Part shown: positions 1 to 64,000 of the stretch, one piece after another
Layout of the letters: the number at the start of each line of letters is the position of its first letter
How positions within the stretch are numbered: the first letter of the stretch is position 1
IMG/VR virus record: IMGVR_UViG_3300025789_000018
DNA: 64,000 nucleotides
Direction: 5' to 3' (one strand)
Source: a virus
Taxonomy: Duplodnaviria > Caudoviricetes
Made by a program: the position numbers and the translations under genes
The notes under the pieces: model-generated
The model's input: the letters and a program-made list of their open reading frames with translations, nothing else
Told to the model about the DNA's origin: nothing
Database searches by the model: none

Positions 1-1790
1 GCAACAACACCATTGATGCTATTACCGAAGTTTGTGTTAATCCCGGTAATAGTTGAGTTTCCGCTTGTTACAGTAACTGTACCATTAGCAGTATAGTTTG
101 TTGGCGGATAAGGAGGCAATGACCAAGATAGATTTACATAATTTTGAGTATTGCCTGGAGTGCTCACTTGACCGTTATTCTGAGTATTTGGCAGCATGAG
201 AGTCCAGTCTTTAGAGTTAAAGCTGTCTGGATCTTTTGCGTTGTATACCTTAGCATAAACAGCGACGTTTGTCGTTGGTGGGATATACGCAGAAGCATAA
301 GCGAAGATATTTTCTGCTTGCTGGCCCTGATTAAACGAAACCTTTGTAGTAATGTGCTTAGAAACAGCATTACCCTGTGTTGTGTTTTCGTTTGTTTGGT
401 CGTTATTTAGAATAGCAGCCGAAGAGAACAGATTCAATCTTTCGCCATAAAGCAGAGGAGAATCATAAATTGGCGAAGATGATGGCAAATTCATTCCCAT
501 GTTCAACGTAATTCTAGCTGAACGATAATCGCTTATTGCTGCGTTTGGTTGATAGATCCCATTGTTGATCGAAAGAACTTCAAGCGATCTAGAAAGAATT
601 GCAGCATTACCGTTAAAGCTATTCACAGGTAAAGTAGTTAATGTGTTATTGTTGAACTTAATATCATTACCCGAATAGAAAGTATATGATGAAGGATTGC
701 TTGGATTGACAAACGCAAAATTGATAGATGGATTAAAGTATCCAGTAGAAGGCGTTGTGATAAAGAGTTCTGGGGTAAACTGATCTACAGTAATCGGCAA
801 TACAGAAGCGATTGTTGCTGTTGCGTTTGAGTGCTCGCCAACAATTGTATTACCAGTCTGCAGATAAAACGTCGAGTTTGCTGTCGATCCGCTAAGAATA
901 ATAGAATTTGATGTTTGATTGATGTTATACACATTGGCAATCATAGATTTCAAATATCTAGCATTGTTGTTGGTTACAGGCAATGGTTCTGTAACGTACA
1001 ATACAGTATCGCTTGCTGGTGTATTTGCTACCTGTCTGATAAAATTACCAGCTGATGTAGAAATTACAATATAATCGTTTGAACTGAACGTGCTTAAGAA
1101 TCTTGTACTAGTTCCTGTAACTGTACTGTTTCCAGTAATTACACTTATTGTTTGCGCAGAAACATATGATCCATTAGTTGCGAATACATTCTCACCACCA
1201 ATAAAAGTTCCAGTGATAGACGAATAGTTGAGAGACTCTACACCACTGTCAGCAACGACAACAGTTTGTGTATTGCTAGTAAACTGTGCAATATTAACAG
1301 AGAAACAAATATCTGTAGAACTTACAGGATTCCATGTTCCATCATTTTGAAAGTTGAATTTTTGTCCTTGGAAATTAGAAACACCAGCAAAAGCTGTAGA
1401 TCCACCAAGAATAACATCTCCGGTTTTGGCTTCCCATAATTGATAACCTGGATCATCAAAAGCAATCAGAACAGCATAAGTCGCACCAGTAGAAAGTTGA
1501 ACTGGTGTTTTAAAATTGAATGTAGTAGGAACATCTGCAGTTGGCGATGGATTGATTGCAGCATATTCTGCTCTTGTTATAGAATTTAGATATACGCTTG
1601 TAGGGTCAGGAACCCCATTGATAGTTTTGGCCAAAGAAACTTGCATACCAGGGGCATACATTCCTGATACCGTTTTGCCCATAGTAGGTTGCGTTTTTAC
1701 ATAAAGAGTTATGCTCGTTACATATATGTTATCAGAGTTAGAAACTGCTTGAGGATCAACATAAAAGGTTTGAGCTAAATTATTAGACAT
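1..1790 (-). CDS. VrlC/DUF4815-like virion structural protein, C-terminal-type half (partial, runs off the window; not in ORF track)
   Basis: ATG at 1790 gives MSNNLAQTFYVDPQAVSNSDNIYVTSITLYVKT...NGVPDP. The frame is open where I checked it (421-480 SSPIYDSPLL; 1-60). The AQTF..D...TSI.LY.K pattern is typical of the C-terminal part of VrlC-like proteins. Confidence 0.75.
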   Translation of the reverse strand, partial: MSNNLAQTFYVDPQAVSNSDNIYVTSITLYVKTQPTMGKTVSGMYAPGMQVSLAKTINGVPDPTSVYLNSITRAEYAAINPSPTADVPTTFNFKTPVQLSTGATYAVLIAFDDPGYQLWEAKTGDVILGGSTAFAGVSNFQGQKFNFQNDGTWNPVSSTDICFSVNIAQFTSNTQTVVVADSGVESLNYSSITGTFIGGENVFATNGSYVSAQTISVITGNSTVTGTSTRFLSTFSSNDYIVISTSAGNFIRQVANTPASDTVLYVTEPLPVTNNNARYLKSMIANVYNINQTSNSIILSGSTANSTFYLQTGNTIVGEHSNATATIASVLPITVDQFTPELFITTPSTGYFNPSINFAFVNPSNPSSYTFYSGNDIKFNNNTLTTLPVNSFNGNAAILSRSLEVLSINNGIYQPNAAISDYRSARITLNMGMNLPSSSPIYDSPLLYGERLNLFSSAAILNNDQTNENTTQGNAVSKHITTKVSFNQGQQAENIFAYASAYIPPTTNVAVYAKVYNAKDPDSFNSKDWTLMLPNTQNNGQVSTPGNTQNYVNLSWSLPPYPPTNYTANGTVTVTSGNSTITGINTNFGNSINGVV

Positions 1791-1803
1791 AATATCTTAA
1801 TCC

Positions 1804-4800
1804 TTAACGATAAAATCTGTAATATGGCCACCAGCAATAGTCATAACCAATTGGTACAACATAATTGCTTGCTGGGATGACATTAATTGTTGCTTGTGCT
1901 GTAGAACTGTTATCCGCCGTAGCAACAATAGCAACCTTGGATGCTGCTAGTGAGTTAGATAGAGCTTGGGCAGCAGACAATCCGGTTGTTGTGGAATTTA
2001 TTCCATTTCCGAAGTAGAACGAGAACTCCATTTGACCGTGCTGATCAGATACAAGACCACCACCCAGAGTGCCACCGAATTGCTTACATAGAGCTGTTTG
2101 ATCAGTTCCATCAAACGTAAACGTATGTTTAGTAGATGGTCTTAGCCCAGTAACAGCAAAATCAAATTTCTGCTGGTTTGCATAGTAATATAGACCATTG
2201 TACAATCCATAAACACCGTAATACCATGGATATGGAACATATCCAGTCAACAGATACACACCAGAAGCAGCATATGCATACGAATATGTATATAGCTGGA
2301 AAGTGCTTGGTGACGGAATCAGAGTACCGCTATAAGTCGAAGGAACAACAGCAGAAGTAGTTGTTGATGGATACTGAATTGTATCTACAGGATATGAGAA
2401 TCTGTAATTGTAATATTCAAATTCCCACCATCTATTATATGTATAGATCTTATAGTATTGCCCCTTTGAAGGGTCATGGGTGAAGTTGTACTGGTACATG
2501 CTTCCAATAGGAGCAAAGTTGCCTGGAGAGTTAGACACCGCTGCAACATACTGATTCAATCCTATAGTGTTTGATGATAGCGGAATAGAACCATCACCGT
2601 TAAATCCAAGAACACCAGTTAATGCATAACTGCTATTGTATCCAGGATATCCTCCAGCATAAAATGGAGGATGATAGATTACATCAGATTCTGGATCTGG
2701 TGTCTGGAAGATAATATATCCTCTATATCCATACCACCAGTCTCTACTAAACACAAACGAGCACGTATTCGAAGTTGCGCTTGCCTTAAATGTATCAATA
2801 GAAACACCAAATCCTGAATTGAACGCATTCATTGTTTGCTGAACAACAACGGGTGATGGTGGTGGTACTGCTCCGTTAGTAGCGGCTGTCTGTTTTACAA
2901 GACGAGTTTCTACATACGGAAGAACAATAGCGTTACCAATCTTAGAATATGAAGTTGCACCAAAATCATTAACAAAATCAATAGGAATATTAGTTGCTGC
3001 CTGGAACGGAACTAACAGGCCATTATTAACGACAGCGGTATTCTCTGGGTTTGTTGTGTCAGTATATTGTGTGCTGCTGAAATCATCAGCAAAAAATCCA
3101 TATTTGAATCTATTTGTTGTTGCTGTGATAGAAGAAGGAATTTGCACATTTTGTACACTCTGTTCAAGCTGAGACAGAGAAACGTACTGTTCTAGCTGAT
3201 AAATTCTTCTTTCAAGATTAGCAATATCTGACATAGTATATCCACTAACCTGAACAGCGTTATTTCCTGTATTGGACACAAAAGGAGCAACAACAGTTTG
3301 GTTTGCAATTCTTTGTAAACTATATGATTGAGAAGCAACTTTAGTATCAAGAATTGACAGATAGTCTGAAGACATATTCTGTGGGATAGAAGGATAAGCA
3401 GGAACCTTAACCAAGCTAATAGTAATACCTGCACTTGGTGTTGGCGGAGGAATTAGAGTTCCTGGAGTTCCAGTAGAATCAAGAACTTGTCCGCTTCCAG
3501 TCACAACAATAGAATCAACTCTTCCAAGATAGCTGACTTGATCACAAATGTGACTTGATCCAGGAACAGGGAAGTTGAAGGTAACTCCACTAAACTTGGT
3601 AGTGCTATTTGATGAAGGTGGATTGATTGGTGCACTTGATGTGCTATTTGTGATAGCAACAGTATTTACAACCGAAGGTCTGAAATCGATAGTATTGATA
3701 AGATCATAATATGCGCCGGTTCCTCCTGTGATTTCAGGAACCTCAACAGCATTAACATATGATGTAGTTAGTGTTGTTGAGTTTGCAGCATCTGTATTTA
3801 CGTTAACATTATATGAGCTAACTGTTTTTACTGTGCTCGAAACTGGAATTGTGAAGTTATCATAAACAACCAATAGAGCTGAGTTGCTTGCTGCAAGCGG
3901 AAGCGAAACTCCTGGCTTTCTATATAGCAACGAAAGATCCATGTAATCTGTTTTCTGGTTGCTATCAACATAGAACATGTTGGTAACATCAGTCAAAGTT
4001 TGAGTAGATGGGCCGATATTTTTTAACGGAACACCAGTAAACGTAACATTTCCTGCAACAGCGCTGGAGTTAAAGGTTACGTTAGATCCACCAGAAGTGG
4101 TTGATACAGAAAATCCAGTCGAATTTGCGTAAACAGCAAAATAAGTTGTGCCGTTAGTTAGACCAGATAGACCCGCAGAAACTGCACTGTTAGAATAAGT
4201 AAAGCTATCGCCGTTAGCAAATACGTTATTGGAAATTGTGATTCTTGCCGAAGAAGTAGCACTTCCTGAAACGTTAGCTTGAGCGTCAATGCTTTGTGTA
4301 TACGGAGAAGAAAGGAAAACGTTTCTTAATCTGAATACACCAGGAACACCCAGATTCCAAGGACCAGTGTCACCACTCGCATTATTAGAAGCAACAATCT
4401 TGATCAGGTTGTTTCTATTAATTGTAATGTTATCTGGCGAAGAAGCAACAGTGTTTGCGTTATAACTAATCGATAGAGGATATGATGAGATGAAAGTCTG
4501 AGCAAATTGAATCGTTAGTGTCTGCGCACTACTGTTTACGTTAACATAACGATTTGGGCGACCATCGATAGGAATAGGAACGTTATTTGGGAATACCTGA
4601 GTAGCGTTAGCTGTAGAAGTTGTAGCTACAGGAACAGAATCAAGGTTAACAGTTACACTGCTTCCTGCTACAGTAAGAGCAGTAATTCTATTAGTTGTTG
4701 TTGATGTAGCGTTAGAAATCTGTAAGTAGTCACCAACATATAGATTTGTCGCACCACCACTAGATGCTAATATGATACTATTTGCAGTTGAGCTGGTCTG

Positions 4801-7023
4801 GCCATTTGTTGTTGCCAATAATGTAGTGAATGGAATTGTTGCAGTAGGAACAACGATAATATCTTGTGCGCTATTCAGAGTTGTGCCTGGAGTATAAGGG
4901 AATGTATTAGAACCAGTCAGCGTAATAGACACACTATTTCCGCTGAACGAACCGATTGTAGCAGTTGTTCTGTATTGGAATTTGTGATTTGCTGTTGACT
5001 TCAGCATCGATGCTGTGCCTGAAGGGAACAGTAGTGTTGAATTAGTATTTACGATCTTAGCAACATTTGTTCCAGTTGTTGTATCTACGGCTAAGATAAC
5101 GTCAGCAATAGCTGAGTTTGATGTTCCTACAACAGACTTTACTGATCTAAAGTTAGCGCCATTCGACATAGCAACGTCAAACAGATACAGTCTATTTGAG
5201 CCAGTAGGTGTTCCTTGAATTCCTCCAGGAAGAACAACCTGAGATCTAATTCTGGCAGTACCAATAATATTTCCTACTGGAGAAATTGTTCCAGTAGCAT
5301 ATCCGCCTGCAGCATTTGAAATAAACTGGTTGGCTGTGTCATAGAATGTGACAAGATCACCAGTTGTGAACTTGAACATACCACCAATTTCTTGGCAGTC
5401 AATATAGTTATTGTAAATTAGAGAAGTAGCAACTGCAGAAACAGAGTTAGTATCAATACCTTTATTTACAGGAAGATAATAATTGCCATTGGTCTTTACT
5501 CTATATCCACCAATATATGCTTCGCCTGGATTTACAACAATGTTGAATGTGCTGTTTGCCTGAGAAGCGGTTGTTGTTGTTTTTGATGTGACTAGGAAAG
5601 GATCAATAACGAAATCGCCGCTAACATCATATGTTCTTTGTGCCATCTCATCTTCGATGACATTATACTGTGTTTGTTGATTTTGCTGATATGGCTGGCC
5701 CTGCGACCAAGTAACCAACGGAAGAAAATCTGTATTAGAAGCTGCAGAAGTTGTAGTAAGAACAGTAAGAGTTGGTGTTAGTTGTAATCTATCTGCTCCT
5801 GGTGACAGATAGCCGTCGGTACCAACAGCGTTGTCATACAACGAAGGATCAACATAAGCAGTTACAATGCTTTCGGCTGTATCAAACCCAACAGAAACTG
5901 CATCAGGAGTAGAACTGTATGGGCTAACTACGATAGTCTGAGAACTTACCTGAGAGAAGTATCCCTTCTGGTAGATAACACCATCAGTTACACCAAATGC
6001 ATATCCATTTCCAACTGGATTTGCTACGCTTGATGGAATAGTAACTTGTGCAATATAGTTTTGAGCAACCAGACTTGCTCCTGATCCTGTAGCCGAACGA
6101 ACGAAAACAGAAGGAGAAATGCTATAGTTGTTTCCTGTGCTGTTAAGAACAACGCTGGTAATAGCTCCTGTATACGTATTCGTAATAAGAGAAGCAGAAG
6201 CACCAGTGCCGATAGAATTTGCTACGGTTGCGCTTGGTCCAGCAGTTCCTTGTCCACCAAGTTGGCTATATTGTGTTACAGTTGATCCTGAAGAGAACGA
6301 CCATGCTTGAGTGTTTGGACTTCCGCTCGCTTGTAAGTCTGAAGCATTTGGCTGCAGAGTAAGAGCATAGTATCCTGGAGCATTTGTAGTATAAACACCA
6401 GTAATTGTCGCGTTACCGCCACCCGAAGACCAGATATATTGTCCAGTAGTAAACGCTGAACTGTTGCCATAAACGAGAATACTATCAACAAAAATTACAG
6501 AGTCTGTATTTGCGTATGAAGAACCTGCCCCAATAATATTAACATTGTTAATTGGATAATTATTGTTATATATTTGGAGGGTGTCACCTACAGAGAACTG
6601 CGTTGTGTTATAGTTATATCCAGAATTTATGTATTTTAGATATATCGTATTAAGGTATGGAGCAGTTGACACATATCCTGTGTTGCCCCCAAGAATATAA
6701 GCAGCCAACCCTGTGGTTGTATTGATAATATAATTGTTTACGTAGTTATTTACGTTTGTAGGTGTATTGTCTACCTGAGTGTCAGCAAGTTTAATGTATG
6801 GGTAATTAGGCATAAAGGTGAAGTTACAGCCTTCAACTATTGTGCCTCTTTTTAGAATATTGTCACCGAACTGTTCTACTTGATTCTGGAGAACAGTTTG
6901 AAGTTGGTTTAATTCTCTCGTCTGAACAGCAATCCCAGGCTTGAACAGAATTTTGCTGTAATTGTTAGTTACATTAAAATCGTCAAAATATGGGTTTCCA
7001 CTTAGATTAGTTTGGATTGGCAT
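1804..7023 (-). CDS. VrlC-like (DUF4815) large virion/baseplate-associated protein, 1739 aa
   Basis: N-terminus PYFDDF...Y.KILFKPG.AVQ.RELNQLQ..LQNQ and later RFKYGFFADDF motif; position next to gp8. Confidence 0.85.
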   Translation of the reverse strand: MPIQTNLSGNPYFDDFNVTNNYSKILFKPGIAVQTRELNQLQTVLQNQVEQFGDNILKRGTIVEGCNFTFMPNYPYIKLADTQVDNTPTNVNNYVNNYIINTTTGLAAYILGGNTGYVSTAPYLNTIYLKYINSGYNYNTTQFSVGDTLQIYNNNYPINNVNIIGAGSSYANTDSVIFVDSILVYGNSSAFTTGQYIWSSGGGNATITGVYTTNAPGYYALTLQPNASDLQASGSPNTQAWSFSSGSTVTQYSQLGGQGTAGPSATVANSIGTGASASLITNTYTGAITSVVLNSTGNNYSISPSVFVRSATGSGASLVAQNYIAQVTIPSSVANPVGNGYAFGVTDGVIYQKGYFSQVSSQTIVVSPYSSTPDAVSVGFDTAESIVTAYVDPSLYDNAVGTDGYLSPGADRLQLTPTLTVLTTTSAASNTDFLPLVTWSQGQPYQQNQQTQYNVIEDEMAQRTYDVSGDFVIDPFLVTSKTTTTASQANSTFNIVVNPGEAYIGGYRVKTNGNYYLPVNKGIDTNSVSAVATSLIYNNYIDCQEIGGMFKFTTGDLVTFYDTANQFISNAAGGYATGTISPVGNIIGTARIRSQVVLPGGIQGTPTGSNRLYLFDVAMSNGANFRSVKSVVGTSNSAIADVILAVDTTTGTNVAKIVNTNSTLLFPSGTASMLKSTANHKFQYRTTATIGSFSGNSVSITLTGSNTFPYTPGTTLNSAQDIIVVPTATIPFTTLLATTNGQTSSTANSIILASSGGATNLYVGDYLQISNATSTTTNRITALTVAGSSVTVNLDSVPVATTSTANATQVFPNNVPIPIDGRPNRYVNVNSSAQTLTIQFAQTFISSYPLSISYNANTVASSPDNITINRNNLIKIVASNNASGDTGPWNLGVPGVFRLRNVFLSSPYTQSIDAQANVSGSATSSARITISNNVFANGDSFTYSNSAVSAGLSGLTNGTTYFAVYANSTGFSVSTTSGGSNVTFNSSAVAGNVTFTGVPLKNIGPSTQTLTDVTNMFYVDSNQKTDYMDLSLLYRKPGVSLPLAASNSALLVVYDNFTIPVSSTVKTVSSYNVNVNTDAANSTTLTTSYVNAVEVPEITGGTGAYYDLINTIDFRPSVVNTVAITNSTSSAPINPPSSNSTTKFSGVTFNFPVPGSSHICDQVSYLGRVDSIVVTGSGQVLDSTGTPGTLIPPPTPSAGITISLVKVPAYPSIPQNMSSDYLSILDTKVASQSYSLQRIANQTVVAPFVSNTGNNAVQVSGYTMSDIANLERRIYQLEQYVSLSQLEQSVQNVQIPSSITATTNRFKYGFFADDFSSTQYTDTTNPENTAVVNNGLLVPFQAATNIPIDFVNDFGATSYSKIGNAIVLPYVETRLVKQTAATNGAVPPPSPVVVQQTMNAFNSGFGVSIDTFKASATSNTCSFVFSRDWWYGYRGYIIFQTPDPESDVIYHPPFYAGGYPGYNSSYALTGVLGFNGDGSIPLSSNTIGLNQYVAAVSNSPGNFAPIGSMYQYNFTHDPSKGQYYKIYTYNRWWEFEYYNYRFSYPVDTIQYPSTTTSAVVPSTYSGTLIPSPSTFQLYTYSYAYAASGVYLLTGYVPYPWYYGVYGLYNGLYYYANQQKFDFAVTGLRPSTKHTFTFDGTDQTALCKQFGGTLGGGLVSDQHGQMEFSFYFGNGINSTTTGLSAAQALSNSLAASKVAIVATADNSSTAQATINVIPASNYVVPIGYDYCWWPYYRFYR

Positions 7024-7036
7024 TCAATATTCCCTT

Positions 7037-8863
7037 TTAAAACGAAAGAGTCAAATTAATATTTTCGGTTTGCGTGTTTGATCTTGTGATTGGTGTAATG
7101 TTTTCAACATAAAGGATGTCACCACTACCTTGAATAATATCAGGAAGCGTTTCACTATATATGCTGAAATTCGCTTGACTTTTCGCACCAATTAATGAAG
7201 ACCCAACTGGAAACAGACCCATTTTGTTTGTAACTACAGCTGTTGTGCTATTAGAAAATAGGCAAACTGCGGTATTTCCTGAAGAAGAATTTGCTCCAAT
7301 ATAAACAATTTCACCATTTGAGAATCCTTGCGAGAGGAATGCTCCAGTATACGTATATGTTTGGTTGAAGGTAGTAAAGCCTACAGAACCTTTATTTCTT
7401 CCTGAAATGACAGCGTTTGCTGTCAAATACGTATTTACCCCAGAAGTGCTTCCGTAAATAGAGTTAGAAGTACTGTTTCCTGTTACAAATTTTCCATTAA
7501 CATTCGTTAAATACAGCGCACCATTAATTGTATCAAAAGAAACGATTTTACCGAAAGCTCCAGTTGCTGGCTGGGTTACATTTTCTCCACGAACAAAATT
7601 GCTAATACTTGACACATCGACATAGACGTTTGCAAATTGAGGATCTCTTACGATGCCTACTGTTCTATATGTACCTGATGCGTAAATTGTATTGCTTATA
7701 CTATTAGCAAACTTTGCGCTTACTGAAACGTATTTGGCATTAAGCTCTTCAATAGGATTAGCCCCATGGCCTTGTATTGGGCTGATTACAGCCGCTACTA
7801 CAGCAGAATTAGAAATCCCAACAATAGGCGCAGAATAAACAGATGCAACAGCAGAGCTATAACCTTGTCCTTGAGAAAGTATGGTGATATTGTTAATTGC
7901 TGTCGATGAAGAATTTACAACAGCAATAGCATATGCGTTTGATGTTTGATATCCATCACCAGTAATTACAACTTTAGGACCAACAACAAATGTATCATTC
8001 GGTTGGGCTAAATTCTGTAAAGAATTGACTAGAGTAATTATAACTCCGCCATATGTTGGATTATAAACAGAACTTGCAATTTCAGCATAACTACCAACAG
8101 AAGAGCCACCATTCATGTATAGGTAGCATCCTTGATAGTAGTTTGTTGTTGTGTTTGCAGTGCTAGGTAGCATATACTGGATTGGATTGCGGCTGTTTGT
8201 TCCAGTAAAATAGATTTGATTATACGATAAAGTTCCTGTTAGATAATTATTATATCCGGATCCACCATTCGATATTTTTATTTTGTTAATTGTTCCAGGA
8301 ATAGCCGCAGAAACAACTGAAGTGTTAGCGATAACAGGAATGTAGTTTGTTGTGGCAAAGGTACTGAATGCAGTAGAGCTTATGCTGAACATGTATTTCC
8401 AATTATAACCATCGCTTGTGAAATAGAAATTTCCAAGAGAAGCAGCTTGAGATTTAACTGGAGTTACTGTCGATGCTGCGCCGTTATTATTGTCCAAACA
8501 TTTGAATACGTCGTAGTATGAACCGTTTTGAACACCAACATAAAATTGAGATGAATACAATGAAGAATTAGTATCATCATATGGCGTATATACTGTACCC
8601 GAGGCCCAGTCATATCTATTCACTGCTAAGTTTACGTTTGTTGAGTTTAATTTGACTCCAAACAACATATCTTGCCAATAATTGTGTCTTGTTGTTTGAA
8701 TATTATCAACTGGAGTATCAATTACAGTATCACCCTGAGAAAACGGAGTAGGCTTACCTGCGAAAACATAATACGTTGAATTTGATGTAGAAACGCTATT
8801 TGCAAATTCCATTGCATTGTGCATTCTATACAAATTCGTAATTGTTTGAATATATGAAGCCAT
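7037..8863 (-). CDS. gp8: Baseplate wedge subunit gp8-like
   Basis: RYDWASGTVYTPYDD, VFKCLDNN, DGYNWKYMFSI, SGDILYVEN..PI.R motifs; T4-like synteny. Confidence 0.9.
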   Translation of the reverse strand: MASYIQTITNLYRMHNAMEFANSVSTSNSTYYVFAGKPTPFSQGDTVIDTPVDNIQTTRHNYWQDMLFGVKLNSTNVNLAVNRYDWASGTVYTPYDDTNSSLYSSQFYVGVQNGSYYDVFKCLDNNNGAASTVTPVKSQAASLGNFYFTSDGYNWKYMFSISSTAFSTFATTNYIPVIANTSVVSAAIPGTINKIKISNGGSGYNNYLTGTLSYNQIYFTGTNSRNPIQYMLPSTANTTTNYYQGCYLYMNGGSSVGSYAEIASSVYNPTYGGVIITLVNSLQNLAQPNDTFVVGPKVVITGDGYQTSNAYAIAVVNSSSTAINNITILSQGQGYSSAVASVYSAPIVGISNSAVVAAVISPIQGHGANPIEELNAKYVSVSAKFANSISNTIYASGTYRTVGIVRDPQFANVYVDVSSISNFVRGENVTQPATGAFGKIVSFDTINGALYLTNVNGKFVTGNSTSNSIYGSTSGVNTYLTANAVISGRNKGSVGFTTFNQTYTYTGAFLSQGFSNGEIVYIGANSSSGNTAVCLFSNSTTAVVTNKMGLFPVGSSLIGAKSQANFSIYSETLPDIIQGSGDILYVENITPITRSNTQTENINLTLSF

Positions 8864-8890
8864 TATTAATCCCAGTTTAATTTATTATAT

Positions 8891-11713
8891 TTATGATAGT
8901 GTAATAGAAGGAACCCCTGCACCCGAGTATTGGCCGATATCGATAGAAGCAGTTTTGTGCACAGAACCAAACATCTGGGTTCCTGCAATATGCACTACTT
9001 TCTTTACAACATCAGAATAAACACTCAAATCCAAAGAACTCTGTATCTCATAAGAAAATGGTTGGTAATAATACCCATCCTGTACATATTGATTACTATC
9101 CAAAAAGCTATTATTATATTTATAATATCCTAGCGACTTTCCTTGCGTAGATGTTACGACAGAAGCAACCCCAACTGCAGAAGCATTAGATTCGCTTACA
9201 AAATTGACTAAAGCAGTATTTGTATATCCGAATCCAGAATCAATTAATGTAAGCTGTGTTACTGAGCCGTTTCCTGTTTGTATGGCAGAAGTGATTACTG
9301 CATTAAGACCCGAAATTTGTCTATTTGGATTTGATGCAACCGTATAGATCTGGAAAGAAGATCCCTGTGTGTTATTTGTAAGAGGTATAGAGCTATTGGC
9401 AACAAATGACTGCTGTGCAGATAATCTCTCCACATAGATTGTGTTTCCTGATCCTGCAGTAACAACACCTTTAGCTACAAAAGCATAAGCCGTTGAATTT
9501 ATTGTACTAACTGTCGCAGCATTCTTCGTAGAATTGTCGTATAATATAAACGACGAGTTTGTTGTAAATCCGCCACTAGTTGTCTTTATTGCAATATGTG
9601 TTGTATCAGGAATATCAATAATAACGCCGTTCGCGCATGTGTATGATCCATTACTTTGATACACTGCTCGACTGTATCCAAATCCAGTTGTTCCATTTAC
9701 TGCAAGAGTTACAGAGTTTGTGGCCGCCACGTTTTGGTAAAGATAATCACCAACCTTAAATGCAGAAGCTGCAGCATTAACAGACATAATATAATCTTTT
9801 TCGTATAATTGCGTAACACCAGTATTAGCTTGCGCAAGAACGAAAGGAGGATACGAATATGAATACCCAGGACTTGTTGTTTGTATTTGAGTAATAAACC
9901 CAACAGAGTTAGAATATTTACCAAAAGCTAAAGCAGTAGAAATACTATAATTTGTTGCATTAGTTGATGCATTTGCAGGGAATGCATATGCAGCAGCATT
10001 CAATTTTGTATTTGCATAGGTTGCTATTGAGTCAGTAGCAACCCAGAAATTAGAATCTGTATTTGTTACGCTAACAATCTTTACGTTAGAAGATTGGCCA
10101 TACATTACAGCATTGACTGTAGCTATGGTCGCTACGTTTGGTGCAAAAGAAACGCTGTTTGATGTAGAGTTTGCATAAAAGGTTATGTTTGCTCCACCAG
10201 AAGATGAAGACAATGAAAACCCACTAGTATTTACGTATGTTGCATAATATGTGGTGCCGTTAGCTAATCCACCAATTGCAGTAGCTCCAACACTGTTGGT
10301 GTAAAATAATGCTTGACCATTAGAATATGGATTAGCAGCAAGAATTCTAGCACTAGATGTTCCTGAGTTAGAAACTGCTGAATTCGCATTTATCAATAAT
10401 GGAGGATTATATCCAACAACTTTTGTAAATTGTGTTGCATTAATCGAATCAGAAAGATTGTTGATACCCACATACATGTTATAACTGGCCAGCGTCGCTG
10501 TTGCGCCAGAAGAAAGACCTTTCACTGTCTGCCCTGTAATAAACACTCCAGAACGCTTGGTTGTAGTTAATACTTGTGTGGTTGCATTTGCTGTTGAGGA
10601 ATAAGAAAGAACCGCTGTTGCGTTTCCACCAACACTCAATGATTCTTGAGCAGAAAATGTTCCGTTTACATTATTTACATACAATATAGTGTTAGAAGAT
10701 ACGCCCACAGCATTCGCCGTTATCGTCCCACCTGTAGAATTAGAAAAAGTAAGTTTCTCTAATGGACCATAAGGAGCAATGTTCAATGTAGTATTATTGA
10801 CTTGAACATTTGTCAAAAATACAACATTGCTTGATACAATAAGATTAGAAGTAATAGCGTTATAGCCAAATCCTCCATCAGTTAATGTATATGTCGTAGT
10901 TCCTGATATATTAGAAATATTAGCAACAACAGCTTTACCTCCAGAACCACTAAATGTAGTTTGTTGTGGAATTAAGTCAACGATATTTCCTACGCTGAAC
11001 CCCGCGCCGCCGCTCACAATCTGTAGGCTTGTTGCAGAACCGACAACAGTAGGAACGTTACTTGTTACAGGATTAGAAGCAAGAGTAACAAGTTCTCCAG
11101 TAACAAAGTTGTTTTTGATATTCGATAGATAAAAAATATTCACATACTTAGAGCTAACACCGCCTGTTACGACACTGTCCACAAAAGCTGTAGCGCCAGA
11201 ATTAACACCAACAATTTCTTGTCCGACATACTGATTCAAATTAGGAACATATGTCACTTCTAGATACTGAGGGACCACCCATTTGTTGTCTGAAGTTTTA
11301 AAGACATTTTGTCCAGGATAGTATAATGTAACATCTTCAGCAAATAACAGTTTGAATAGAAGCTGAATAGCTCTCGGCGATCCCTTTGTTCTATAAAGAT
11401 CAAGAACTCTTTTTACAACAAGACGCTTATCTGTTTCTGTATTAAACTGCATACCTTGAAGATATGTGTTTTTGAAATATACCAGAAACTGATCAACAGT
11501 ATTGTCAATATCAGAGTAATCAAGCAATCTTCTTGAATTATAAAGGGTTTGTCCACCAGTTTGTGTGGTTCCTGTAGAATCTACCCACGAATTTAATTCT
11601 AGCCATTCATAATATGCTTGAACGAATGCAATAAGCATCGGCCCTTCAGACTTATAGAAAGAAGGGAATTGGTTCTGAATTAAATTCGATATGTAAAGTT
11701 CTACGTTTTCCAT
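8891..11713 (-). CDS. gp7: Baseplate wedge initiator gp7-like
   Basis: QFPSFY..EGP.L..FV.AYYEWLE, LY.TKGS..AI.LLF, C-terminal QDGYYYQPFSYEI...VKKVVH.AG. Confidence 0.8.
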   Translation of the reverse strand: MENVELYISNLIQNQFPSFYKSEGPMLIAFVQAYYEWLELNSWVDSTGTTQTGGQTLYNSRRLLDYSDIDNTVDQFLVYFKNTYLQGMQFNTETDKRLVVKRVLDLYRTKGSPRAIQLLFKLLFAEDVTLYYPGQNVFKTSDNKWVVPQYLEVTYVPNLNQYVGQEIVGVNSGATAFVDSVVTGGVSSKYVNIFYLSNIKNNFVTGELVTLASNPVTSNVPTVVGSATSLQIVSGGAGFSVGNIVDLIPQQTTFSGSGGKAVVANISNISGTTTYTLTDGGFGYNAITSNLIVSSNVVFLTNVQVNNTTLNIAPYGPLEKLTFSNSTGGTITANAVGVSSNTILYVNNVNGTFSAQESLSVGGNATAVLSYSSTANATTQVLTTTKRSGVFITGQTVKGLSSGATATLASYNMYVGINNLSDSINATQFTKVVGYNPPLLINANSAVSNSGTSSARILAANPYSNGQALFYTNSVGATAIGGLANGTTYYATYVNTSGFSLSSSSGGANITFYANSTSNSVSFAPNVATIATVNAVMYGQSSNVKIVSVTNTDSNFWVATDSIATYANTKLNAAAYAFPANASTNATNYSISTALAFGKYSNSVGFITQIQTTSPGYSYSYPPFVLAQANTGVTQLYEKDYIMSVNAAASAFKVGDYLYQNVAATNSVTLAVNGTTGFGYSRAVYQSNGSYTCANGVIIDIPDTTHIAIKTTSGGFTTNSSFILYDNSTKNAATVSTINSTAYAFVAKGVVTAGSGNTIYVERLSAQQSFVANSSIPLTNNTQGSSFQIYTVASNPNRQISGLNAVITSAIQTGNGSVTQLTLIDSGFGYTNTALVNFVSESNASAVGVASVVTSTQGKSLGYYKYNNSFLDSNQYVQDGYYYQPFSYEIQSSLDLSVYSDVVKKVVHIAGTQMFGSVHKTASIDIGQYSGAGVPSITLS

Positions 11714-13512
11714 TAAATTCTAACTTGATTTACAGTGAGATTAATCTCATCATTAGCGATAGTCAAAATAGTATTTTGTGTTGAAGCAAAATCTTTATTT
11801 CTTGGCGTAGCGTAAATTCTAATACTGTCACCAAAATACGAAGAAACAATCAAATTCGTAATTGTAACAACACCAGTATCATAGTTCACAGTACCTACAT
11901 TCTGTAAAGTATAGTGAAGACCGTTAGAAGAAGTAACTAGCCTGATATTGCCCTGAGAGTCATCTTCTAGTTCTACAAACTTGCCTTCATATAAGAATTT
12001 GCTTGAACTTACAGCATGGATTTGTGATGCTCCATGTATTAAAGGGATCGGTGGAACCGTATTTTCTAATTCTGTATTAAAGTTGACTGTAAAATTCTGA
12101 GGTATTCCGTTTGTTGTTGGATTTACCTTAATGAACATGTCAACATCAGTTTCATTGCTTACGATGCTTGAAGTTGTAGCGTCTATAGCTTCAACAATTT
12201 TACTGTAGTGCAGAGTTGTTTTGAAATCGTTCAAATACGTTGTGTTGTATGTTTGCACTGCTGATGCAACTAGAGTAGAAATGTCATTTGGAGACAATGC
12301 TGTCATATTGATATTGTAATTTACCGTCGATTTAACTCTAACATACAGATAATTTGGTAGAACAAATACTGGAGTTATCGTAGTCGGAGCTCTTGCTGAA
12401 ATATAGTTTCCGTATTCAGTCTGTTTTGTATCAGGAATGCCTGCATAATTTTTAATAGCCAGAGATATGAATACTTTGCCGTATTGTGGTGGAGTTAGTG
12501 TTTCGCCACCATAAACTGAAATAGCAGAAATTTCAGGGAACTTGCTCTTCAATAGAGTTTCATAATCTGTTTGTGTTATTGCTCTGTCTTGTGTTGCATA
12601 AGACAGAGGAGCATAATATTGAATGCTTTCTGTTGATTCACTAATAGAACCGCCTTGCGCTGCTTGGTTAACAGTAACTGTTACATTTTGCTGGCCGTTA
12701 ATTGGCGCATCAAGGCTGAATGTCGAAACGCCGTTTGGTAGTTCGCCATTTGGTATTCTATATTCTGCAATAATCACAGCACCATCAGCAGGCTTTCTGC
12801 CGATATTATTATCACCAAAATAGAATTGATATTTGTTGTTTTCAGTTCCTTGCAAGAAGAATACTGGTGATGTATTTTTGACATCTAGAAGAGAAGAAGA
12901 GAATGTATATGAAATCAGATTCGCGCCATTATTTTCTGCTGAAATCAGAGTCAGAGACGAAATATCAATTTTTGGATCAGAAAGAACGAATTTCTGAGGC
13001 TCAAGCGAATAATTTACGTTGAATGTTTCTGTTACGTATTGACCTTCATAAATCGAAAGATTGTTGGCAAAGAAATTGCCGGTAACTGGATCTTGCGTAA
13101 TTGTGGTCATTTCATCAGTAACAAATGTATAATTGTTTGCACCAAACTTACCTGTAAAAGATGTACCTTTAGGTATAGCCAGAACTGCACTTGTATAATT
13201 CGATGGCGAAATAGTAAGATTGATATTTGCTACTGCAGATCGGAAAGAACTTGGAAGATAATTTAGTTCTTTAGCTCTAAGAACAGCAGAGTCTCTTTGC
13301 TGCGCTGTACTCAGGAACATTTCTGAACCGACCATGTTTAGATAGAAATTATTCAGATAGGTGTTATATGCAAGAATGTCTAGAATGACACTCATGTTAC
13401 TTCCATCAAAATCATAATCCTGAAACGTCGACTGCGAACGCAGATACATTTTGAGATTGTTTTTAATATCATCAAAATCCATTGCAGTCAAATTGATATT
13501 TGGTGTAGCCAT
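11713..13512 (-). CDS. gp6: Baseplate wedge subunit gp6
   Basis: DFDDIKNNLK.YL.SQ..F.DYDFDGSNMS..LD.LAYNT; QDRAIT..DY; PPQYGKVFIS. Confidence 0.95.
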   Translation of the reverse strand: MATPNINLTAMDFDDIKNNLKMYLRSQSTFQDYDFDGSNMSVILDILAYNTYLNNFYLNMVGSEMFLSTAQQRDSAVLRAKELNYLPSSFRSAVANINLTISPSNYTSAVLAIPKGTSFTGKFGANNYTFVTDEMTTITQDPVTGNFFANNLSIYEGQYVTETFNVNYSLEPQKFVLSDPKIDISSLTLISAENNGANLISYTFSSSLLDVKNTSPVFFLQGTENNKYQFYFGDNNIGRKPADGAVIIAEYRIPNGELPNGVSTFSLDAPINGQQNVTVTVNQAAQGGSISESTESIQYYAPLSYATQDRAITQTDYETLLKSKFPEISAISVYGGETLTPPQYGKVFISLAIKNYAGIPDTKQTEYGNYISARAPTTITPVFVLPNYLYVRVKSTVNYNINMTALSPNDISTLVASAVQTYNTTYLNDFKTTLHYSKIVEAIDATTSSIVSNETDVDMFIKVNPTTNGIPQNFTVNFNTELENTVPPIPLIHGASQIHAVSSSKFLYEGKFVELEDDSQGNIRLVTSSNGLHYTLQNVGTVNYDTGVVTITNLIVSSYFGDSIRIYATPRNKDFASTQNTILTIANDEINLTVNQVRI

Positions 13513-13513
13513 A

Positions 13514-13939
13514 TTATCTTACTCTATACAGGGTTGTCTGAAACGTTACAGGAGCACTATTATTTATTATATAGAATACGATAGATATAAAATATGCATT
13601 ATCATCAGGATATGGAGTGGCCGTAACACTTAATACTTTTGCTCTTGGTTCGTGATTTTTTAATGTTTCTGATATTGCATCTTGTATAGCATTTGTTGTA
13701 ATAGCATCAATTGGCTCAAACAGCAGATTATTAATTTTAGATCCTAAAGTCGGATTAAATAATCTTTCATATTTTCCAGTAGAAAGAAGATTTCTAATAG
13801 AACGCTTAACCGCATTTTCGTTTACATATCTGGCCAAATCTTTTTTAAACGGATGTGGATCAAAATTGGTGAGAAAATCACTATAATATTCTGATTCTTT
13901 ATTTACTGTTGAATAGTTGTTTTGGTTGAATTGGGCCAT
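13514..13939 (-). CDS. gp25: Baseplate wedge subunit gp25
   Basis: NENAVKRSIRNLL.T...ERLFNP.LGS.I..LLFE, EPR motif. Confidence 0.95.
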   Translation of the reverse strand: MAQFNQNNYSTVNKESEYYSDFLTNFDPHPFKKDLARYVNENAVKRSIRNLLSTGKYERLFNPTLGSKINNLLFEPIDAITTNAIQDAISETLKNHEPRAKVLSVTATPYPDDNAYFISIVFYIINNSAPVTFQTTLYRVR

Positions 13940-13960
13940 CTATTCCTCTTTTATCTTTAT

Positions 13961-15973
13961 TTATGTCGTAGGTAGACCTAGTATACCCGCAAGTTCTTGG
14001 TTATATGTAGTAGATAACGGTCCTCCAGCTTGACCGAAATCTAACCAGATCATAACACCTAACATACCAAGCGCCAAATAGCTTCTTATTGTTGTGATAT
14101 CAGTTGAGCTAAAAGATTCGCCGGTTGAAGTTGACATACTACAGGTCATCAGAAGTTTACTGTAATTAATTTGTTGATCTCCGTTCGGCCCTTTTAGTAA
14201 ATTAAATTGATTTGCCAATGATGATGCAAGATTACCTTCAATATTGTTTTGCCAGGCAACCGGGCATAAAAATAGATTTGGAGTCTGGTGTATTTGATAA
14301 AGATTTGTTATGTCAAATCCAGTATTTTTAGCTCCAGAACCATTAAATGGATTTGGGTACACAACAAACTCTGCCGGACGATATGGGTTGTTTGCGCAGA
14401 TATTTGCAAGATTCTGTAGTTGTGTTAGCAGAGTCGCTGGCGTTCTACCATCTTGTGCTTCGCTATCTAAAACAATACCTCCGGGAGTTTTGGCATCATA
14501 TAATCTACTATCTGGTAGTATTATTTTGTCTAGACACGAATATGTTTTTTCGTTTAATGATCTTGATTTATAATAGTTAGAAAATACAGAAGATCTATTT
14601 ACATAGGCATACTGCCATGTATACACATCAGTATCAGGAATACCTGCAGCGTTTGCAGCATCTAGATAACCCATTGTCAGATATGTTGGAGAAGAAACAT
14701 GAGCAGGGTATCCGAGAGAATATCTAATAGAAACTTCAACTGCAGCAATTGCCTTTGCTATTGTTGAGTATCTTGCTCTACATGGAAGTGTTCCGTACCC
14801 CGCTGTAGTAGTAATTGCAGCTATCGTTGTACCGTTATGTCTTCCTGGCGGAATTAGATTAGTTCTATCATTAAAAACATGTCCTGTATTAGTTAAAGTC
14901 TCGTATGACCTATAGTGCCAAATCCAATGATGCCCTTTAATTGATGACGAAGTAATACTTGGCTGTAACTGATCTACCGCTTGTGTCGCAGCATCTGTTA
15001 CTGGATAAAATCCATAAGAAGTATTTGTTAGTGCATCTGATGTTGGAGGTGGATTTTGCTGATATACTCTAAAATTACTACCGTTGACACTTTTCACTGT
15101 AACGATTGTGTTATTCGTGAAATATCCAGGAAGAACTGATCTTGGAGGACCAGGAGGCGCAGGATTATTATCAATACTTCCTGAAGAAATTAAATACTCT
15201 TTACATATTATGTAGAGAGAAGTCATCTGTCTAACTGTAGGACGAGCGCCAAATCCACACAAGGCTATTAAATTATTAGAATAAAAATTTCCAGATATTC
15301 CGGATCTAAGTATTGCAACATTGCTGTTTGCTGGACTGTAATTTGCTCCTGATCCGTTTAAACTACCAGAACCTAATGGCTGGTAAAAATATGTCGATCC
15401 TGCAAGAGATTTTGACCAGGCTGTAAATCCATTTGCGTTTGCATTAGGTAGAAACCCTTGGTCATAATTTGTATAATAATAAGAATCCCCACCATTATCT
15501 GCAACAATACCAGATTGGTAAACCCCATCATCAGCTCCAATATCAAAAGCTGGTCCTTGGTTATCAGTTAAAGACCACATAAACATTAAAGAACCATTTG
15601 ATCCATTTCCATAATGTAATCCCGAAGATGTTCTTAGATTACAATTTGTGTCAATCCAAATACTAGAGCCGTCTCCTTGAATACCATAACCTGGATTAAA
15701 TCCTGCTTGGTTTGTTGTATGTATAGTGCAATCAAAATTTGGTTGTACTAAGTTATAACCAAGAGAGCCATATTCATTAGTGTTAAAGACATACAAGGCA
15801 TCTAATAGCGACCAAACACCAACACTTTTTAACGAAGTAATAAAAGTATTTAAGGCTTTTGTTTCATCTAAAGAAGGTTGTTGTGTGCATCTAGCAAGAT
15901 AAAGATTCAGTTCTTTGTTTAACCCAGAGCTGTTATTATTGTCTAATTTTGCTAAACCTGCTTGTATTGTCAT
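13961..15973 (-). CDS. Putative tail spike/appendage protein with possible glycoside-hydrolase-like C-terminal domain
   Basis: N-terminal module (ALNTFITSLK..GVW..LDALY...G..GDG...IDT) like phage tail-associated beta domains; Pro-rich linker PPGPPR; C-terminal alpha/beta region with GGIVLDSE. Confidence 0.45.
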   Translation of the reverse strand: MTIQAGLAKLDNNNSSGLNKELNLYLARCTQQPSLDETKALNTFITSLKSVGVWSLLDALYVFNTNEYGSLGYNLVQPNFDCTIHTTNQAGFNPGYGIQGDGSSIWIDTNCNLRTSSGLHYGNGSNGSLMFMWSLTDNQGPAFDIGADDGVYQSGIVADNGGDSYYYTNYDQGFLPNANANGFTAWSKSLAGSTYFYQPLGSGSLNGSGANYSPANSNVAILRSGISGNFYSNNLIALCGFGARPTVRQMTSLYIICKEYLISSGSIDNNPAPPGPPRSVLPGYFTNNTIVTVKSVNGSNFRVYQQNPPPTSDALTNTSYGFYPVTDAATQAVDQLQPSITSSSIKGHHWIWHYRSYETLTNTGHVFNDRTNLIPPGRHNGTTIAAITTTAGYGTLPCRARYSTIAKAIAAVEVSIRYSLGYPAHVSSPTYLTMGYLDAANAAGIPDTDVYTWQYAYVNRSSVFSNYYKSRSLNEKTYSCLDKIILPDSRLYDAKTPGGIVLDSEAQDGRTPATLLTQLQNLANICANNPYRPAEFVVYPNPFNGSGAKNTGFDITNLYQIHQTPNLFLCPVAWQNNIEGNLASSLANQFNLLKGPNGDQQINYSKLLMTCSMSTSTGESFSSTDITTIRSYLALGMLGVMIWLDFGQAGGPLSTTYNQELAGILGLPTT

Positions 15974-15991
15974 TGTACTTCCTTTAAACTC

Positions 15992-18430
15992 TTATACGCC
16001 CCAGAGAAGACCAATATCTTCCCATCCATATGACCAGCAAGAAACTGTACCACCAGTAGCGCTAGAGATATACTGGATTTGTCCGGATGTATTAGTTAGA
16101 ATATCTGGTTCAGCAACACCATTTGCGCCGGTTGTATCATACCCGTAATTGCTATTGAATGCTGATGCGCTAGTCGTCACATCATCCATTGAACCAATTG
16201 ATGTGTTTACAGTACCACCATTCCATTTTGTTCTTGGTTTGACGCGAACACCAGTAGGAACGCTTGATAGTGTTTTTGTTGTGGCGCTAGTAGCAGAAGC
16301 TACAGCGTTTAATTCGTGGACTGGAGTACCAAGAATGAAACGATTAAATCTCTGAGTAAACATTACCCAATTTGATGATGCATCTGTGTACAGAGATGCT
16401 ATTCTTACATAATATCCTGAAGAATATCCAGAAGGCATAGATGGCGAGGATGCGCTTAAAGAACATATAAAATCGCCCCCAGATAGATCACTTTTGCATA
16501 TTGCATAGATATGATATGTTGTGCTGGCAGAAACAGAACCTGTATCAAGCAGGCCTCCAATTGCGCCAGCAGACCAGTTAGAAGCGATGGTTTTGCTGGA
16601 CATAGCAGCCACAGAAATAACCACTGCCGCAGTACTATCTGGCATTTTATATGTAGTAAAATCTAGAAGTTTTGATGCTGATGCGTGGTTAGAAACAACA
16701 CCTAGTCTTGGAGCACCTCCTCCTCCTGTCCCAGCAGGACCCTGCGCTCCCGTAGCCCCAGTCGCTCCAGAGAACGTGACTACTGCGCCAGATGACAAGG
16801 TCGTGCCGTTGGAACTAACAGCATTGAGCGTGATGCTACCAAAAGAAGAAGAAGTTACCTTTCCTTGAGCCCAATTTGTTCCGTCTGTAGCATAAGCGTA
16901 AGAGCCAACAGGAAACGCAGTACTGTCGTTGACGGAAATCGACATAGAAGTGGAAATTGTTGAGTTCGTTGTACTCGTTGTAGATCCGCGCCCGTCATTA
17001 CCAGAGGGTCCAGTTGCTCCTTGCGGCCCTGAGAATGTTACGATAGCATTTGAACTAAGTGTTGTTCCAACTGAAATATATCTATTTACTGTAACAGAAT
17101 TAAAACCACTAATACTAGTGACCTTACCTTGAAGAGAATCTGTTCCGTCGGTTGCATATACAAAGGTACCAACAGGAAAGGCTGTGTTATCTAAAACAGG
17201 TAATGTTGTATTCTGAACAAGACTAACAGATGCTGTGGTTGTAGTTGTTCCGTGGCCGGTCGCTCCTGTAGTACCTTGCGGTCCCATATTTCCTTGAGGC
17301 CCGATTCCACCACATGGTTGTAATACTATGCTTCCGCTACTATAATTAATAGTGCCACATGATATATTTGTTACTGTCAATATTCCTGCAGGATAATTAC
17401 CACTAAAAATAACATTAGTAATTAAAATATACCCAACTACATATGGAGAAGACCCAGTAGCATCAATAAACTGTGCATACGATCCAGTATTAAAACTTCT
17501 CACATCATCAACAGAAATAGTAGTTGTTGCTCCGTTTCCTGAAAACGCCACAGGAAATCCTGTCACGTTACCAAAACAGTCAGCGCCTTTGGTGCCATTA
17601 GTCCCAGGATAACCAGAGAACCCTACAACCGTGCCTGATGGTATTGTGTTTCCTGAGCTTGATGATCCTGAATATATTCTTGTAACAACTAAGCTATTTG
17701 TCCCGCCACCAGAAATGATAACACCATACATTGATGGTGAACCAGGTATATAAACATAAGCACCATTTGAATAAGAAGTACCATTAGCAACATCTATTAC
17801 AACTGATGAATTAATAGCAGGAACTACAAACGAAGCAGTAGTATAAGTGACACCAACAGGAGCAGGAATCATTCCATTACTTATACGGACTTGGAATTGT
17901 CCTGCAAGAGTAACAGAAATAGAAACAATATCTGTTACTCCAGGTGTTACGCTCAAAGCATCACCAATACGAGTTACGAAGTTTGTTGGGTTTCCGCCTG
18001 TACCGAAAGATATAGCATGACTGCCTACACTATCTTGTGTGACAAATATATCAATTTGTGTTCCAGGATTAAACGTAAGAGGGTCAGGAAAATTTATATC
18101 ACCTGTTGCTGTTAATTCATAAATTTGATTTTGTGTGTACGATATACTGGTTAATGGAATAACACCAGATACACTACCTAAAGAGATCGGAGTGCCGCCA
18201 GAAGATCCTGATACAGAAGACCAGTATACGTTTCCAGCTCCATTTGATGTAAGTACTTGCCCTGAAGATCCTATGCTACCTTTAGAATCGTATATTACAG
18301 AATTTTTGGGCAAACTTATTGCTGAAAATGTTGAATTTCCTGTAACTGCCATATTTCCATTGACATACAGTTTTAAATTACTCTGTAAAAGATAATTGTA
18401 TTTATTAAGAAATTCTGAAATACCTGCCAT
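15992..18430 (-). CDS. Tail fibre protein with collagen-like G-X-Y segments and tandem beta modules
   Basis: GPQGNMGPQGTTGATG, GPQGATGPSG, GATGATGAQGPAG; repeated TAFPVG...ATDGT...QGKVTS modules. Confidence 0.75.
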   Translation of the reverse strand: MAGISEFLNKYNYLLQSNLKLYVNGNMAVTGNSTFSAISLPKNSVIYDSKGSIGSSGQVLTSNGAGNVYWSSVSGSSGGTPISLGSVSGVIPLTSISYTQNQIYELTATGDINFPDPLTFNPGTQIDIFVTQDSVGSHAISFGTGGNPTNFVTRIGDALSVTPGVTDIVSISVTLAGQFQVRISNGMIPAPVGVTYTTASFVVPAINSSVVIDVANGTSYSNGAYVYIPGSPSMYGVIISGGGTNSLVVTRIYSGSSSSGNTIPSGTVVGFSGYPGTNGTKGADCFGNVTGFPVAFSGNGATTTISVDDVRSFNTGSYAQFIDATGSSPYVVGYILITNVIFSGNYPAGILTVTNISCGTINYSSGSIVLQPCGGIGPQGNMGPQGTTGATGHGTTTTTASVSLVQNTTLPVLDNTAFPVGTFVYATDGTDSLQGKVTSISGFNSVTVNRYISVGTTLSSNAIVTFSGPQGATGPSGNDGRGSTTSTTNSTISTSMSISVNDSTAFPVGSYAYATDGTNWAQGKVTSSSFGSITLNAVSSNGTTLSSGAVVTFSGATGATGAQGPAGTGGGGAPRLGVVSNHASASKLLDFTTYKMPDSTAAVVISVAAMSSKTIASNWSAGAIGGLLDTGSVSASTTYHIYAICKSDLSGGDFICSLSASSPSMPSGYSSGYYVRIASLYTDASSNWVMFTQRFNRFILGTPVHELNAVASATSATTKTLSSVPTGVRVKPRTKWNGGTVNTSIGSMDDVTTSASAFNSNYGYDTTGANGVAEPDILTNTSGQIQYISSATGGTVSCWSYGWEDIGLLWGV

Positions 18431-18433
18431 CTA

Positions 18434-19501
18434 TTAATTCCCCAAATACATATATCCTGATGCTACATCATATTGTGTATTGCTTGTTCTAAATTGATCA
18501 ACTTGTTCCATATATATATCGTAATTTGAAGTAACGCTATTGAAAAAATTGGTCGGAGAAGATGTATCAAATGAAACACTCAAAGATGGCCCCATGATAC
18601 TTTGTAGAGTATCATGCGTTGTCTGTATTTGTGTTAATGCGCTAGAAACAGTATTACTCGATCTATCAAATACATCTTGAAACGATGATGTTAAGATTCT
18701 TTGGACTTCTGCAACAACAGGATCATGAAATGTTGTCAGATAGTTAACAGAAGGACTAAAATTAGGATCAGTTGGACTTGTTATTGTAGAATCGCCATTT
18801 GCGCTTACTGTTGATGCAATGGCAAGACTACCAGATAACGAAGGGTTTCCTTGAGAATCTTTAGCTAGTCCAGTAGCGATAACAGTTGGCGGAAGCTGTC
18901 CTGCTTTTATTGCATTAACTGCAGCTTGGCCTTGATCTGCTGGAATACCTAGAGCTCCAGAAATGGCAGAAGATTCTATAGCAGAAAGAAGGGTTGATGT
19001 GTTACCTAGAGCTTTAATGCTATATTCTACTTGAGCAATATATGATGTTATAGAATTTAGAGCATTTTCTATTTGCCCAAGAGTAGATTTTTCAATTCTA
19101 TTAACATATTTCTTTTCAAGTGCAATTGCGCAAGCAGAGATTTTAGGAGCAGCACTAGAAATAGCAGCAATTAAATCTTGCATAGCTTGTATATACATGA
19201 TAATCATCATAGCGTACATGATATACGCTTTGTACTGAGGAAGAGCAGTTCCAAATACTAATTTCGATATCCATTTAACAATGGAAAATGGATCAGGAGA
19301 AGGAATAGTCATAATCGGTATAATTTTTTGCAATTGATCTTTCATCTCATCACCGATCCCGTCTATATGGTCGATAAGAGATTTAAGATGTTCTTTAACT
19401 AAAAGTTCTAAAGCAGCGCAATCAGTAGTTTTTTGTATCTGTTTTGTGATATCTTTTATGTGGTCTAAATTAGCAACCACAGATCCCATCGCAATACTCA
19501 T
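18434..19501 (-). CDS. Hypothetical protein downstream of gp5
   Basis: 355-aa ORF tightly packed in the tail operon; no family recognised. Confidence 0.6.
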   Translation of the reverse strand: MSIAMGSVVANLDHIKDITKQIQKTTDCAALELLVKEHLKSLIDHIDGIGDEMKDQLQKIIPIMTIPSPDPFSIVKWISKLVFGTALPQYKAYIMYAMMIIMYIQAMQDLIAAISSAAPKISACAIALEKKYVNRIEKSTLGQIENALNSITSYIAQVEYSIKALGNTSTLLSAIESSAISGALGIPADQGQAAVNAIKAGQLPPTVIATGLAKDSQGNPSLSGSLAIASTVSANGDSTITSPTDPNFSPSVNYLTTFHDPVVAEVQRILTSSFQDVFDRSSNTVSSALTQIQTTHDTLQSIMGPSLSVSFDTSSPTNFFNSVTSNYDIYMEQVDQFRTSNTQYDVASGYMYLGN

Positions 19502-19511
19502 TTATATTCCT

Positions 19512-20327
19512 TTATGATTTTGCTATATTGGTTATTATACCATCATGGACGCTTATCATTTTTCCTGTAATATCGGTAAAGGTGCCTGAAGCACCAACAG
19601 TAGTAGCAAGAGAGCCAACAGCAGTTAATCCTCCATGAGGAAGAGTAACCCCTCCTGGAGCATTCAAAGTTATACCTTCTGCCGCAGTCATTACGATACT
19701 TTTGCCAGAAGTTATACTTACATTACCTTGAACATAAACAGTATGGTCTTTGACCATAACTTCAATATTGTCACCAACAGTTTTTTTAACAAATTGTCCA
19801 TCTTTATTTATTTCAATATAAGTACCACTTTTGTGATATATTCTTATTCTTTCGTTGTCTTTGGTGTCATCAAGTTCGATAACATGACCGGACAATGTCT
19901 GAGTTACATTATTATAAGGGTATTTTGCGGCAAATGAAGAGGCAGGTTCAGGACCAACCAGATTATCTTGGATGGTGTTCTTGCCTCTAGATAATCCTGA
20001 AAGCTCATTACCAGTATCTTTACCGCCAACAAGTTTAGCGTAAGTTCCCCAGATAAAGGGCATGTTTTTTTCATTGCCATCAGCAAAGAAGCCAAATACT
20101 ACAGCGCCATTTTTTAATGCCGGAGTTTGATTTGTTCCTGCTACACCACCTGATGTTGTTGGTAGAAGTGGAATAGCCCAACGCAATTCTTCAGTGCTTA
20201 CGTCATTTCTTGAGTGTTCGTTAATTACTCTTACTTTAACACGCCCAAGTTGCTTAGGATCATTAAAATCTTCAACAGTACCAATAAACCATCTTAAGCC
20301 TTCTTCGCCTAAATGCTGAGTAGTCAT
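19512..20327 (-). CDS. gp5: Baseplate hub/spike gp5 (OB-fold N-terminus, no lysozyme domain)
   Basis: WFIGTVED.NDP..LGRVKVR; YPYN.V..T.SGH..E.DDT...ERI..YH.SGT; only 271 aa. Confidence 0.9.
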   Translation of the reverse strand: MTTQHLGEEGLRWFIGTVEDFNDPKQLGRVKVRVINEHSRNDVSTEELRWAIPLLPTTSGGVAGTNQTPALKNGAVVFGFFADGNEKNMPFIWGTYAKLVGGKDTGNELSGLSRGKNTIQDNLVGPEPASSFAAKYPYNNVTQTLSGHVIELDDTKDNERIRIYHKSGTYIEINKDGQFVKKTVGDNIEVMVKDHTVYVQGNVSITSGKSIVMTAAEGITLNAPGGVTLPHGGLTAVGSLATTVGASGTFTDITGKMISVHDGIITNIAKS

Positions 20328-21601
20328 TATATCGCCTCCTGATATTCGCCTTTAATCAATTCCATACTGCACGTATACAATCTCTGCTTATCAAAGGTTA
20401 TAATGTGTCTCAGTTTAGACACTAGATAATTGCCGGAAATAAGTCTGTTATATTGTGTTTGATCTGTTGTACCAGTCATTCTCGGTAGGTTGACTTTAAT
20501 AACATCACCTACTGTTATCTCAGAATCGCCATACACATGAATCTGAAACAGATTTTGAATAATCTTATTGACAAAAGCTCTTTTTGGACCTAAAGCATCA
20601 GCAATATAATTTTCAGGAAACTCACTACTTGTTGGCACTAGCATCGAAAGACCTTCTTTATCGTCTCCGTATTGCTTTTCAAAACTTGTGCTATTTAATC
20701 CAGCAGAACTATTTTTATCAGAAATAGATTTAAACTTGTCTTGCTGATCAATATTTACATAATGATTTTCTGTTATAGCGCCTGTAAGAATATCAAACTT
20801 TCTGACTGTATTTTGTATACCACCAGAGTTTAACTTAGAAGCTGTATCGAATGTGCTAACATTCTTCATACCGAGAATATTTCTATATCTTATAGCGGCA
20901 GTTTCTGTTACTGGTTTAGAGTCATAATAGAAAACCTTATCGCCGATTTTATCTTTACCTTGGTCGAAAAGATACTCTACTGTACAGAAATTATATCCTC
21001 TTTTATTTTCAAAAAACACATAAGATGATGAGTAGTATTTTTGAGAAGCAGCTCTTCTTCTGACAAAGTCAACAACCTGAAACGGAGCAAGTCTAGAAGG
21101 AAACACATCTTGTGGTCCCTTTGATGGCTCAGAGTGGTAGTTTTTCTTTGATCCGATATACTTTGTGTTTCTAAGCATATCAGAAACAATACCTTCGCAT
21201 GTACCTTGAAGTTTGGTCGTCACCACTCTTGATGCGTTTCTTAGATACTCTTCGCTACAGCATTTAAGAGTATAGGTTTTGTATTTGCCTGTAAGATTTG
21301 TTGTCGCTTGAGTTGCTGACTGAAGATAGAGTTTATATGTGTTGAATTGTAGAGAGTCAAAACCTGCAGTTCTAAATGAAATCTCTACAAACTCTTCACC
21401 AATTAAAGGAAATTGTGACTGTAGATCAGCAGAATCTTGAATTTGAATTTCTGCGTAAATTACAGGAGAAAGAAGATCTTCATAGATGTTTATAGAAGTT
21501 GTTGTAGCGATTAAAGAAATAGAACGCTTACCATCAGCAGAACTTAACTGTAGCTTTTGTATTTCTACTGAACCGTCTCTTGGGCTTGTATCTGATGCCA
21601 T
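20327..21601 (-). CDS. Baseplate hub protein (gp27-like)
   Basis: IYEDL.SP, YVFFEN.RGYNF, G...I.VGDVI.V, SGNYLV..LRH; lies between gp53 and gp5. Confidence 0.7.
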   Translation of the reverse strand: MASDTSPRDGSVEIQKLQLSSADGKRSISLIATTTSINIYEDLLSPVIYAEIQIQDSADLQSQFPLIGEEFVEISFRTAGFDSLQFNTYKLYLQSATQATTNLTGKYKTYTLKCCSEEYLRNASRVVTTKLQGTCEGIVSDMLRNTKYIGSKKNYHSEPSKGPQDVFPSRLAPFQVVDFVRRRAASQKYYSSSYVFFENKRGYNFCTVEYLFDQGKDKIGDKVFYYDSKPVTETAAIRYRNILGMKNVSTFDTASKLNSGGIQNTVRKFDILTGAITENHYVNIDQQDKFKSISDKNSSAGLNSTSFEKQYGDDKEGLSMLVPTSSEFPENYIADALGPKRAFVNKIIQNLFQIHVYGDSEITVGDVIKVNLPRMTGTTDQTQYNRLISGNYLVSKLRHIITFDKQRLYTCSMELIKGEYQEAI

Positions 21602-21604
21602 AGT

Positions 21605-22522
21605 TTATTTGCTCAACAGTAATGTAAGTTGATTCGAAATATCATTTCTTCTTGTTTTATCAATCAAGAACATCTTTCTTTTGTTTTCATTCTTACTGAA
21701 TTCATAGTCATAGAAACTTTGAGGTGCCCAATAGATATCTTCATTAGCTGTAATATTTCTTTGAATATTATTACCACCGTTAGCAATAGTGTCATCCACA
21801 ACTGGCTGTATTGTTGCAGTTGCTCCGCTAATACTACCTTGAATTTCGCTATAAGCAAAGTTGCCAAAAACATCTTGAACAGTCAAAACAGAATTGGTTG
21901 AGTCAATTGTTTTGATAACAGCTGATATACCCGAAGATGCTGACGAAATGATATTTGTGCTGTTATAATATGCTATCTGATTTATGGTTTCTCCAACAAC
22001 AAAGGTATTAGATCCGTTGTTATAAGAAAACGGAACTGTGCATACTCTATTTGTTGTTATGTAGTCGTCCACCCTTTTGCGCGCGTACGAAAAGGTTCTA
22101 TTGGTATTATCGCTGATAGGATTCCAGTATTTCTTTACTTCTCCAGGAAGAGAATCGTATCCGACTTGGTCTAATACTCTAAAATCATTTTCCCAATTAG
22201 TTTTCCACGAATGGATATTAGATTGAGCATTCTCAATCGATCCATACTTTTTGATGATAAATTCATTGAAGTCTTCAGGCGATAATAGAAACCCATAATA
22301 CGGATCCAGAGTTTGGTTTGTATGATAGATTAGCCAAGAAAAGTCAGGATCATTATAGTAGTCATACGAAAGATTGTCGATTCTTTCATAATCTTTCATC
22401 GTATATGGATAATAAACCAAAATGTTCTTTTTAGAAACATCGTTGAAGTTCACTCTTGCCATTATGTTTCTGGCAATTTGTCCATTATATGTTATCGTTG
22501 GGAATTTTGTAAAATACTGCAT
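21605..22522 (-). CDS. gp53: Baseplate wedge protein gp53
   Basis: YF.KFP.I.Y, ERID.LSYDYY.DP...WLI...N...DPYY, YE..KNE.KR. Confidence 0.85.
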   Translation of the reverse strand: MQYFTKFPTITYNGQIARNIMARVNFNDVSKKNILVYYPYTMKDYERIDNLSYDYYNDPDFSWLIYHTNQTLDPYYGFLLSPEDFNEFIIKKYGSIENAQSNIHSWKTNWENDFRVLDQVGYDSLPGEVKKYWNPISDNTNRTFSYARKRVDDYITTNRVCTVPFSYNNGSNTFVVGETINQIAYYNSTNIISSASSGISAVIKTIDSTNSVLTVQDVFGNFAYSEIQGSISGATATIQPVVDDTIANGGNNIQRNITANEDIYWAPQSFYDYEFSKNENKRKMFLIDKTRRNDISNQLTLLLSK

Positions 22523-22524
22523 GA

Positions 22525-23715
22525 TTAGGTGTTTACACCTCCGCTTACAAAGGTTCTAAGATCACTGAGAGCATTTACCAATCCTTTTTCAGATTGCGCA
22601 AAATTAGTTCCAGAAGTTGCTCCATATGCTTCAGCAGTAAAGTATTCAATTTCTTGAAGAGACATACTTAATTGAATAGCAAAAGGACTAGCATCTTTGT
22701 AGAATGCAGGAGAACCTAGCGGAGAATAGTTCACAGTAAATCTATTACACACACAAAGTTTAAATTTGTACAGAGGTTTTCCATTTGTGATAATTTGTGG
22801 TTGTATCATAAAAGGATAATCTAGCAGATTTGCCACTTGACTACTATCAGCTGTTGGTAGAGTTTTCTTTCTAATTTCATTGATAATAGTAGCTAATTGA
22901 GCACCTTCAGCTTGATTAGAAGGAACAAATGTCCAGTTAAAGCTATGTTCTCTGAGAGAAATTCCCTGAAAGAAAACTGACGGATGTGGATTGGGTACTA
23001 CTCCAGTAAACTGACCTAACGTACCTGCAGCACCGTCATCTAAACTATTAAGAGTAGCTGCACCGAAAGCATATATGTCTGCTGTTGCCTTCTGACCACC
23101 ATTCGTTTTATCACCATAAAAACGTTTATATGTTTGTTTTATGTTGCCTTTATCCTTAATTGTCTGGGCAATCTGCTCAGCAAGAATACCTTCTGCACCA
23201 AGCTCCTTTGTTGTATAGTTTATAGACTGGCCTTCTACCAACTCATTCGGAATAGGAAGAATGATAGTTGACGCAACATCAAACTTCGTAGGAGATAGCG
23301 GAGAAGGTCTTGAGTATTTTGAAAAAGCCAGCTGGAAGAAGTATTTGTCAGGCAAATCAAGAGGATATCTAAGAACTTTACTTCCTGCAGTATCGCTTTT
23401 AGAATTTTCAACGGCAGATTGCGGCGCGATAGAACTCAGATAAGTTTCTGTGTCTGGGAGATTTCTTAAAGAAGAAATGGCATCAAGAGAAGCTCTAGCA
23501 GCAGAACCTGAGAAAAATTGCTGATCGCCGCCAGCAGTTAAGTTATCGACTTGAGATGCCCCTTGACTAGTCATAGTGCTAGTAGATGCTCCCGCAGAAG
23601 CGAAGCCACCAAATAACCCATTCAACACCGAAGTAATCCCGCTACTAACTCCAGTAGCTATTTGCCCAATAGGTGTTTTATTTGTGATAAAATTTAATGG
23701 GTCTATGGCCATCAA
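22525..23715 (-). CDS. gp48: Baseplate tail tube cap gp48
   Basis: I.LPIP..L.E...I.Y, NPH..V.FQG...R...F.W.F.P.N..E, C....F.VNY.P. Confidence 0.85.
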   Translation of the reverse strand: MMAIDPLNFITNKTPIGQIATGVSSGITSVLNGLFGGFASAGASTSTMTSQGASQVDNLTAGGDQQFFSGSAARASLDAISSLRNLPDTETYLSSIAPQSAVENSKSDTAGSKVLRYPLDLPDKYFFQLAFSKYSRPSPLSPTKFDVASTIILPIPNELVEGQSINYTTKELGAEGILAEQIAQTIKDKGNIKQTYKRFYGDKTNGGQKATADIYAFGAATLNSLDDGAAGTLGQFTGVVPNPHPSVFFQGISLREHSFNWTFVPSNQAEGAQLATIINEIRKKTLPTADSSQVANLLDYPFMIQPQIITNGKPLYKFKLCVCNRFTVNYSPLGSPAFYKDASPFAIQLSMSLQEIEYFTAEAYGATSGTNFAQSEKGLVNALSDLRTFVSGGVNT

Positions 23716-23722
23716 AAATCCT

Positions 23723-23758
23723 TATAAATATCGTATAATCGTCGGTATCTTATTTATA
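23723..23758. promoter_or_regulatory. Face-to-face pair of T4-type late promoters (TATAAATA + at 23723-23730; - at 23751-23758)
   Basis: Exact T4 late consensus on both strands between divergent gp48 and gp4. Confidence 0.8.
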
Positions 23759-23778
23759 TCAAAGATCTAAGGATGTGT

Positions 23779-24228
23779 ATGGCAACGACTTACAAAGGAA
23801 GATTTACGCCGAAGAATATTGAAAAATACAAAGGCGATCCTACGAATATCGTGTATAGAAGTCTTTGGGAAGTCAAATTTATGCAATTCTTAGACGCTAA
23901 TCCTGATATAATTGCTTGGGCTTCTGAAGAATTCTCGTTGGTATATTTAAGTCCTGTTGATGGAAGGCTGCATAAGTATTTCCCTGATTTTTGGATAAGA
24001 AAAATAAACAAAGAAACAGGCAGAGAAGAATGTGCAGTTATTGAAATTAAGCCAAAGAAACAAACAAAACCGCCTGTGATGCCAAAAAGAATTGGTCGCA
24101 GATACATTAATGAAGTACAAACGTATGCTGTAAATCAAGCCAAGTTTGAAGCGGCAGATAAATTTTGTAGCGAAAGAAACTGGAAATTTATGGTGTTAAC
24201 CGAAGACGAGTTAGGAATCAAATACTAA
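23779..24228 (+). CDS. gp4: Head completion nuclease gp4
   Basis: YKG.F.PKN..KYKGDPTNI.YRS.WE, W.SEE, YFPDF, IEIKP.KQ (second Met taken as start). Confidence 0.95.
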   Translation: MATTYKGRFTPKNIEKYKGDPTNIVYRSLWEVKFMQFLDANPDIIAWASEEFSLVYLSPVDGRLHKYFPDFWIRKINKETGREECAVIEIKPKKQTKPPVMPKRIGRRYINEVQTYAVNQAKFEAADKFCSERNWKFMVLTEDELGIKY

Positions 24229-24824
24229 TGTCTGTACCTCATTTTGACTTTATCCTTGCGCAAGGATTAAGAAAAGGTCATATCCCAAACAAAACCAAAG
24301 CTGCTAGAGATTGGTACAGAGAACGCGCAGCCAAAGTTCCTCGTGTAAGCGAACAAAATTTAATCAGAGGTAAAGTTGACGATTGGACCAAAAAGCCTCT
24401 CATCGGCAACATGTACATGTTTAAATATGATCCAAAATTAAAGAATGAACTGCCATATTATGATGTGTTTCCACTAATCTTTCCTATTGGGCCAGCAGAT
24501 GGTGGGTTTCTTGGGTTAAATATGCACTATCTTCCTCTAAACTATAGAGCCAAACTTATGGATGCTCTATATCAGACGACGAACAACAAAACGTTTGACG
24601 AGACAACTAAACTAAAAATAAATTACAGTATACTGAAAAAAGCAACAGTAATGAACTACTATAAGCCATGTATCAAACATTATTTGTTTGGTCATGTAAG
24701 ATCTAATTTTATCTACATGAAGCCTGAAGAATGGGATATTGCTTTATTCTTACCAACCGCAAGATTCATGAAGGCCACAGAAAAACAAGTCTGGGCTGAC
24801 AGCAGAAAACTCATAAGAGGATAA
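24228..24824 (+). CDS. gp2: DNA end protector gp2
   Basis: F.YDPK.K..LPYYD.FPL, GFLGLN.HYLP, YKPC.K.YL..HV.S. Confidence 0.95.
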   Translation: MSVPHFDFILAQGLRKGHIPNKTKAARDWYRERAAKVPRVSEQNLIRGKVDDWTKKPLIGNMYMFKYDPKLKNELPYYDVFPLIFPIGPADGGFLGLNMHYLPLNYRAKLMDALYQTTNNKTFDETTKLKINYSILKKATVMNYYKPCIKHYLFGHVRSNFIYMKPEEWDIALFLPTARFMKATEKQVWADSRKLIRG

Positions 24825-24825
24825 A

Positions 24826-25728
24826 ATGGCAGACACTCCTTCTACTTTACTAACAATACCTCCAGGTCAAATTACCACACAAAATGGATTTGACATAAAT
24901 GGGTTTTATTCAACTGTCAGCGGATATTCTGGTGTTCTTAAGAATAACCTGTTTTTGACTACATTTAGAATACCAACTGGAACATTATCTGCTGCGATAC
25001 CAACAGATCCTAATAATGTAAAACTATTATCTTATTATATTCAAGCAACAGAACTTCCTGGAGTTGCTATGGCGTCAGCAGATGCTGTAAGAAGATATGG
25101 ATATGGACCAACAGAAAAGTATGCGTTTTTGCCTGTGTTCAATGACATAACATTGAATTTTATCGTTGATGGATCGGGGTATAATAAGAGATTTTTTGAC
25201 TCTTGGTTAAATCTTGTTGTAAACTTTGACAGTAGTCGTGGATTTAATAACAAAGCGGAAAATGGCGCTTCTGTATATGAAATTGAATATAAAGACAATT
25301 ACATAACTGAACTTGACATATTTGTCTACAATGAGTTAAATCAGACTATTTTGGTATACACACTACTTGACGCTTTCCCAATAGCAACAGCAGGAACTCC
25401 AGTTAATTGGGGATCGCAAAACGAATTAATGTCTCTTGGTGTAACCTTTACTTACAGAGACTGGTTTGTAAATGAAACAAAAATGGATAGAGATGCCGCG
25501 CTGTATCAGGCCAACAAATCTTTAAATGAACAACTGAACAAACAAATATCACAAATAAATAATTTTAACCCAATAGCACAATTGTCTACACCGCCTACCA
25601 CTGAGCAAATAAAGAGTTTGCTTAATAATAATTTTTCATCACCACCAAGTGGCGGACAGTTTAATTTATTAAACAGCCAAACATTTGATGGTATAGTTTC
25701 TTTACCTGAACTTCCATTTACCACATAA
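24826..25728 (+). CDS. gp54: Baseplate tail tube initiator gp54 / tail-tube-like
   Basis: ELPG, YG..EK, F.DITL.F, Y..Y, L.DAFP, V.F.YR.W motifs. Confidence 0.75.
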   Translation: MADTPSTLLTIPPGQITTQNGFDINGFYSTVSGYSGVLKNNLFLTTFRIPTGTLSAAIPTDPNNVKLLSYYIQATELPGVAMASADAVRRYGYGPTEKYAFLPVFNDITLNFIVDGSGYNKRFFDSWLNLVVNFDSSRGFNNKAENGASVYEIEYKDNYITELDIFVYNELNQTILVYTLLDAFPIATAGTPVNWGSQNELMSLGVTFTYRDWFVNETKMDRDAALYQANKSLNEQLNKQISQINNFNPIAQLSTPPTTEQIKSLLNNNFSSPPSGGQFNLLNSQTFDGIVSLPELPFTT

Positions 25729-25746
25729 TATATCAGGAGATTTGAT

Positions 25747-26448
25747 ATGGCTTTACCAAAAATATCGTTACCCACCTTTGATTTGACTATTCCTTCAACA
25801 AAAGAAGAAGTTAAAGCAAGACCTTTCCTTGTTAAAGAGGAAAAGATTCTTCTCATGGCCCAGCAGTCGGGAGAAGAAAAAGATGTTATCAACGCAGTAA
25901 ATCAAGTAATTCATAATTGCATTGTTACAGAAGGCGTTGATGTTACTAAATTCTCAACTTTTGATGTAGAATACGTTTTCTTAAAATTGAGATCTAAATC
26001 AGTGAATAATATTGTTGAACTTAGCTATAGAGACAATGAAGACGATAAAGTTTACGATTTTAAAGTGAATTTAGACGAAATCGAAGTAAAATTTGACCCA
26101 AATAACAATACTAAAATTGAAATCAATGATACTACTGGATTGGTAATGAAATATCCCAATTCATTTACATCACAAAAAGTTGCTAAATCTGATAATCCGG
26201 AATTTAAGCTAATTCAACTGTGCGTTGATAAGATTTATGACGCTGATAACGTGTATAGCTCTACAGACGTAACTGAAAAAGAACTTGAAGAGTTCCTCGA
26301 CAATCTTGACATGAAAACTTTTACGAAAATTAAAGAGTTTTTTGAAACGATGCCAAAATTGTATCACAAAATTGAATACAAGAATTCTCTAGATCACGAT
26401 AGATCAATTGAACTCACCTCGTTACAAGATTTTTTTACGTTGGGATGA
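25747..26448 (+). CDS. gp26: Baseplate hub subunit gp26
   Basis: MALPKI..PTF.L..PS......RPFLVKEEKILL.A, FD.EY.FL.LR.KSV, F.KI.EFF.TMPKL. Confidence 0.95.
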   Translation: MALPKISLPTFDLTIPSTKEEVKARPFLVKEEKILLMAQQSGEEKDVINAVNQVIHNCIVTEGVDVTKFSTFDVEYVFLKLRSKSVNNIVELSYRDNEDDKVYDFKVNLDEIEVKFDPNNNTKIEINDTTGLVMKYPNSFTSQKVAKSDNPEFKLIQLCVDKIYDADNVYSSTDVTEKELEEFLDNLDMKTFTKIKEFFETMPKLYHKIEYKNSLDHDRSIELTSLQDFFTLG

Positions 26449-26603
26449 GCCATAATACGTTAGCTAACTACTATAACGTAATCTTTGGTTTAGTCCAACA
26501 CCATAAATACTCTATTACTGACATTGAAAATCTTTTTCCCTATGAAAGAGACTTATATCTTGATATGTTAACATCTTTCATAGATAATCAAAAAGAAGCA
26601 TAA
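26445..26603 (+). CDS. gp51: Baseplate hub assembly protein gp51 (52 aa, not in ORF track)
   Basis: MSHNTLANYYNVIFGLVQHHKYSITDIENLFPYERDLYLDML...; ATGA overlap with gp26. Confidence 0.9.
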   Translation: MSHNTLANYYNVIFGLVQHHKYSITDIENLFPYERDLYLDMLTSFIDNQKEA

Positions 26604-26606
26604 TAG

Positions 26607-29009
26607 ATGGTAGGATTAATAGCAGGATTGTTTGAAGGTGGGGCGGCGGAAGCTGGTGCAGCTGAAGCCGCCGCATCTGCAGCTATGAAAAAAGCTGATA
26701 CAGGCAAGCCTGAAGACGCAAAAGCTGAGAAAAAAGAAAAGCCTACAGCTACTAGATCTACAGGATTGGGCGAAATTCCTGTGCCTTCTGACAAATACAA
26801 TGATTCTCCAAAACCAGTAAGACAAGCCGAAACAGTAGGCAATCAGGCTGAACGCATTAGAGGCAAACAGTTCAATGAACTGATAACAGTAAATACGCAA
26901 ACATTAAACGTATTGAAGAATATGCACAACTTTCAACAAGAAAAGTTGGAAGAAGAAAATGAAGCCAGAAGAATAGCAGAACTAGAGAAAAAAGGCGGTG
27001 GCGGCGACGGAGGAGGCTTCTTTGGAGAAATAGGGGTTGCTGCACAAAAAACAACTGGAATACTGTCAGCCCTAACACCATTCGCTAGTTTGTTATTGCC
27101 TTTAACTAAAGAGTTAGACGATTTTAGGAAATTCTTACAAGGAACTGGAGATAAAACTCCTGAACCCGGAACAAAATCGTTCACACGACATGTTACAGAA
27201 AACGTTTCTACAATCAGAACTCTCAGCAAAGCATATGGTGCTGCAGGATCAAAGCAAGCTGCAAATATAGCTGAAAGAATTCCAAAATTAATAGAAAAAA
27301 GAAATGTAGAAAAAATAATAAGAAATTCTCCTAATGTTGTTGCAGGAAATTTCCCTAATCACTTCAGAGGCGGAAAGCCTATAGAAGCGATAAACCCAAA
27401 GGCAACAAACAAGATAACAGGAGCTATTGTAAGAATAATAGAACCTATTGCAGCAAGAGCAACTATAACCGTACTAAAAGCCATATCTTGGGCTGCTAAA
27501 AAGATAGCCAATAGCAAATTGCTTAAATTTGCATACTTCATTGATTTTATCATAGCAATATTTCAGTCTGAAGGAAAAATAGACAGAAATGTAATAGGTG
27601 AGCTCATTAAAGCATTTATTATGTTGCTGTCAGATAAAATAGCTGCTGGATTAATTGGTGCAATATTAGGTTCTGAAGTTCCTCTTTTTGGCAACATTGC
27701 TGGATTTGCTCTTGGGATTATAGCATCTTATGGTATAGAATATTTCGGATCAGTTATTATTGAAAGTGTAGCAACACACTTAGCGTATATGCTAGTCAAA
27801 ATAGAAACTCCAGGAACAGCTGCACAGAAAATAGCAGAAGAAGTATCAAAATTCTATAGCGATAAATTTAAAGGATGGTTTGGAGGAAATCAAGACACCA
27901 AACAAGCAACTCCAACAGCAAAGCCAGCTGCAGGAGGAACCACAACAACAGCACTTCCACCTTTACCTTCAGCATCGCCAAATCCTCCAACAAATGGAGG
28001 TACTGGAAGAGCTGGAAAGCCAGGAGCATCTCCAAAGGGAGAAGAGCTGAAAGGCGATTCTTCAGTTTTCGGTACAGTAATAGCAAGCGAAACAAGAATG
28101 TTAGCAACTATGTTTCCTACAGCCACAGTAGCTGCGCTTGGAGCAGCATATATGAATGATGCTCTACACCCATCAACAAAGATTAAAGATAGACGTGATG
28201 CCAACCCAACAAACAACAATATAGATCCAAAATCTGTATTAGAATTTGGTAGAGGAGATGCGGATGAAGCACACTTCAACCAAATGAAGCCTGAAATGAA
28301 AAAAGCTGTTCTTGATGCAGCTAAAGAATATATGACAAAATATAACAAAAAACTTAAAGTAAACAGTTCAGTTAGAAGTGATGCAGAGCAAAAAGTATTA
28401 TATGATAGATCTGTGGCCCAGGGACATCCAGGTATATTAGATTGGCCGAGTGGAAAGAGAACTCCTGTTGCACAAGTAGGAAGTAGTACACACAAACAAG
28501 GTTATGCTATAGACATACACAATGGACAAGACCCAAGAATTGTTGAAATTCTACAAAAGTACAATCTTGTTCATGCATCAAATGATGATCCACACTACAC
28601 ATTAAAAGGTCACGAAAGCCATGGCGGCGGCGGATCAGGTGGCGGTTATGGTGGGTCTCATGGAGGCCATGGACACGCAAAATTAGGTTCTGGACCATCA
28701 CCACAAGATTATGCAGCAAGACAGGCAAATCCTGGGTATATTTACGGACAGTCGGAACAAAAATCAGCTGAGCCTGTAGCAACAGAACCAAAAAGAACAG
28801 TCAAAACAGGCAAAAGAGCGAAAAAGGCCAAAGCAAACGACAACACAGTATCAAACTATATGGATAAACAATCAAATCCTGGATATATCTACGGACAATC
28901 TACTTCAGGATTTCCAGGACAAGGTGATGTTCCTGATCCTGAAGCGAATAGAGGATCTATTGATGATAAACTCTATTTCCATTCGCATTCGCACAGAAAC
29001 TACGGATAA
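26607..29009 (+). CDS. Tape-measure/gp29-like protein with C-terminal M15 (VanY-like) peptidase domain
   Basis: Helical, low-complexity N-terminus; NSSVRS.AEQ..LY, SSTHKQGYAID and DDPHY match the M15 zinc ligands. Confidence 0.75.
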   Translation: MVGLIAGLFEGGAAEAGAAEAAASAAMKKADTGKPEDAKAEKKEKPTATRSTGLGEIPVPSDKYNDSPKPVRQAETVGNQAERIRGKQFNELITVNTQTLNVLKNMHNFQQEKLEEENEARRIAELEKKGGGGDGGGFFGEIGVAAQKTTGILSALTPFASLLLPLTKELDDFRKFLQGTGDKTPEPGTKSFTRHVTENVSTIRTLSKAYGAAGSKQAANIAERIPKLIEKRNVEKIIRNSPNVVAGNFPNHFRGGKPIEAINPKATNKITGAIVRIIEPIAARATITVLKAISWAAKKIANSKLLKFAYFIDFIIAIFQSEGKIDRNVIGELIKAFIMLLSDKIAAGLIGAILGSEVPLFGNIAGFALGIIASYGIEYFGSVIIESVATHLAYMLVKIETPGTAAQKIAEEVSKFYSDKFKGWFGGNQDTKQATPTAKPAAGGTTTTALPPLPSASPNPPTNGGTGRAGKPGASPKGEELKGDSSVFGTVIASETRMLATMFPTATVAALGAAYMNDALHPSTKIKDRRDANPTNNNIDPKSVLEFGRGDADEAHFNQMKPEMKKAVLDAAKEYMTKYNKKLKVNSSVRSDAEQKVLYDRSVAQGHPGILDWPSGKRTPVAQVGSSTHKQGYAIDIHNGQDPRIVEILQKYNLVHASNDDPHYTLKGHESHGGGGSGGGYGGSHGGHGHAKLGSGPSPQDYAARQANPGYIYGQSEQKSAEPVATEPKRTVKTGKRAKKAKANDNTVSNYMDKQSNPGYIYGQSTSGFPGQGDVPDPEANRGSIDDKLYFHSHSHRNYG

Positions 29010-29012
29010 AAT

Positions 29013-30515
29013 ATGGCTGCTTCTATAAACTCAACGAGAATTTATCCTACAGGAAGCGGAGATGCAACTCCAGTAAGATCGTCTGGTGAATCAGAAAAAT
29101 CATTCGTACAGCAAATTACTGAAATAATAAGAATCAGCACAGAATCATTCAAATCTTTAAAAAAGGTTCATGATGCTGAGAAAATATCATTAGAAAAACA
29201 AAATGCAGCTGCTCGTATTGAAAGATTAGAAGCTAAAGAAGAAGCCGTAGCCGAACACGCTAAACCAATAGAAAAGCCCAGCCTTCTTGTTACAATATTG
29301 TTTATTTTGGGAATTGTGTTATCACCGTTGCTAAAATTTATCAAAAACTTGAAAGAAACGATAGAGACATTCATAGTATCAATAAAGAATATAATAACAG
29401 GACTAGTACAAAAAGTTTCTGATATGGCAGATCTTGTAAACCATATAGGAGCATTAGTATTAGGGTTTGTTGAAGGTAAAAATTCTTTTGCAGATATAGA
29501 AGGTGCACTAAGTCAATCTGATGGATTTTTAGATAACAAACATAAAGAACAAAAAGCAGCTGAGGATGCAGCAAAAACAAACGATAGCGCTCCTATACCT
29601 GCAGCTAAATCTAACAGTACAAACAGCAATACAAATCAAGCAACACGTATAGCCAAAGATGCAACAAAGGGTTATGTAAAACCTAAAAGCACTTCTTGGT
29701 GGGATTATTTGTTTGGAACTTCAAATGCAACAAATAATGAAGAAAATAATACAAATTCAAGTGGAGCTATAGATAATAAAAAGTTTGATATTAACAAATA
29801 TATGGAACTTGTTGCTATACACGAGTCTGGAAACAACTGGAATAGCAAACCAGATTTTGGATTTGTGGGTCGATATGCGTTAGGTTCTCAGGCATTAGAA
29901 GATGCTGGATATCTTAAAAAAGGAGCTTCCAAAGGAAGAACTAAAGGAAGAAATGCAGCAATATATGATCCTAGTGCTTGGGTAAACGGATGGGATGTTG
30001 ATAAATTTTTAAGTTCACATGAAGCGCAAAATGATGCGTATAAGAAAATTACTACAGAAAATTATAATCGCCTAAAAGCTAGAGGCATCATAACTGACAG
30101 TATGTCTGGTGCAAAAGTAGCATCAATATTGTTTGGAGCTGCAGAAGGCGGTCTTGGTGGAGCAACAAAATATTTTAAACAGGGCAGAGACACTTATGAT
30201 TTCTATTTCGGATCAAAAGCCTCTGTAGGTAAATCTGCAACATGGATGGAAAACAAATATGAAAAGGGCGATCCAGTAGATCCAAAAAGATTTGCGCATA
30301 CTATAGAACCTGCTCCACAATCTTCATTTGTTTTAGAAGAAGAGGAAAATTATGAAATTGAAGAAAGATCTTCTCCTGCTCCGTACAAAGGGTATCAAAG
30401 AATGCTTGGAAATACAGCAGATAAACCATCAAGATCTTCTCCTTTTCCAAAAGGATCAGCGCCAAATAGTAATAACTCAGAGCAGTATCTTTGGTATTTT
30501 GGCGTAACGGCATAA
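29013..30515 (+). CDS. Tail-associated protein with lysozyme/lytic-transglycosylase-like domain
   Basis: IHESGNNW...GFVGRYALG..AL.D, FL.S.EAQ motifs; follows the tape-measure-like gene. Confidence 0.65.
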   Translation: MAASINSTRIYPTGSGDATPVRSSGESEKSFVQQITEIIRISTESFKSLKKVHDAEKISLEKQNAAARIERLEAKEEAVAEHAKPIEKPSLLVTILFILGIVLSPLLKFIKNLKETIETFIVSIKNIITGLVQKVSDMADLVNHIGALVLGFVEGKNSFADIEGALSQSDGFLDNKHKEQKAAEDAAKTNDSAPIPAAKSNSTNSNTNQATRIAKDATKGYVKPKSTSWWDYLFGTSNATNNEENNTNSSGAIDNKKFDINKYMELVAIHESGNNWNSKPDFGFVGRYALGSQALEDAGYLKKGASKGRTKGRNAAIYDPSAWVNGWDVDKFLSSHEAQNDAYKKITTENYNRLKARGIITDSMSGAKVASILFGAAEGGLGGATKYFKQGRDTYDFYFGSKASVGKSATWMENKYEKGDPVDPKRFAHTIEPAPQSSFVLEEEENYEIEERSSPAPYKGYQRMLGNTADKPSRSSPFPKGSAPNSNNSEQYLWYFGVTA

Positions 30516-30541
30516 AAAAAGGGGGGAATTTCTTCCCCCCT
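30514..30541 (-). terminator. Intrinsic terminator between convergent genes
   Basis: On the - strand AGGGGGGAA-GAAA-TTCCCCCCT followed by a T run, immediately after the gp32 stop. Confidence 0.85.
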
Positions 30542-30546
30542 CATCA

Positions 30547-31458
30547 TCAATCTTCTTCTTCAGCGATTCGCTTAAAGAACGATAGATCTTCATCATCCTC
30601 ATCAGTGTTCCAAAGAGTTGCATCCTCTTCAGCTTCATGAGCTGCAGGCTTTGCGCGAGCAGCAGGAGCAGAAGCAACTGGACCAGCGTCAGTATTACCA
30701 CGCGAGTCAATACCAAGAACTTGATGGAGACGACGCTTCAGTTCGTCATAGCTCTTGAATGTCGAAGGATCAATGATTTCCTGCAATGAGTACTCAGACT
30801 TCCAGATCTTTTCAAGTTCCGAGTCCTTGTCAAGAAGAGGAGCGATATCATCAAACTCCGACTTATCGTAGTTACGATAACCGTCGACCTTACGGATCTT
30901 GAGCTTGAAGTTAGCGCCTTCCCAGAGATCAAAAGGATTCATAGGAGTTTCATCTTCGAACTGAGGATGCATAGCTGCATTCAGCTTTTCGAAAATCTTC
31001 TTACCGTACTTGAACAGGAAAACCTTACCGTCGTTTTCGGGATTAGCTGGATCTTTAACAACATAGATGTTAGAGATATAACCTAGACGGCGCTTCTGGT
31101 CGCGAGCTTGCTTACGTTCAGGCGACTTATCGTCGTCCGAAGCGTTCCAAAGCTGGCTGTTGAATTCAGCGCAAGGATCTTTCTGATTGATAGTTGTCAG
31201 AGACTTTTCGATGTACCAACCATTGGGTCCCTTGAAACCATGATCCCAAAGACGGACGAAAGGTACAGTTTCATCGCCAGGCGAAGGAAGGAAACGGATA
31301 ATGGCATAACCATTACCAGCCTTATCTACGGTTGGCGACCAATATCGATTATCTTCTGCGTTGTTTTCAGTCTTGTTTGCGAGCTTATTGATCTCGGCGG
31401 TCAGACTTTCAAGCGATGCGAGACCGCTCTTCTTCTTAAGGTTTGCAAATGTTGACAT
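30547..31458 (-). CDS. gp32: Single-stranded DNA-binding protein gp32
   Basis: DKAGNGYA.IRFLP, HGFKGP.GWYIE.SLTT, GKVFL.K.GKKIF.K, GANFKLKI, acidic tail. Confidence 0.97.
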   Translation of the reverse strand: MSTFANLKKKSGLASLESLTAEINKLANKTENNAEDNRYWSPTVDKAGNGYAIIRFLPSPGDETVPFVRLWDHGFKGPNGWYIEKSLTTINQKDPCAEFNSQLWNASDDDKSPERKQARDQKRRLGYISNIYVVKDPANPENDGKVFLFKYGKKIFEKLNAAMHPQFEDETPMNPFDLWEGANFKLKIRKVDGYRNYDKSEFDDIAPLLDKDSELEKIWKSEYSLQEIIDPSTFKSYDELKRRLHQVLGIDSRGNTDAGPVASAPAARAKPAAHEAEEDATLWNTDEDDEDLSFFKRIAEEED

Positions 31459-31534
31459 ATGTATCTCCTTTGTATGTCGGTGTATAACGTTGTATCCACA
31501 ATATCATAATATATACTATATATGCTCACTGAAA

Positions 31535-32113
31535 TCAAGCAAAAACTTTCAAGATAATTTTTTTCATTTTAAAAATATCATATGGCACAAAAGGTGCATA
31601 TTTCTTGCATTTCAGTCGCACTTCTTCCCAAACAAGATCACCATCAAGTTTACTGTCCCAGTAGCGAAAAATCCCACAGGCTTTGTCTAGGATAATAAGA
31701 GTCTCGATATTGATTTTGTTTTGGAGGAACAGCTTTAGCAGTTTAGGGTATTGTCCATCTATAACTTTGATAGAGTCATCAAAAGATGGTAACAGCTTAT
31801 CTAAATCTTGTTCGAAAATGTAGCTGATAGATTCATTTCTACGCTTCCATTCAAGATATGTGTCAGTATATTTGGATTCAGCAACCAAATCACCAACCCA
31901 TATATTATACCCGTATTTGACAAAATTAGCAACTATAAAATTGACAGGATCATCTTTTTTTGCTAACTTGTGATACATGTACTTGTCTTTACGGGTTTCG
32001 AAAGAAGTTTTGCTCGCCCGTGTTTTTCCATTGTACAGAAAGTAATCGTATTTCGGTTTAGAAAAATGATTCTTTAAGGCAATGAAAAGTTTATATGCCT
32101 CAACAGCTTCCAT
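31535..32113 (-). CDS. gp59: Helicase loader gp59
   Basis: AY..F.ALK.HF....YDYF.Y.GK, F..RKDK, IS/N.ETL.IL motifs; next to gp32. Confidence 0.9.
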   Translation of the reverse strand: MEAVEAYKLFIALKNHFSKPKYDYFLYNGKTRASKTSFETRKDKYMYHKLAKKDDPVNFIVANFVKYGYNIWVGDLVAESKYTDTYLEWKRRNESISYIFEQDLDKLLPSFDDSIKVIDGQYPKLLKLFLQNKINIETLIILDKACGIFRYWDSKLDGDLVWEEVRLKCKKYAPFVPYDIFKMKKIILKVFA

Positions 32114-32352
32114 TAGATCGGCAGCTTTGATGACTTAGGTAAGAAATTTAAAGATTCTGCTTCTTCTTGAATCTTGCTTCTCATAATCGCATTATTCTTA
32201 ACCATTGACGCCACAGATTCTACTTCGATATTTCTTTTTTCGCAGTAGAAAACTATGGCGTCAAGGTAATCAAGATTATGTTTCTTCACAAGATCGTCGA
32301 TTTCCCTCACAAAATCAGTAGAATTCTTAATAAACGGGACGACGTCTTTCAT
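32113..32352 (-). CDS. gp33: Late transcription coactivator gp33
   Basis: Y.DAIV.YCE...IE.E.V, KI..EA..LNFL. Confidence 0.9.
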   Translation of the reverse strand: MKDVVPFIKNSTDFVREIDDLVKKHNLDYLDAIVFYCEKRNIEVESVASMVKNNAIMRSKIQEEAESLNFLPKSSKLPI

Positions 32353-32355
32353 ACT

Positions 32356-32904
32356 TTATCCTTTGTTTACATAAAAATAGTGTTGTCCAATTTGGGCAAT
32401 TCTAACATAGCCCAATAGATGCCAGTGCGGGTGAATATAGTTAGCATGATAGAATTGAGCGCCGCGTGTAATGTCAGCACAGATACCGTGATATACTTGA
32501 TATGCAACAGTTTTACTGTCCTGATATGTAGTACTCGCATACATGATAGGTCTATTTCTCATACAAACCCAAGAGAACTGACAAACTCTACCACGCTTCT
32601 GTCTTACGACTTTACATGGAGTATTACCAAATCTCTTATCGCCAACTCGATTCATAACAACCTGAGTTACGGCAATTTTACCCTTAATAGACTGATTTCC
32701 TGCTTCATAATAAGCATTTTGTGCAAGACAATCAATCTGTTGTTTATCGTAGTTAGATTCATTAACGACTGGCTTTCCGAAAACTTCAGCTTTTGGTGTA
32801 TTTGCTCGAGCTGTTTCTGAAAAACTCATTATTACAACACTCAAACAAACCAGTGCAATTATAACAATATGACCAAAAGACTTAATTTTATCGAATAGTA
32901 ACAT
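32356..32904 (-). CDS. SleB-like cell wall hydrolase with N-terminal hydrophobic segment (probable start 32904)
   Basis: CLA.N.YYEA.NQ...G..AV..V.MNRV, CQFSW.C, GA.FYHA.Y..P.W, IG.H.FY. Confidence 0.9.
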   Translation of the reverse strand: MLLFDKIKSFGHIVIIALVCLSVVIMSFSETARANTPKAEVFGKPVVNESNYDKQQIDCLAQNAYYEAGNQSIKGKIAVTQVVMNRVGDKRFGNTPCKVVRQKRGRVCQFSWVCMRNRPIMYASTTYQDSKTVAYQVYHGICADITRGAQFYHANYIHPHWHLLGYVRIAQIGQHYFYVNKG

Positions 32905-33138
32905 TCGTTCCTCTTTTAAATTAACGATTCTGGCGATTGCATGTGTCCTTATAGAGCGTCTCATCTCGTGACAGTGATACAATGCTAAAAGAAGATACAA
33001 ATAATGGATACTCTCGGGTATCTTCTAGTCCATCTCCCTCTTACTGGAGTTGCAAAATCATTATGCTTTTATGGCGGTAATCCGCTGCTTTCTTCTGAAA
33101 GCTATGTAAGAGCTCATGGAGGCCATGCCTCCGATTAT

Positions 33139-33146
33139 ATTTATAT
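33139..33146 (-). promoter_or_regulatory. T4-type late promoter upstream of the SleB-like gene
   Basis: TATAAATA on the - strand. Confidence 0.7.
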
Positions 33147-33194
33147 AAGTCTTAGAAATTATTTTATCGGTTGGACTTATTTTTGTAACGTTTG

Positions 33195-33302
33195 AACTTA
33201 GAAGAACACTGACTGATACCTGCACTTCTCACCGTGTGCTTTTCGAGTCGCGATCCCTAGATATCCGCGTGGCGTTATTCGTTGTCAGTGTTCATCAAAG
33301 TT
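33195..33302 (-). ncRNA. Unidentified structured RNA B (about 108 nt)
   Basis: Terminal helix AACTTtGAtGAACACTGAC / GTCAGTGTTCtTCtAAGTT enclosing two hairpins; no credible ORF; downstream of late promoter 33472-33479. Confidence 0.6.
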
Positions 33303-33303
33303 T

Positions 33304-33465
33304 GCTGGGTACTATCGCTCCGTTTAAGGGCAATCGCTATACGTAGCCCCCCTAGAATAAACCTTTCATCGGTTGCGCCGAACATCCCACATAGTGGCGG
33401 TTATCAGCTAGGGTGATGATCTTCCTCGATAGTTAGGATCTTGCGCTCTTCTGCTCGGACCCAAC
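33304..33465 (-). ncRNA. Unidentified structured RNA C (about 162 nt, multibranch)
   Basis: Nested stems GTTGGGT/ACCCAGC, ACTATCG/CGATAGT, CCCTAG/CTAGGG, GCC/GGC, ACC/GGT, GGGC/GCCC; starts just after TATAAATA (33479-33472). Confidence 0.65.
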
Positions 33466-33480
33466 AAAACTTATTTATAA

Positions 33481-33589
33481 ACTTAGAAGAACCTACGATA
33501 TGGAGCACCCTCTCCATGGCAGCCACCAACGTCTTCGTCAAGACTTATTTCGGTGGTAGAACCCGTCGGCAAAGTAGGTTCATCTAAGT
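33481..33589 (-). ncRNA. Unidentified structured RNA A (about 109 nt)
   Basis: 16-bp terminal helix ACTTAGAtGAACCTAC / GTAGGTTCtTCTAAGT enclosing CCACC..GTCTT-GACG-AAGAC..GGTGG and ATGGAG..CTCCAT hairpins. Confidence 0.6.
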
Positions 33590-33625
33590 GGTGGTTATTC
33601 TGTTGCAAGGTCAACCACCAAACCC
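33590..33625 (-). other. Displaced probable ancestral 3' end of the tmRNA coding piece
   Basis: GGGTTTGGTGGTTGACCTTGCAACAGAATAACCACC resembles the alphaproteobacterial tmRNA 3' hairpin (…GTACCTGGCAACAGAAAC…, recalled, not aligned). Confidence 0.55.
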
Positions 33626-33631
33626 ATATTT

Positions 33632-33698
33632 TATAAATAAGATGTGACTCGCGGTTTCGCACACCCAGTCACTCTAACGCTTACAAGGAGCAATCAGC
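33632..33698 (+). promoter_or_regulatory. Late promoter plus conserved structured leader (copy 1) of a homing endonuclease gene
   Basis: TATAAATA, GTGACT/AGTCAC stem with CGC bulge, TCTAACGCTTACAAGGAGCAATCAGCATG. Confidence 0.8.
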
Positions 33699-34469
33699 AT
33701 GACTATTTATACAGGATACGTATATCTTTGGTACGACACCAGAGCAAAATTCTTTTATCTTGGTGGCCACAAAGGTAAAGTAGAAGATTCTTATATCTGC
33801 TCTAACAAAATGATGCTGAGAGCATACAAGAAACGTCCAGAAACATTCAAATTTCGTGTGCTTGAATATGTTTACGGCGACAACAAAGCTTTGCGTGAAG
33901 CAGAACAACGTTGGCTAAACATGATCAAAGACGAAGAACTTTATTGGACACCAAACATTTACAACAAAACTGTTAGATATTACAACCAGAAGAAACATTC
34001 TGCTGGAGGTAATGGCACTGCCAATAAAGGCAAAAGTAGACCAAGTTGGAGCAAAGGATATACAAAAGATGAAATAAATCTAAGAAGAGACGGTCTGTTG
34101 TCTTTCTTTCCTTTAGATATTCCTAAGAAACTTCCAAAAAGGCGTCAACTAGACAAAAGTAAAACAAAAATAAAAGAAGCAAAACCAAAGTTTTGTAAAG
34201 TGTATTCGCATATATGCGAAAAGTGTGCTAAAAACTTCTATCATAAAAAAGATGATATTAGATTTTGCTCTCTATCATGCCGCGCAAGTAATGCAGCATC
34301 TTTAGTAAAGGTAAATGGCATGAAGAAAGAACAAACTAGAAAAAGTTTTTCTAATCTAACCACTGGAAGAAAAATGTCCACGAGAGAAGACGGCACAAGA
34401 TATTGGACATATCCAGATAATGAGGGTGTTTATTTCACAGAGTACACCCACAAACTCCGAACTACTTAG
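33699..34469 (+). CDS. GIY-YIG (Seg-like) homing endonuclease, inverted, inside the tmRNA locus
   Basis: GYVYLW...FFYLGGHKG...Y..S, E..WL, YYN; C-terminal Cys-rich segment. Confidence 0.85.
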   Translation: MTIYTGYVYLWYDTRAKFFYLGGHKGKVEDSYICSNKMMLRAYKKRPETFKFRVLEYVYGDNKALREAEQRWLNMIKDEELYWTPNIYNKTVRYYNQKKHSAGGNGTANKGKSRPSWSKGYTKDEINLRRDGLLSFFPLDIPKKLPKRRQLDKSKTKIKEAKPKFCKVYSHICEKCAKNFYHKKDDIRFCSLSCRASNAASLVKVNGMKKEQTRKSFSNLTTGRKMSTREDGTRYWTYPDNEGVYFTEYTHKLRTT

Positions 34470-34755
34470 ATCAGGCAGACATTCTCACGGCTGCAAAATC
34501 GTTGTCGTTATGTGCAACTAGGTTGACATTTACAGTTTTAGCCACTCGGCCAGCGAATCAGTCTAGACTTTCCTATCCAATGCAAATCGATCCCAGGTCA
34601 TCCCCATCAACTACACTGTGCTATATAAGGATAGCGTTAGTCCTAAGTCTTTAGACAATACTATCTAGCAGATACTAAATGCACAGTATAGATGGTGGAG
34701 ATGGGGAGAATCGAACTCCCGTCTTTACATCTTTCAGTCCGCTTTCAAACAACTG
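34424..34755 (-). ncRNA. ssrA: Two-piece (circularly permuted, alphaproteobacterial-type) tmRNA
   Basis: Acceptor piece ends GGGAG-TTCGATT-CTCCC-CATCTCC-ACCA (3' A at 34693). An 87-nt intervening segment follows. The coding piece starts GGGGATG at 34605, giving a 7-bp acceptor stem with G3:U70. Helix 2 TTTGCAT/ATGTAAA. Tag frame 34515-34471 reads AHNDNDFAAVRMSA*. Confidence 0.9.
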
Positions 34756-34761
34756 ATAACT

Positions 34762-34792
34762 TATTTATACGCGAAACGCATATAAATGTCAA
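34762..34792 (-). promoter_or_regulatory. Dual sigma70/late promoter for tmRNA
   Basis: TTGACA-N17-TATAAA, where the -10 box is also a T4 late TATAAATA. Confidence 0.75.
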
Positions 34793-34796
34793 GAGA

Positions 34797-35000
34797 TTAT
34801 TTTACCTTTTTGTTGACTTTGGCCTTTGGTGCAGGCGTTAGAGCAGCTTCTAGACGCTCTTCCAGATCCTTGATGTCTGCTTCAGCAGTGGCAAGCTTTT
34901 CCTTCAGTCGGGCACTTTCGATAGTATCTGCGCTTACAACCGTACCAGCCACAAATGCTACGAACAGCAATGCAATGAAAATTCCGTATACAATAAACAT
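34797..35000 (-). CDS. Small membrane-anchored coiled-coil protein
   Basis: N-terminal hydrophobic helix; GGAGA RBS. Confidence 0.6.
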   Translation of the reverse strand: MFIVYGIFIALLFVAFVAGTVVSADTIESARLKEKLATAEADIKDLEERLEAALTPAPKAKVNKKVK

Positions 35001-35032
35001 AATGTTCTCCTATTATAAAATGGCAATGATAC

Positions 35033-35173
35033 CTAGATATTTATATCGTTAGCCTCATCATTCCAGACGTCTTTGATCTGCCGACCTCGACCGACTGTCT
35101 TCTTCTTGCTCTCTATAATCTTGGGCTTGTTATAGCGCCAAGAGTTACCAGCAACAGGATTACGCGGCTTCAT
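35033..35173 (-). CDS. Small basic protein, weakly ArfA-like (46 aa, not in ORF track)
   Basis: MKPRNPVAGNSWRYNKPKIIESKKKTVGRGRQIKDVW...; overlaps the upstream gene's end. Confidence 0.45.
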   Translation of the reverse strand: MKPRNPVAGNSWRYNKPKIIESKKKTVGRGRQIKDVWNDEANDINI

Positions 35174-35564
35174 TGACTTTCTCCAACCATTGCTTGATCG
35201 AACCAAACTTCAGATCAAAACACCATTCAAGACGTTCATAGCCGTAGAAGTTCAAATCATCAAGTTCATCTTCTGCATCCTCAAGGATTTCAATAGCATG
35301 TTCAACCGAAGTACCAGGAACAAGTTCCTGAATCTTCTCAATGCGGCCGACAAAAACCTTGAAGTTGTTTTCATGACGAATAGCTTCTTCTCGGTTTTGA
35401 AGATCAAGCATTTTAACCAGAAACTCAAAGTCCTTTTCAAAAGCTTCTAGAGAAAGGAAAGTGATCCCACGAGGGCGAAAGCCGTTAAGATCCTTGAAAA
35501 GATCCGAATAGATGTCACCATCATGCGAGTTGGTCAGGGCGTTGATGTCCGACAGGTTCAACAT
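35160..35564 (-). CDS. Hypothetical early protein
   Basis: ORF directly behind an early promoter cassette; SDLFKDLNGFRPR motif. Confidence 0.7.
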   Translation of the reverse strand: MLNLSDINALTNSHDGDIYSDLFKDLNGFRPRGITFLSLEAFEKDFEFLVKMLDLQNREEAIRHENNFKVFVGRIEKIQELVPGTSVEHAIEILEDAEDELDDLNFYGYERLEWCFDLKFGSIKQWLEKVNEAA

Positions 35565-35652
35565 TTCGAATCACTCCATCTCTCTGCTACATTCTCACAA
35601 TACGATGATTCGATAAAAATGTCAACCCAAAAGTTGTTTCAGTGCGTGAAAC

Positions 35653-35946
35653 TCAGAATGATGTCCACTCGTACTCGCTGTTACCTGTCTTGAAGCGAAC
35701 ATAGAGAAAGTTTGGATCCTCAGGATCAGTTCGCTCTTCCAGAATCTCAGTGATGTATGTGGTCTGCCACCAGTCGTATTCAGAGTACGACCGAGCATAG
35801 ATACTACCTACACGCATGACAACACCAACACGAGGTACTGCCGCATTTTCATACTGAATCTGATTATTATTGTCTTTCCATAGTGCCATGGACATGTTGC
35901 CCGAGTCACCAGCTTCATCTCTTGTTCTACGCAATGAATATGCCAT
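35653..35946 (-). CDS. Hypothetical protein
   Basis: ORF in tightly packed leftward cluster. Confidence 0.6.
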   Translation of the reverse strand: MAYSLRRTRDEAGDSGNMSMALWKDNNNQIQYENAAVPRVGVVMRVGSIYARSYSEYDWWQTTYITEILEERTDPEDPNFLYVRFKTGNSEYEWTSF

Positions 35947-35947
35947 A

Positions 35948-36217
35948 TTACCACTCCGTTCCTACGGTGAAGTTAGTCTTTTCGTATGCTTGGAACCAGT
36001 CAACACCATATGCAGGGCAGATATAGATTGTATCAGGTAGACCGTTGGTATCCTTCTCACCACCTTCACCACAGATGAAGTAGCGATCACCAAGCTTCTC
36101 TGCTAAAATGGTGTGGTAAACTAGTCTATAGAACTTCCGAAGTTCTTCTAGTTCGCCTTCGAATGCTTCGGTCTTAAGATTACTATCAGAAAAATGCTCT
36201 TGCATTAGTTTACCCAC
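35948..36217 (-). CDS. Hypothetical protein
   Basis: ORF in tightly packed leftward cluster. Confidence 0.6.
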   Translation of the reverse strand: MGKLMQEHFSDSNLKTEAFEGELEELRKFYRLVYHTILAEKLGDRYFICGEGGEKDTNGLPDTIYICPAYGVDWFQAYEKTNFTVGTEW

Positions 36218-36384
36218 ATCTTAAATAAAAGAGATGATAGATATATTGGCCAGATAGCCGCAGCAAATGCAGTGCCAATACACACAGGAACATCGTTTAA
36301 ACCGTCACGATATTCATCACCATGTTTTGCTTGATGATAACCACCCGACAATACTGCGATAATAATGTATAAGATAACAAACAT
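36205..36384 (-). CDS. Small membrane protein
   Basis: Two hydrophobic segments; start taken at MFVILY. Confidence 0.55.
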   Translation of the reverse strand: MFVILYIIIAVLSGGYHQAKHGDEYRDGLNDVPVCIGTAFAAAIWPIYLSSLLFKMWVN

Positions 36385-36385
36385 A

Positions 36386-36559
36386 TCATTGATTCCAAGC
36401 AAAGTCGCCATTAGTGGCATCGTAGTGTGCTGCATGATGCTTTATTACATCATTCTTCCAGGTGTTAGTAACAAGACCAAATGCGATAGCATATCCTACT
36501 AGTACACCGATTAAAAGATATACAACACAAATACCAAAGCCGCCATCATCCGTTTTCAT
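36386..36559 (-). CDS. Small membrane protein (57 aa, not in ORF track)
   Basis: MKTDDGGFGICVVYLLIGVLVGYAIAFGLV...; GGAGA RBS; fills the gap between ORFs. Confidence 0.55.
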   Translation of the reverse strand: MKTDDGGFGICVVYLLIGVLVGYAIAFGLVTNTWKNDVIKHHAAHYDATNGDFAWNQ

Positions 36560-36595
36560 TACACATTCTCCATCAATATACTTTAAGTTATCGGA

Positions 36596-36808
36596 TTACT
36601 CTCCTGGAATCCTGTACCAGTCAATGACTAGATCAAACGCATCAATGGCTTTCTGGATTTCAATATCATCTGCTTCTGAATCACCAAAGACAAACACGCT
36701 GTTATTTGCGCCTAGGTCTTGCGCAAGACTGTCTCGGGTCTCTTCAAGAGACTTCCATACAATCCGATCAAGTTGCTCATACGATAGTTCAACAGTCTTA
36801 TATGACAT
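36596..36808 (-). CDS. Hypothetical protein
   Basis: ORF coupled to its neighbours. Confidence 0.55.
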   Translation of the reverse strand: MSYKTVELSYEQLDRIVWKSLEETRDSLAQDLGANNSVFVFGDSEADDIEIQKAIDAFDLVIDWYRIPGE

Positions 36809-37062
36809 TATACTTCAACCTTTCTATAGCGGGCATATGTACCATCGGTATGTTCTACCATGATTTCAACATGATTGTCAACAGTATTTTGACCAATAAT
36901 ATGCCCGATAGGGTTATTATTATCATGTGTCATACTAGCAGCATCAAAGCCTTCATTCCAAGCAGCATCCAACGTTAGATGTCGCTTAAAGATATACACG
37001 AACATGGCCAACATTAAAACGGCTGGTAGAGACACCAGCAAGTCTGGAACACTACAAGACAT
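36808..37062 (-). CDS. Hypothetical membrane-anchored protein
   Basis: N-terminal hydrophobic helix. Confidence 0.5.
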   Translation of the reverse strand: MSCSVPDLLVSLPAVLMLAMFVYIFKRHLTLDAAWNEGFDAASMTHDNNNPIGHIIGQNTVDNHVEIMVEHTDGTYARYRKVEV

Positions 37063-37065
37063 ACT

Positions 37066-37311
37066 TCAACCTTCCATATCTACAGTTGGTACAGTTTGCC
37101 ATTCCATAGAACTAACAACTTTATCGCCTACTACACTGTTAACGTGTACTTTGATTTGGATTTCAGTTCGACCTGTATACTCTTTTTGGTTCACAGCACC
37201 TTGAGTAGTTGACACGAATCGATTCTTATAGAAACGCACAACTCGCATATTATCAACCACGGCCAATCTCCTTCTTGTATTGGGCGAGGGCGGAATGCCA
37301 GTTTCCACCAC
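37066..37311 (-). CDS. Hypothetical protein (true start possibly 37248)
   Basis: ORF in leftward cluster. Confidence 0.45.
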   Translation of the reverse strand: MVETGIPPSPNTRRRLAVVDNMRVVRFYKNRFVSTTQGAVNQKEYTGRTEIQIKVHVNSVVGDKVVSSMEWQTVPTVDMEG

Positions 37312-37519
37312 AGTGTTCTTTTACTACGCAGACAGTCTTAAGTATCCGCTTCAAAGCTTCCTCGTCAGGATCAACAGGTGGCTGCTCGTACTTCACGATC
37401 ATGCGGGCGAGGACAGTCACTGGGTCATCATATATGATGTACCAGTTGTTGCTAACCTGGTCGTTCAGCATTTTAACTGCTCGCTGGCGGGCCCACAATG
37501 GAATATTTTCATCAGTCAT
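37253..37519 (-). CDS. Hypothetical protein
   Basis: Start at MTDENIPLW with GGAG RBS. Confidence 0.55.
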   Translation of the reverse strand: MTDENIPLWARQRAVKMLNDQVSNNWYIIYDDPVTVLARMIVKYEQPPVDPDEEALKRILKTVCVVKEHCGGNWHSALAQYKKEIGRG

Positions 37520-37533
37520 TTTTATAAACTCCG

Positions 37534-37602
37534 TATAAATAGAAGTGTCTGTCGCGATACTCCAATATCCACAGACTCTAACGCTAAACAGGAGCATCAG
37601 CT
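37534..37602 (+). promoter_or_regulatory. Late promoter plus conserved structured leader (copy 2)
   Basis: TATAAATA; GTCTGT/ACAGAC stem, CGC bulge, GATA/TATC; TCTAACGCTAAACAGGAGCATCAGCTATG. Confidence 0.8.
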
Positions 37603-38124
37603 ATGAATATATATCTTTATATCAAACAATGTACACATTGTCAACTAAAATATTTTGGTAAAACATCACAATCAAATCCTTATGAATATAAAGGATCAGG
37701 AAAGAGATGGCGTAATCACCTAAAGAAACACAAAGCATCTGTTATAACACTTGAAGTTTTTTCATTTGATAATGAACAAGATGCTAAAGAGTTTGCTCTA
37801 GCGTTTTCTAGAGAACACTCAATAGTAGAATCTAAAGAGTGGGCAAATCTTATAGAAGAAGACGCACTCTGTGGTGGATCAAGACCATATAATAAAGAAG
37901 CAAACAAGAAAAACTCTAAACTGGGTGGATTTGCTAAAGCGGCAAAAGGATATCCAGTTTGGAACAAAGGTCTAAAGACTGGTCCAGATTCAGAAGAAAC
38001 TAAAAGAAAAAAGAGCGCCAGTAGAACTGGCAACCGACGCTCTTATAGAGAAGATGGAACTTGGTTTTGGATCAAACCAACTCTGCCATCTCCACAGCAA
38101 GATTCAACGCTTGGACTTTCTTAG
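37603..38124 (+). CDS. GIY-YIG (Seg-like) homing endonuclease
   Basis: IYLYIKQC..C.LKYFGKT, YKGSG..W..H.KKH, WANL..E; NUMOD3-like WNKG tail. Confidence 0.85.
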   Translation: MNIYLYIKQCTHCQLKYFGKTSQSNPYEYKGSGKRWRNHLKKHKASVITLEVFSFDNEQDAKEFALAFSREHSIVESKEWANLIEEDALCGGSRPYNKEANKKNSKLGGFAKAAKGYPVWNKGLKTGPDSEETKRKKSASRTGNRRSYREDGTWFWIKPTLPSPQQDSTLGLS

Positions 38125-39049
38125 TTTGGTTTACACCATACCAAGATGAGGCGAGTCGCGTATCTGCGCTTCGGCCGAGTACATGGTCAGTCAGATAAGT
38201 GACCGCGTTATAGGCTTGCCAGAAAGTGCCTTCTGCAAACTGTGCGCCAGGCTGTTCATGGAGTGCTTCCATCGCAAACTGTGCAGCACGGCTGTGCAAC
38301 TGACCAGCGTTCTCAATAGCAGAGTTCTTCTTATCAGAGGTCTTGGGGAAGATACGATTGAAGTATTCAACGATGTTTTCGTTGCTGTACTTCTTGGTGC
38401 CGAGAAAGGCTGCCATTTCCTTATACTTAGCAAGCTTATCACTAGCAATACCGAGAGTTTCCTTGACCATATCAGGATCAAACTCACGGCGGTGATTGAT
38501 CTTCACCATGTTAGAAGCCTTACCACCAAGGGCAAGTGTCAGAGTGTTATTGCAGACAACACGAATGGGAGTAAAACGAACGTCAATCGACTTACCATAC
38601 TGATGAGGATTGCTGAAGAGCAGGAAGCCTTCAACCTTGTCTCCACCAAACAGTTCAAATGAGTCGTTGATCTTTGCAAGACCCCAGACCATCTTGCCGT
38701 CCATCAGAGAACCAGCAGTGTGCATGGACATATCGCCAGCACCAACAAAATCATTGAAGAAGCGAAATGCTTCCACATTCTGAAGTGGATTCCAGTCATC
38801 CGTGATAACGTCAAGCACCTTGCTATCGCTGCTACGGATCAGAGCAGAGTGACCAGTGTTGATCTTCTGACCGTTATACATTGCAGGAAGAGGAACAGTG
38901 TCAACTGTCCAGTCAAGCCGAGCAGCTTCCATCATCTGTTCAGGAGTGAGGTCATTAGAGACCTTGAAGCCGAGACCGTGCCAGGGCAGATCGCCAGCGT
39001 ATGCATGACTAAAAGATCCATCAGAAAGTTGTTCAATCATATGTGCCAT
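38072..39049 (-). CDS. DUF932-family protein
   Basis: PWHGLG, PLQN.EAF.FF, TAGSL.DG..VW.LA, TPIRVVC.NTL. Confidence 0.9.
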   Translation of the reverse strand: MAHMIEQLSDGSFSHAYAGDLPWHGLGFKVSNDLTPEQMMEAARLDWTVDTVPLPAMYNGQKINTGHSALIRSSDSKVLDVITDDWNPLQNVEAFRFFNDFVGAGDMSMHTAGSLMDGKMVWGLAKINDSFELFGGDKVEGFLLFSNPHQYGKSIDVRFTPIRVVCNNTLTLALGGKASNMVKINHRREFDPDMVKETLGIASDKLAKYKEMAAFLGTKKYSNENIVEYFNRIFPKTSDKKNSAIENAGQLHSRAAQFAMEALHEQPGAQFAEGTFWQAYNAVTYLTDHVLGRSADTRLASSWYGVNQTKKVQALNLAVEMAELV

Positions 39050-39133
39050 AGTATATTTCCTTTCACAACATCATTGTTGATATATTCTTATTACAACATT
39101 TTAGAAAAAATGTCAACCAAAAAATCAATCTTA

Positions 39134-39200
39134 TATAAATAAAATGTCTGTCACGGTATCCCCATACCCACAGACTCTAACGCTAAACAGGAGCATCAGC
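39134..39200 (+). promoter_or_regulatory. Late promoter plus conserved structured leader (copy 3)
   Basis: TATAAATA; GTCTGT/ACAGAC, CAC bulge, GGTAT/ATACC; TCTAACGCTAAACAGGAGCATCAGCATG. Confidence 0.8.
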
Positions 39201-39707
39201 ATGTCTATTTATCACACACATCACATTGTCCCTCGCCATATGGGAGGCACAGACGATCCTTCAAATCTTGTCAGATTGACGATTGAAGAACACGCGGAAG
39301 CGCATAAAAAGTTGTATGAGGAATACGGCAAAGAAGAGGATAGGATTGCTTGGTTAGCCTTGTCTGGCCAGATTACTCTCTCTGAGGCATCTAAAATGGC
39401 TCATATTCTAGGTTCTTACAAAGGTGGATATGCGAAGAAACCCAACAAAGTACCAGCGCACAATAAAATAGATTGTTATTGCGTTGGTTGTAGAAAAAGA
39501 ATGAAACCTTCAGAGAAGGGTCACAAACTTTGTTTTAAAAAAGCATATGGTTTAGAGAGAACGCCAAACTCTTCTTTTTTCACATCAGAAAACGGTAAAG
39601 ATATATCTAAAAGAAACAATGCCACCTCTACTTGTCCACACTGCAATAAACAAGGTCAATATAGAGCAATGAAAAGATGGCATTTTGATAAATGTAAAGC
39701 GAAATGA
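39201..39707 (+). CDS. HNH (Mob-like) homing endonuclease (probable start 39201)
   Basis: HTHHIVPRHMGG.D...NLV.LT.EEH..AH; C-terminal CPHC...KRWHF.KCK. Confidence 0.85.
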   Translation: MSIYHTHHIVPRHMGGTDDPSNLVRLTIEEHAEAHKKLYEEYGKEEDRIAWLALSGQITLSEASKMAHILGSYKGGYAKKPNKVPAHNKIDCYCVGCRKRMKPSEKGHKLCFKKAYGLERTPNSSFFTSENGKDISKRNNATSTCPHCNKQGQYRAMKRWHFDKCKAK

Positions 39708-39713
39708 TTCGCT

Positions 39714-39959
39714 TTAAAATGTCAATGAAAAGTTTTCGTCATTCAAAATAAATGCGTGATCGTCGGTGTCGCCAGGAAACTCTTCAAACCAAACGATAGG
39801 GATAAACTCGTATCCGTCATGTTCGACACCGATCTTGCGAATCGTTACCCTCTTATCAAGAGTAGGACCTGGAATATCATACCCAGTTTTCTCATCAACC
39901 CACTCATCAACGTTGCAAAGCAAAGTTTGACCAACTTCAATGTTCTTAATCATAATCAA
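39714..39959 (-). CDS. Hypothetical early protein
   Basis: Follows an early promoter cassette. Confidence 0.6.
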   Translation of the reverse strand: MIMIKNIEVGQTLLCNVDEWVDEKTGYDIPGPTLDKRVTIRKIGVEHDGYEFIPIVWFEEFPGDTDDHAFILNDENFSLTF

Positions 39960-40017
39960 ATCACCTTTCTCACTGTCTATATTTTCATCATAACAGATTC
40001 GCGATAAATGTCAACCA

Positions 40018-40872
40018 CTATTTGCAGCAGGTGACTTTCGCCATCGACATCCACTTGGGGCTGTTCATGTTGCGGATTCCTGCAACCTTGAGAACCATAC
40101 GCAGCGAAAGTTCACGCATGGTGTTTTGATGCGTTTCAATGAAAGACACAACATCGACCTGTGCGGCCTTTGCGATACCTTCACGATCAAGCATACCCTT
40201 ATCAAGGACTTGCTTGATGCGGATCATATAGTCACGCTTAGTCTTCATCGTAAGATCGATATAATGCGAACGAGAAATCATAGCGTTCATATGAGGAGCC
40301 AACTTGTGGCCTTTGCCAATCATAGCATCAAAGTCAAGATTGGTAATGAAAATGATAGTACCTTCAAACTCAAAACTCTTGGGCATGACAGTCATATCGG
40401 TTTCATCGATCAGAGTACCTTCCGTCATGTAACTAATACGACGGACTTTATTGCTGTCACAAGCAGCTTTAAGAAGATTGAGTGAAATATCATCAAAGAA
40501 GATAGCATCGGCATCATCGAAAACCAAAACTTTGCCTTGATCTTTATGTTGAAAGAGCAAGCGATACAAAGATGGCGCTTTCAGATGACCCTTAACAATC
40601 GTATGATTTTCTTCGGAAGCATCCCATCCTTTGAGTGCTTCCTCTACGGTAAAAGACTTACCAAGACCAGCAGGACCAGATACGATCAAAGCGCGAATAT
40701 CACCCTTGATCGCAGCATGAGTCATTTCATCCAGAATATCAAAACGTTCGAGGATGCGTTCTGAAATCTCAGCATCAGTCTCGACAATCTTTTGAATGTT
40801 GACTTCGCTGATATCGCGAATCTTGACCTTAGAAGTTTTACGAAACCCAGCTTTAGGAACACCACGAGGCAT
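40018..40872 (-). CDS. AAA+/P-loop ATPase conserved in T4-like phages
   Basis: Walker A SGPAGLGKS, Walker B LVFDD.D, IIFITN, SRS. Confidence 0.8.
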   Translation of the reverse strand: MPRGVPKAGFRKTSKVKIRDISEVNIQKIVETDAEISERILERFDILDEMTHAAIKGDIRALIVSGPAGLGKSFTVEEALKGWDASEENHTIVKGHLKAPSLYRLLFQHKDQGKVLVFDDADAIFFDDISLNLLKAACDSNKVRRISYMTEGTLIDETDMTVMPKSFEFEGTIIFITNLDFDAMIGKGHKLAPHMNAMISRSHYIDLTMKTKRDYMIRIKQVLDKGMLDREGIAKAAQVDVVSFIETHQNTMRELSLRMVLKVAGIRNMNSPKWMSMAKVTCCK

Positions 40873-40929
40873 AACGAATCACTTTCTCTCTCTGACTACT
40901 TTTTCATCATAGCTGATTCGATAAAAATG

Positions 40930-41421
40930 TCAACCTTTTATACCAAGCGCCTTGCGACCAGGAGACATGTAATCTTTTTCAACATTTGTTTTATATGCAT
41001 GACAGCACTTGCAAAGTGTCTGACAGTTATCTTCAGTGTTGTGTGATGGATTGCCATCTTTGTGATCGACATCAAGCATACCATCCCAGATGATCGTGGT
41101 CGTGCAAGTAAATCCCAATCGACCGTCGATGTTTTCACAATAAGTTTTACGAAACTTACGGTAAGGATGAAAAGAGTTCGTAAACTGAGTTACATTATCA
41201 AACCCTGCTTTCTTTGCCATAACCTGCAGGATATTATCGAGACCATGCTGACTTGCTGTGTGTTTACTATGACATTTAGCGCAACGTTTCCGAAAGATTG
41301 GATATCCATCTTTTCGATATCGACCACAGTGTTGGCCAGTTTTGTTGCAACCATCAACGACGCACTTTGGCCTTTCGCTAATGTGAATAATCTTCTTTAT
41401 GACACTAGAACTAGCATTCAT
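40930..41421 (-). CDS. Zinc-binding HNH nuclease-like protein
   Basis: CxxxxC/CxxCH and LDVDHKDGN..HN...N.QTLCKCCH..KT. Confidence 0.8.
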   Translation of the reverse strand: MNASSSVIKKIIHISERPKCVVDGCNKTGQHCGRYRKDGYPIFRKRCAKCHSKHTASQHGLDNILQVMAKKAGFDNVTQFTNSFHPYRKFRKTYCENIDGRLGFTCTTTIIWDGMLDVDHKDGNPSHNTEDNCQTLCKCCHAYKTNVEKDYMSPGRKALGIKG

Positions 41422-41489
41422 AACGAATCACTTTCTCTCTCTGACTACTTTTTCATCATAGCTGATTCGATAAAAATGTCAAGCTTGCA

Positions 41490-42353
41490 TCAAAAGTTTT
41501 TTATCAAACATTCGGTGACTTTCACCTTTTGACCATCTTTGGCTCCTCGGCCTGCGGTGTATGTCACATCAAAAAGCAAAGGAGAAAACGAATCGATCAG
41601 TTTTGATTCGAAAAAGTTGTCATAATGATACTTGTTAGCCATCGCAACAAAAGCGCCAGCATTCGCTGCATTGTTCATCATATTGCACAGACGTTCTTGA
41701 TCATAATCATCAAAAGCATTTTTTGTGTACTTCGTAAAGCAATCGCGATATGGAGGATCAAGAAACACATACGTGTCTTGATTGACATATTTGTCAAGGG
41801 TTTCGAAATCGTTTGAATGTAGATTCAGGTTCTGCGAAAAGATATGAAAGGCATTAATGACATCAACATCATAGATTTTTTCACGTTCGTTCAGTAGACC
41901 ACATGGAGTACCAAACTTGTTGTTAGTGTTCTTATTGATTTGCCATATGCCATTAAAAGATGTTTTTAGTAGTGAAAATAGCAATCCAGCCCGCTCGGCG
42001 TCGCTTAGATGATTATATGCATGAATGTTACGTTGTTCATAATAGAATGTTTTTCTGTCTTCTTTGTTCTTCGAAATGTACAAAGACTGATACTGATCAA
42101 CCACCTCAAGAAACTCTTTCTTGTTTGTTTTGATCTGTTTATAGATGTTAATGATATCTTCGTTATAATCGTTCACAAAGAACTCTGTGTTGGGATATCG
42201 ATCAAAGATCCACATACAGACTGCACCAGTACCAAAAAACGGATCGACAAACCTATCAAACTTACTTCCTGGCCAGAAGTCTGATCCATACTTCGATTTC
42301 ATTTTAGTCTTAGCACCAGCCCAACGAAAAAGTGGCTTCAAATCTTTCATCAT
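41490..42353 (-). CDS. Dam-family (D12, alpha-class) N6-adenine DNA methyltransferase
   Basis: LFRWAG.K, motif I DPFFGTGAV, motif IV FLDPPY. Confidence 0.92.
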   Translation of the reverse strand: MMKDLKPLFRWAGAKTKMKSKYGSDFWPGSKFDRFVDPFFGTGAVCMWIFDRYPNTEFFVNDYNEDIINIYKQIKTNKKEFLEVVDQYQSLYISKNKEDRKTFYYEQRNIHAYNHLSDAERAGLLFSLLKTSFNGIWQINKNTNNKFGTPCGLLNEREKIYDVDVINAFHIFSQNLNLHSNDFETLDKYVNQDTYVFLDPPYRDCFTKYTKNAFDDYDQERLCNMMNNAANAGAFVAMANKYHYDNFFESKLIDSFSPLLFDVTYTAGRGAKDGQKVKVTECLIKNF

Positions 42354-42850
42354 ATCTCCAATAGTGATAGTGTTTTATCCATAATAGAAACGATTTCATC
42401 TAAAGTAAAACCGTGCTCGGACATATGAAACTTAAAGTTTTTAGGATACATAATAGTATACTGAGAGGCCAATCTGCCTAATGGTCCATGTGGTACAACA
42501 CCAGAGCCAGAACAAAACGTTACGTATTTGACATTCTGAGATTGCCATTTCGCAAAGTCTGCGTTTTTAACCCATCGCTCTTGAGCGTTTCCTCGCATGT
42601 CTTGTTTCTTTGCTTCGAAGACTGCTACGAGTGTACCATCACTATTATACCAAGCACCACCATCTGGAGCAAAACCCATAACTTTATCTGTTTTGAATAT
42701 CTCTATCTTCTTTTGCTTGCTCATACGTTTCACACACTTCAGGTGTGGATGATTCTTGGCAACAATATCGATAGCAAGCTTACATGTATTGTCTAGAGAC
42801 TTAGACAGAGTATCAAAAGCTGTAGTACCAACTTGTATGCCTCGACTCAT
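42350..42850 (-). CDS. EcoRI/MunI-like PD-(D/E)XK restriction endonuclease-like protein
   Basis: PDGG...VFEAKKQ...GNAQER..KN parallels EcoRI PDGG...AEAKHQ...GNAIERSHKN; 4-nt overlap with the methylase. Confidence 0.65.
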   Translation of the reverse strand: MSRGIQVGTTAFDTLSKSLDNTCKLAIDIVAKNHPHLKCVKRMSKQKKIEIFKTDKVMGFAPDGGAWYNSDGTLVAVFEAKKQDMRGNAQERWVKNADFAKWQSQNVKYVTFCSGSGVVPHGPLGRLASQYTIMYPKNFKFHMSEHGFTLDEIVSIMDKTLSLLEI

Positions 42851-42910
42851 ATCGAATCACCTTATATATCATTTACTACATTACTGATAATATAAGGATT
42901 AGAAAAAATG

Positions 42911-43597
42911 TCAAGTGGTTTTTTGAGGTACCTCGCCTGGTTGCTGAGATTTAATCCATTGCTGACCGACTCTATTTTTCACTGGACCTGTAGCGATCTT
43001 GCGAATCGTTTTGTGAACACCGTGGAGAAGATCCTCGCTGGCATTATTGTTATCAACAATATGCATGTTCTCATTACCGAAGTGATCCTGAAAGTGGCCG
43101 ATGTTGTCCTGGACTTGATTCCACATACGTTCAACGTGATGTGATGGCAATGATCGTTCACGCTCCATATTGCGCTGCTGAGCCACTGGAAGCGAGGTAT
43201 TGACGAACACCATATGTGTATCGTATCCCTGATTGCGTAGCGCCTCCGACTGCGCCTTGATCTTGGCCGCATCTTTCCCAGTACCATCGATTACCATACC
43301 TAGCTTACCTTGTTGATATAGCTTCTGGCGCTTGTTGGTGAGGTCTTTTGCTTTTGCTCTGACTACATCACGTTCTGCTGTTTCATGTTCAGGCATAGTT
43401 GGATCCAAGCCATGTTCTTTCATGCCCTTCTCAAACAGATCATCTGAGTTGACCATTTTGAAGCCTAAGCCGCCCATGGTTTTCTTTGTCACATAAGATT
43501 TGCCAGAACCAGGACCACCAGCAAGAAAGATTGCTTTTAGTTTTGCTGGATCATTAACGCCTTCTTCAAGGTCAACAAAGTCATTGAAACGTAGCAT
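42911..43597 (-). CDS. P-loop kinase (zeta-toxin/AAA_33-like), late-expressed, probable head-packaged protein
   Basis: AIFLAGGPGSGKS, VIDGTG, FV.TSL.VA..RN..R.R; TATAAATA at 43616-43623; N-terminal MLRFNDFVDLEE. Confidence 0.75.
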   Translation of the reverse strand: MLRFNDFVDLEEGVNDPAKLKAIFLAGGPGSGKSYVTKKTMGGLGFKMVNSDDLFEKGMKEHGLDPTMPEHETAERDVVRAKAKDLTNKRQKLYQQGKLGMVIDGTGKDAAKIKAQSEALRNQGYDTHMVFVNTSLPVAQQRNMERERSLPSHHVERMWNQVQDNIGHFQDHFGNENMHIVDNNNASEDLLHGVHKTIRKIATGPVKNRVGQQWIKSQQPGEVPQKTT

Positions 43598-43623
43598 GGA
43601 AACTCCTGTTTTTTATATTTATA

Positions 43624-44235
43624 TTATTTCTTATGCATGACAGCCATGGTCTGCTTCTGCTTCATTAGATCATCATAATCTTTTTCATAAGATTTTGATA
43701 CAGAATCAGGAGATGCTTTCCAGTCGTTTCTGAGATTATAAACATCACGATCAGTGACATAGTTCTCATCATCTTTAGGATCAAGATGAACTGCTTCATC
43801 AGACTTAGGATCATATGCATGAACGTTAATGCTAGGATGCTTGGATGCTTTGTCCCAAACACGTCTAGCGCCATGGGATTGATTCCCTGACGCTAGTATT
43901 TTATTGTGATTTAAGATTAGATGTTGATATAGATGTTCAGCACCTAAGGAGTCTTTGTTTGCATCTAGAAAGTCTACATGCTCTGCACCTTTGGTTCTAT
44001 ACTTTTTAGTAGATAGTGCTATGTTAACTTTGTTTGTTTTAGGGTCAGCGACATAGTATGTGTTTTCTTTTGTGGACAATGGTTTTTGATATACGTGATG
44101 GCCATTCTTAAGGATTCCAATATGTTTGGCCTTTTTAGGTACATCTTTACCAAGTTCATCATGAAAAACATCGCCTACATTGACGCCATTTTGCATGACT
44201 TCTTGTAGACTTCTAATGTCTTTAAACCGAATCAT
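43624..44235 (-). CDS. Late-expressed hypothetical protein, probable head-packaged
   Basis: Late promoter 44262-44269; same RBS (AGGAGTTTCCATG) as its neighbour; MIRFKDIRSLQE N-terminus. Confidence 0.6.
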   Translation of the reverse strand: MIRFKDIRSLQEVMQNGVNVGDVFHDELGKDVPKKAKHIGILKNGHHVYQKPLSTKENTYYVADPKTNKVNIALSTKKYRTKGAEHVDFLDANKDSLGAEHLYQHLILNHNKILASGNQSHGARRVWDKASKHPSINVHAYDPKSDEAVHLDPKDDENYVTDRDVYNLRNDWKASPDSVSKSYEKDYDDLMKQKQTMAVMHKK

Positions 44236-44261
44236 GGAAACTCCTAAACATTGTTTAGAAG

Positions 44262-44333
44262 TATTTATATAAATAGATGTGGTTCACGATGTTGACGCAT
44301 CTAACCACACTATCGCTAAACAGGAGCAACAGC
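44262..44333 (+). promoter_or_regulatory. Palindromic bidirectional late promoter TATTTATATAAATA plus conserved leader (copy 4)
   Basis: GTGGTT/AACCAC stem, CAC bulge, GATG/CATC; CTATCGCTAAACAGGAGCAACAGCATG. Confidence 0.8.
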
Positions 44334-45002
44334 ATGTCTATTTATCTCTATGTCAAACAATGTCCCCACTGTGGGCTAAAGTATTTTGGTAAAACAGAAC
44401 AAGATCCATATACTTACAACGGATCAGGAAAGATGTGGATTCCACACATCAAGAAACACAAAGTCACACCAAAAACAATAGAACTATATGAGTTTTCTGA
44501 TAAAGAGGAAGCAAAAAAGTTTGCTATAAACTTTTCTAAAGAAAACAGAATAGTAGAATCTAAAGAGTGGTTCAATCTTGTTATAGAACAGTGTGACGGT
44601 GGAGACACCTCGGCTTCTCCAGCATTTCAACGATGGATTGATCAGATAGACATGGCTGGTGAAAAAAATCCTATGTATGGTAGATCAGCAATAACTGAAC
44701 AAAATCTTCGTTGGTATACTAACGGTGAGAACAATCTATATCTTCCTGTCGGCACAGAGATGTTGGGTTATCGCCGAGGAAGAACTATAAAACATAGAAA
44801 ACCACATACACAAGAACATAAAGACAAGATATCTAAAGCAAATACGGGAAAGAAAAGTGTAAATCAAAAAACGTGCATATCACCTGATGGAAATATATAC
44901 GAATCTATCACACAAGCCGCAAACGCACATTCAATGACTGTATCGGCGTTCAGACATAAAATCGAACATAAAGAAAAACATTTGGGTTGGATTATTGTTT
45001 GA
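44334..45002 (+). CDS. GIY-YIG (Seg-like) homing endonuclease (probable start 44334)
   Basis: IYLYVKQC..C.LKYFGKT, Y.GSG..W..H.KKH; GEKNPMYG and HTQEHKDKIS (NUMOD3); C-terminal HTH-like segment. Confidence 0.85.
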   Translation: MSIYLYVKQCPHCGLKYFGKTEQDPYTYNGSGKMWIPHIKKHKVTPKTIELYEFSDKEEAKKFAINFSKENRIVESKEWFNLVIEQCDGGDTSASPAFQRWIDQIDMAGEKNPMYGRSAITEQNLRWYTNGENNLYLPVGTEMLGYRRGRTIKHRKPHTQEHKDKISKANTGKKSVNQKTCISPDGNIYESITQAANAHSMTVSAFRHKIEHKEKHLGWIIV

Positions 45003-45555
45003 CAATCTTATAAATGTCTTTCCAGTATTTTACCAAGACGGCTTTGCCTTTATAATCATGACTGTGTTCGTGTTCAACCAAAATACCTTTTAGACCAAGA
45101 CTATCGCACAAATCGACGTTCTCTGGTTTGTCCTCGATGAAGTATATTCCGCTGCCCTTATAGGGAGCAAGTGCTTCATCTTTATCTGCGCCACATTCCA
45201 GGCAGACGACACTTTCAATCGCTTCGCCGAAGTACCGCTTCAGGTTTTGTTCACGAAGCCGAGCAGCGGCAGGATCCAGACTCAAGCTGGTAATGACGCG
45301 AATCTGTACGCCATGTTCTTCATAGAGTTTGCGAACGTATTTCACAGCATCCCGAAGAGGAGGCAGAAAGCCACATGCCGCACTTTCGTTGAAATCACGA
45401 ACAAGTTGTTTGCTTACGACCTTTTCGATTCCATAGCGAAGATCAATGCCATAGGCATCGCTCCGAACCCGCTTGAACCCTTTGCGCTGCATCCACTGGT
45501 CGAAACCAAACTCCCAGTCTAGAAGAACGCCGTCGCAATCGCTCAAAATCAACAT
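44992..45555 (-). CDS. HAD-superfamily 5'(3')-deoxyribonucleotidase-like protein
   Basis: LSDCDGVLLDW, ITS, FIEDK..N. Confidence 0.85.
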   Translation of the reverse strand: MLILSDCDGVLLDWEFGFDQWMQRKGFKRVRSDAYGIDLRYGIEKVVSKQLVRDFNESAACGFLPPLRDAVKYVRKLYEEHGVQIRVITSLSLDPAAARLREQNLKRYFGEAIESVVCLECGADKDEALAPYKGSGIYFIEDKPENVDLCDSLGLKGILVEHEHSHDYKGKAVLVKYWKDIYKIVKQ

Positions 45556-45610
45556 TTCATTCCCAATCTCACTCGCTACATTTCTTACTATATATGATTC
45601 GATTTAAATG

Positions 45611-46336
45611 TCAAGCAGCAATGCGCAAAACATTGCCGCCAGGACCATTGATCGGGCGAGAAAGATTGACACGATCACCAGCAGACTGACCGCTGCGATA
45701 TGCTGCACCATCACGAATGGTGGTAGTACCATATTTCTTCTTAAGACGCAAGCCAAGTTCACGATATGCCTGATTGACAACCTGATTCTTCAGAACAATC
45801 AAAGCATTGCTGCCGCCTCGTGCAGCTTTTTCTTCGCCGTTCATCTGAGCCTTCATTTCGTTCAGACGACGACCAATACGCATTGCCATACCAGTGGTAA
45901 ACGAACTGGTAGCACCTTTCTTGCTATATGCTCCCTTATATTCAGGAGTCTTCTTGAACTTTGCCAGTTCAGTTGCCATAGCCGACAGGATAATATCATA
46001 AAGATACTTCACCATCAGAAGATCGCTTTCTTGACCAAAGAAGCAATACTTCAGAGTAGCACCACGATTGGTCCACACCTTACAATCGGTAAAGCCAGCG
46101 ATATCCGAGAGAGCGTAATAGACGCCGTTGCGGACCTTGCTGCCAATATCAATCTTCAAAGTGTCACAAACTTCATCACGAAGTTCGACCTCGTTCATGG
46201 ACAGATTATATTGCGAGAGCAACTTACCCACCATGTTGATTGCGGTAAGTGCTTCTTCTTCCGAGCAGCCATTCTTGACGGTCTTAGCCGAGAGAGCGCG
46301 AATACGAGCCTTGATCTTGCTTTGGATATCAGTCAT
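45611..46336 (-). CDS. DUF2786-type protein
   Basis: KIRAL.AK....G.S.EEA..A......L..YNL; SF..G...RI..RL. Confidence 0.75.
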   Translation of the reverse strand: MTDIQSKIKARIRALSAKTVKNGCSEEEALTAINMVGKLLSQYNLSMNEVELRDEVCDTLKIDIGSKVRNGVYYALSDIAGFTDCKVWTNRGATLKYCFFGQESDLLMVKYLYDIILSAMATELAKFKKTPEYKGAYSKKGATSSFTTGMAMRIGRRLNEMKAQMNGEEKAARGGSNALIVLKNQVVNQAYRELGLRLKKKYGTTTIRDGAAYRSGQSAGDRVNLSRPINGPGGNVLRIAA

Positions 46337-46403
46337 AACGAATCATTCCTTCTCACTAGCTATATTTTCATCATAAACGAATCGGGATAAATGTCAAGCG
46401 ATC

Positions 46404-46616
46404 TTATCGCTCCAGAATGACATAATCACCAAAGTGACGATCAAAAACTTCCAGAAGGTTTTCAAAAACTTCCATCATTTCCGAAACAATAGCTTTACCA
46501 TCAAGCCCGAGTTGCTTTGCATACTGGCGGGCATAACCCATGAGGACAAATGCGTTACCTTCAGGACCACTCAGGTCGATAACGATTTCAGACTTGGGTT
46601 GCTTCTCACGAATCAT
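46404..46616 (-). CDS. Hypothetical protein
   Basis: IDLSGPEGNAFVLMG motif seen in small phage proteins. Confidence 0.65.
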   Translation of the reverse strand: MIREKQPKSEIVIDLSGPEGNAFVLMGYARQYAKQLGLDGKAIVSEMMEVFENLLEVFDRHFGDYVILER

Positions 46617-46750
46617 AACGTATCCTTTCGATTAATATTCAAGTTGTGCGCCAGGAGGTGGAAGTTCTGGATAATACCAATCGGGAACCAAAGCCCGCAC
46701 CCAGACGCAATCAGATAGACGCTTTATCCAAACAAAATGATAACCTTCCA

Positions 46751-46996
46751 TCATGAAGAAACTTTTTCGTGAACCATCGCGATGTGCTTACACTTACCAC
46801 GAAAGTTGAAACCAATGCAATCACATACCCAACCACGTTCGACCATGGTTGTGTTATATTGCTTGCCTTTAGAGTTTACGTATGGCCAGGTGAAGCCAAC
46901 CAGATGGTGTTTCTCACTGAAGTTAATACCATCAAGAGCAAGAGGTGTCCGATAGGGGCTAACACCAGGAACAAACATGATTAACGTTCCGCACAA
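46751..46996 (-). CDS. SWIM-type zinc finger protein
   Basis: CDC.GF.FRGKCKH. Confidence 0.7.
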   Translation of the reverse strand: MCGTLIMFVPGVSPYRTPLALDGINFSEKHHLVGFTWPYVNSKGKQYNTTMVERGWVCDCIGFNFRGKCKHIAMVHEKVSS

Positions 46997-47169
46997 GCAA
47001 CAAAATCGTCCAAAAGATATTGGAGCCGATCAAGCTTGATCTGCAACCCGGCAATCCTTTCGCCAGTCAACTCTTCACGCTCTGCTGCTCGGAGAGTAGA
47101 TTCCATTCCAGCGACCAACTTGCGCATCGCACCAATCAGTATTTGTTCATCATCATAAAACATAATCAA
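46981..47169 (-). CDS. Hypothetical protein
   Basis: GGAGA RBS; packed ORF. Confidence 0.5.
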   Translation of the reverse strand: MIMFYDDEQILIGAMRKLVAGMESTLRAAEREELTGERIAGLQIKLDRLQYLLDDFVACAER

Positions 47170-47175
47170 ATCTCC

Positions 47176-47532
47176 TTACGCAGCCAACTTGTAGGGTTGA
47201 TCCCACTTACCAGCATGAACATACGAGTACCAACCCACATCAAAGTAGTCGGTCATAATATCGCTGTTATCATGATTGCCGTCGTTCATAGCAACACGAA
47301 GTTCCTTCAAGAACTGAAGTTCCTTGCCCTGATAGTTGCTTTCCAGATGATAAAAGTGCATCTGACTATAACCGTTTTCGTTCTGAGCGAACTTCAGAGG
47401 ACCTTCTTTCAAGGTCAGAATCAGAGTGCTGTGATGGCGAACCGACAGACTACCCTTCATATTGTACTTCTTGAGGATCGCTTTGACCTTGGGAGCGATA
47501 GCAGCTTTCTTTTCCTGAGACATGTAAGCCAT
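47176..47532 (-). CDS. Hypothetical early protein
   Basis: Behind a promoter cassette; DNSDIMTDYFDVGWY motif. Confidence 0.7.
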   Translation of the reverse strand: MAYMSQEKKAAIAPKVKAILKKYNMKGSLSVRHHSTLILTLKEGPLKFAQNENGYSQMHFYHLESNYQGKELQFLKELRVAMNDGNHDNSDIMTDYFDVGWYSYVHAGKWDQPYKLAA

Positions 47533-47597
47533 AACGAATCAACCCTTCTCTCTGTCTATATTCTTACCATACACGATTCGGGATAAATGTCAAGCGG

Positions 47598-47996
47598 TCA
47601 TCGCCTCATTTTAGAAATATCTTCCGCGTCTTCCTGACTGAAGACAGGTACCAGATTGCTCTTATGCATCGTGGCGATGCCGAGCAGCTTGTCGCCCGTA
47701 TATGTGTTAGGCGCTTTGGCAAACGTCACACCGATGCCATCACCAGTCTCATACTTGGGCGCATTGCGAACGTATGTGGAAGCTTCCATACCAGTCTTAA
47801 CGGTCTTTGTTTTGTATGCGGCATTGCCTTGTCGATATGCAACATACTCTTGGAACGTCTTGGTTTTTGATCCAAGCCGCTTCATCTGCTTGTTATAGTC
47901 TACCCAATCTTGAGCATACTTCGCCGTGTTTAGTTGCGGCTTGCGTTTCTTAGTTGAGTTTGTGGTATAAGCAGGACCTAGGAGATGCATTGTCAT
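47598..47996 (-). CDS. Hypothetical protein conserved in T4-like phages
   Basis: YTGDKLLGIATMHKSNLVPVFS...DISKMRR. Confidence 0.7.
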   Translation of the reverse strand: MTMHLLGPAYTTNSTKKRKPQLNTAKYAQDWVDYNKQMKRLGSKTKTFQEYVAYRQGNAAYKTKTVKTGMEASTYVRNAPKYETGDGIGVTFAKAPNTYTGDKLLGIATMHKSNLVPVFSQEDAEDISKMRR

Positions 47997-48228
47997 ATTA
48001 AGCAGCCATCAGAATGAAACAAGTTGCCAGAATGTAAAGATAGGATTTAGTAGTCATGGCGATCCCTGATAGACAACGTGATGTATGAAGCAATATATGC
48101 CATCATCGGGACAGCGATGTCGGCTCGGTCAAGTGTTCCCTTAACATAGTCAGGAATATAAAAACCAATTCCACAGAACAGTGCAATACCTAGTGCGAAC
48201 AGGATACGAGACAACATTTTAACTCTCC

Positions 48229-48435
48229 TTAAATTCCGAATTCAGCGGCATAATCTGCATCTAGCCGAATATTCCCATAACCACGTTGAATCAACCTATT
48301 TCGGACATTTTTTGCAGCGCATCGAAACTCGTCAACAGTGTAATGAATCCCCCACTTTGATCCGCGTCCAGTGATACGAGTGTCATTCACATAAACTGCG
48401 TTCTTGTCGGTTACGGTTACTTTTAGGATTTTCAT
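48229..48435 (-). CDS. Hypothetical protein
   Basis: GGAGA RBS. Confidence 0.55.
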   Translation of the reverse strand: MKILKVTVTDKNAVYVNDTRITGRGSKWGIHYTVDEFRCAAKNVRNRLIQRGYGNIRLDADYAAEFGI

Positions 48436-48446
48436 TTAACTTCTCC

Positions 48447-48614
48447 TCAGCGATAAATGTTGCGCTTGAGTTCAACTTCAAACTCTTCTCGGCCGACGGT
48501 GCACCGATTGCCAGTCACTTCTTCATAGATCATGACTTCTTCCATCAGATTTCCAAGGTCAACACCTTTAGCAATGAAAGTCCCATTGTGATTACGAGCA
48601 ACAAACATTTTCAT
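48447..48614 (-). CDS. Hypothetical early protein
   Basis: Start placed at the promoter-cassette ATG. Confidence 0.55.
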   Translation of the reverse strand: MKMFVARNHNGTFIAKGVDLGNLMEEVMIYEEVTGNRCTVGREEFEVELKRNIYR

Positions 48615-48669
48615 GATTCGAATCTCTCTCACTGACTACTTTTTCATCATAACAGAATCAGGAATAATG

Positions 48670-49092
48670 TCAAGCAGCGATTTTTTCGTAAACACCTTCG
48701 CCGTTGCTGAAACTGCCGATCTTGGCATAGCAGTTGAAAGCCTTGTTCAACACCTTTTCAAAGTTGGGTGCAATCCGATTGACCCAAGCATGGGCAAGAT
48801 TCTGCAAAGAAATCTCATCGCTGTAGTAGCAATCGTACTCTTTGGCGACCAGAGAAATGCTGGCCAGCCCACAGTATTCCGAAACTACAACTTGAGCGAA
48901 CCTGTTTTCCAGAATGGCACGAAGTTCACGCCCAATCCACTTGTCTTCGTTGTCAAACGATTTGTAGGCATCCTTGACGATGCTCTGCACATCATCTACA
49001 AAGTCATCCCATTCCCAGGAGTCCTGAATGTACGAAACATCAACATAGACCACAGCGCCGGCGCCACTGGCATAATCAACTGAACGTCCCAT
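48670..49092 (-). CDS. Hypothetical early protein
   Basis: Behind a promoter cassette. Confidence 0.65.
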   Translation of the reverse strand: MGRSVDYASGAGAVVYVDVSYIQDSWEWDDFVDDVQSIVKDAYKSFDNEDKWIGRELRAILENRFAQVVVSEYCGLASISLVAKEYDCYYSDEISLQNLAHAWVNRIAPNFEKVLNKAFNCYAKIGSFSNGEGVYEKIAA

Positions 49093-49149
49093 AGCGAATC
49101 AACCTTTCTCAATGACTACATTCTTACCATAGACGATTCTGGATAAATG

Positions 49150-49350
49150 TCAAGAGTGCATTTGGATATCTTTGAGGTGTGGCGCGATCTGCTTGGCAGA
49201 ATATTGCACCTCGTTGATTTCAAAGAACCAGCGACCAGACTCTTCTCGTTTCAGTTTCAGTGCTTCACCTTCACGAAATGGCGAGATACCCCAAGTCCAT
49301 GGGCGACCTGTTTGAAGTTCGAATGCACCACCTGAAAGCTTCGTGATCAT
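49150..49350 (-). CDS. Hypothetical protein
   Basis: GGAGA RBS. Confidence 0.55.
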   Translation of the reverse strand: MITKLSGGAFELQTGRPWTWGISPFREGEALKLKREESGRWFFEINEVQYSAKQIAPHLKDIQMHS

Positions 49351-49361
49351 AACAAATCTCC

Positions 49362-49646
49362 TTAACCGACAACTTCATCAATCACACTGACCAAATCTTC
49401 GACATAGATGCCTTCGAGTTTCTTGACATACTTTACATCAATGCCACGAATCTTGAAGAAGTCAATGTCGTAAAGGTCTTTGCCTTCGTTGTACTTGACG
49501 TAAACATAGCCCTTCCACTTGGCCATCCCGCTGGATTTGAACTTCAGCCCATCGCCCATGTTCACGAGGTCTTTAGCACCCCAAGCCCACAGTGCGCGAG
49601 GATCAATGGCTTTGATCTGGTCACGAATGATAACTGCGATGCTCAT
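49362..49646 (-). CDS. Hypothetical early protein
   Basis: Behind a promoter cassette. Confidence 0.65.
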   Translation of the reverse strand: MSIAVIIRDQIKAIDPRALWAWGAKDLVNMGDGLKFKSSGMAKWKGYVYVKYNEGKDLYDIDFFKIRGIDVKYVKKLEGIYVEDLVSVIDEVVG

Positions 49647-49711
49647 TGCGAATCACCTTTTCTCATTGACTACTTTCTCAATGTACACGATTCGCCAAAA
49701 ATGTCAACCAC

Positions 49712-49749
49712 AAAAAATGCCCCCGAAGCCGAAACTCCGAGGGCATTCT
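49712..49749 (-). terminator. Intrinsic terminator after the OMP gene
   Basis: AATGCCCTCGGAG-TTTCGG-CTTCGGGGGCATT followed by a T run. Confidence 0.8.
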
Positions 49750-49774
49750 CACTGGGGTGTGGTACTTCTATTTA

Positions 49775-50248
49775 TCAGAAGCGGAAGGTCACCGTACCAG
49801 CCGCACCATTGTTCTTGACTGCGCCAAGATCGGTGTGGGTGTACTGAGCACCAACCGAAACATGACCAATGACGTTAACGTCAAGACCTGCGGTAGCGCG
49901 AAGACCCTGGAGATTGTGTGCTTCTAGATCACGGAGGTTGTCATAACCTAGACCAGCATACACTAGAGTATGTGGAGTTACTTCATAGCCAAGACGACCA
50001 CCAACGTTAACATCGGTGCGGTCAAATACGTTGTCTAGACCAGCTTCAACGCCTACGGTAACAGGACCAACAAGCTTGCTGTCATAACCAGCTTCAACAC
50101 CATAAGTGAATGAACGGTTTGATGGGATTGCAGTGATGTCCTGATAGCCGACAACGCCAGTTACACGAGGGCCGACAAAGCTGTCTGCCATTGCAGGAGT
50201 AGCAGCAACAGCGGTAAGAGCCGCGAGGGCAAACATAAGATTCTTCAT
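49775..50248 (-). CDS. Outer-membrane beta-barrel protein (porin-family/OmpA-like membrane domain)
   Basis: Sec signal peptide (AMA/D), alternating amphipathic beta strands, C-terminal aromatic ...VTFRF. Confidence 0.85.
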   Translation of the reverse strand: MKNLMFALAALTAVAATPAMADSFVGPRVTGVVGYQDITAIPSNRSFTYGVEAGYDSKLVGPVTVGVEAGLDNVFDRTDVNVGGRLGYEVTPHTLVYAGLGYDNLRDLEAHNLQGLRATAGLDVNVIGHVSVGAQYTHTDLGAVKNNGAAGTVTFRF

Positions 50249-50323
50249 TCAGTATTCTCCATTAAAATAAAACAATGTTATAACATTTGACAGTCGTTTA
50301 AGGTACAACTGACAGAACCTATC

Positions 50324-50743
50324 TCATTTATAGATTGCTTTCACATGCATCGATGAAATCTTTATAGTACACCAATCATTATAATACTCATCTGAGAGAA
50401 TCGCATCCACAGCAAACATCTCTTTCGCTTCATAATAACTGGCGGATGATCTATTGTCAACAACTTTTAGTATCTGGCGAGAAAAGTTTTCTTTGCCTAA
50501 GTCTTCAACATCTGCTTTCAGACTTGGAGAAGAACCATAATAGGTCTTCCAATCGCTAGGCTTGCGAATCTTCTTCTTCTTACCCTTTATAGTCTTATAG
50601 CCAGCCATTGTAAAGAGTTTTTTGCCAAGATATTTTCGACCAGTAACTTTGTTTGTTATCAAGTAAACAAATGCAAAATGACCATCAGCCTGTGCATCAG
50701 TAAAGGGTTCCCCATCGTAGATCCATGGATTTTCATAATCCAT
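50324..50743 (-). CDS. Short GIY-YIG-type nuclease conserved in T4-like phages
   Basis: FVYLITN..TGRKYLGKK, W..YYGSS, YYN..I. Confidence 0.8.
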   Translation of the reverse strand: MDYENPWIYDGEPFTDAQADGHFAFVYLITNKVTGRKYLGKKLFTMAGYKTIKGKKKKIRKPSDWKTYYGSSPSLKADVEDLGKENFSRQILKVVDNRSSASYYEAKEMFAVDAILSDEYYNDWCTIKISSMHVKAIYK

Positions 50744-50905
50744 TTAACTATCGAACTCTTCATCTTCGTCGTCTACTTCTTCTGGTGTGAACTGGCTATC
50801 AGCATCAACGCCACAAAATGGACAAAACTCAACTTGTATGCCTGGTTCTTTACTAATCAACTTGTATTCTGTTTCACAGACAGAACATTCGATCCAATCA
50901 ATCAT
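50744..50905 (-). CDS. Zinc-ribbon protein with acidic tail (53 aa, not in ORF track)
   Basis: MIDWIECSVC...FCPFCG...EEVDDEDEEFDS. Confidence 0.75.
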   Translation of the reverse strand: MIDWIECSVCETEYKLISKEPGIQVEFCPFCGVDADSQFTPEEVDDEDEEFDS

Positions 50906-51371
50906 TTTGTTTACTCCGTTTTTTCACGAACTTGGAGAAGTCCTTTTCGTCTTCGTAGGGCGTGAGGTCTAGATTTGGTGGTGATAACTTGAGGTTTTCA
51001 TGATCAAGTTTCTTGACGTATTTATCAACAAACTTATCGTATGCTCTCCAGTTTAGCCCATCCCCAACAACTGCATCATGCTCTACTGCTAACGCAATGT
51101 GATGGGCTTCTTGGTATCGAAGCCCAAACACATCTATCAAGGCCTTCTCCACTCTTTCGTGAACAAGGAGGTATTTTGTGATATCTGTACCATTAAAGTC
51201 AACGTTCATGTGTCTATCAATGTAGATGTCTTTACTGTCTTTGGAATAACCAGCAACATAAGGAACATCATACTTGTTAATGATCTTCACGGTCCTACCA
51301 ATCTCTTTTTGAAAGGCAGGATCGTGAAGCATTGTATGGACACGAAAACTATGAACTTTAGGTAGGGCCAT
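50898..51371 (-). CDS. Hypothetical protein, possible metal-binding (HE..E...AHH)
   Basis: Packed ORF; HERVEK and EAHHIA. Confidence 0.6.
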   Translation of the reverse strand: MALPKVHSFRVHTMLHDPAFQKEIGRTVKIINKYDVPYVAGYSKDSKDIYIDRHMNVDFNGTDITKYLLVHERVEKALIDVFGLRYQEAHHIALAVEHDAVVGDGLNWRAYDKFVDKYVKKLDHENLKLSPPNLDLTPYEDEKDFSKFVKKRSKQND

Positions 51372-52044
51372 TAATCAATCCAGATAAGTCTTGAAGGGTT
51401 TTGATGGAGTCATCTCTGTGGCAGACTTCGACATACTTATCAATGTCGGTAGACCACTGTTTTCCATCCCACCATTCAAAACCTTTGAACTGTGACTTGT
51501 AGATACCAATATTTCCATAGCCAGAACCAATGTAAAGATGATAATATCCCATCTTCTTGGCTAACTCTACTTCATATGCCACTAAGTGGCGTGAGATAGA
51601 AGCTTTTGGTTCTGAATAGTCCCATGCGGTAAACTGTGTTTCAAGCCCACCGTCATAAGTTGTCATCTTAGAAAATGCAACCAAGTCTCCTGCATTGTTA
51701 TGCACAAGAATCCATGTTGCACGATCTAGATCGATTTCTATTGTATAAATGTCATCGAGGTTACGTCTTGCTGTAAACATACCGAATACGGTACCAACGT
51801 CTGACATATCCTCAATCGATTCAACGTGGGTTACTTTATAACCCTTTAGTGGTTTAGTTTTCTTATCGAATAGATTGCAGTCGATGCGGACAGAACGTGA
51901 GTTATACCACTTTCTATCGTTAATCAACCAACCTTGTTCGAGGGCGTCCACTTCACGCGAGTTTTCCAGGTCTAGTTCTAAATCGTAAACTTGTAAATCG
52001 TATTGCGAAACATTACCAAAGATAGGGTGTATCTTGGTCTTCAT
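51358..52044 (-). CDS. Aminoacyl-tRNA--protein transferase (ATE/Bpt-like)
   Basis: AL.QGW, R.VRID, YHLYIG.G......YK..F..FEWW.G..W resembles the ATE C-terminal domain. Confidence 0.65.
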   Translation of the reverse strand: MKTKIHPIFGNVSQYDLQVYDLELDLENSREVDALEQGWLINDRKWYNSRSVRIDCNLFDKKTKPLKGYKVTHVESIEDMSDVGTVFGMFTARRNLDDIYTIEIDLDRATWILVHNNAGDLVAFSKMTTYDGGLETQFTAWDYSEPKASISRHLVAYEVELAKKMGYYHLYIGSGYGNIGIYKSQFKGFEWWDGKQWSTDIDKYVEVCHRDDSIKTLQDLSGLINGPT

Positions 52045-52053
52045 TTCTGGGTA

Positions 52054-52503
52054 TTAGCTCCTTACGAGTTTGTATGCATTACCTCCATCATCGTAAAAGC
52101 CAAGGACCAACTCAATAATAGTAAAACCGTATGCATTATATAAAGACAGAGCCACATCGTTCTCTACTCTACAGTGTAAAGTGAGAGGGGACCATGGTAT
52201 AGTCTTATTATCGATATAGTGTTGTAAAAGCAGTTTAGAGTATCCTTGCCCGCGGTATTGTGGGTCAATCTCTAAAGTTTCTAGATATTCAGATTGATCT
52301 TGATCGTCATCATAGACATAACTTATATAGAAGCCTGCTATATCATCATTGATCTGAAGAACATTGACATTACAACCAAATGATTGGTAGTCTTCAAGTT
52401 CATCAATCGTAATCGTGTCTGTTTCAAATGAGGCTTTCTCTATCTCTATCATTCTAGGATAGTCAACCTCGGTTGCTTCACGTATACTTATATAAGTTGT
52501 CAT
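52054..52503 (-). CDS. RimI-like GNAT acetyltransferase
   Basis: IE..SF, L.IDP.YRGQGYSK.LL, L.CR..N..A..LY...GF, YY.DG..A. Confidence 0.85.
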   Translation of the reverse strand: MTTYISIREATEVDYPRMIEIEKASFETDTITIDELEDYQSFGCNVNVLQINDDIAGFYISYVYDDDQDQSEYLETLEIDPQYRGQGYSKLLLQHYIDNKTIPWSPLTLHCRVENDVALSLYNAYGFTIIELVLGFYDDGGNAYKLVRS

Positions 52504-53597
52504 AGGGTAAAGTTAGAAAATGTCGTGTCCGTGATATCTTTTTTCACGCCACCAGAAACATAACTGGTAATCTCTGTTTCCTGGGGTGCTACTTGTACAT
52601 CAGAACCACTAATCCATTTAGCAGTCCATGGTAGAGGATTAGGTCCTGACTTACCTGGAAGACCGATATTGCTCATACGCTTTGCTGCAATGTGATCTAC
52701 ATAGTCACACAGCAGTTGTTCATTTAGACCAATCATCGACCCCTGATGAAAGAGATAGCGTGCCCACCCCTTTTCTTGATCGATGACTCGGTGAAAGATA
52801 GCAGCACATTCATCCCGTGTCTCTTCCCGTATTCTCGCAAAGTCTTCATCCTCTTTCGGTAGTATCTTGAGGAGATTTTGAGTTGAGGCAAGATGAACGT
52901 TCTCGTCTCTGGCAATGAGTTTAATGATCTTAGCATTGCCTTCCATTTTCTTGACTTCAGCAAATGCCCAAGAGCAGGCGAATGATACATAGAATCTAAC
53001 TCCTTCTAGAGCATTGACAGCATTGAGACATAACCATAATGCTTTCTTGTGATCATATCGATACTTTGGCGTATAACCATATTCCGATTCTGGACAACCA
53101 AGTGTATTGTTTAGAGTAATCAAATCATCATAATACTTGCTGATATCCTCGGCACAGTCTAAGATTTCTGGGATGTCGAGCATCTCATCGAATACTCTAC
53201 TTGGATCACTGTATACATTGCGAATGATGTGAGTGTACGATCTACTATGAATCGTCTCACTGAAAGCCCAAGTTTGGATCCAGGTCTCCAACTCTGGTAG
53301 CGAACACACAGGGAGGAAAGCAAGCGAAGGAGCCCGACCTTGTACAGAATCAAGTAGAATCTGACGCTTAAGGTTCGAGGTAAAAATGTGTTTCTCATGG
53401 TCATTTAGTGCCTTGAAGTCTTTGCCATCGCGAGACAGATCAACTTCTTCTGGTCGCCAGAAGAAACCGAGTTGTTTATCAGTTAGTTTTTCAAAGATTG
53501 GATAGCGTTGTTTGTCATATCTAGCGATGTTTACATTCTCACCAAAGAAGCAAGTCTGTTGTGTTGCGTCAAATCTGTTGTTATTAAAAACTGACAT
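52500..53597 (-). CDS. nrdB: Ribonucleotide reductase class Ia beta subunit
   Basis: FFWRPEEVDL, E.IHSRSY, LEGVRFYVSFA, IARDE..H, APQETE. Confidence 0.97.
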   Translation of the reverse strand: MSVFNNNRFDATQQTCFFGENVNIARYDKQRYPIFEKLTDKQLGFFWRPEEVDLSRDGKDFKALNDHEKHIFTSNLKRQILLDSVQGRAPSLAFLPVCSLPELETWIQTWAFSETIHSRSYTHIIRNVYSDPSRVFDEMLDIPEILDCAEDISKYYDDLITLNNTLGCPESEYGYTPKYRYDHKKALWLCLNAVNALEGVRFYVSFACSWAFAEVKKMEGNAKIIKLIARDENVHLASTQNLLKILPKEDEDFARIREETRDECAAIFHRVIDQEKGWARYLFHQGSMIGLNEQLLCDYVDHIAAKRMSNIGLPGKSGPNPLPWTAKWISGSDVQVAPQETEITSYVSGGVKKDITDTTFSNFTL

Positions 53598-53772
53598 CGC
53601 TTTCGTCTATCCATTCTACTTGATTTGCAGGAAAAGTTTGTCGCCAAACATGAGTTTCATCTTTTAAAACAAAGTCAATCTTGGTGGAGTTTGAATAGTT
53701 CTTAGCTTCAACCACCTCGTAGACTTTGCCGTTCTCTTCCCATTTGTTATTATTTATTCGAATATATCGCAT
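53584..53772 (-). CDS. Hypothetical protein
   Basis: Packed between nrdB and the exonuclease. Confidence 0.55.
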   Translation of the reverse strand: MRYIRINNNKWEENGKVYEVVEAKNYSNSTKIDFVLKDETHVWRQTFPANQVEWIDESDVSF

Positions 53773-53774
53773 AA

Positions 53775-54227
53775 CTAGACACTTTCAAACATGTGCTTTA
53801 GTGCAGAAGCATCCCACCAAGCATTGTGTCGAATAGCACCAGGTAGTGTAGTTGGATAAGCATCAACGCGCACCATATCAAAGATGATCCTAGGAACGGC
53901 AATCATCTCACCTGGACCAGTAATCATTGCCTGACAAAGATACTTGATGTCATCTGGCCAATCTGTAGTAATCACAGGGCATGGATCATCACCGAAGAAC
54001 TCTTGGATCATATGTGCGCCGCGATTGTCCAATAGAGAAGCAACTTGCATCTTAACGCCTTTGGGTACATTAATAATGACGGGCATAACATTTATAGCAA
54101 CCCATGGATCAATCTCTTGGATTGTCTCATATTTGATATATAGGCTATGCCCGTCTTCACGTACCAAAGCTAGACTAAGTAGCTGCCCTCCGAAGCCGTT
54201 ATATTCACAATCCATGAAATACTTCAT
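53775..54227 (-). CDS. DEDD 3'-5' exonuclease-like protein (Rv2179c/DUF5051-like)
   Basis: YFMDCEY, LLSLALV, HNA..DA. Confidence 0.75.
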   Translation of the reverse strand: MKYFMDCEYNGFGGQLLSLALVREDGHSLYIKYETIQEIDPWVAINVMPVIINVPKGVKMQVASLLDNRGAHMIQEFFGDDPCPVITTDWPDDIKYLCQAMITGPGEMIAVPRIIFDMVRVDAYPTTLPGAIRHNAWWDASALKHMFESV

Positions 54228-54282
54228 AACAAAACTCCTTTATATAAATAAGATGTGACTCGCGATATTCCAGTATCCAACA

Positions 54283-56550
54283 TCAGATTTTACAACTATC
54301 ACAATCTTCCTGATCAACTTCACCTGGTGCTAGTGTATCTTCAATCTCACCAGACTGATCATTGGTGTTGAAATAGTATAGGTTTTTGCCTCCGAGTTTA
54401 TAAAACATCAGCAAGTGCCCGATCATCTCTGATAGAGGAATCTTACCCTCTGGATAGTGGGCTGGATTGTAGGAGGTGTTCACGGAGATAGCTTGATCGA
54501 CAAACTTCTGTAGAACTGCCATGATCTTCAGATAACCCTCTGGTGACTTCTGGTCCCATAGCAACTCATACTTATTCTTTAGTTTCTTGATATCAGGAAC
54601 AACCTGCTTTAGAACACCATCTTTACTCTGCTTGATTGATACCAATGCACGAGGCGGTTCGATACCATTAGTAGAGTTGCTAATCTGTGCAGAAGTTTCA
54701 GCAGGCATAAGAGCCATCAAAGTTGAGTTGCGAATGCCATACATTTCGGATCTATCTTTTAGTAGATCCCAATCCATATTATAGCATGGTTCTACTAGAT
54801 CGTCAACATCTTTCTTGTATGTATCAACTGGCATAATGCCTAGACCATATTTTGTCTCATCCGACTTACCACACTTGCCAAACTCTTCTGCAAGATCGAC
54901 AGATGCCTTAATAAGATAGTAAGACCACGCTTCAGCGTAACTATGAATAAGACCAAGATTAGGGCTGGAATAAGTGCTATCATTACGAGCCAACCAATAA
55001 GCGAAATTGATGATGCCCACACCCAACGGCCTACGTGCCATAGTCCCCAAATAGGCAGCACGAACGGGATAAGACTGATAATCCAGAAGAGCGTCAAGGC
55101 ATCTAACAGCAATTGTACAAGGCTTCTCAAAATCGCTAGGCTTTTTGATTTTGCCCCAATTGATAGCCGCAAGAGTGCAGAGAGAAATCTCACCTTCTTC
55201 ATCATTGATGTCCTTTAGTGGTATTGTTGGCAAAGTAATCTCACAGCAGAGATTGCTCATTTTGATTGGTGCTTTTTCCTTGACAAACGAACCATGATCA
55301 TTGGCATGGTCAACGTTCATCAGATAGATTCGTCCTGTATCTTTTCGCTCTTGCATGAAGGACGAAAAAAGGTCAATTGCAGATACAGTTTTCTTTCTGA
55401 TTTTGGTGTTTCGTTCATACTTCTCATAGAGGGTTCGGAACTCGTCGGTGTTTGTGAAGAAACATTTGTAGAGATCCGGCACATCAGAAGGCGAGAAGAG
55501 GGTGATGTTACCACCAGATAGAAGTCTTTCATACATCACCTTGTTGAACTGGACACCATAGTCCATATGCCGAATGCGATTGTCTTCTGTGCCCTTGTTA
55601 TTTTTAAGAACTAAAAGGTCTTCTACTTCAAGATGCCAAAGAGGATAGTAGATGGTTGCTGCACCACCTCTTACGCCGCCTTGCGAACACGACTTAACAG
55701 CGCTTTGAAAATGCTTCCAAAATGACACAACGCCAGTATGAACAGCGTCGCCACCGCGAATGGGAGAGCCAATAGCCCTAATGAGGCCACCACCAATTCC
55801 GATTCCAGCCTTCTGAGAAACGTACTTAACGATTGCAGAGGAAGTAGCGTTGATAGAATCGAGAGAATCATCCGACTCAATAAGCACGCAAGAACTAAAC
55901 TGACGCTGAGGAGAACGAACTCCAGCCATAATAGGAGTAGGCAAGCTAATGTCAAATGTAGAGATAGCATCGTATAGTTCCTTTACCCACTTGATACGGT
56001 CTGTTTTATAGTTTTGAAACAATGTCATGGCGATCAACATGAATGCCATCTGAGGCGTTTCGTAGAACTTTCCTGTGACACGATTGCGAATCAGATACTT
56101 ACCACGAAACTGCTCCATTGCAGCATAGGTAAGCAGATTGTCACGGTCATGGTCGATATAATCACCAAGTTCTGCCCATTCATCCCAAGAATACACCTTT
56201 GAAAGATTTCTATCATAATAACCTAGACTTTCAACTCTATCATGATGTTGCAATAAAGGCTTGGGATCATATCGACCATAAACTTCCTTACGCAACTGAT
56301 AGTTGATTAGACGACCAGCAACGTATTGGTAGTTAGGTGTTTCTTCAGAGATAAGATCAGCCGCGGCTTTGATCAGCGTTTCTTGAATGTCCTTGGACGT
56401 GATGCCATTGTGAAACTGAATCTTTGTTTTGATTTCAAGTTCTGATACAGATACACCAGAAAGCCCTTCACACGCAAACTGACATACACGATGGAACTTG
56501 TTTAGGTCTAGAGGTTCTTTACTACCATCGCGTTTAGAAACATGGATCAT
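54283..56550 (-). CDS. nrdA: Ribonucleotide reductase class Ia alpha subunit
   Basis: ATP cone, PTPIMAG.R, QFSSC, QGGVRGG, SNLCCEI, MPAETS. Confidence 0.98.
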   Translation of the reverse strand: MIHVSKRDGSKEPLDLNKFHRVCQFACEGLSGVSVSELEIKTKIQFHNGITSKDIQETLIKAAADLISEETPNYQYVAGRLINYQLRKEVYGRYDPKPLLQHHDRVESLGYYDRNLSKVYSWDEWAELGDYIDHDRDNLLTYAAMEQFRGKYLIRNRVTGKFYETPQMAFMLIAMTLFQNYKTDRIKWVKELYDAISTFDISLPTPIMAGVRSPQRQFSSCVLIESDDSLDSINATSSAIVKYVSQKAGIGIGGGLIRAIGSPIRGGDAVHTGVVSFWKHFQSAVKSCSQGGVRGGAATIYYPLWHLEVEDLLVLKNNKGTEDNRIRHMDYGVQFNKVMYERLLSGGNITLFSPSDVPDLYKCFFTNTDEFRTLYEKYERNTKIRKKTVSAIDLFSSFMQERKDTGRIYLMNVDHANDHGSFVKEKAPIKMSNLCCEITLPTIPLKDINDEEGEISLCTLAAINWGKIKKPSDFEKPCTIAVRCLDALLDYQSYPVRAAYLGTMARRPLGVGIINFAYWLARNDSTYSSPNLGLIHSYAEAWSYYLIKASVDLAEEFGKCGKSDETKYGLGIMPVDTYKKDVDDLVEPCYNMDWDLLKDRSEMYGIRNSTLMALMPAETSAQISNSTNGIEPPRALVSIKQSKDGVLKQVVPDIKKLKNKYELLWDQKSPEGYLKIMAVLQKFVDQAISVNTSYNPAHYPEGKIPLSEMIGHLLMFYKLGGKNLYYFNTNDQSGEIEDTLAPGEVDQEDCDSCKI

Positions 56551-56556
56551 GCATTA

Positions 56557-56769
56557 TTACCTATTAAATGAATATTGTTGACTGTTCGCTGTAATGTTCA
56601 AAGTGTCCCAGTTTTGTACTCCTAGAGTCGAAACTCCAAGAGTATTACCTCTGAAGTAGTTGGCAACATCATTCATTTCTTCTTGAATGTCAATGCCTGA
56701 TGTTTGACCTGTAGTAGTACCTATCTGTGTACCATTCGCTAGAAATACTGCTGAGTAACTTACTGACAT
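56557..56769 (-). CDS. Hypothetical protein
   Basis: Packed ORF. Confidence 0.5.
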   Translation of the reverse strand: MSVSYSAVFLANGTQIGTTTGQTSGIDIQEEMNDVANYFRGNTLGVSTLGVQNWDTLNITANSQQYSFNR

Positions 56770-56780
56770 TACTTATTCTC

Positions 56781-57251
56781 CTACATACGCTTGTATTCAG
56801 AATGTGAGTATTTCATCAACTCACGCTTTTCTTTTTCACTGAGTATGTATACTTCTTCCACCGCAGGTTGATCAAATGGAATACCAATCATATCAACACC
56901 AAACTTGGTTGTATACCTGAAACTATTAAAGTTTTTTGGATCAATCCTGAAGATTTTGCCGTTGTGTTTATAACTCGTATTGATCAATGCAGGTGATGTG
57001 ACAACATAGAGGTCATCAACAGAACTACATTTCTTTAACTGACTTGGTCGGAAAGAAACACAGTTGCGCATTACGTATGGCTGCTCTGTCTTAACTTCTA
57101 CTAGACGTTCACCATCGACTGTCATATCTTTTTGACGATCATAGTTGTCTAGAGACAACTCAACCACATGACCAGTACGACTCAACCAGTTAGAAACAAT
57201 ATTTTCACCAATCTTGCCTAGTATTACGATTCGTTCATTATGTGTCATCAT
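56781..57251 (-). CDS. PD-(D/E)XK-like nuclease-fold protein
   Basis: GK.GE..V, D..VDG...VEVKT. Confidence 0.55.
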   Translation of the reverse strand: MMTHNERIVILGKIGENIVSNWLSRTGHVVELSLDNYDRQKDMTVDGERLVEVKTEQPYVMRNCVSFRPSQLKKCSSVDDLYVVTSPALINTSYKHNGKIFRIDPKNFNSFRYTTKFGVDMIGIPFDQPAVEEVYILSEKEKRELMKYSHSEYKRM

Positions 57252-57306
57252 TCTTCCTTAGTATCACAGAACCGTCATCATGTAAATGGTATTCTAGTAA
57301 AGTTTC

Positions 57307-57561
57307 TTATTTAACATCTGGAAAGATAACAGGATCATCTGATCGCGTTTCACACCACATCTTGAAGTTATCTGGTAGATAATACCAAAAGAAAAAATAT
57401 CCATTATCTATATCATCAATGTGATGATCATCTCCATCTTGATCAACACAAACACTATCACAACGATAGAACATTTGCGATCCAGAACCATCAGAGTATA
57501 AAGCAATAAATCTGCGTCCATTTTCTGGGCGAGATTCTGCAAACGTGTTCCATTCAGTCAT
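57307..57561 (-). CDS. Hypothetical protein
   Basis: Packed ORF. Confidence 0.5.
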   Translation of the reverse strand: MTEWNTFAESRPENGRRFIALYSDGSGSQMFYRCDSVCVDQDGDDHHIDDIDNGYFFFWYYLPDNFKMWCETRSDDPVIFPDVK

Positions 57562-58222
57562 CTTTCAATGCTTCCAAAATAGCAGGGAATCGCTCACCAA
57601 TGATTTCCCAGCACTGTTCTGCTAAGATACGATGTTCCTTCTGCGTTGCTTTGTCCATGCGAATCTGACAATAATGTACCCAGCTACGAAGGCTACCTTT
57701 CATAATGATTACAGATTCAGTTAGACCTTCTGGAAGAACGGCACGAGCCTGTTCTTTAGCGATGCCTTCCTCAATAGCAAAACGATATGCTCTTTTCGTA
57801 ACTTCCAATACTTCTGCTTGTAAATCCAACCAAGAATCATGTAAGTCTTCATCATCAACATCAACACTATTCTGACGGTTCTTTGGATCCTGCAAACGCG
57901 CTTCACGAGTAACGAACTTCAAGTCCTTAGTGGGATCAGCATAACGCTGACTGTATTCCTGAAATACAAACGAACGATGGCGAAGCATCTGACGGGCAAT
58001 ATCCCTAGTTGTGCGAATCTCTAGCGACACATCTACCATTTCGAGTGGGCTAAAGTGCTTATGTGTAATCAGATACTTCAACAACTTAGGTGCTGTTTGT
58101 GTGTTATTCTGATTGCTTGGGTTGCTGATTCTAGCACACCATGCCACCAGTTCTTGTGCATCAATGCAACCAGTGTATTCATAATCAGGCTGTGTGATTC
58201 CGATTAGATTTACGGTACTCAT
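57554..58222 (-). CDS. thyX: Flavin-dependent thymidylate synthase
   Basis: H.SPLE, RHRSF.FQEYSQRY, AKEQAR.VLP, Q.EHR. Confidence 0.97.
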   Translation of the reverse strand: MSTVNLIGITQPDYEYTGCIDAQELVAWCARISNPSNQNNTQTAPKLLKYLITHKHFSPLEMVDVSLEIRTTRDIARQMLRHRSFVFQEYSQRYADPTKDLKFVTREARLQDPKNRQNSVDVDDEDLHDSWLDLQAEVLEVTKRAYRFAIEEGIAKEQARAVLPEGLTESVIIMKGSLRSWVHYCQIRMDKATQKEHRILAEQCWEIIGERFPAILEALKDD

Positions 58223-58419
58223 TCTTTATCCTTCAATAGATTTGGACCACTATGGATCTCATAAGTTTCAACTACCAAACTCTTGGCTAATGATTCTGCA
58301 TATGCATCACTTGTTGGTGTCGATTCGGAAAAAGTAACCTTTGTGTACTGGTATTCTTTACCACGATCCCAGAAAGAATGCTTAGATGTTTTTGGAACTA
58401 TTTCAGTCATTTGTAACAC
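58219..58419 (-). CDS. Hypothetical protein
   Basis: Overlaps the thyX start. Confidence 0.5.
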   Translation of the reverse strand: MLQMTEIVPKTSKHSFWDRGKEYQYTKVTFSESTPTSDAYAESLAKSLVVETYEIHSGPNLLKDKE

Positions 58420-58585
58420 CGTGAATCTGTCGCTTAAAATGATAATGATTAGCAGCGGGAATGTGACGATTATCAGGTAGTATCAGCACAAGTTCCCATC
58501 CCTCCAAACCAAACACATTCAATTCTTTCGTGGTCATCGTTTGGCTGAACACGGTCTTGATATTATATTCAAACACCACTTTCAA
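58403..58585 (-). CDS. DUF4177-like small protein
   Basis: FEY.........ELN..G.EGWELV. Confidence 0.6.
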   Translation of the reverse strand: MKVVFEYNIKTVFSQTMTTKELNVFGLEGWELVLILPDNRHIPAANHYHFKRQIHGVTND

Positions 58586-58769
58586 TCCTTTTCTTCATAT
58601 TGATCCTAGTTTCTTCAATAGCCTTCAAAGAGATAGCAGTGTCAAATATGGTATCAACATCTCTGGCAGCTACAGCTATGTGCATAATGCGCCAATAGGA
58701 ATCTGCTATACCTTCAATTGCTTCATCTAAAGCAGTAGAATCAGTCATTTGAAACCCAATCCCATTCAT
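58569..58769 (-). CDS. Hypothetical protein
   Basis: Packed ORF. Confidence 0.5.
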   Translation of the reverse strand: MNGIGFQMTDSTALDEAIEGIADSYWRIMHIAVAARDVDTIFDTAISLKAIEETRINMKKRIESGV

Positions 58770-58869
58770 TATTTTCTTCCTGAACGACTCGAACTAGTTC
58801 GGATGCATCTGTACAACCAGTATACTCATAATCAGGCTGAGTAATGCCTACAAGATTAACGCTGCTCAT
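58741..58869 (-). pseudogene. Truncated duplicate of the thyX 5' end (42 codons)
   Basis: MSSVNLVGITQPDYEYTGCTDASELV versus ThyX MSTVNLIGITQPDYEYTGCIDAQELV. Confidence 0.85.
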
Positions 58870-58991
58870 TTATAAATCCCATCCTTTAAAGCATACATCA
58901 TAATAGCGCCAAACACTGTAAAAAAACCCCCAATCATTCCGAGAGGAACACCAATAAGCCACATCAACCAAATAGGAATAGTAATAGTCAT
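58866..58991 (-). CDS. Small membrane protein (41 aa)
   Basis: MTITIPIWLMWLIGVPLGMIGGFFTVFGAIMMYALK; ATGA coupling. Confidence 0.5.
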   Translation of the reverse strand: MTITIPIWLMWLIGVPLGMIGGFFTVFGAIMMYALKDGIYK

Positions 58992-59137
58992 TCCTTATCA
59001 TCCTCCATAATGTTCTTGTAATATGCATCAGGCAATGAGTAGTATTCTACTACTGCTTCCATGCTTGCGAACGAAATGCGACCATTATCATCAACTATGA
59101 CTTTACCGTCATTGTAAAGTCCTGGATACACACTCAT
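58988..59137 (-). CDS. Small hypothetical protein (49 aa)
   Basis: ATGA-coupled to primase and to the next ORF. Confidence 0.5.
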   Translation of the reverse strand: MSVYPGLYNDGKVIVDDNGRISFASMEAVVEYYSLPDAYYKNIMEDDKE

Positions 59138-60171
59138 ACTTTCTTCCATTTCATAAGTTCAACACGAGCCTCTAGACCGCTAAATGTTCGCTTCTCTAGG
59201 ACGATTGTGATATGTTCAACATCTGCTCCATTCAGAATCATGTCATTGATATCTTTGCCCTTGAACGTATCGTCCCATATCATTACACTATAACCCTTAT
59301 CGATCATTTTGTCAAGACGTTTTACGATTTCTTTATTGCGAGGCTCATTATCAAGAACGTAAACAACGTCCACAAAGGATTGATCCAGAGTAACATCAGC
59401 ACCGCCCATAGCAAGACTATTTGCCACAAAAAGTGAGTCGAGTGGTCCTTCAAAGCAGTATACCCTTTTGTTTTTATCAACAGTGTCAAGACCAAAGATT
59501 TTTGGCCTGTCATCCAGCATGATAGTTATATAGCGTAGATTTGACTTTGGATTAAAACTTCTACCCTGATAGCCAAACATGTTTCCGTCTTCATCAAGAA
59601 ACGGAATGATCAGTCTAGGCTCATCTTGTTTCGTATCCAGCTTATCTGGAATCATGCTGTTAGTCCACTCCGCAAACTTGGTGCAGTAGAACAACTTTGC
59701 ATGATGTTTGTTTTCGATCTTCCTAGAGAGTATATACTTCTTAGCAGGATGATCGTATGTCAGTTGAGATATCTTCTTCAACTTACGTAGAGGTGAACCA
59801 GACTTTAGAAAAGCTGGTGGTGTAAACCTAGCGATATCTTGTTTTGGTGGTTCTTTAGGGCGCATCTTCGCGCTGTCTTTGAACTTCTCTACGACATACT
59901 CTTGGTGTAGAGTAGTATCGATTTGCTTTAGAAAGTTGGAGAAGCCATGGGCAAGACCACAGTTGTAACACTTGAAGTATGTCTTGCCCTTGTGCTGAAA
60001 CAGATATGCACGGGCTTTGTATTTGTTCTTCTGCGAATCACCACAGAATGGGCATCTAAAGTTAGATACGTATGGCGATGACTTCTTTACTTTGAATCGT
60101 TCTAGCCTGTTGGATAGAAGATTACAATACATAACATCTAGGTACAAGTCACTCATATTCATCCTATACAT
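59134..60171 (-). CDS. gp61: DNA primase gp61
   Basis: NFRCP.CGDS.....KAR, KC.NCG, R.IIPF, QGR, EGP.DSLF, DNE.RN, KD.N.M. Confidence 0.97.
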   Translation of the reverse strand: MYRMNMSDLYLDVMYCNLLSNRLERFKVKKSSPYVSNFRCPFCGDSQKNKYKARAYLFQHKGKTYFKCYNCGLAHGFSNFLKQIDTTLHQEYVVEKFKDSAKMRPKEPPKQDIARFTPPAFLKSGSPLRKLKKISQLTYDHPAKKYILSRKIENKHHAKLFYCTKFAEWTNSMIPDKLDTKQDEPRLIIPFLDEDGNMFGYQGRSFNPKSNLRYITIMLDDRPKIFGLDTVDKNKRVYCFEGPLDSLFVANSLAMGGADVTLDQSFVDVVYVLDNEPRNKEIVKRLDKMIDKGYSVMIWDDTFKGKDINDMILNGADVEHITIVLEKRTFSGLEARVELMKWKKV

Positions 60172-60223
60172 CTGAATCTACAGTTGTATAATACGCCAAC
60201 CGTAGACCAATGTCAAGGGTTTT

Positions 60224-60574
60224 TTAGAGAAAAGGTGCCATAAATGGAATGAGTCCCATTTTGAAAAGAATAAAGCAAGCTATAACGCCTGTGGCAGTAA
60301 AGTACCACTTGTGTAGGTCTTGCTTGGTCTTGATTCCGTTTAACTCAGAATGCAGAGTATCGATTCGTTTGTTGGTTTCTTGGTGAAGAGAATAAAGGTC
60401 TTCGTCTGCTAGTGCATGTTGACCAAGTTTATGTTCATGTACAGCAAGCATTTCTTTTAATGAAATAGAAATATCTGTGAGTTTTTCCATAGTAACATCG
60501 ATCTTATCGCAATAGCTTGACACTTGCGACACATCACGTTCTAGTATGGCAACTTTAGTTTCTAAGTCTGACAT
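60224..60574 (-). CDS. Coiled-coil protein with C-terminal TM helix (holin-like candidate)
   Basis: LAVHE motif, one C-terminal hydrophobic helix, adjacent to spanins. Confidence 0.5.
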   Translation of the reverse strand: MSDLETKVAILERDVSQVSSYCDKIDVTMEKLTDISISLKEMLAVHEHKLGQHALADEDLYSLHQETNKRIDTLHSELNGIKTKQDLHKWYFTATGVIACFILFKMGLIPFMAPFL

Positions 60575-60584
60575 TGTATTCCTC

Positions 60585-60854
60585 TTATTTGCAGTGAGTC
60601 TGAACCCAGTCTATCAATGACGAATGATCAACATTAAGGTCATTATATGCTTGGATATCATCTAACCACAAATCGATCACTTGTTTTTCTGTTAACTTTG
60701 TTTGTGTTACCTTTGGCAAGTCACCGTGTTTTGCTGTGAAAGCAACAGGTGGATTGCAAGGATTAGTTACTATTACTGGTGGTCGTGCGGGCGCCGTTAA
60801 GCACGCCGATAACGGTAGCATCAACATCGCAGCTAGGAATGTCTTGTACTTCAT
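60585..60854 (-). CDS. o-spanin (Rz1-like lipoprotein)
   Basis: Lipobox LSAC, Pro-rich, overlaps the 3' end of the i-spanin gene in another frame. Confidence 0.8.
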   Translation of the reverse strand: MKYKTFLAAMLMLPLSACLTAPARPPVIVTNPCNPPVAFTAKHGDLPKVTQTKLTEKQVIDLWLDDIQAYNDLNVDHSSLIDWVQTHCK

Positions 60855-61170
60855 GGTCGATCACCTGTTTTGCCTGTATAACTTTTTGAACGATAATCTG
60901 CTTCTTGGTCTGTGCGGCCGCTAAAGCAGTTTGTTCGTCTGAAAGTTGTTTCTTCAAGTTATTTATTTGTATCGTTTGAGCATCTACCGTCGATTGGATC
61001 ACAGCAGCATTGCATTGTGACTTAGCTGCATTGTAACCTTTATCATAAACATAGTTGTATCCAAGTACACCAATCAATAGTGCAATGCCATATGGGGCCA
61101 AAGACGTAAGAATACCAGAAGGTGAAAATCCCTTAACTGTACTCCAAAGATTTGACACAAAGTTAAGCAC
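60763..61170 (-). CDS. i-spanin (Rz-like)
   Basis: N-terminal TM, coiled coil, C-terminal Cys (PSCDV...V..LN.AR). Confidence 0.75.
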   Translation of the reverse strand: MLNFVSNLWSTVKGFSPSGILTSLAPYGIALLIGVLGYNYVYDKGYNAAKSQCNAAVIQSTVDAQTIQINNLKKQLSDEQTALAAAQTKKQIIVQKVIQAKQVIDHEVQDIPSCDVDATVIGVLNGARTTTSNSN

Positions 61171-61426
61171 CGAATCCGCCCATATTTACGCCACCCATTA
61201 CACGTCTTTGCATCTGTGATGGACCTTTAGCGTATTCTTTCTGGCGATCAGCTTCTTTTTCTTGGTAGGTTTTTTGCTTTTTCCTGTACACTGGAGGCGA
61301 TGCTGGCTTTCCTGTGTTGGGATCTATCACACTAGCAAGACCTGCGTCCACCACCGCTGGTGCCGCACCAGAAGTCTCGTTTAGATCGCTTCTGAAATCT
61401 CTAAACTTTTTCATTAGCAGTGCCAC
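61163..61426 (-). CDS. Hypothetical, possible head-targeted protein
   Basis: MKKFRDF...LNE N-terminus. Confidence 0.55.
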   Translation of the reverse strand: MALLMKKFRDFRSDLNETSGAAPAVVDAGLASVIDPNTGKPASPPVYRKKQKTYQEKEADRQKEYAKGPSQMQRRVMGGVNMGGFGA

Positions 61427-61797
61427 CTTCTTAGAGACATTGCTTTGCGTGTTGGGCGCCCCTTGTCGTCTTTCATAGGACCTGGATTGCCCTTCATTCT
61501 AGCACAAAATGATTTTCTGCGCTTGGCTGCTTTACCTTCTGGATTGAGTTCGCTAGGCTTCTTTGTAACAGCAGTATGAATGCCAAAATGTTTAGCGCCC
61601 TTTGCTGTCAATCCAGCACCAGATTCGGTAGAGCGATAGTATCCCTTAGAGTCTGCGCCGCGCTCTACAAGAACATCTTCCTTGACGGGGACACAGTTAG
61701 GAACTTCTTTGCCATTCTTTTTCTTTTTGCCCACCATCTGATAACCCTTCCAGCAAGGATCATCTTTCATTTCACAAAAAGAAGCAAAGCTTTCCAT
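61414..61797 (-). CDS. Conserved T4-like hypothetical protein
   Basis: CWKGY..VG.K.K.G..VPNCV and RRKSFCARM.G motifs. Confidence 0.7.
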   Translation of the reverse strand: MESFASFCEMKDDPCWKGYQMVGKKKKNGKEVPNCVPVKEDVLVERGADSKGYYRSTESGAGLTAKGAKHFGIHTAVTKKPSELNPEGKAAKRRKSFCARMKGNPGPMKDDKGRPTRKAMSLRRWHC

Positions 61798-62081
61798 TAT
61801 TCGTCGCCTGTTTCTTTGCCTGACATCATATAGTCAGCAGCAGCGTCTAACATGCCAGAGCCTTTAGCAATCTTTGTTTGTACCCAAGCAGGAAGATCAC
61901 CTTCGCCTTTGAGCATCTTCAATAGATTTTCACAAGCGCGCTTTGCTGTTTCAAGTTCTGTACGAGCCATTTGGTACTCAACATCTTCCTTGACTTCTTT
62001 ACTGCAACCACACTTCATTTCTTGACATGCTTTGCATGGCTTCTTTTTGACTTCTTCTTGAAGTTCTCTTAAGCTTTTCAT
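61797..62081 (-). CDS. Conserved T4-like hypothetical protein
   Basis: MA...L, LPAWVQ.KI, A.DY. Confidence 0.65.
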   Translation of the reverse strand: MKSLRELQEEVKKKPCKACQEMKCGCSKEVKEDVEYQMARTELETAKRACENLLKMLKGEGDLPAWVQTKIAKGSGMLDAAADYMMSGKETGDE

Positions 62082-62470
62082 ATTGACTCTAGCCTCTTCT
62101 TGATGTATATATCAGACTCAATGTCTGTGTTTTTAATGTTTATACCTTGTAGCCCGATATTCACAACATGATCTGGCATATAGTTTAGAAGTTCAAGGAA
62201 GGGCTTCAACATTTCTTTGTATTCGTATAACTTGAAGAACAACATACGAGTGGCTGGTACTAAACCGAACACATTATAGATGACGATAATATGATTCAGT
62301 ATCAGCCGCTCCCTCAAATCACCATTTTCAGAATAGATGTTGAATAGTCTTTTCAGATACTTGAATCTCTTCAAGTCATCATAAAACTCCACAGTGTCAT
62401 AACATTGTGCATTTTCATAATGTTTAGCTGAATATAATAAAAAGTTTGTTTCATCAAGTTTTTCATGCAT
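62078..62470 (-). CDS. Conserved T4-like hypothetical protein
   Basis: NF.LY..KHY.N.QC....EF..DL.RFKY.KRL, RLILNH.I...NVFG. Confidence 0.8.
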   Translation of the reverse strand: MHEKLDETNFLLYSAKHYENAQCYDTVEFYDDLKRFKYLKRLFNIYSENGDLRERLILNHIIVIYNVFGLVPATRMLFFKLYEYKEMLKPFLELLNYMPDHVVNIGLQGINIKNTDIESDIYIKKRLESI

Positions 62471-62482
62471 TATAAAAAATCA

Positions 62483-63397
62483 TTAAGCCGAGGTAATCGT
62501 TTGCCAAGCTGCTCCAGTATACAGACATAGTTTTGATAATGTTGTATCAAAAACAATAGTACCCGCAGCAGGTGTTAGTGCAGTCTTTTGTGTTGTTGTC
62601 ATATTTGGGAAGCGAACGCCAGCAGTGGTTGATTGCACATCAAGAATAGTGCTTGTGCCTGGTGTTGTTGTTCCAATGGCAACTTTACCCGTCGATGTGA
62701 TACGCATACGTTCATTGGCGGCTAGAGTACCACCAGTAAAGAAGTTGATGTAGTTTGTGCCACCACCATAAGATGCTGTACCGATTGAAAGATTTGTATT
62801 GCCTGTATATAGATATCCATCAGATGGACCATTGATAGTCCAAAATGTATTTGAATAACCAGAAGAACTGATACCCATGTCAATAAAGTTGTTACCAACT
62901 AGACCGTTATTATCATAAGCAGCAAAGTCGGATGATGCATTGACACCATTGTTGGCATTGTTGATGACGATATCAACAGAACTATTAGAACTACCAAAAC
63001 CAGCAAGTGAGGATGGTGTACCAGCAACGTTTAGCCCACCGATCTGTACGTTTGCAGAAGTGTTGCCAATGTAAGTTGCGGTTGAGTTTGCTAAGAAGAA
63101 AGAACCAACAGTATAAGAGGATGCATTGACTACGCCAGCATATGTTGGTAGATATGATGCGATATTTGCACCAAGGGTGGAGTTTAGCTGATAAGAAGCA
63201 GCAGCAACTCCACCTAGATAGTTTGCGTTGTTTGCAGTATAGAAAGCAGTTTGTGCTAACAACACACTAGGAGTAATAGAATATGTCGTATTGGTACCGG
63301 CAGTATTCTGTACAATGATCATCAAGTCCTGTGTAGGATTTGTTGTCGTTGCAACAGGTAGTTGTGTAATCTTAATCGGACCATTTGACATATTCAA
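62483..63397 (-). CDS. Virion structural/fibre-like protein
   Basis: KITQLP N-terminus; ERMRITS.G.V.IGTTTP; C-terminal GT.VFDT....LC.YTG..W. Confidence 0.65.
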   Translation of the reverse strand: MNMSNGPIKITQLPVATTTNPTQDLMIIVQNTAGTNTTYSITPSVLLAQTAFYTANNANYLGGVAAASYQLNSTLGANIASYLPTYAGVVNASSYTVGSFFLANSTATYIGNTSANVQIGGLNVAGTPSSLAGFGSSNSSVDIVINNANNGVNASSDFAAYDNNGLVGNNFIDMGISSSGYSNTFWTINGPSDGYLYTGNTNLSIGTASYGGGTNYINFFTGGTLAANERMRITSTGKVAIGTTTPGTSTILDVQSTTAGVRFPNMTTTQKTALTPAAGTIVFDTTLSKLCLYTGAAWQTITSA

Positions 63398-63427
63398 AAC
63401 CCTAGTGTGTTGTTGTTATACTATTAC

Positions 63428-64000
63428 TTATGAGTTAGGGAATGTACCATTATCAGCAGCGTTTTCAGATACATATGGTGAAGTACCAGTTAGAGCAACT
63501 AGTGTTTCAACGTATGTACGACCAGAACGACCACCAAGTGTCACGTTGACTGGTGCACCTGAAGATGCTGCACCAAATGAACCAGCAAACGTAATGCCTG
63601 TACCTGTACCTGTACCACCGCTCGAATTTGAGTAAGTGAATACTAGGTTAGCAGTTGTTAGACCGTTTGTGAACAATCCTGGGTTTGTGATCGTGATGTT
63701 TGAGTTTGCAACTGAAGTTGATGTTAGGTTTGCAGTAGCAGCAACAATCTGACCAGATGATGCCATAGAAGCACTAGCAACGTTAACACTCTTAGTTACG
63801 ACATATGTTCCAGCACCACCAGCAGTACCTGATAGCTGTGCAAGGATCTGTGTACCTGTAGCAACGCCTGTACCAGTGATGATATTGCCGACTGTGATCG
63901 TACCTGTTACTGATGATGCAGTTAGGATACCATTAGCAATAACACCAGTGAATGATGCGAGAGCAAAAGTAGCAGTGACAGTAACAATATCACCAGCAAC
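63428..64000 (-). CDS. Structural protein (partial; reading frame continues past the window end)
   Basis: Frame open from 64000 (VAGDIVTVTATFALASFTG...) to stop 63428; C-terminal GR.GR...ETLVA motif. Confidence 0.7.
   Translation of the reverse strand, partial: VAGDIVTVTATFALASFTGVIANGILTASSVTGTITVGNIITGTGVATGTQILAQLSGTAGGAGTYVVTKSVNVASASMASSGQIVAATANLTSTSVANSNITITNPGLFTNGLTTANLVFTYSNSSGGTGTGTGITFAGSFGAASSGAPVNVTLGGRSGRTYVETLVALTGTSPYVSENAADNGTFPNS

What the first reader, a model, noticed from the sequence alone, without database searches (positions are those of the whole stretch)
33304..33479. Unidentified 162-nt multibranch RNA with its own late promoter
Seen: starts just after TATAAATA and closes with GTTGGGT/ACCCAGC stacked on ACTATCG/CGATAGT. 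Further nested stems are CCCTAG/CTAGGG, GCC/GGC, ACC/GGT and GGGC/GCCC. A possible pseudoknot pairs ATCCTA with TGGGAT. It is GC-rich for this genome and has no ORF. I could not match it to RNase P, SRP, 6S, riboswitches or small ribozymes. Established: T4 carries stable RNAs of unknown function (RNA C and D) in its tRNA cluster. Inference: a functional phage ncRNA clustered with tmRNA.
Basis: partly seen in the sequence, partly recalled or inferred. Interest (0 to 1): 0.7.

Follow-up and report, generated by a model that had tools for sequence, protein, structure and literature searches.

The report
New phage small RNA beside tmRNA
The stretch encodes a real, conserved, folded non-coding RNA of about 165 bases that a few uncultured lake T4-like phages keep next to their tRNA and tmRNA genes; it matches no catalogued RNA family and its job is unknown.

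Summary
The finding holds, but only relatives could show it. On the minus strand, a TATAAATA box (33479-33472) is followed by a 162-nt, ORF-free stretch with 51% G+C in a window of 39%.

The fold is no more stable than shuffles (z -0.4), and near-identical copies carry no information. Searching upstream of a neighbouring gene found diverged homologues. The family now has 6 distinct sequences on 16 contigs.

- **Structure:** 42 pairs in 8 helices, 94% paired (35-50% when partners are slid), 14 pairs changed on both sides.
the two closing helices, CCCTAG/CTAGGG and ACC/GGT are conserved. GCC/GGC and GGGC/GCCC are not. The pseudoknot holds in one clade only.
- **Conserved loops:** a 25-nt internal loop and a UAAACG bulge are nearly invariant.
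- **Context:** in three lineages the RNA ends 1-5 nt before tRNA-Ser(UGA), which is followed by tmRNA. An A/T box sits 5-6 nt upstream in four of five lineages.
- **Distribution:** no Rfam match, and absent from 93 related phage records, cultured phages and sampled bacteria.

Best reading: a late stable RNA matured with tRNA/tmRNA, like T4 RNAC/RNAD. Its 5' end resembles Y RNAs, but no Ro60 gene was found. Other readers of this scan noted the same stretch; it was not seen on other DNA.

The parts
33472..33479 (-). T4-type late promoter box TATAAATA. The 12-mer TATAAATAAGTT is shared with the tmRNA promoter at 34769.
   Evidence: Box variants CATAAATA and CTAAATA sit at the same 5-6 nt distance in L323, L283 and L319.
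33304..33465 (-). Predicted mature RNA, 162 nt. The covariance models span 33300-33468.
   Evidence: 149-225 bits. Homologues: L152, L260, L283, L318-321, L323.
33459..33466 (-). P1, 5' strand (UGUUGGGU). GGUCCGA spans its end and the start of the internal loop.
   Evidence: 97.8% of cells paired. U-G changes to C-G in relatives.
33303..33310 (-). P1, 3' strand (ACCCAGCA), followed by an invariant AA.
33434..33458 (-). J1/2: a 25-nt, nearly invariant internal loop (CCGAG..GAAGA.CGCAAGAYCCUA) holding a 2-bp mini-hairpin.
33427..33433 (-). P2, 5' strand (ACUAUCG).
   Evidence: 100% paired. U-A changes to C-G, and G-C to A-U or G-U.
33311..33317 (-). P2, 3' strand (CGAUAGU), stacked on P1.
33419..33426 (-). 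P2b/P2c, 5' strands (AGGA, GAU).
   Evidence: Two pairs changed on both sides; 86% paired.
33327..33334 (-). P2c/P2b, 3' strands (AUU, CCCU).
33321..33326 (-). Invariant bulge UAAACG.
33408..33415 (-). P3, 5' strand (CACCCUAG).
   Evidence: 97.6% paired. Two pairs compensated in L260.
33349..33355 (-). P3, 3' strand (CUAGGGG).
33360..33402 (-). P3c (AACC 33402-33399 with GGUU 33363-33360). It encloses hairpins P3a (33397-33387) and P3b (33380-33370, loop CGCAA).
   Evidence: P3c, P3a and P3b have 3, 3 and 2 pairs changed on both sides.
33336..33347 (-). P4, a variable local hairpin (GCUA CGUA UAGC).
   Evidence: Length and sequence differ between lineages.
33193..33305 (-). SegB2: a flanking element closed by a 19-bp stem and ending GTTCTTCTAAGTT. 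It is a candidate 3' processing site and a mosaic junction.
   Evidence: z -2.3; identity to G001 stops at 33195.
33478..33592 (-). SegA: a flanking four-way-junction element closed by a 15-bp stem, ending with the same 13-mer.
   Evidence: z -4.6. Conserved in L142 and L152.

Best explanation
This is the gene of a small stable non-coding RNA of about 162-168 nt. It belongs to a previously uncatalogued family in uncultured freshwater T4-like phages.

Shown:
- The family has a conserved architecture of eight helices. Two stacked closing helices (P1, P2) bring the 5' and 3' ends together. They are separated on the 5' side by a nearly invariant 25-nt internal loop.
- A second rod (P2b, P2c) carries an invariant UAAACG bulge.
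- A distal domain (P3, P3c) ends in two hairpins.
- G-U pairs fix the minus strand as the RNA strand.
- The gene always lies in the tRNA/tmRNA neighbourhood.

Inferred:
- It is transcribed late from its own T4-type late promoter, so the transcript begins at the first base pair of P1.
- In the lineages where tRNA-Ser(UGA) starts 1-5 nt after P1, RNase P cleavage at the tRNA 5' end sets the RNA's 3' end. This is the way stable RNAs of the T4 tRNA cluster are matured.
- In this window the tRNA is replaced by a long-stem element (SegB2). That element would serve as the 3' processing or stabilising site.

More weakly inferred:
- The RNA acts in trans as a protein-binding scaffold or decoy through its invariant unpaired nucleotides, not by base-pairing.
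For: Homology and structure:
- Homologues at 74-103 bits with the single-sequence model.
- 6 distinct sequences on 16 contigs.
- 94.4% of 250 cells paired, against 35-50% when partners are slid.
- 14 pairs changed on both sides, against 0-3 when slid and 7.2 +/- 1.7 in shuffles (0 of 500).
- Covariation score 0.344 against 0.168.

Invariant loops.

Strand: G-U pairs at several positions.

Synteny:
- RNA, then tRNA-Ser, then tmRNA in L283/L322, L318-321 and L323.
- tmRNA, then RNA, in the window, L152 and L260.

Promoter:
- TATAAATA enriched.
- The same TATAAATAAGTT precedes the tmRNA.
- A/T box at a fixed distance in four of five lineages.

Other:
- No ORF.
- G+C 51% against 39%.
- Precedent: T4 RNAC and RNAD lie next to tRNA genes and segB, are late, and have no known role (PMC3014915, PMC9697503).
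Against: - No expression data. A discrete transcript, its ends and its timing are all inferred.
- The fold is not thermodynamically distinctive (z -0.38).
- There are only 6 distinct sequences in about three clades, and the alignment was fitted to the model. Some 'double changes' are therefore single inherited events.
- L260 has no recognisable late box.
- The family is narrow. It is missing from 93 other related phage records, including three complete ones, so it is dispensable for this phage group.
- In this window there is no tRNA after the RNA, so the 3' end mechanism here is a guess.
- No partner protein was identified.
Confidence: 0.6

Rival explanations
1. It is a cis-acting 5' leader, not a free RNA. 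A structured cap at the very start of a late transcript would protect or guide maturation of whatever follows: the tRNA-Ser and tmRNA precursor, or the mRNA of the DUF7695-like gene X or the cell-wall hydrolase.
For: - P1 starts at the predicted +1. A paired 5' end is a known way to block 5'-end-dependent decay (own knowledge).
- In G001, L024, L030 and L260 the RNA lies upstream of gene X, with no other TATAAATA in between.
- No intrinsic terminator follows it.
Against: - The downstream partner differs in every lineage: tRNA-Ser, the gene X leader, or SegB2 plus a hydrolase that has its own late promoter.
- Eight helices and about 35 invariant unpaired bases are far more than a protective hairpin needs.
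- Gene X occurs in 50 records that lack the RNA.
Confidence: 0.18
2. It is a Y-RNA-like molecule. The terminal stem plus the GGUCCGA motif at the stem/loop junction would bind a Ro60/Rsr-type ring protein of the host, tying it up or redirecting it (for example with PNPase) during late infection.
For: - GGUCCGA is the motif contacted by Xenopus Ro60, and it is read mainly on the 5' strand (PMC4201824).
- It is exact in 5 of 6 family members, at positions 8-14 where P1 meets the internal loop.
- The first 12 nt differ from those I recall for human Y3 and Y5 by one extra G (own knowledge of those sequences, not checked here).
- L318 and L283 also fit the bacterial motif GNCGAA(N)G.
- Phage Y-like RNAs exist (PMC4201824, PMC12135203).
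Against: - No TROVE/Ro60 gene in five records carrying the RNA (all fragments) nor among the 10 scanned of the window's 15 ORFs of 330 aa or more nor in the 500-aa ORF scanned earlier. Published YrlA genes lie within 4 kb of Ro60.
- No Rfam Y_RNA or YrlA match at E<=10.
- No tRNA-like T/D module.
- The 3' partner of the motif is taken by covarying P2.
- One family member has GGCCCGA.
- A 7-mer noticed after the fact has a chance probability of about 1% per RNA.
Confidence: 0.12
3. It is passenger DNA: a non-functional or selfish cassette carried along in a recombination-prone region. It looks conserved only because the block was exchanged recently.
For: - The block is 98.6% identical in L152, whose coding DNA is only 66-73% identical to the window.
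- Identity to G001 stops exactly at the end of SegB2.
- GTTCTTCTAAGTT marks three mosaic junctions.
- A 238-nt element is present or absent next to it.
- A homing endonuclease gene lies 220 nt upstream.
Against: - Diverged homologues in three other lineages and two other genomic layouts keep the helices through compensatory changes.
- They also keep about 35 unpaired bases invariant. Drift would not do that.
Confidence: 0.05

Closest known systems
T4 RNAC and RNAD (species 1 and 2 stable RNAs; rnaC, rnaD)
   Same: - Small stable RNAs of a T4-type phage.
- They lie in the tRNA gene cluster next to a GIY-YIG homing endonuclease gene.
- They are classed as late, and their function is unknown (PMC3014915, PMC9697503).
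- They directly adjoin a tRNA gene, so RNase P can make an end.
   Different: - No sequence or model similarity: R1 finds nothing in the T4 tRNA region.
- RNAC carries a tRNA-like T arm, which this RNA lacks.
- T4's RNAs follow the tRNAs, whereas this RNA precedes tRNA-Ser in three lineages.
- This RNA has its own late box.
Y RNAs, bacterial YrlA and phage Yrl RNAs with Ro60/Rsr
   Same: - The 5' and 3' ends pair in a terminal stem next to a large internal loop.
- The exact GGUCCGA motif sits on the 5' strand at the stem/loop junction.
- Phage-encoded examples exist (PMC4201824, PMC12135203).
   Different: - No Ro60 gene nearby.
- No tRNA-like module.
- No Rfam match.
- Longer than the 80-130 nt of typical Y RNAs.
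- The loop and distal domain are unrelated.
Structured RNA motifs of T4-like cyanophages and marine metagenomes
   Same: Conserved, G+C-enriched structured RNAs found by comparative analysis in uncultured T4-like phages.
   Different: - Those motifs are leaders tied to particular downstream genes.
- This RNA keeps no fixed downstream gene, and it sits among RNA genes.
PeSL promoter/stem-loop cassettes of T4-type phages (PMC2839356, PMC4122927)
   Same: The flanking SegA and SegB2 elements, like PeSLs, are repeated stem-loop modules that coincide with points of modular exchange.
   Different: - PeSLs carry early promoters and simple hairpins and flank ORFs.
- Here the repeats are roughly 110-nt branched elements with a shared terminal helix, next to a late promoter and an RNA gene.
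- I took the PeSL description from the titles and abstracts only.

Membership tests
Any Rfam 15 family | Covariance-model match at or near the gathering score | tested here: not met
   No match over 33300-33470 at E<=10. None over the homologues in L329, L330 and L331 at E<=5.
T4 RNAC/RNAD | Sequence or structure homology | tested here: not met
   R1 gives no hit in T4 68500-73500 at E<=10. The folds differ.
T4 RNAC/RNAD | Location inside the phage tRNA gene cluster, abutting a tRNA | tested here: met
   1-5 nt before tRNA-Ser(UGA) in L283/L322, L318-321 and L323. In the window it is next to tmRNA, with no tRNA.
T4 RNAC/RNAD | Late, discrete stable transcript | not testable with these tools
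   Only promoter motifs are available.
Y RNA / YrlA | Terminal 5'-3' stem beside a large internal loop | tested here: met
   P1 plus the 25-nt J1/2 loop.
Y RNA / YrlA | Ro60-contact motif near the 5' end (GGUCCGA, or bacterial GNCGAAN0-1G) | tested here: inconclusive
   GGUCCGA is exact in 5 of 6 members, and the sixth has GGCCCGA. The bacterial motif occurs only in L318 and L283 (motifs from PMC4201824).
Y RNA / YrlA | Ro60/TROVE gene within about 4 kb on the same strand | tested here: not met
   No PF05731 in G001, G002, G499, G502 or G503 (the control genomes gave hits). The seven neighbouring ORFs scanned (HEG-like, hydrolase, gp33, gp59, gp32 and two others) have no TROVE domain, nor do 10 of the window's 15 ORFs of 330 aa or more.
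Y RNA / YrlA | tRNA-like T and D arms (YrlA) | tested here: not met
   No tRNA or tmRNA call by ARAGORN or Rfam over the RNA. The hairpin loops are CGCAA and a variable loop.
Riboswitch or other cis-regulatory leader | Fixed position upstream of one class of gene | tested here: not met
   Three different downstream neighbours. Gene X is found without the RNA in 50 records.

The most novel reading that the evidence does not exclude
The RNA is a Ro60-less Y-RNA analogue. It would be a phage late RNA that presents the GGUCCGA stem/loop junction to capture the host's Rsr/Ro60 (or another RNA-surveillance ring protein) and its exonuclease partner. This would shield the phage's own tRNA, tmRNA and late transcripts, or disarm an RNA-based defence, without the phage encoding Ro60 itself.
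Probability: 0.12. Interest if true: 0.75.

Novelty: new variant of a known kind. Interest (0 to 1): 0.58.

Why it matters
Fifty years after T4's RNAC and RNAD were found, no trans-acting small RNA of a T4-type phage has a known function (PMC3014915). This family is a second, unrelated example of a late stable RNA kept inside the phage's tRNA/tmRNA cluster.

It also offers more to work with:
- a covariation-supported fold;
- a long invariant internal loop that looks like a binding site;
- natural variants with and without the RNA.

That makes it testable: pull down the partner, delete the RNA, and compare burst size and tRNA/tmRNA processing. If the Y-RNA-like 5' end is meaningful, it would show a phage exploiting host RNA surveillance without bringing its own Ro60.

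It also adds to the picture of phage 'RNA islands' next to tRNA genes, which this scan has noted in other genomes.

Tried and rejected
1. **Thermodynamic support.** z -0.38 for the RNA, -0.50 with SegB2 and +0.07 on the other strand. No signal, so energy is not used as evidence.

2. **Exact-pattern scans from the window's own sequence**. These found only near-identical contigs, plus L152 with three substitutions and none compensatory. Two hits (L026, L029) were chance matches inside coding DNA.

3. **Synteny through the cell-wall hydrolase** and through the tmRNA terminal hairpin. No homologue by nhmmer or blastn. In 26 tmRNA-bearing relatives, ORFs follow the tmRNA directly.

4. **Host origin.** No match by BLAST in 400 genomes, or with model R2 in 151 genomes, of the class that holds Herminiimonas. 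This is a sample, not proof of absence.

5. **Cultured phages.** blastn finds only the tmRNA T arm or the tRNA-Ser part.

6. **Coding remnant.** All six frames are broken, and there is no start codon with a ribosome-binding site.

7. **RNase P RNA, SRP RNA, guanidine riboswitch, 11-nt tetraloop receptor.** These were short resemblances recalled from memory. No Rfam support, and the required partner strands are absent or not conserved.

8. **Antisense pairing of the invariant loop with the phage's own tmRNA.** Better than shuffles in the window only (z about -2.6), and not in three other phages.

9. **SegB2 as a decayed tRNA-Ser.** No T loop and no similarity on inspection.

Not conserved.

Full report
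**What is at the coordinates**

The window is a T4-like phage. On the minus strand it encodes gp32 (30547-31458), gp59, the late-transcription coactivator gp33 and a SleB-type cell-wall hydrolase (32356-32907). A permuted tmRNA lies at about 34435-34806, also on the minus strand.

The finding lies on the minus strand in a 790-nt stretch without genes. TATAAATA is at 33479-33472. The quoted helices follow: GTTGGGT (33465-33459) with ACCCAGC (33310-33304), and ACTATCG (33433-33427) with CGATAGT (33317-33311).

- G+C is 51% against 39% for the window.
- No frame is open.
- Rfam gives nothing, even at E<=10.
- TATAAATA occurs 15 times against 5.2 expected.
- The 12-mer TATAAATAAGTT precedes both this RNA and the tmRNA.

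**Chance**

Energy gives no support. The z-score is -0.38 on the minus strand and +0.07 on the plus strand, and the ensemble is diffuse.

Long-range 10-bp helices are common in shuffles. The terminal helix is unlikely only when its ends are fixed independently by the predicted start site and the next element (p about 0.001).

The neighbours fold much better than shuffles:
- SegA (33592-33478): z -4.6.
- SegB2 (33305-33193): z -2.3.
- A 238-nt insert present in relatives: z -5.2.

**Finding relatives**

Exact patterns from the window found only near-identical contigs, plus L152. L152's coding DNA is 66-73% identical to the window, yet its copy of the RNA differs at three bases, none compensatory.

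The nearest record, G001, is 95-99% identical for 12 kb upstream. It loses similarity exactly at the end of SegB2 (33195). Beyond that point it carries a DUF7695-like gene ("gene X"), gp33, and a gp32 that is 71% identical.

Searching for relatives of gene X and scanning their flanks with a single-sequence covariance model gave two diverged homologues: L260 (103 bits) and L283 (74 bits). A two-anchor pattern built from what they share added L318-L321 and L323.

The family now has six distinct sequences on 16 contigs. It was not found in:
- 93 other related phage records, three of them complete;
- cultured phages;
- 400 and 151 sampled bacterial genomes;
- Rfam.

**Structure**

RNAalifold and pair counts, a manual check of one helix and a realignment to the final model give 42 pairs in eight helices.

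- 94.4% of cells are paired, against 35-50% when 3' partners are slid by 1-3 columns.
- 14 pairs are changed on both sides, against 0-3 when slid and 7.2 +/- 1.7 in shuffles (0 of 500).
- The covariation score is 0.344 against 0.168.

Helix by helix:

| Helix | Window sequence | Variation in relatives |
|---|---|---|
| P1 | UGUUGGGU / ACCCAGCA | Nearly invariant; U-G becomes C-G |
| P2 | ACUAUCG / CGAUAGU | U-A to C-G; G-C to A-U or G-U |
| P2b, P2c | AGGA / CCCU, GAU / AUU | Two double changes |
| P3 | CCCUAG / CUAGGG | Two compensations in L260 |
| P3c | AACC / GGUU | GACC/GGUC, GAGC/GUUC, GUGC/GCAC |
| P3a | CCAC / GUGG | CUAU/AUAG, CCUGU/ACAGG, CCGC/GCGG |
| P3b | CGG / CCG, loop CGCAA | Two double changes |
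| Mini-hairpin | 2 bp inside the internal loop | One double change; 83% of cells paired |

G-U pairs fix the minus strand as the RNA strand.

GCC/GGC and GGGC/GCCC are not conserved. The pseudoknot holds in the window, L152 and L260 but falls to 3 of 6 pairs in the other clade, and it competes with P3a.

About 35 unpaired bases are invariant. They include the 25-nt loop CCGAG..GAAGA.CGCAAGAYCCUA between P1 and P2, and a UAAACG bulge.

Caveats: there are six sequences in roughly three clades, and the alignment was fitted to the model.

**Context**

- In L283/L322, L318-321 and L323 the RNA ends 1-5 nt before tRNA-Ser(UGA), which is followed by the tmRNA.
- In L260 it lies downstream of the tmRNA and a small ORF, directly before the gene X leader.
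- In the window, G001 and L152 it lies downstream of the tmRNA, between SegA and SegB2.
- A late-type box sits 5-6 nt before P1 in four of five lineages: TATAAATA, CATAAATA or CTAAATA. L260 has none.

This is the layout of T4's tRNA cluster, where segB, tRNA-Arg, RNAD and RNAC are adjacent. Those RNAs are late and have no known function.

**How it most likely works**

- Shown: a conserved fold and a place among RNA genes.
- Inferred: late transcription starting at the first pair of P1.
- Inferred: release of a roughly 165-nt RNA by RNase P where a tRNA follows, and by processing at the long SegB2 stem in this window.
- More weakly inferred: action in trans through the invariant loop as a protein-binding site.

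**Y RNA lead**

One lead is the motif GGUCCGA at the P1/loop junction. It is exact in five of six members. This is the motif contacted by Ro60 on Y RNAs. Y RNAs share the terminal stem and large loop, and phage examples exist.

Against this reading:
- No TROVE gene was found in five records or in the 17 window ORFs scanned, 11 of them among the 15 of 330 aa or more.
- There is no tRNA-like module.
- There is no Rfam Y_RNA or YrlA match.

I put this reading at about 12%.

**Rivals**

- A cis-acting leader or 5' stabiliser (18%). This is weakened by three different downstream partners and by gene X occurring without the RNA.
- Passenger DNA in a recombination hot spot (5%). This is contradicted by the compensatory changes.

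**Verdict**

This is a new, narrow RNA family of a known general kind: late stable RNAs in phage tRNA/tmRNA clusters. The function is open.

Noticed in passing
window 33478-33592 (-): SegA is a roughly 110-nt four-way junction closed by a 15-bp stem (z -4.6), directly after the relic tmRNA terminal hairpin. It is conserved in L142 and L152, where three of four substitutions turn a pair into G-U. It may be a further RNA gene or a processing site.
   Followed up: partly
window 33193-33305 (-): SegB2 has the same terminal helix and the same closing 13-mer (GTTCTTCTAAGTT) as SegA, but a different interior. In G001 its stem is a perfect 13 bp.
   Followed up: partly
window 33195 and 33480; L142:5575; L017:1260: The 13-mer GTTCTTCTAAGTT marks three independent mosaic junctions: the end of similarity to G001, the point where L142 switches to unrelated DNA, and the insertion point of a 238-nt element. 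This resembles the recombination-prone PeSL modules of T4-type phages.
   Followed up: partly
L017:1262-1499 (G001); L152:11415-11656: A 238-nt, strongly structured element (z -5.2) is inserted exactly between SegA and the TATAAATA box in G001-type contigs and L152. It is absent from the window, L024 and L030. It has imperfect terminal inverted repeats of about 28 bp, a possible TA duplication, and no Rfam match.
   Followed up: partly
window 33590-33625 (-) and 33699-34469 (+): The hairpin at 33625-33590 is homologous to the 3'-terminal hairpin of the tmRNA in relatives (L006, L007, L152), with compensatory changes. Here a 256-aa ORF on the other strand separates it from the tmRNA body.
   Followed up: partly
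L017:1786-1918; L260:2309-2500: The leader of the DUF7695-like gene X is conserved between G001 and L260 and contains hairpins. That copy lies about 157 kb from the one here and in the same orientation. The assembly may therefore wrap around a genome of about 157 kb and join two strain variants.
   Followed up: partly
window 33434-33458 (-) with 34380-34402 (-): The invariant loop of the RNA can pair with the 3' end region of this phage's tmRNA locus (-24.9 kcal/mol, about 2.6 sd better than shuffles). The equivalent pairing is absent in three other phages.
   Followed up: yes
L329, L331 versus window, L330: Phages carrying this RNA have permuted tmRNAs that score as alpha-type in some lineages and beta-type in others. 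The tag peptides also differ, for example ANDNGVMEYALAA against AHNDNDFAAVRMSA. The RNA is therefore not tied to one tmRNA type.
   Followed up: no

Follow-up and report, generated by a model that had tools for sequence, protein, structure and literature searches.

The window, as we term the whole 64,000-nucleotide stretch of caudoviricete DNA analyzed here (IMG/VR record IMGVR_UViG_3300025789_000018), carries four plus-strand nuclease genes, each headed by one copy of a module of ~95 bases that is found in the same position before selfish nuclease genes of freshwater and lake T4-like phages (Table 1). Of the family labels first given to these genes, HNH for gene 3 is borne out by Pfam and PHROG; GIY-YIG for genes 1, 2, and 4 is plausible but falls below Pfam thresholds, and draws on motifs, NUMOD3, and a PHROG homing-endonuclease match. 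A profile search with gene 1 gave no significant match, gene 2 is a paralog of gene 4 (56% identity over 84 aa), and gene 4 weakly matches the I-TevI DNA-binding domain. The stop codon of gene 1 abuts a permuted tmRNA gene, and the 3' end of gene 2 overlaps the 3' end of a minus-strand gene of 325 aa.

Table 1. Nuclease genes, module copies, predicted antisense RNAs, and homing tract of the window
Feature	Position	Strand	Details
Nuclease gene 1	33699..34469	+	256 aa; Seg-like GIY-YIG motif YVYLWYD..FFYLGG
Nuclease gene 2	37603..38124	+	173 aa; CxxC GIY-YIG-like
Nuclease gene 3	39201..39707	+	168 aa; HNH homing endonuclease (Pfam, PHROG)
Nuclease gene 4	44334..45002	+	222 aa; NUMOD3; PHROG homing-endonuclease family match
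Module copy 1	33632..33711		Plus-strand box 33632-33639; P1 33644-33649 with 33667-33672; bulge CGC 33650-33652; P2 33653-33655 with 33663-33665; unpaired C 33666; P3 33674-33681 with 33689-33697 (one extra A); ATG 33699; minus-strand box 33704-33711, plus-strand reading TATTTATA
Module copy 2	37534..37615		Plus-strand box 37534-37541; P1 37547-37552 with 37571-37576; bulge CGC 37553-37555; P2 37556-37559 with 37566-37569; P3 37578-37585 with 37593-37600; ATG 37603; degenerate minus-strand box TATATATC 37608-15
Module copy 3	39134..39213		Plus-strand box 39134-39141; P1 39146-39151 with 39170-39175; bulge CAC 39152-39154; P2 39155-39159 with 39164-39168; P3 39177-39184 with 39192-39199; ATG 39201; minus-strand box 39206-39213
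Module copy 4	44268..44346		Plus-strand box 44268-44275; P1 44279-44284 with 44303-44308; bulge CAC 44285-44287 with unpaired T 44302 (A-U pair); P2 44288-44291 with 44298-44301; P3 44310-44317 with 44325-44332, compensatory U-A at pair 4; ATG 44334; minus-strand box 44339-44346
Predicted antisense RNA, copy 3	39128..39200	-	Two adjacent hairpins (P3', P1'/P2'), then AUUUUAUUUAU
Antisense-RNA equivalents, copies 1, 2, 4	33626-33698, 37528-37602, 44262-44333		
Homing/co-conversion tract	38990..39725		97-100% identity with divergent phage locus L149

All four copies lie where the original prediction placed them and have the layout that it described. Each opens with a late-promoter box, TATAAATA, and reaches its ATG 58-61 nt past the end of that box. 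The outer stems (GTGACT/AGTCAC, GTCTGT/ACAGAC twice, and GTGGTT/AACCAC), the inner stems (GGT/ACC, GATA/TATC, GGTAT/ATACC, and GATG/CATC), the C(G/A)C bulge, the single pyrimidine, and the CTA(A/T)CGCT...GGAGCA...CAGC linker all read as claimed. A search of the window with the linker pattern returns the four leader sites and two unrelated matches with three mismatches, against 0.29 expected; a chance origin of the four copies is excluded.

These copies are members of a far broader family than was first reported, comprising 101 distinct, non-redundant copies on more than 100 freshwater viral contigs, with up to 13 in one genome; three single viral records carry 7, 13, and 8. A covariance model built from 68 copies recovers the four window copies at E values of 1e-17 to 1e-20, the next-best match within the window having an E value of 2.6. 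As originally suspected, the module is absent from Rfam: the Rfam 15 models gave no match on either strand, whether at gathering thresholds or at E values up to 10. The open reading frames that follow it encode HNH, HNH_3, GIY-YIG/NUMOD3, TnsA-like, and zinc-finger nucleases (family-wide tally: HNH types 28, NUMOD3 21, TnsA-like 4, GIY-YIG 3), and the module is thus tightly tied to nucleases from unrelated catalytic families, as had been proposed from the window alone.

The covariation claimed for the stems holds across the family. Among 68 distinct copies, 91% of cells are paired, compared with 31-43% in slid controls, and 10 of the 11 P1/P2 pairs have changed on both sides (covariation score 0.648, vs 0.174 for shuffled and at most 0.09 for slid alignments). 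The companion claim, that bulge and linker are conserved as sequence, stood for the bulge, whose cytosines C31 and C33 are invariant in all 101 copies, but not for the linker, which proves to be an 8-bp covarying helix, P3, around the Shine-Dalgarno sequence, with compensatory changes at five of eight pairs. Conservation extends beyond the ATG into a TATTTA box. Pairing alone is an insufficient explanation for the invariant cytosines and for the conserved UCUA and CAGC spacers; these elements could mark a protein site, and the bulge bases in particular may have a protein-binding role.

The wobble pairs indicate which strand carries the fold. Non-Watson-Crick cells, counted over all helices on the plus strand, comprise 230 A·C and only 9 G·U. 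Most of these fall in P3 (194 A·C vs 5 G·U), where 800 of 808 cells are valid on the minus strand compared with 611 of 808 on the plus strand; P1 adds 14 A·C cells in 12 distinct variants with no G·U, and the purine-pyrimidine pair at the bulge is G-C in 72 copies, A-U in 7, A·C in 22, and G·U in none. Since an A·C on the plus strand is a G·U on the minus strand, the pairing appears to be under selection on the antisense strand of the nuclease gene. Transcription-linked mutation bias could add some A·C excess, although the near-fixed P3 mismatches are not so explained. Folding energies point the same way: the core MFE is -16.6 kcal/mol for the minus strand vs -12.6 for the plus strand, with 91 of 101 copies folding more stably as the minus transcript (Wilcoxon p 6e-17), and the helix at the Shine-Dalgarno sequence is strong in the minus transcript but weak in the plus transcript (~-3 kcal/mol). 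For copy 3, the antisense RNA has an MFE of -22.7 kcal/mol and a z score of -3.35, vs -0.83 for the sense RNA. A conserved RNA fold thus appears, from these sequence statistics, to have been selected antisense to the nuclease gene, between two facing boxes.

Wobble statistics, P3, and the second, convergent box speak against the motif as originally conceived, a plus-strand 5' leader with an unstructured linker. The original view of a leader, in which P1/P2 would serve the nuclease mRNA as a 5'-terminal stabilizer or as a protein or ligand site licensing late translation, we regard as distinctly unlikely. Such a role would suit a P1 that starts at the predicted +1, 3-5 nt past the plus-strand box, a P1/P2 whose plus-strand pairs are also over 97% Watson-Crick, invariant bulge cytosines, and an element common to several nuclease families; phage 25 seg43 likewise has a hairpin upstream of a free ribosome-binding site (PMC2988022). 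It sits poorly with the overwhelming A·C excess, a sense-strand fold of copy 3 no better than its shuffles, the feeble sense-strand P3, and the free inversion of the P2 loops, six sequences of which co-occur with their own reverse complement.

The plus-strand box has the consensus nATAAATA in about 90 of 101 copies. Within the window TATAAATA is enriched (15 occurrences vs 5.2 expected) and also precedes structural gene clusters, and crossed, facing boxes lie between divergent structural gene clusters of this genome, whose ordinary late promoters have no such hairpins. The module contains a second nATAAATA box on the minus strand, within nuclease codons 2-4, that fits the same position weight matrix, retains T3 and T7 in 101 of 101 copies, and is separated from P3 by 6-7 nt in 88. 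It persists whichever of the three reading frames it falls in, yielding N-termini of the types MxIY, MYL, and MIFI, and the two boxes face each other ~75 bp apart.

Could the two boxes instead pair with one another? On transcripts reading through from upstream, AUAAAUA would pair with UAUUUAU past the AUG, hiding the start codon in a three-way junction, and late-promoter transcripts, being devoid of the 5' arm, would be translated. The boxes are exact complements flanking a folded domain, and this logic is established for I-TevI, segB, and Aeh1 mobE (PMC2988022, PMC2677866). Seven A-U pairs closing a multiloop would nevertheless be marginally stable, and variants of the two boxes do not covary. 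Of 75 cassettes with a divergent neighbor, 66 have an intact minus-strand box, vs 7 of the 12 whose neighbor is co-directional (p 0.02); a read-through mask would predict the reverse. Most cassettes have no co-directional upstream gene. We therefore consider this mask very improbable. Nor does the module show two hallmarks of the T4-type mask: a promoter embedded in a stable hairpin that sequesters the Shine-Dalgarno, since the only helix containing a box would be that same run of A-U pairs, free of covariation and with the wrong dependence on context; and a nuclease gene co-oriented within an early or middle polycistronic unit, since 75 of 87 scorable copies have an upstream neighbor of the other orientation.

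That the module travels with its nuclease, as had been suggested, is evident from the third cassette. The near-identical tract in Table 1 spans nuclease gene 3, its module, an 84-nt spacer, and the start of a flanking gene that is otherwise only 65% identical to its counterpart; it has a sharp edge after the stop codon and fades gradually within the flanking gene. The insert is missing from 17 orthologous loci. The module forms the very end of the insert, adjoining the Shine-Dalgarno of the flanking gene, and at copy 2 1-2 nt separate the plus-strand box from the insert border to its left. Movement might also be a property of the DNA itself, the module acting as a strand-specific single-stranded hairpin with extrahelical bases for recombination or cassette exchange, akin to attC sites or IS200/IS605 ends. 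This would account for unrelated nuclease ORFs acquiring the same head, first codons included; G·T wobbles are tolerated in DNA hairpins too, the bulged bases are invariant, and the inverted P2 loops suggest hairpin extrusion during replication. We nonetheless judge it extremely improbable: no recombinase is associated with the cassettes, ordinary homing with co-conversion explains their spread, and promoter-like boxes at fixed spacing from a helix fit transcription better.

On the minus strand, P1' is followed by a U-rich tail (an A, then 7-8 U in 12 nt), a tract confounded with the complement of the plus-strand box. A sigma-70-type promoter lies on this strand in 33 of 100 copies vs 9.6% of controls; in most cases its -35 box follows the hairpin by 7-30 nt, and the promoter is often a perfect TTGACA-N17-TATAAT. 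These features invite comparison with the PeSL stem-loops of T4-type phages, such that the fold would act only on early or middle phage transcripts reading through the antisense cassette—as a partial terminator, an insulator, or a 3'/5' stabilizer preceding the promoter or ribosome site of the following gene—and the TATTTA box would be no promoter. We hold this to be unlikely. It gains from the antisense orientation of the cassettes, the minus-strand promoters, a U-run that persists in copies lacking the plus-strand box, the known composite terminator-promoter cassettes of T4-type phages (PMC4122927), and copy 2, where 13 nt devoid of any promoter separate the hairpin from the flanking Shine-Dalgarno. 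Yet it explains neither the retention of TAAATA in codons 2-4, whatever the frame and at a constant distance from P3, nor the need for P3' to complement the nuclease ribosome site. With its two bulges and AU-rich base the stem would make a poor terminator, and a scan with a simple terminator consensus did not flag the module hairpins; at copy 2, moreover, the flanking gene requires read-through across the hairpin and would be silenced by efficient termination.

The reading that we favor, tentatively and with a confidence just short of even, is of a mobile, bidirectional head module that would direct nuclease mRNA one way and a structured antisense RNA the other. The module would constitute the head of homing-endonuclease cassettes inserted antisense into the early-gene strand. 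Its plus-strand box would start the nuclease mRNA at the first base of P1/P2, leaving a strong Shine-Dalgarno largely open. The minus-strand box would fire as a promoter, initiating an antisense RNA at the foot of P3' that runs via P1'/P2' and the U-rich tract toward the flanking phage gene. G·U pairs would stabilize this fold, the same positions being A·C mismatches on the nuclease mRNA. Starting from a CCUUGUA loop against UACAAGG, the antisense RNA may pair with the Shine-Dalgarno/AUG region and limit translation; it may also keep the flanking gene expressed, acting as a stabilizing structured leader or as a partial stop. Several points count against this bidirectional reading: copy 2 retains the fold despite its degenerate minus-strand box, and, because both boxes are late-type, sense and antisense RNAs would arise simultaneously. 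The confounded U-rich tract, the hairpins that the terminator scan did not flag, the bulge cytosines and spacers for which pairing does not fully account, and the possible mutation bias weigh against it as well.

A bolder version, which we rate as somewhat unlikely, would make each cassette carry a dedicated late antisense small RNA gene that brakes all nuclease mRNAs of the genome in trans. If true, an RNA of ~70 nt that consists of two hairpins plus a U tail, its promoter hidden in codons 2-4, would present a nearly invariant P3' able to pair with the ribosome sites of all nuclease mRNAs that the genome encodes. A single RNA family would then restrain a whole set of unrelated selfish nucleases, its folding made strand-selective because its G·U pairs correspond to A·C mismatches on the mRNA.

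Among known systems, T-even I-TevI, I-TevII, I-TevIII, segB, and Aeh1 mobE have a late promoter within a hairpin that sequesters the ribosome-binding site (PMC2988022). The module resembles them in placing TATAAATA directly upstream of a homing endonuclease gene, in having RNA structure beside the ribosome site, and in a putative aim of restricting a selfish nuclease. As the original prediction noted, however, P1/P2 lies wholly downstream of the box. Moreover, the T-even hairpin hides the ribosome site on read-through sense transcripts, whereas the corresponding helix here is weak on the sense strand; the antisense-selected fold, the second facing box, and genes mostly antisense to their neighbors differ as well. 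The module appears to control nuclease genes in a way that departs from the known T4 mode.

A related description is that of Dassa et al. 2009, whose metagenomic "fractured gene" loci, some from a freshwater lake, contain free-standing endonucleases with conserved hairpins and TATAAATA; GIY-YIG and Vsr-like genes share 5' hairpins with a late-promoter box and two conserved complementary motifs, and the invading element was proposed to bring control signals for the neighboring gene (PMC2677866). Compared by description, those hairpins were read as sense-strand masks of the Aeh1 type at co-oriented split genes, with no covariance model, strand test, or second promoter. A T4-like phage, cyanophage S-PM2, supplies a precedent in CfrI, an antisense RNA running counter to a homing endonuclease gene; it was detected experimentally and is co-expressed with that gene (PMC2984593). 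Again by description, CfrI is ~225 nt long and links the nuclease gene to psbA, and neither a covarying module in multiple copies nor facing late promoters nor overlap with a ribosome site is described. PeSL/PmSL elements are short, repeated stem-loop and promoter cassettes of plastic T4-type regions, for which modular shuffling has been proposed (PMC4122927). The one third of module copies that are followed by an early promoter on the minus strand recall them; PeSLs, however, combine early or middle promoters with simple stems, flank ORFans, and are untied to nucleases, whereas the module has late-type boxes, three covarying helices, invariant bulges, and a tie to nuclease genes.

Beyond phages, type I toxin-antitoxin systems (hok/sok) and IS10 RNA-IN/RNA-OUT offer a functional analogy, since each has a small, folded antisense RNA that spans the site where translation of a potentially harmful gene begins and displays a loop able to pair with its target. 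The antisense RNA of the module is, by comparison, a predicted one; both candidate promoters are late-type phage boxes, and the module is common to many unrelated genes of one genome.

The four leader copies that the original prediction had placed before nuclease genes of the window were found exactly as claimed. Each runs through the box TATAAATA, a 3-5 nt spacer, a 6-bp outer stem (P1), a C(G/A)C bulge, a 3-5-bp inner hairpin (P2), one pyrimidine and the stem partner, and continues along the linker CTA(A/T)CGCT..GGAGCA..CAGC to an ATG 58-61 nt past the box. The linker pattern matches the four leader sites of the window and two unrelated sites with three mismatches, against 0.29 expected by chance, and a covariance model scanned over the window gives the four copies E values of 1e-17 to 1e-20 and every other hit E 2.6 or higher. 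The claim that this module, the ~95-base head of the nuclease genes, belongs to no named Rfam family holds as well: Rfam 15 contains no match to it even at E up to 10, its models matching nothing in the region but a permuted tmRNA beside nuclease gene 1.

The module is far from confined to the window. A search of IMG/VR with the linker alone gave more than 110 stretches among the matches listed, all with the same layout; the covariance model recovered further diverged copies, and single viral records hold 7 (244 kb), 13 (333 kb) and 8 (68 kb) model copies. Removal of redundancy left 101 distinct copies, which form the family set. The source of the module-bearing DNA is freshwater metagenomes. 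T4-type genes of the window cover baseplate, tail, RNR, primase and ssDNA-binding protein, and one of its structural proteins weakly matches a Bradyrhizobium phage, with nothing stronger. Near and distant DNA searches found no module in cultured phage genomes, and a bacterial genome scan yielded 6 MAG matches, about the number expected by chance, with no convincing copy; the two longest partial matches proved on inspection to have no hairpin. Its 101 sequences, together with the three covarying helices and the calibrated model, make the module ready to be proposed as a new RNA family.

Covariation is strong in P1 (6 bp) and P2 (4 bp). Paired cells make up 91%, compared with 31-43% in slid controls, 185 cells are changed on both sides (60 after shuffling), and the covariation score stands at 0.648 (0.174 after shuffling). 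The linker had been taken to be conserved in sequence only, a view that the diverged copies overturn, revealing a third helix around the Shine-Dalgarno (SD) sequence. In this helix, P3, CUAACGCU pairs with AGCAUCAG across the loop UACAAGG, and compensatory changes occur at five of eight pairs, including an A-U to U-A swap in window copy 4. P3 cells were tabulated by anchors; MAFFT handled the variable-length linker poorly. A pseudoknot joining the CRC bulge or the P2 loop to the linker was dropped, because the loops vary and invert freely. Six P2 loops are each found alongside their exact reverse complement (CGCCAA/TTGGCG, CGGCAA/TTGCCG, TCCCCA/TGGGGA, CTCCAA/TTGGAG, CGTCAA/TTGACG and CTGGAA/TTCCAG), and two whole P2 hairpins are exact mutual reverse complements. 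These pairs, far more than chance would give, point to recurrent inversion of the P2 loop; template switching in a quasi-palindrome is a possible cause.

Which strand folds is written in the mismatches. In the nuclease-strand (plus-strand) writing, the non-Watson-Crick cells are nearly all A·C: P1 has 14 (12 distinct variants) and no G·U, and P3 has 194 A·C and 5 G·U. The "single pyrimidine" is the partner of the central bulge base (R:Y): 72 copies have G-C here, 7 have A-U and 22 have A·C, while G·U never occurs. Because a plus-strand A·C reads as G·U in the complementary RNA, the minus strand can form every helix. Paired P3 cells amount to 99% there versus 76% on the plus strand, with P3 folding at about -7 and -3 kcal/mol, respectively. 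The P1-P3 core is stabler on the minus strand in 91 of 101 copies (-16.6 versus -12.6 kcal/mol), and set against shuffles, copy 3 gives z -3.35 as minus-strand RNA and z -0.83 as plus-strand RNA. Two A·C positions of P3 are nearly fixed, though U there would pair Watson-Crick on both strands. The pattern suggests selection for one strand that folds and a partner strand whose ribosome site stays open, rather than mutational noise. The module is a natural case that neatly shows how G·U versus A·C asymmetry can make RNA folding strand-selective. Two less favoured rivals are a plus-strand leader that binds a protein and a hairpin in the DNA itself.

Past the ATG, conservation extends into TATTTA(T), which is the late-promoter core in reverse complement. 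This minus-strand box, in nuclease codons 2-4, shares its position weight matrix with the upstream box (nATAAATA), and its conservation is if anything the higher of the two. The distance to P3 is 6-7 nt in 88 of the 101 copies. The box is present in all three reading frames, giving N-termini MxIY, MYL.. and MIFI..; the pre-ATG spacer is longer where the box abuts the ATG. The module therefore has two facing late-type boxes, each 3-7 nt from a helix foot. Ordinary late promoters in the window genome are followed by no significant structure. One rival has the two boxes form a T4-type mask; such a read-through mask predicts the opposite of the box integrity seen, the minus-strand box being intact in 66 of 75 copies with an opposite-strand neighbour but in only 7 of 12 with a co-directional one (p 0.02, small numbers). 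An extended promoter/anti-promoter helix was ruled out, because variants of the two boxes do not co-vary.

Departures from this arrangement, and a likeness to it, also occur. Copies in L044, L087, L027 (two copies) and L047, other viral loci, carry TGTCAAC/TGACAAC in place of the plus-strand late box; this is a minus-strand TTGACA -35 box 7-8 nt after the hairpin, and the nuclease genes there appear to be without a late promoter of their own. Elsewhere in the window, facing TATAAATA boxes serve divergent structural gene clusters. Their transcripts would overlap at their 5' ends, a layout crossed as in the nuclease module, without the conserved fold.

The picture with most support is that of a bidirectional head module. 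The plus-strand box would yield a nuclease mRNA that starts with P1/P2 and leaves a strong SD open. The minus-strand box, or read-through from upstream, would give an RNA that folds into the counterpart helices P3' and P1'/P2', with a U-rich tract beyond them in which it stops or through which it continues. The sequence of this RNA would be complementary to both the SD and the AUG of the nuclease mRNA, and a 7-nt loop would show the SD complement, features that make the predicted transcript a plausible antisense brake on the nuclease. It would also be a structured leader just before the phage gene, which without it would be uncoupled by the insertion. The observation behind the original prediction is confirmed, and its interpretation, a portable expression cassette or a protein/ligand-binding RNA motif, is supported in part. 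If the antisense RNA is real, selfish genes would have a general, portable means to curb their own cost, and the host gene beside the insertion would also be protected.

Genomic context bears out the claim that the element is portable, as the module sits in a tract that another locus, with a flanking gene only 65% identical, shares with the window at 97-100% identity. This tract begins ~15 nt beyond the nuclease-3 stop, spans ORF, module and spacer, and decays within the flanking gene; it bears the signature of homing with co-conversion. Of the 87 copies that could be scored for it, 75 have their upstream neighbour on the opposite strand. Sigma-70-type promoters follow the module on the minus strand in one third of copies versus 9.6% of controls, with the -35 box mostly 7-30 nt from the hairpin; a further rival takes the module for a PeSL-like insulator only. 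Compared with an insert-free relative, the border at nuclease 2 lies 1-2 nt from the plus-strand box and adjoins the SD of the flanking gene. Transcripts must cross the module to reach that gene, which means that the hairpin on the minus strand cannot terminate efficiently there; a scan for consensus terminators did not pick up the leader complements.

Local rearrangement accompanies some of these sites. In the window the gene downstream of cassette 2 has 88 aa, in insert-free and other relatives ~255 aa with an unchanged C-terminus; a 75-aa ORF of the insert-free relative is absent from the window. The cassette-2 insertion therefore came with replacement or deletion of neighbouring sequence. 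A ~66-nt early-promoter segment (TTGACA-N16-TATGAT type) is found three times in the close relative L142, which is rearranged around the repeats; these segments look like PeSL-like promoter cassettes.

The predicted link to nucleases extends across the family, almost every downstream ORF being a homing-type nuclease, with decayed stubs behind a few copies. Among 63 downstream proteins, Pfam assigned HNH_3 11, HNH 8, HNH_5 6, NUMOD3 21, TnsA-like 4 and GIY-YIG 3, along with several zinc-finger types. Single-linkage clusters were not used as a family count, because NUMOD-type DNA-binding modules in common merged most proteins. In the window, the HNH label first given to gene 3 stands, and that of GIY-YIG for gene 1 is weakened to the form listed in the table. 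A 96%-identical relative (L003/L142) keeps the copy-3 HNH module intact before an ORF of only four codons (ATGTCTACGATTTAA), and its position with respect to the flanking intergenic segments differs; here the module head evidently outlives loss of its nuclease gene. The stop codon of gene 1 abuts or overlaps the phage-encoded tmRNA gene (ARAGORN-predicted tag peptide AHNDNDFAAVRMSA), which may therefore be the homing neighbourhood of nuclease 1.

Positions of nuclease genes and neighbouring features in the window and in related loci
Feature	Position	Strand	Remark
Nuclease gene 1	ATG 33699; stop 34469	+	GIY-YIG resemblance at motif level only
Nuclease gene 2	ATG 37603	+	paralogue of gene 44334
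Nuclease gene 3	ATG 39201	+	HNH
Nuclease gene 4	ATG 44334	+	NUMOD3; PHROG homing-endonuclease match
Permuted tmRNA gene	34380-34785	-	two-piece type; Rfam RF04321, 72 bits
Gene 2 3' end	38072-38124		overlaps last 52 nt of opposite-strand 325-aa gene (convergent)
Gene downstream of cassette 2	37253-37520; L148:1131-1898	-	shortened in window
Facing boxes	23723-23758	23723 +, 23751 -	divergent structural clusters
Inverted P2 hairpins	44288-44301; L031:6524-6621		example pair
Module before four-codon ORF	L003:3252-3348; L142:3081-3182		copy-3 type
Early-promoter segment	39951-40017; L142:1610-1666, 2157-2222, 3171-3236		~66 nt
Strong promoters	40014, 40933, 41482, 42914	-	TTGACA-N16-TATGAT type

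Known systems place these findings in perspective. The single paradigm through which control of homing endonuclease genes in T4-type phages is understood is a late promoter inside a hairpin of the sense transcript that masks the ribosome-binding site (PMC2988022), and the module departs from it in two defining respects. PeSLs are known mobile promoter/stem-loop cassettes of the same phages (PMC4122927). Dassa et al. 2009 described conserved hairpins with TATAAATA before unrelated free-standing nucleases in environmental phage loci, and proposed that an invading element brings signals for the neighbouring gene (PMC2677866); the general idea was thus already in print, and the motif they described may overlap the module family. 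For antisense RNA opposite a homing endonuclease gene, CfrI of S-PM2 is the precedent (PMC2984593), a transcript that was detected there, whereas that of the module is predicted. What is new is the defined three-helix family, its strand asymmetry, the facing second box and the scale. The family represents a different and widespread solution to nuclease control in uncultured lake phages: compact, mobile, with facing promoters and an antisense-strand fold, and common to nucleases of unrelated folds. The module is a variation on known control elements; the antisense reading, with its predicted RNA, is the more novel part, and a testable one.

Follow-up and report, generated by a model that had tools for sequence, protein, structure and literature searches.

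Paired GATTCG boxes in a repeated early promoter-leader cassette of a freshwater T4-like phage, and their likeness to GcrA sites

Why should many promoters of one phage carry a GANTC site at the same place? The question is raised by the window analysed here, a 64,000-nucleotide (nt) stretch of an uncultured freshwater T4-like (T4-superfamily) phage recovered from freshwater metagenomes (IMG/VR record IMGVR_UViG_3300025789_000018). In alphaproteobacteria, GANTC methylated by CcrM is read by GcrA, and an initial annotation had proposed that the phage uses this protein at ten such promoters. The sites themselves were all recovered: TTGACA-N8-GANTC occurs ten times, always on the minus strand, with GANTC starting at 35607, 39996, 40915, 41464, 45596, 46379, 47575, 48655, 49135 and 49689, whereas dinucleotide-preserving shuffles of the window contained 0.18 on average and never more than 2. 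As had been described, eight of them read GATTC and two GAATC on the plus strand, and seven match YGAKTCG on one strand, the sites at 39996 (AGATTCG), 48655 (TGATTCT) and 49135 (CGATTCT) each missing by one base. The window shows no depletion of GANTC as a whole (218 sites for 249 expected), in contrast to alphaproteobacterial genomes, where it is depleted; this counts against the GcrA reading.

The ten promoters are not independent of one another: they are copies of a single cassette family. The repeat unit is a promoter-leader cassette of about 65 nt, present in 11 copies in the window, and its core consists of a perfect -35 (TTGACA), a short spacer of 16 bp and an imperfect -10 (TATGAT, TATGGT, TACATT or similar). 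The spacer box, GA(A/T)TC, usually reads CGAATC in the sense direction and GATTCG on the template; it is followed by the weak -10 after 3 nt (4 nt in one copy), and its centre is at about -18. A second, usually oppositely oriented box, TGATTCG, is located directly 5′ of the start codon at about +22 and partly overlaps a GGTGAT-type Shine-Dalgarno sequence. This leader box is found in eight of the ten cassettes with a spacer box and in one cassette without it, and in most copies the two boxes are 39 nt apart. An independent consensus scan of 34–51 kb placed the cassettes at the top of the sigma70-like sites.

All copies are on the minus strand. The cassette at 35562–35625 has its -35 at 35620–35625, the spacer box GAATC at 35607–35611 (antisense TGATTCG), the -10 TATTGT at 35597–35602 after a 17-bp spacer, and the leader box TGATTCG at 35568–35572; its ATG (35562–35564) opens a 134-aa ORFan. 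In the cassette at 39951–40014 (-35, 40009–40014; spacer box, 39996–40000, antisense AGATTCG; -10 TATGAT, 39987–39992) the leader box has degenerated to GATTTG, and the ATG at 39951–39953 starts an ORFan of about 79 aa. The cassettes at 40870–40933 and 41419–41482 are identical over all 64 nt from the -35 through the ATG. Their -35 elements are at 40928–40933 and 41477–41482, the spacer boxes at 40915–40919 and 41464–41468, and the leader boxes at 40876–40880 (TGATTCG) and 41425–41429; the former has its -10 TATGAT at 40906–40911. They precede a 284-aa P-loop protein (phrog_1250; ATG 40870–40872) and a 163-aa ORFan (ATG 41419–41421), respectively. The cassette at 45553–45614 (-35, 45609–45614; spacer box, 45596–45600, antisense TGATTCG; -10 TATAGT, 45587–45592) has no leader box and precedes a 187-aa ORFan. 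At 46334–46397 (-35, 46392–46397; -10 TATGAT) the spacer box is flipped to GATTC (46379–46383, sense CGATTCG), the leader TGATTCG is at 46340–46344, and the gene encodes a 241-aa DUF2786/DUF7168 protein. The cassette at 47530–47593 has its -35 at 47588–47593, the box at 47575–47579 (CGAATCG), the -10 TATGGT and the leader TGATTCG at 47536–47540, before a 118-aa ORFan. A flipped GATTC (48655–48659, sense TGATTCT) is also found in the cassette at 48612–48673 (-35, 48668–48673; -10 TATGAT), whose leader has two abutting sites at 48620–48624 and 48615–48619 (CGAATCA, antisense TGATTCG) before an ORFan of about 55 aa. The last two cassettes, at 49090–49153 (-35, 49148–49153; box, 49135–49139, antisense CGATTCT; -10 TATGGT; leader TGATTCG, 49096–49100) and 49644–49707 (-35, 49702–49707; box, 49689–49693, CGAATCG; -10 TACATT; leader TGATTCG, 49650–49654), precede ORFans of 140 and 94 aa, and a terminator-like hairpin with a T-run is located directly upstream of the latter.

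The eleventh copy (42848–42914; -35, 42909–42914; -10 TATTAT, 42887–42892) has a broken spacer box (TAATC) and two leader sites, TGATTCG at 42854–42858 and TGAGTCG at 42844–42848; a 166-aa ORF and a D12-class methylase (41490–42353) are its genes. TTGACA promoters at 34787, 36877, 39111, 42909 and 60211 had been taken as controls. None of them has a spacer GANTC, but the one at 42909 is this member of the family. The permuted (two-piece) tmRNA gene at 34471–34792, with a TTGACA-N17-TATAAA promoter, provides a box-less comparison.

A relative that is 95–99% identical to the window (G001) has its mosaic breakpoints on cassettes, at 35632, 39956–40028 and 47594. It lacks the segment 48646–49661, which holds the 49135 cassette, and contains a chimeric cassette made of the 49689 promoter and the 48655 leader. 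The cassettes behave like PeSL, the mobile regulatory cassettes of T4-type phages (PMC2839356, PMC4122927).

Within such a repeat the box could be conserved for reasons of copying, and its constraint was examined on several grounds. In the ten cassettes the G, A, T and C of the spacer box are invariant, and the five spacer positions before it and the three after it vary, in agreement with the variable flanks reported initially. When promoters were collected by the -35, the -10 and the leader motif only, 25 distinct promoters were obtained, of which 19 had the box at N8 and two more at N9; the members without the box have near-consensus -10s (TATTAT or TATATT). The distance from box to -10 is held when spacer length shifts, N8 going with 16 bp and N9 with 17 bp. 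The extended context YGAKTCK is found in nine of the ten spacer boxes and in 32% of the 197 other GANTC sites of the window (P ≈ 3 × 10-4), and YGAKTCG in seven of ten and 12% (P ≈ 3 × 10-5), although these values presume independent copies and, with shared descent and recombination, overstate independence. In two of the ten copies the spacer box is inverted from GAATC to GATTC with the flanks kept and the consensus still present, which fits a monomeric DNA reader, and leader boxes are found both as TGATTCG and as the inverted CGAATCA. The boxes form no stable or conserved hairpin (z-scores -0.8 to +0.9). Because they occur flipped within kept flanks and without a stable hairpin, the pattern argues for recognition on double-stranded DNA, and the sequence comparisons show that the box is under selection.

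The pattern TTGAC(A/T)-N8/9-GANTC-N3-TANNNT is found nine times in the window, 10 times in G001 and 14 times in a complete (100%) relative of 171.6 kb (G007), against about 0.03–0.05 in shuffles (0.03 for G007). Six of the 14 boxes of G007 read AGATTCG and thus miss the 5′ Y. In IMG/VR, 86 stretches carry the two-box cassette, giving 50 unique cassettes in which the box is preceded by at least 33 different 8-mers. Their central base is A in 36, T in 13, G in one and C in none, and the leader box is preceded by T in 46 of the 50. The architecture was not found in more distant relatives sharing 57–67% protein identity, nor in Cr30, phiM12, phiN3, Melnitz or HTVC008M, and box-less related phages still use sigma70-like early promoters. 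Across the genomes compared it is specific to one phage clade. Cr30, the only T4-like phage known from Caulobacter, has no box, and neither have the Sinorhizobium phages; both absences count against the GcrA reading.

The best motif of GcrA is TGATTCG and a broader one is YGAKTCK (PMC4647560). Sites of the GcrA regulon cluster narrowly at about -20 and from +2 to +30, and positions of -20 ± 1, -30 ± 2 and +5 to +30 are given in another report (PMC9976885). The cassette boxes, centred at -18/-19 in the spacer and at about +22 in the leader, fall in both of these windows, although -18 is 1 bp beyond the modelled -20 ± 1; the gap to the -10 is 3 nt, compared with 5 nt in the solved GcrA-RNAP-PcsM complex. 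Orientation agrees as well: of the characterised GcrA promoters, PcsM has an upstream GAATC and PmipZ a downstream TGAGTCG on the sense strand, and the cassettes show the same arrangement of GAATC upstream and sense-strand GAKTC downstream. GcrA is the sole known factor that has this sequence preference, the two positions and the orientation rule. GcrA-type docking is the best-supported reading of the boxes, to which we assign a probability of about 0.45.

In seven related contigs, including the 100%-complete genome, no gene for GcrA (PF07750) or a CcrM-type methylase (PF01555) was found, and the window's own methylase is DpnM/Dam-like. Since even the complete relative shows no gene for either reader or writer, the host must supply whatever GcrA or CcrM is involved. 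CcrM activity in Caulobacter is limited to part of the cell cycle, and for this reason, together with the lack of a phage GANTC methylase, the methylation of virion DNA is doubtful. In A. tumefaciens, GcrA binding is strictly methylation-dependent (PMC13687562). The DUF2786/DUF7168 gene matches phages of alphaproteobacteria only, and the best isolate matches of the tail protein include the phiM12 group and Cr30; these similarities hint weakly at an alphaproteobacterial host. Related contigs are found within bacterial MAGs, with inconsistent binning. The broader group comprises phages that infect cyanobacteria, SAR11 and OM43, the last not an alphaproteobacterium, and permuted tmRNAs occur in all of them; as the OM43 phage Melnitz also has one, the permuted tmRNA is uninformative on the host. 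The sequences show the anatomy of the cassettes, the selection on the box, its spread through the clade and the mosaicism at cassettes; binding of the box by a protein, the identity of that protein as GcrA, methylation of the sites and an alphaproteobacterial host are inferences, and gating of the early promoters by the methylation of incoming DNA or by the host cell cycle is speculative. The initial observation holds and is larger than first described, and its interpretation is partly supported: the sequence, position and orientation agree with GcrA, and a phage-encoded GcrA or CcrM was not found in the contigs searched.

The box might instead bind another trans-acting factor that has nothing to do with GcrA or m6A, the likeness being coincidental. 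Such a factor could be an early activator encoded by the phage or delivered with the virion, a repressor for early shut-off, or a different host protein associated with sigma70. A selected, clade-specific box read on double-stranded DNA fits a factor carried by the clade, and its absence at 57–67% protein identity, the 2-bp offset from the solved GcrA geometry, the 5′ Y missed in G007, the many early ORFans of no known function and a host that may not be an alphaproteobacterium point the same way. However, it is improbable that the exact 7-mer optimum of GcrA would be matched by chance in both windows and in the same orientation, and no DNA-binding gene emerged as a candidate that accompanies the box. 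We regard such a factor as unlikely but worth serious consideration. Sigma appropriation of the MotA/AsiA type is ruled out by the perfect -35, and a MerR-type activator is disfavoured by spacers of 16–17 bp and by the lack of dyad symmetry in the box.

Alternatively, no dedicated factor may exist, the boxes being passengers of a mobile cassette homogenised by recombination (PeSL-type concerted evolution), or intrinsic elements, with promoter strength tuned by spacer DNA shape and ribosomes binding at the leader. The cassettes recur and recombine, with a chimera and breakpoints as in PeSL and two identical copies (40915 and 41464), and the leader TGATTCG overlaps the Shine-Dalgarno sequence. 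Copying does not, however, readily explain why the box is unchanged where adjacent spacer columns have diverged to at least 33 8-mers, is kept at its distance from the -10 across spacer lengths and flips within kept flanks; an inverted leader CGAATCA cannot do the same job at the RNA level, the stronger -10s of box-less members look like compensation, and the sigma70-like early promoters of related phages work without the box. We consider this explanation doubtful. It is very improbable that a phage nuclease or recombinase acts on the paired, inverted GATTCG boxes and so promotes shuffling of the cassettes. Homing endonucleases are abundant in the genome, with GIY-YIG genes nearby (e.g. SegE-like, 50324–50743), and breakpoints fall inside cassettes, but the box is fixed to the -10 and not to the breakpoints, some promoters have a single box, repeats of 60–70 nt recombine homologously without a special site, and no nuclease of such specificity is indicated.

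If GcrA-type docking is the function of the boxes, the phage would add GcrA boxes to promoters with a weak -10 and thereby capture GcrA-loaded host RNA polymerase for its early genes, and recombination between cassettes would then spread and shuffle the module. A phage would in that case be exploiting an epigenetic cofactor of its host for its small early genes.

Several known systems share parts of this arrangement. Like PeSL, the cassettes are repeated, closely similar early promoters, sigma70-like and with a Shine-Dalgarno sequence, that stand before small ORFans. The early region that holds them is plastic; indels or replacements between close relatives start or stop inside cassettes, and a chimeric cassette marks a deletion. 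Unlike PeSL, the repeat has no conserved stable stem-loop, an upstream hairpin being found in some copies only, and what sets it apart is its two conserved GATTCG boxes, unmentioned in PeSL descriptions. The T4 middle promoters (MotA box/AsiA) similarly have an extra fixed element and a factor acting through sigma70, but there the MotA box, at about -30, stands in for the -35, whereas here TTGACA is perfect and the element is at about -18. Mu mom (OxyR/Dam), P1 cre and IS10 tie the transcription of enterobacterial mobile elements to promoter adenine methylation; they involve GATC and Dam at a few single promoters, whereas in this phage GANTC-type sites would serve an entire early programme. 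The Caulobacter crescentus GcrA/CcrM promoters (PMC4647560, PMC5887438, PMC9976885) mostly have one site, whereas the cassettes are multiplied, with both sites per promoter and a central base that is nearly always A or T, in a phage that itself encodes neither GcrA nor CcrM. Both are nevertheless sigma70-type, with GANTC near -20 and/or in the first 30 transcribed bases, in the extended TGATTCG/YGAKTCK context, with GAATC upstream and sense GAKTC downstream, and both have single non-dyad sites suited to a reader that acts as a monomer and is anchored at sigma region 2.

The initial annotation had described ten TTGACA promoters with a GANTC at a fixed distance and had read them as possibly driving early transcription gated by methylation through CcrM and GcrA. 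When the 64-kb window was searched for TTGACA-N8-GANTC, ten matches were obtained, all on the minus strand and with GANTC exactly at 35607, 39996, 40915, 41464, 45596, 46379, 47575, 48655, 49135 and 49689, whereas dinucleotide-preserving shuffles of the window averaged 0.18 matches and never exceeded 2. The same ten sites were the top sigma70-like promoters of the 34-51 kb region in an independent consensus scan. On the plus strand, eight read GATTC and two GAATC; seven matched YGAKTCG on one strand and the other three were off by one base. Alignment of the ten loci showed that the bases around this spacer box are variable and that G, A, T and C are invariant. Because all ten sites were found as described and far above the level of the shuffles, the observation is confirmed. 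The promoters that had been named as controls (34787, 36877, 39111, 42909 and 60211) are indeed without a spacer GANTC. For the one at 42909, the absence of an intact box stands (it reads TAATC), but its separation from the ten does not, since it is an eleventh member of the same cassette family.

The ten loci align as one repeated block of about 65 nt. From 5′ to 3′, this cassette consists of a -35 TTGACA, a T-rich spacer start, five variable bases, G-A-(A/T)-T-C, another three variable bases, a -10 that fits TAnnnT (TATGAT, TATGGT, TATAGT, TATTGT or TACATT) and a conserved, purine-rich leader, and the spacer is 16 bp in nine cassettes and 17 bp in one. A second GANTC, read TGATTCG, is located directly before the start codon in 8 of the 10 cassettes, and this leader box, when sense-oriented, partly overlaps a GGTGAT-like Shine-Dalgarno sequence. 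Counted from an assumed, unmapped start 7 nt after the -10, the box centres lie at -18 (once -19) in the spacer and at about +22 in the leader. The eleventh member at 42909 has a stronger -10, TATTAT, and carries both TGATTCG and TGAGTCG in its leader, spaced by one helical turn. The 11 copies are spread over 35.5-49.7 kb ahead of small, mostly unannotatable genes, which encode a P-loop protein, a DUF2786/DUF7168 protein and, for the remainder, ORFans. TGATTCG occurs 22 times in the window, with 20 occurrences in the early region and about 12 in cassettes, and the remainder is near chance expectation.

The IMG/VR record G001, which is 95-99% identical to the window over the early region, has nine of the sites, and fragments G002-G006 provided new spacer variants with the box kept in all of them. 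G007, a relative of 171,566 bp (CheckV 100% complete, 42% G+C), aligns with the window in only a few segments at about 68-70% identity and carries 14 box-bearing promoters versus 0.03 in shuffles, although the 5′ Y is fitted by only 7 of these 14 spacer boxes. A scan of IMG/VR for two-box cassettes returned 86 stretches with 50 unique cassettes, in which the box is preceded by 33 different 8-mers. Its centre base in the unique cassettes was A in 36, T in 13, G in 1 and C in none; being A or T almost throughout, it makes the box effectively GAWTC. The 5′ flank of the leader box was T in 46 of the 50. Some marine CcrM homologues are GAWTC-specific, and the A/T centre is compatible with them.

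Distant relatives were represented by 14 loci (92.8 kb in total, 48-67% protein identity in the P-loop gene), in which any spacer GANTC was present at only 2 of 58 sigma70-like sites and the orthologous promoter was without the box. No enrichment of the box was found in Cr30, phiM12, phiN3, S-RIM8, Melnitz or HTVC008M, with one chance match each in phiM12 and phiN3. With the distant relatives almost free of it and the named isolates not enriched in it, the box is an innovation of one clade. Early intergenic regions of the Caulobacter phage Cr30 (1-50000) carry TTTACT-N17-TATAGT followed by a conserved TCATTATAAGG leader, with no fixed GANTC. GANTC as such is not depleted in the Cr30 genome (about 5 per kb), nor in the window (218 observed versus 249 expected). 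The whole genome of HTVC008M (NC_020484.1) is about ten-fold depleted, with 43 sites in 147 kb, whereas Melnitz, G007 and the window have about 3 per kb. All 43 residual sites read GGANTC on one strand; the genome thus has no GANTC that lacks an adjoining G or C, which suggests strong selection against a 7-bp form of the site.

Selection on the box was assessed with promoters from the window and related contigs that were chosen by -35, -10 and a leader motif alone. Among 25 distinct promoters, the box was at N8 in 19 and at N9 in 2 more; the N9 promoters have a 17-bp spacer and thus keep the 3 nt between box and -10. Family members without the box carry a near-consensus -10, TATTAT or TATATT, an apparent compensation. 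The spacer boxes fit YGAKTCK in 9 of 10 and YGAKTCG in 7 of 10 cases, compared with 32% and 12% of the window's 197 remaining GANTC sites, and TGATTCG is present in all eight leader-bearing cassettes; nominal p-values for these flanks overstate independence because the cassette copies are related. In two copies the spacer box is flipped from GAATC to GATTC and is still within the consensus, and leader boxes are found as TGATTCG or as the inverted CGAATCA. The invariance, the apparent compensation, the non-random flanks and the consensus-keeping flips argue for a box that is selected and not merely inherited with the repeat. That inverted copies keep the 7-mer suggests a box recognised in double-stranded DNA and not a signal in RNA or for translation. 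A hairpin between the spacer and leader boxes was considered and rejected, as the folds are no better than those of shuffles and differ among copies. Judged from these sequence patterns, the boxes are real and placed where a sigma70-tethered cofactor would bind.

Differences of the window from G001 start or end at cassettes (35632, 39956-40028, 47594 and 48646/49661). Window 48646-49661, about 1 kb with three ORFs and the cassette at 49135, is missing from G001, and the junction at G001 37881-37960 is a chimeric cassette with the promoter half of the cassette at 49689 and the leader half of that at 48655. This junction illustrates clearly how recombination between promoter cassettes deletes or inserts a segment. 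Two window cassettes are identical over 64 nt. Indels at cassette borders also account for a plus-strand ORF inserted between early genes (39144-39707) and a minus-strand 97-aa ORFan (35653-35946) directly upstream of the cassette at 35607, both of which are absent from G001.

The window has a G+C content of about 39-40% and T4-superfamily genes for class Ia ribonucleotide reductase, baseplate and fibre proteins and a gp61-type primase, the last being 49% identical to cyanomyovirus primases. No near match was found among the isolate phages searched, and the window is present in many freshwater metagenome runs, with no RNA run among those listed. From the lack of a near isolate and the freshwater metagenome source, it therefore belongs to an uncultured phage. 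Its core proteins are 25-60% identical to those of isolates from many host classes. A genome_contigs scan placed relatives of the P-loop protein on three contigs (one of 132 kb) from MAGs with the labels Bacteroidetes, Gammaproteobacteria and Actinomycetes; the contigs are probably of phage origin and reached bacterial MAGs by mis-binning. Hints of an alphaproteobacterial host are weak. Two further early ORFs had no phage homologues in our searches. On the minus strand, the early region also contains an OMP_b-brl gene (49775-50248) for an 8-stranded outer-membrane beta-barrel, with close relatives only among metagenomic or phage-like sequences, and, adjoining it, a SegE-type GIY-YIG endonuclease gene (50324-50743). 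The permuted two-piece tmRNA of the window (34471-34792, minus strand; tag AHNDNDFAAVRMSA with an atypical RMSA end) was rejected as a host marker, because the OM43 phage Melnitz (45984-46436, tag ANDNYVPVDYALAA), the SAR11 phage HTVC008M (145120-145461, tag ANFNEYALAA) and G007 (14720-15093, tag ANDNVAFAGYALAA) all carry one.

GcrA is a sigma70-borne, non-canonical activator that recognises methylated DNA, and both it and CcrM are conserved across nearly all Alphaproteobacteria. To our knowledge, chromosomal cell-cycle and replicon control has so far been the only known setting for GcrA. The initial annotation had suggested looking for a gcrA or ccrM homolog in the phage, and none turned up: a regex scan of the window with approximate patterns found no GcrA/CcrM-like gene, and Pfam searches of G001-G007, including the complete genome, found neither a GcrA gene (PF07750) nor a CcrM-type methylase (PF01555). 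Therefore, any writer and reader would come from the host. Two other IMG/VR contigs with a match to the two-box cassette, G008 (15820-16164) and G011 (26975-27331), have a PF01555-type (beta-class) methylase of about 350 aa. The window encodes a D12-class adenine methylase whose nearest solved relative is DpnM, a GATC enzyme; the methylase is accordingly called DpnM/Dam-like, and a phage methylase writing GANTC was rejected as unlikely. It is preceded by an overlapping 166-aa ORF with no PDB or Pfam match, and both are located behind the box-less cassette with two leader sites (41490-42914). CtrA boxes (TTAA-N7-TTAA) were not enriched in the window, with 1 observed versus 3.1 expected. In the literature searched, we found no paper on phage promoters built around a GcrA site.

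The context preferred by GcrA is TGATTCG, more broadly YGAKTCK, and sites of its direct regulon cluster narrowly around -20 and at +2 to +30 (Haakonsen et al., PMC4647560). Site positions of -20 ± 1, -30 ± 2 and +5 to +30 have also been given, with monomeric GcrA tethered to sigma region 2 and its DNA-binding domain reaching either side of the -10 (Wu et al., PMC9976885), and binding is methylation-dependent (A. tumefaciens, PMC13687562). GcrA-type docking is the best single explanation of the boxes, and we give it a probability of about 45%. That the box is read by an unrelated factor, from phage or host, is a tentative second choice; recognition on double-stranded DNA is common to both readings, and the flanks follow the GcrA-preferred context. 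The box could also be a passenger or an intrinsic element of the mobile cassette, which ranks third and is rather improbable: the two identical copies are in keeping with it, but the signs of selection argue against mere inheritance. Recombination between cassettes is observed, and the box keeps its gap to the -10; that the box itself is the recombination target is highly unlikely. Two known modes of activation were rejected. In a T4 MotA-type middle promoter the activator box would replace the -35, whereas all copies have a perfect TTGACA, and MerR-type activation from the spacer needs a 19-20-bp spacer and a dyad operator, whereas here the spacer is 16-17 bp with a single 5-7-bp site.

GcrA-type docking has a wider form, in which essentially the whole early programme of this aquatic T4-like clade would be wired to host GcrA and efficient firing would need both methylated GANTC and GcrA; this we consider doubtful. 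If it were true, infection success would hang on how the virion DNA had been methylated in the preceding host and on where the new host stands in its cell cycle. The analysis gave no direct evidence for the gating originally proposed, whether through the methylation of incoming DNA or through the cell cycle of the host. If the boxes are GcrA sites, this would be the first case in which a virulent phage makes a host epigenetic reader part of its promoters, the presence of the boxes in uncultured phages would predict an alphaproteobacterial host from sequence alone, and the cassettes would offer a compact natural two-box promoter for studying GcrA action from both sides of the -10. If another factor reads them, they would constitute a novel element of T4-like phage promoters, located at about -18.

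The phage cassette shares with GcrA promoters the sequence context, both positional windows and the orientation pattern, and it brings together one site upstream and one downstream in the same promoter. The PcsM scaffold has GAATC at -22 to -18, and the main site of PmipZ is TGAGTCG at +12 (Wu et al., PMC9976885); the gap between box and -10 is 3 nt in the phage versus 5 nt in PcsM, placing the phage box 2 bp nearer to the -10. For the promoter-early stem-loop (PeSL) cassettes of RB49/phi1 and other T4-like phages, the same breakpoint and chimera behaviour has been described (PMC2839356, PMC4122927). The window cassettes resemble them as a repeated sigma70-like early promoter with a Shine-Dalgarno sequence before ORFans in a plastic region, and in the indel or replacement breakpoints and the chimeric cassette between close relatives, the window and G001. 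Unlike PeSLs, they conserve no integral stable stem-loop: folds of the ten cassettes were no more stable than those of shuffles, and an upstream hairpin was found only at the cassette at 49689 and a few others. Whichever factor reads the box, the PeSL idea of mobile early promoters is extended to aquatic T4-like phages. The feature is best filed as a combination of two known kinds, GcrA-type promoter architecture and PeSL-type mobile early promoters.
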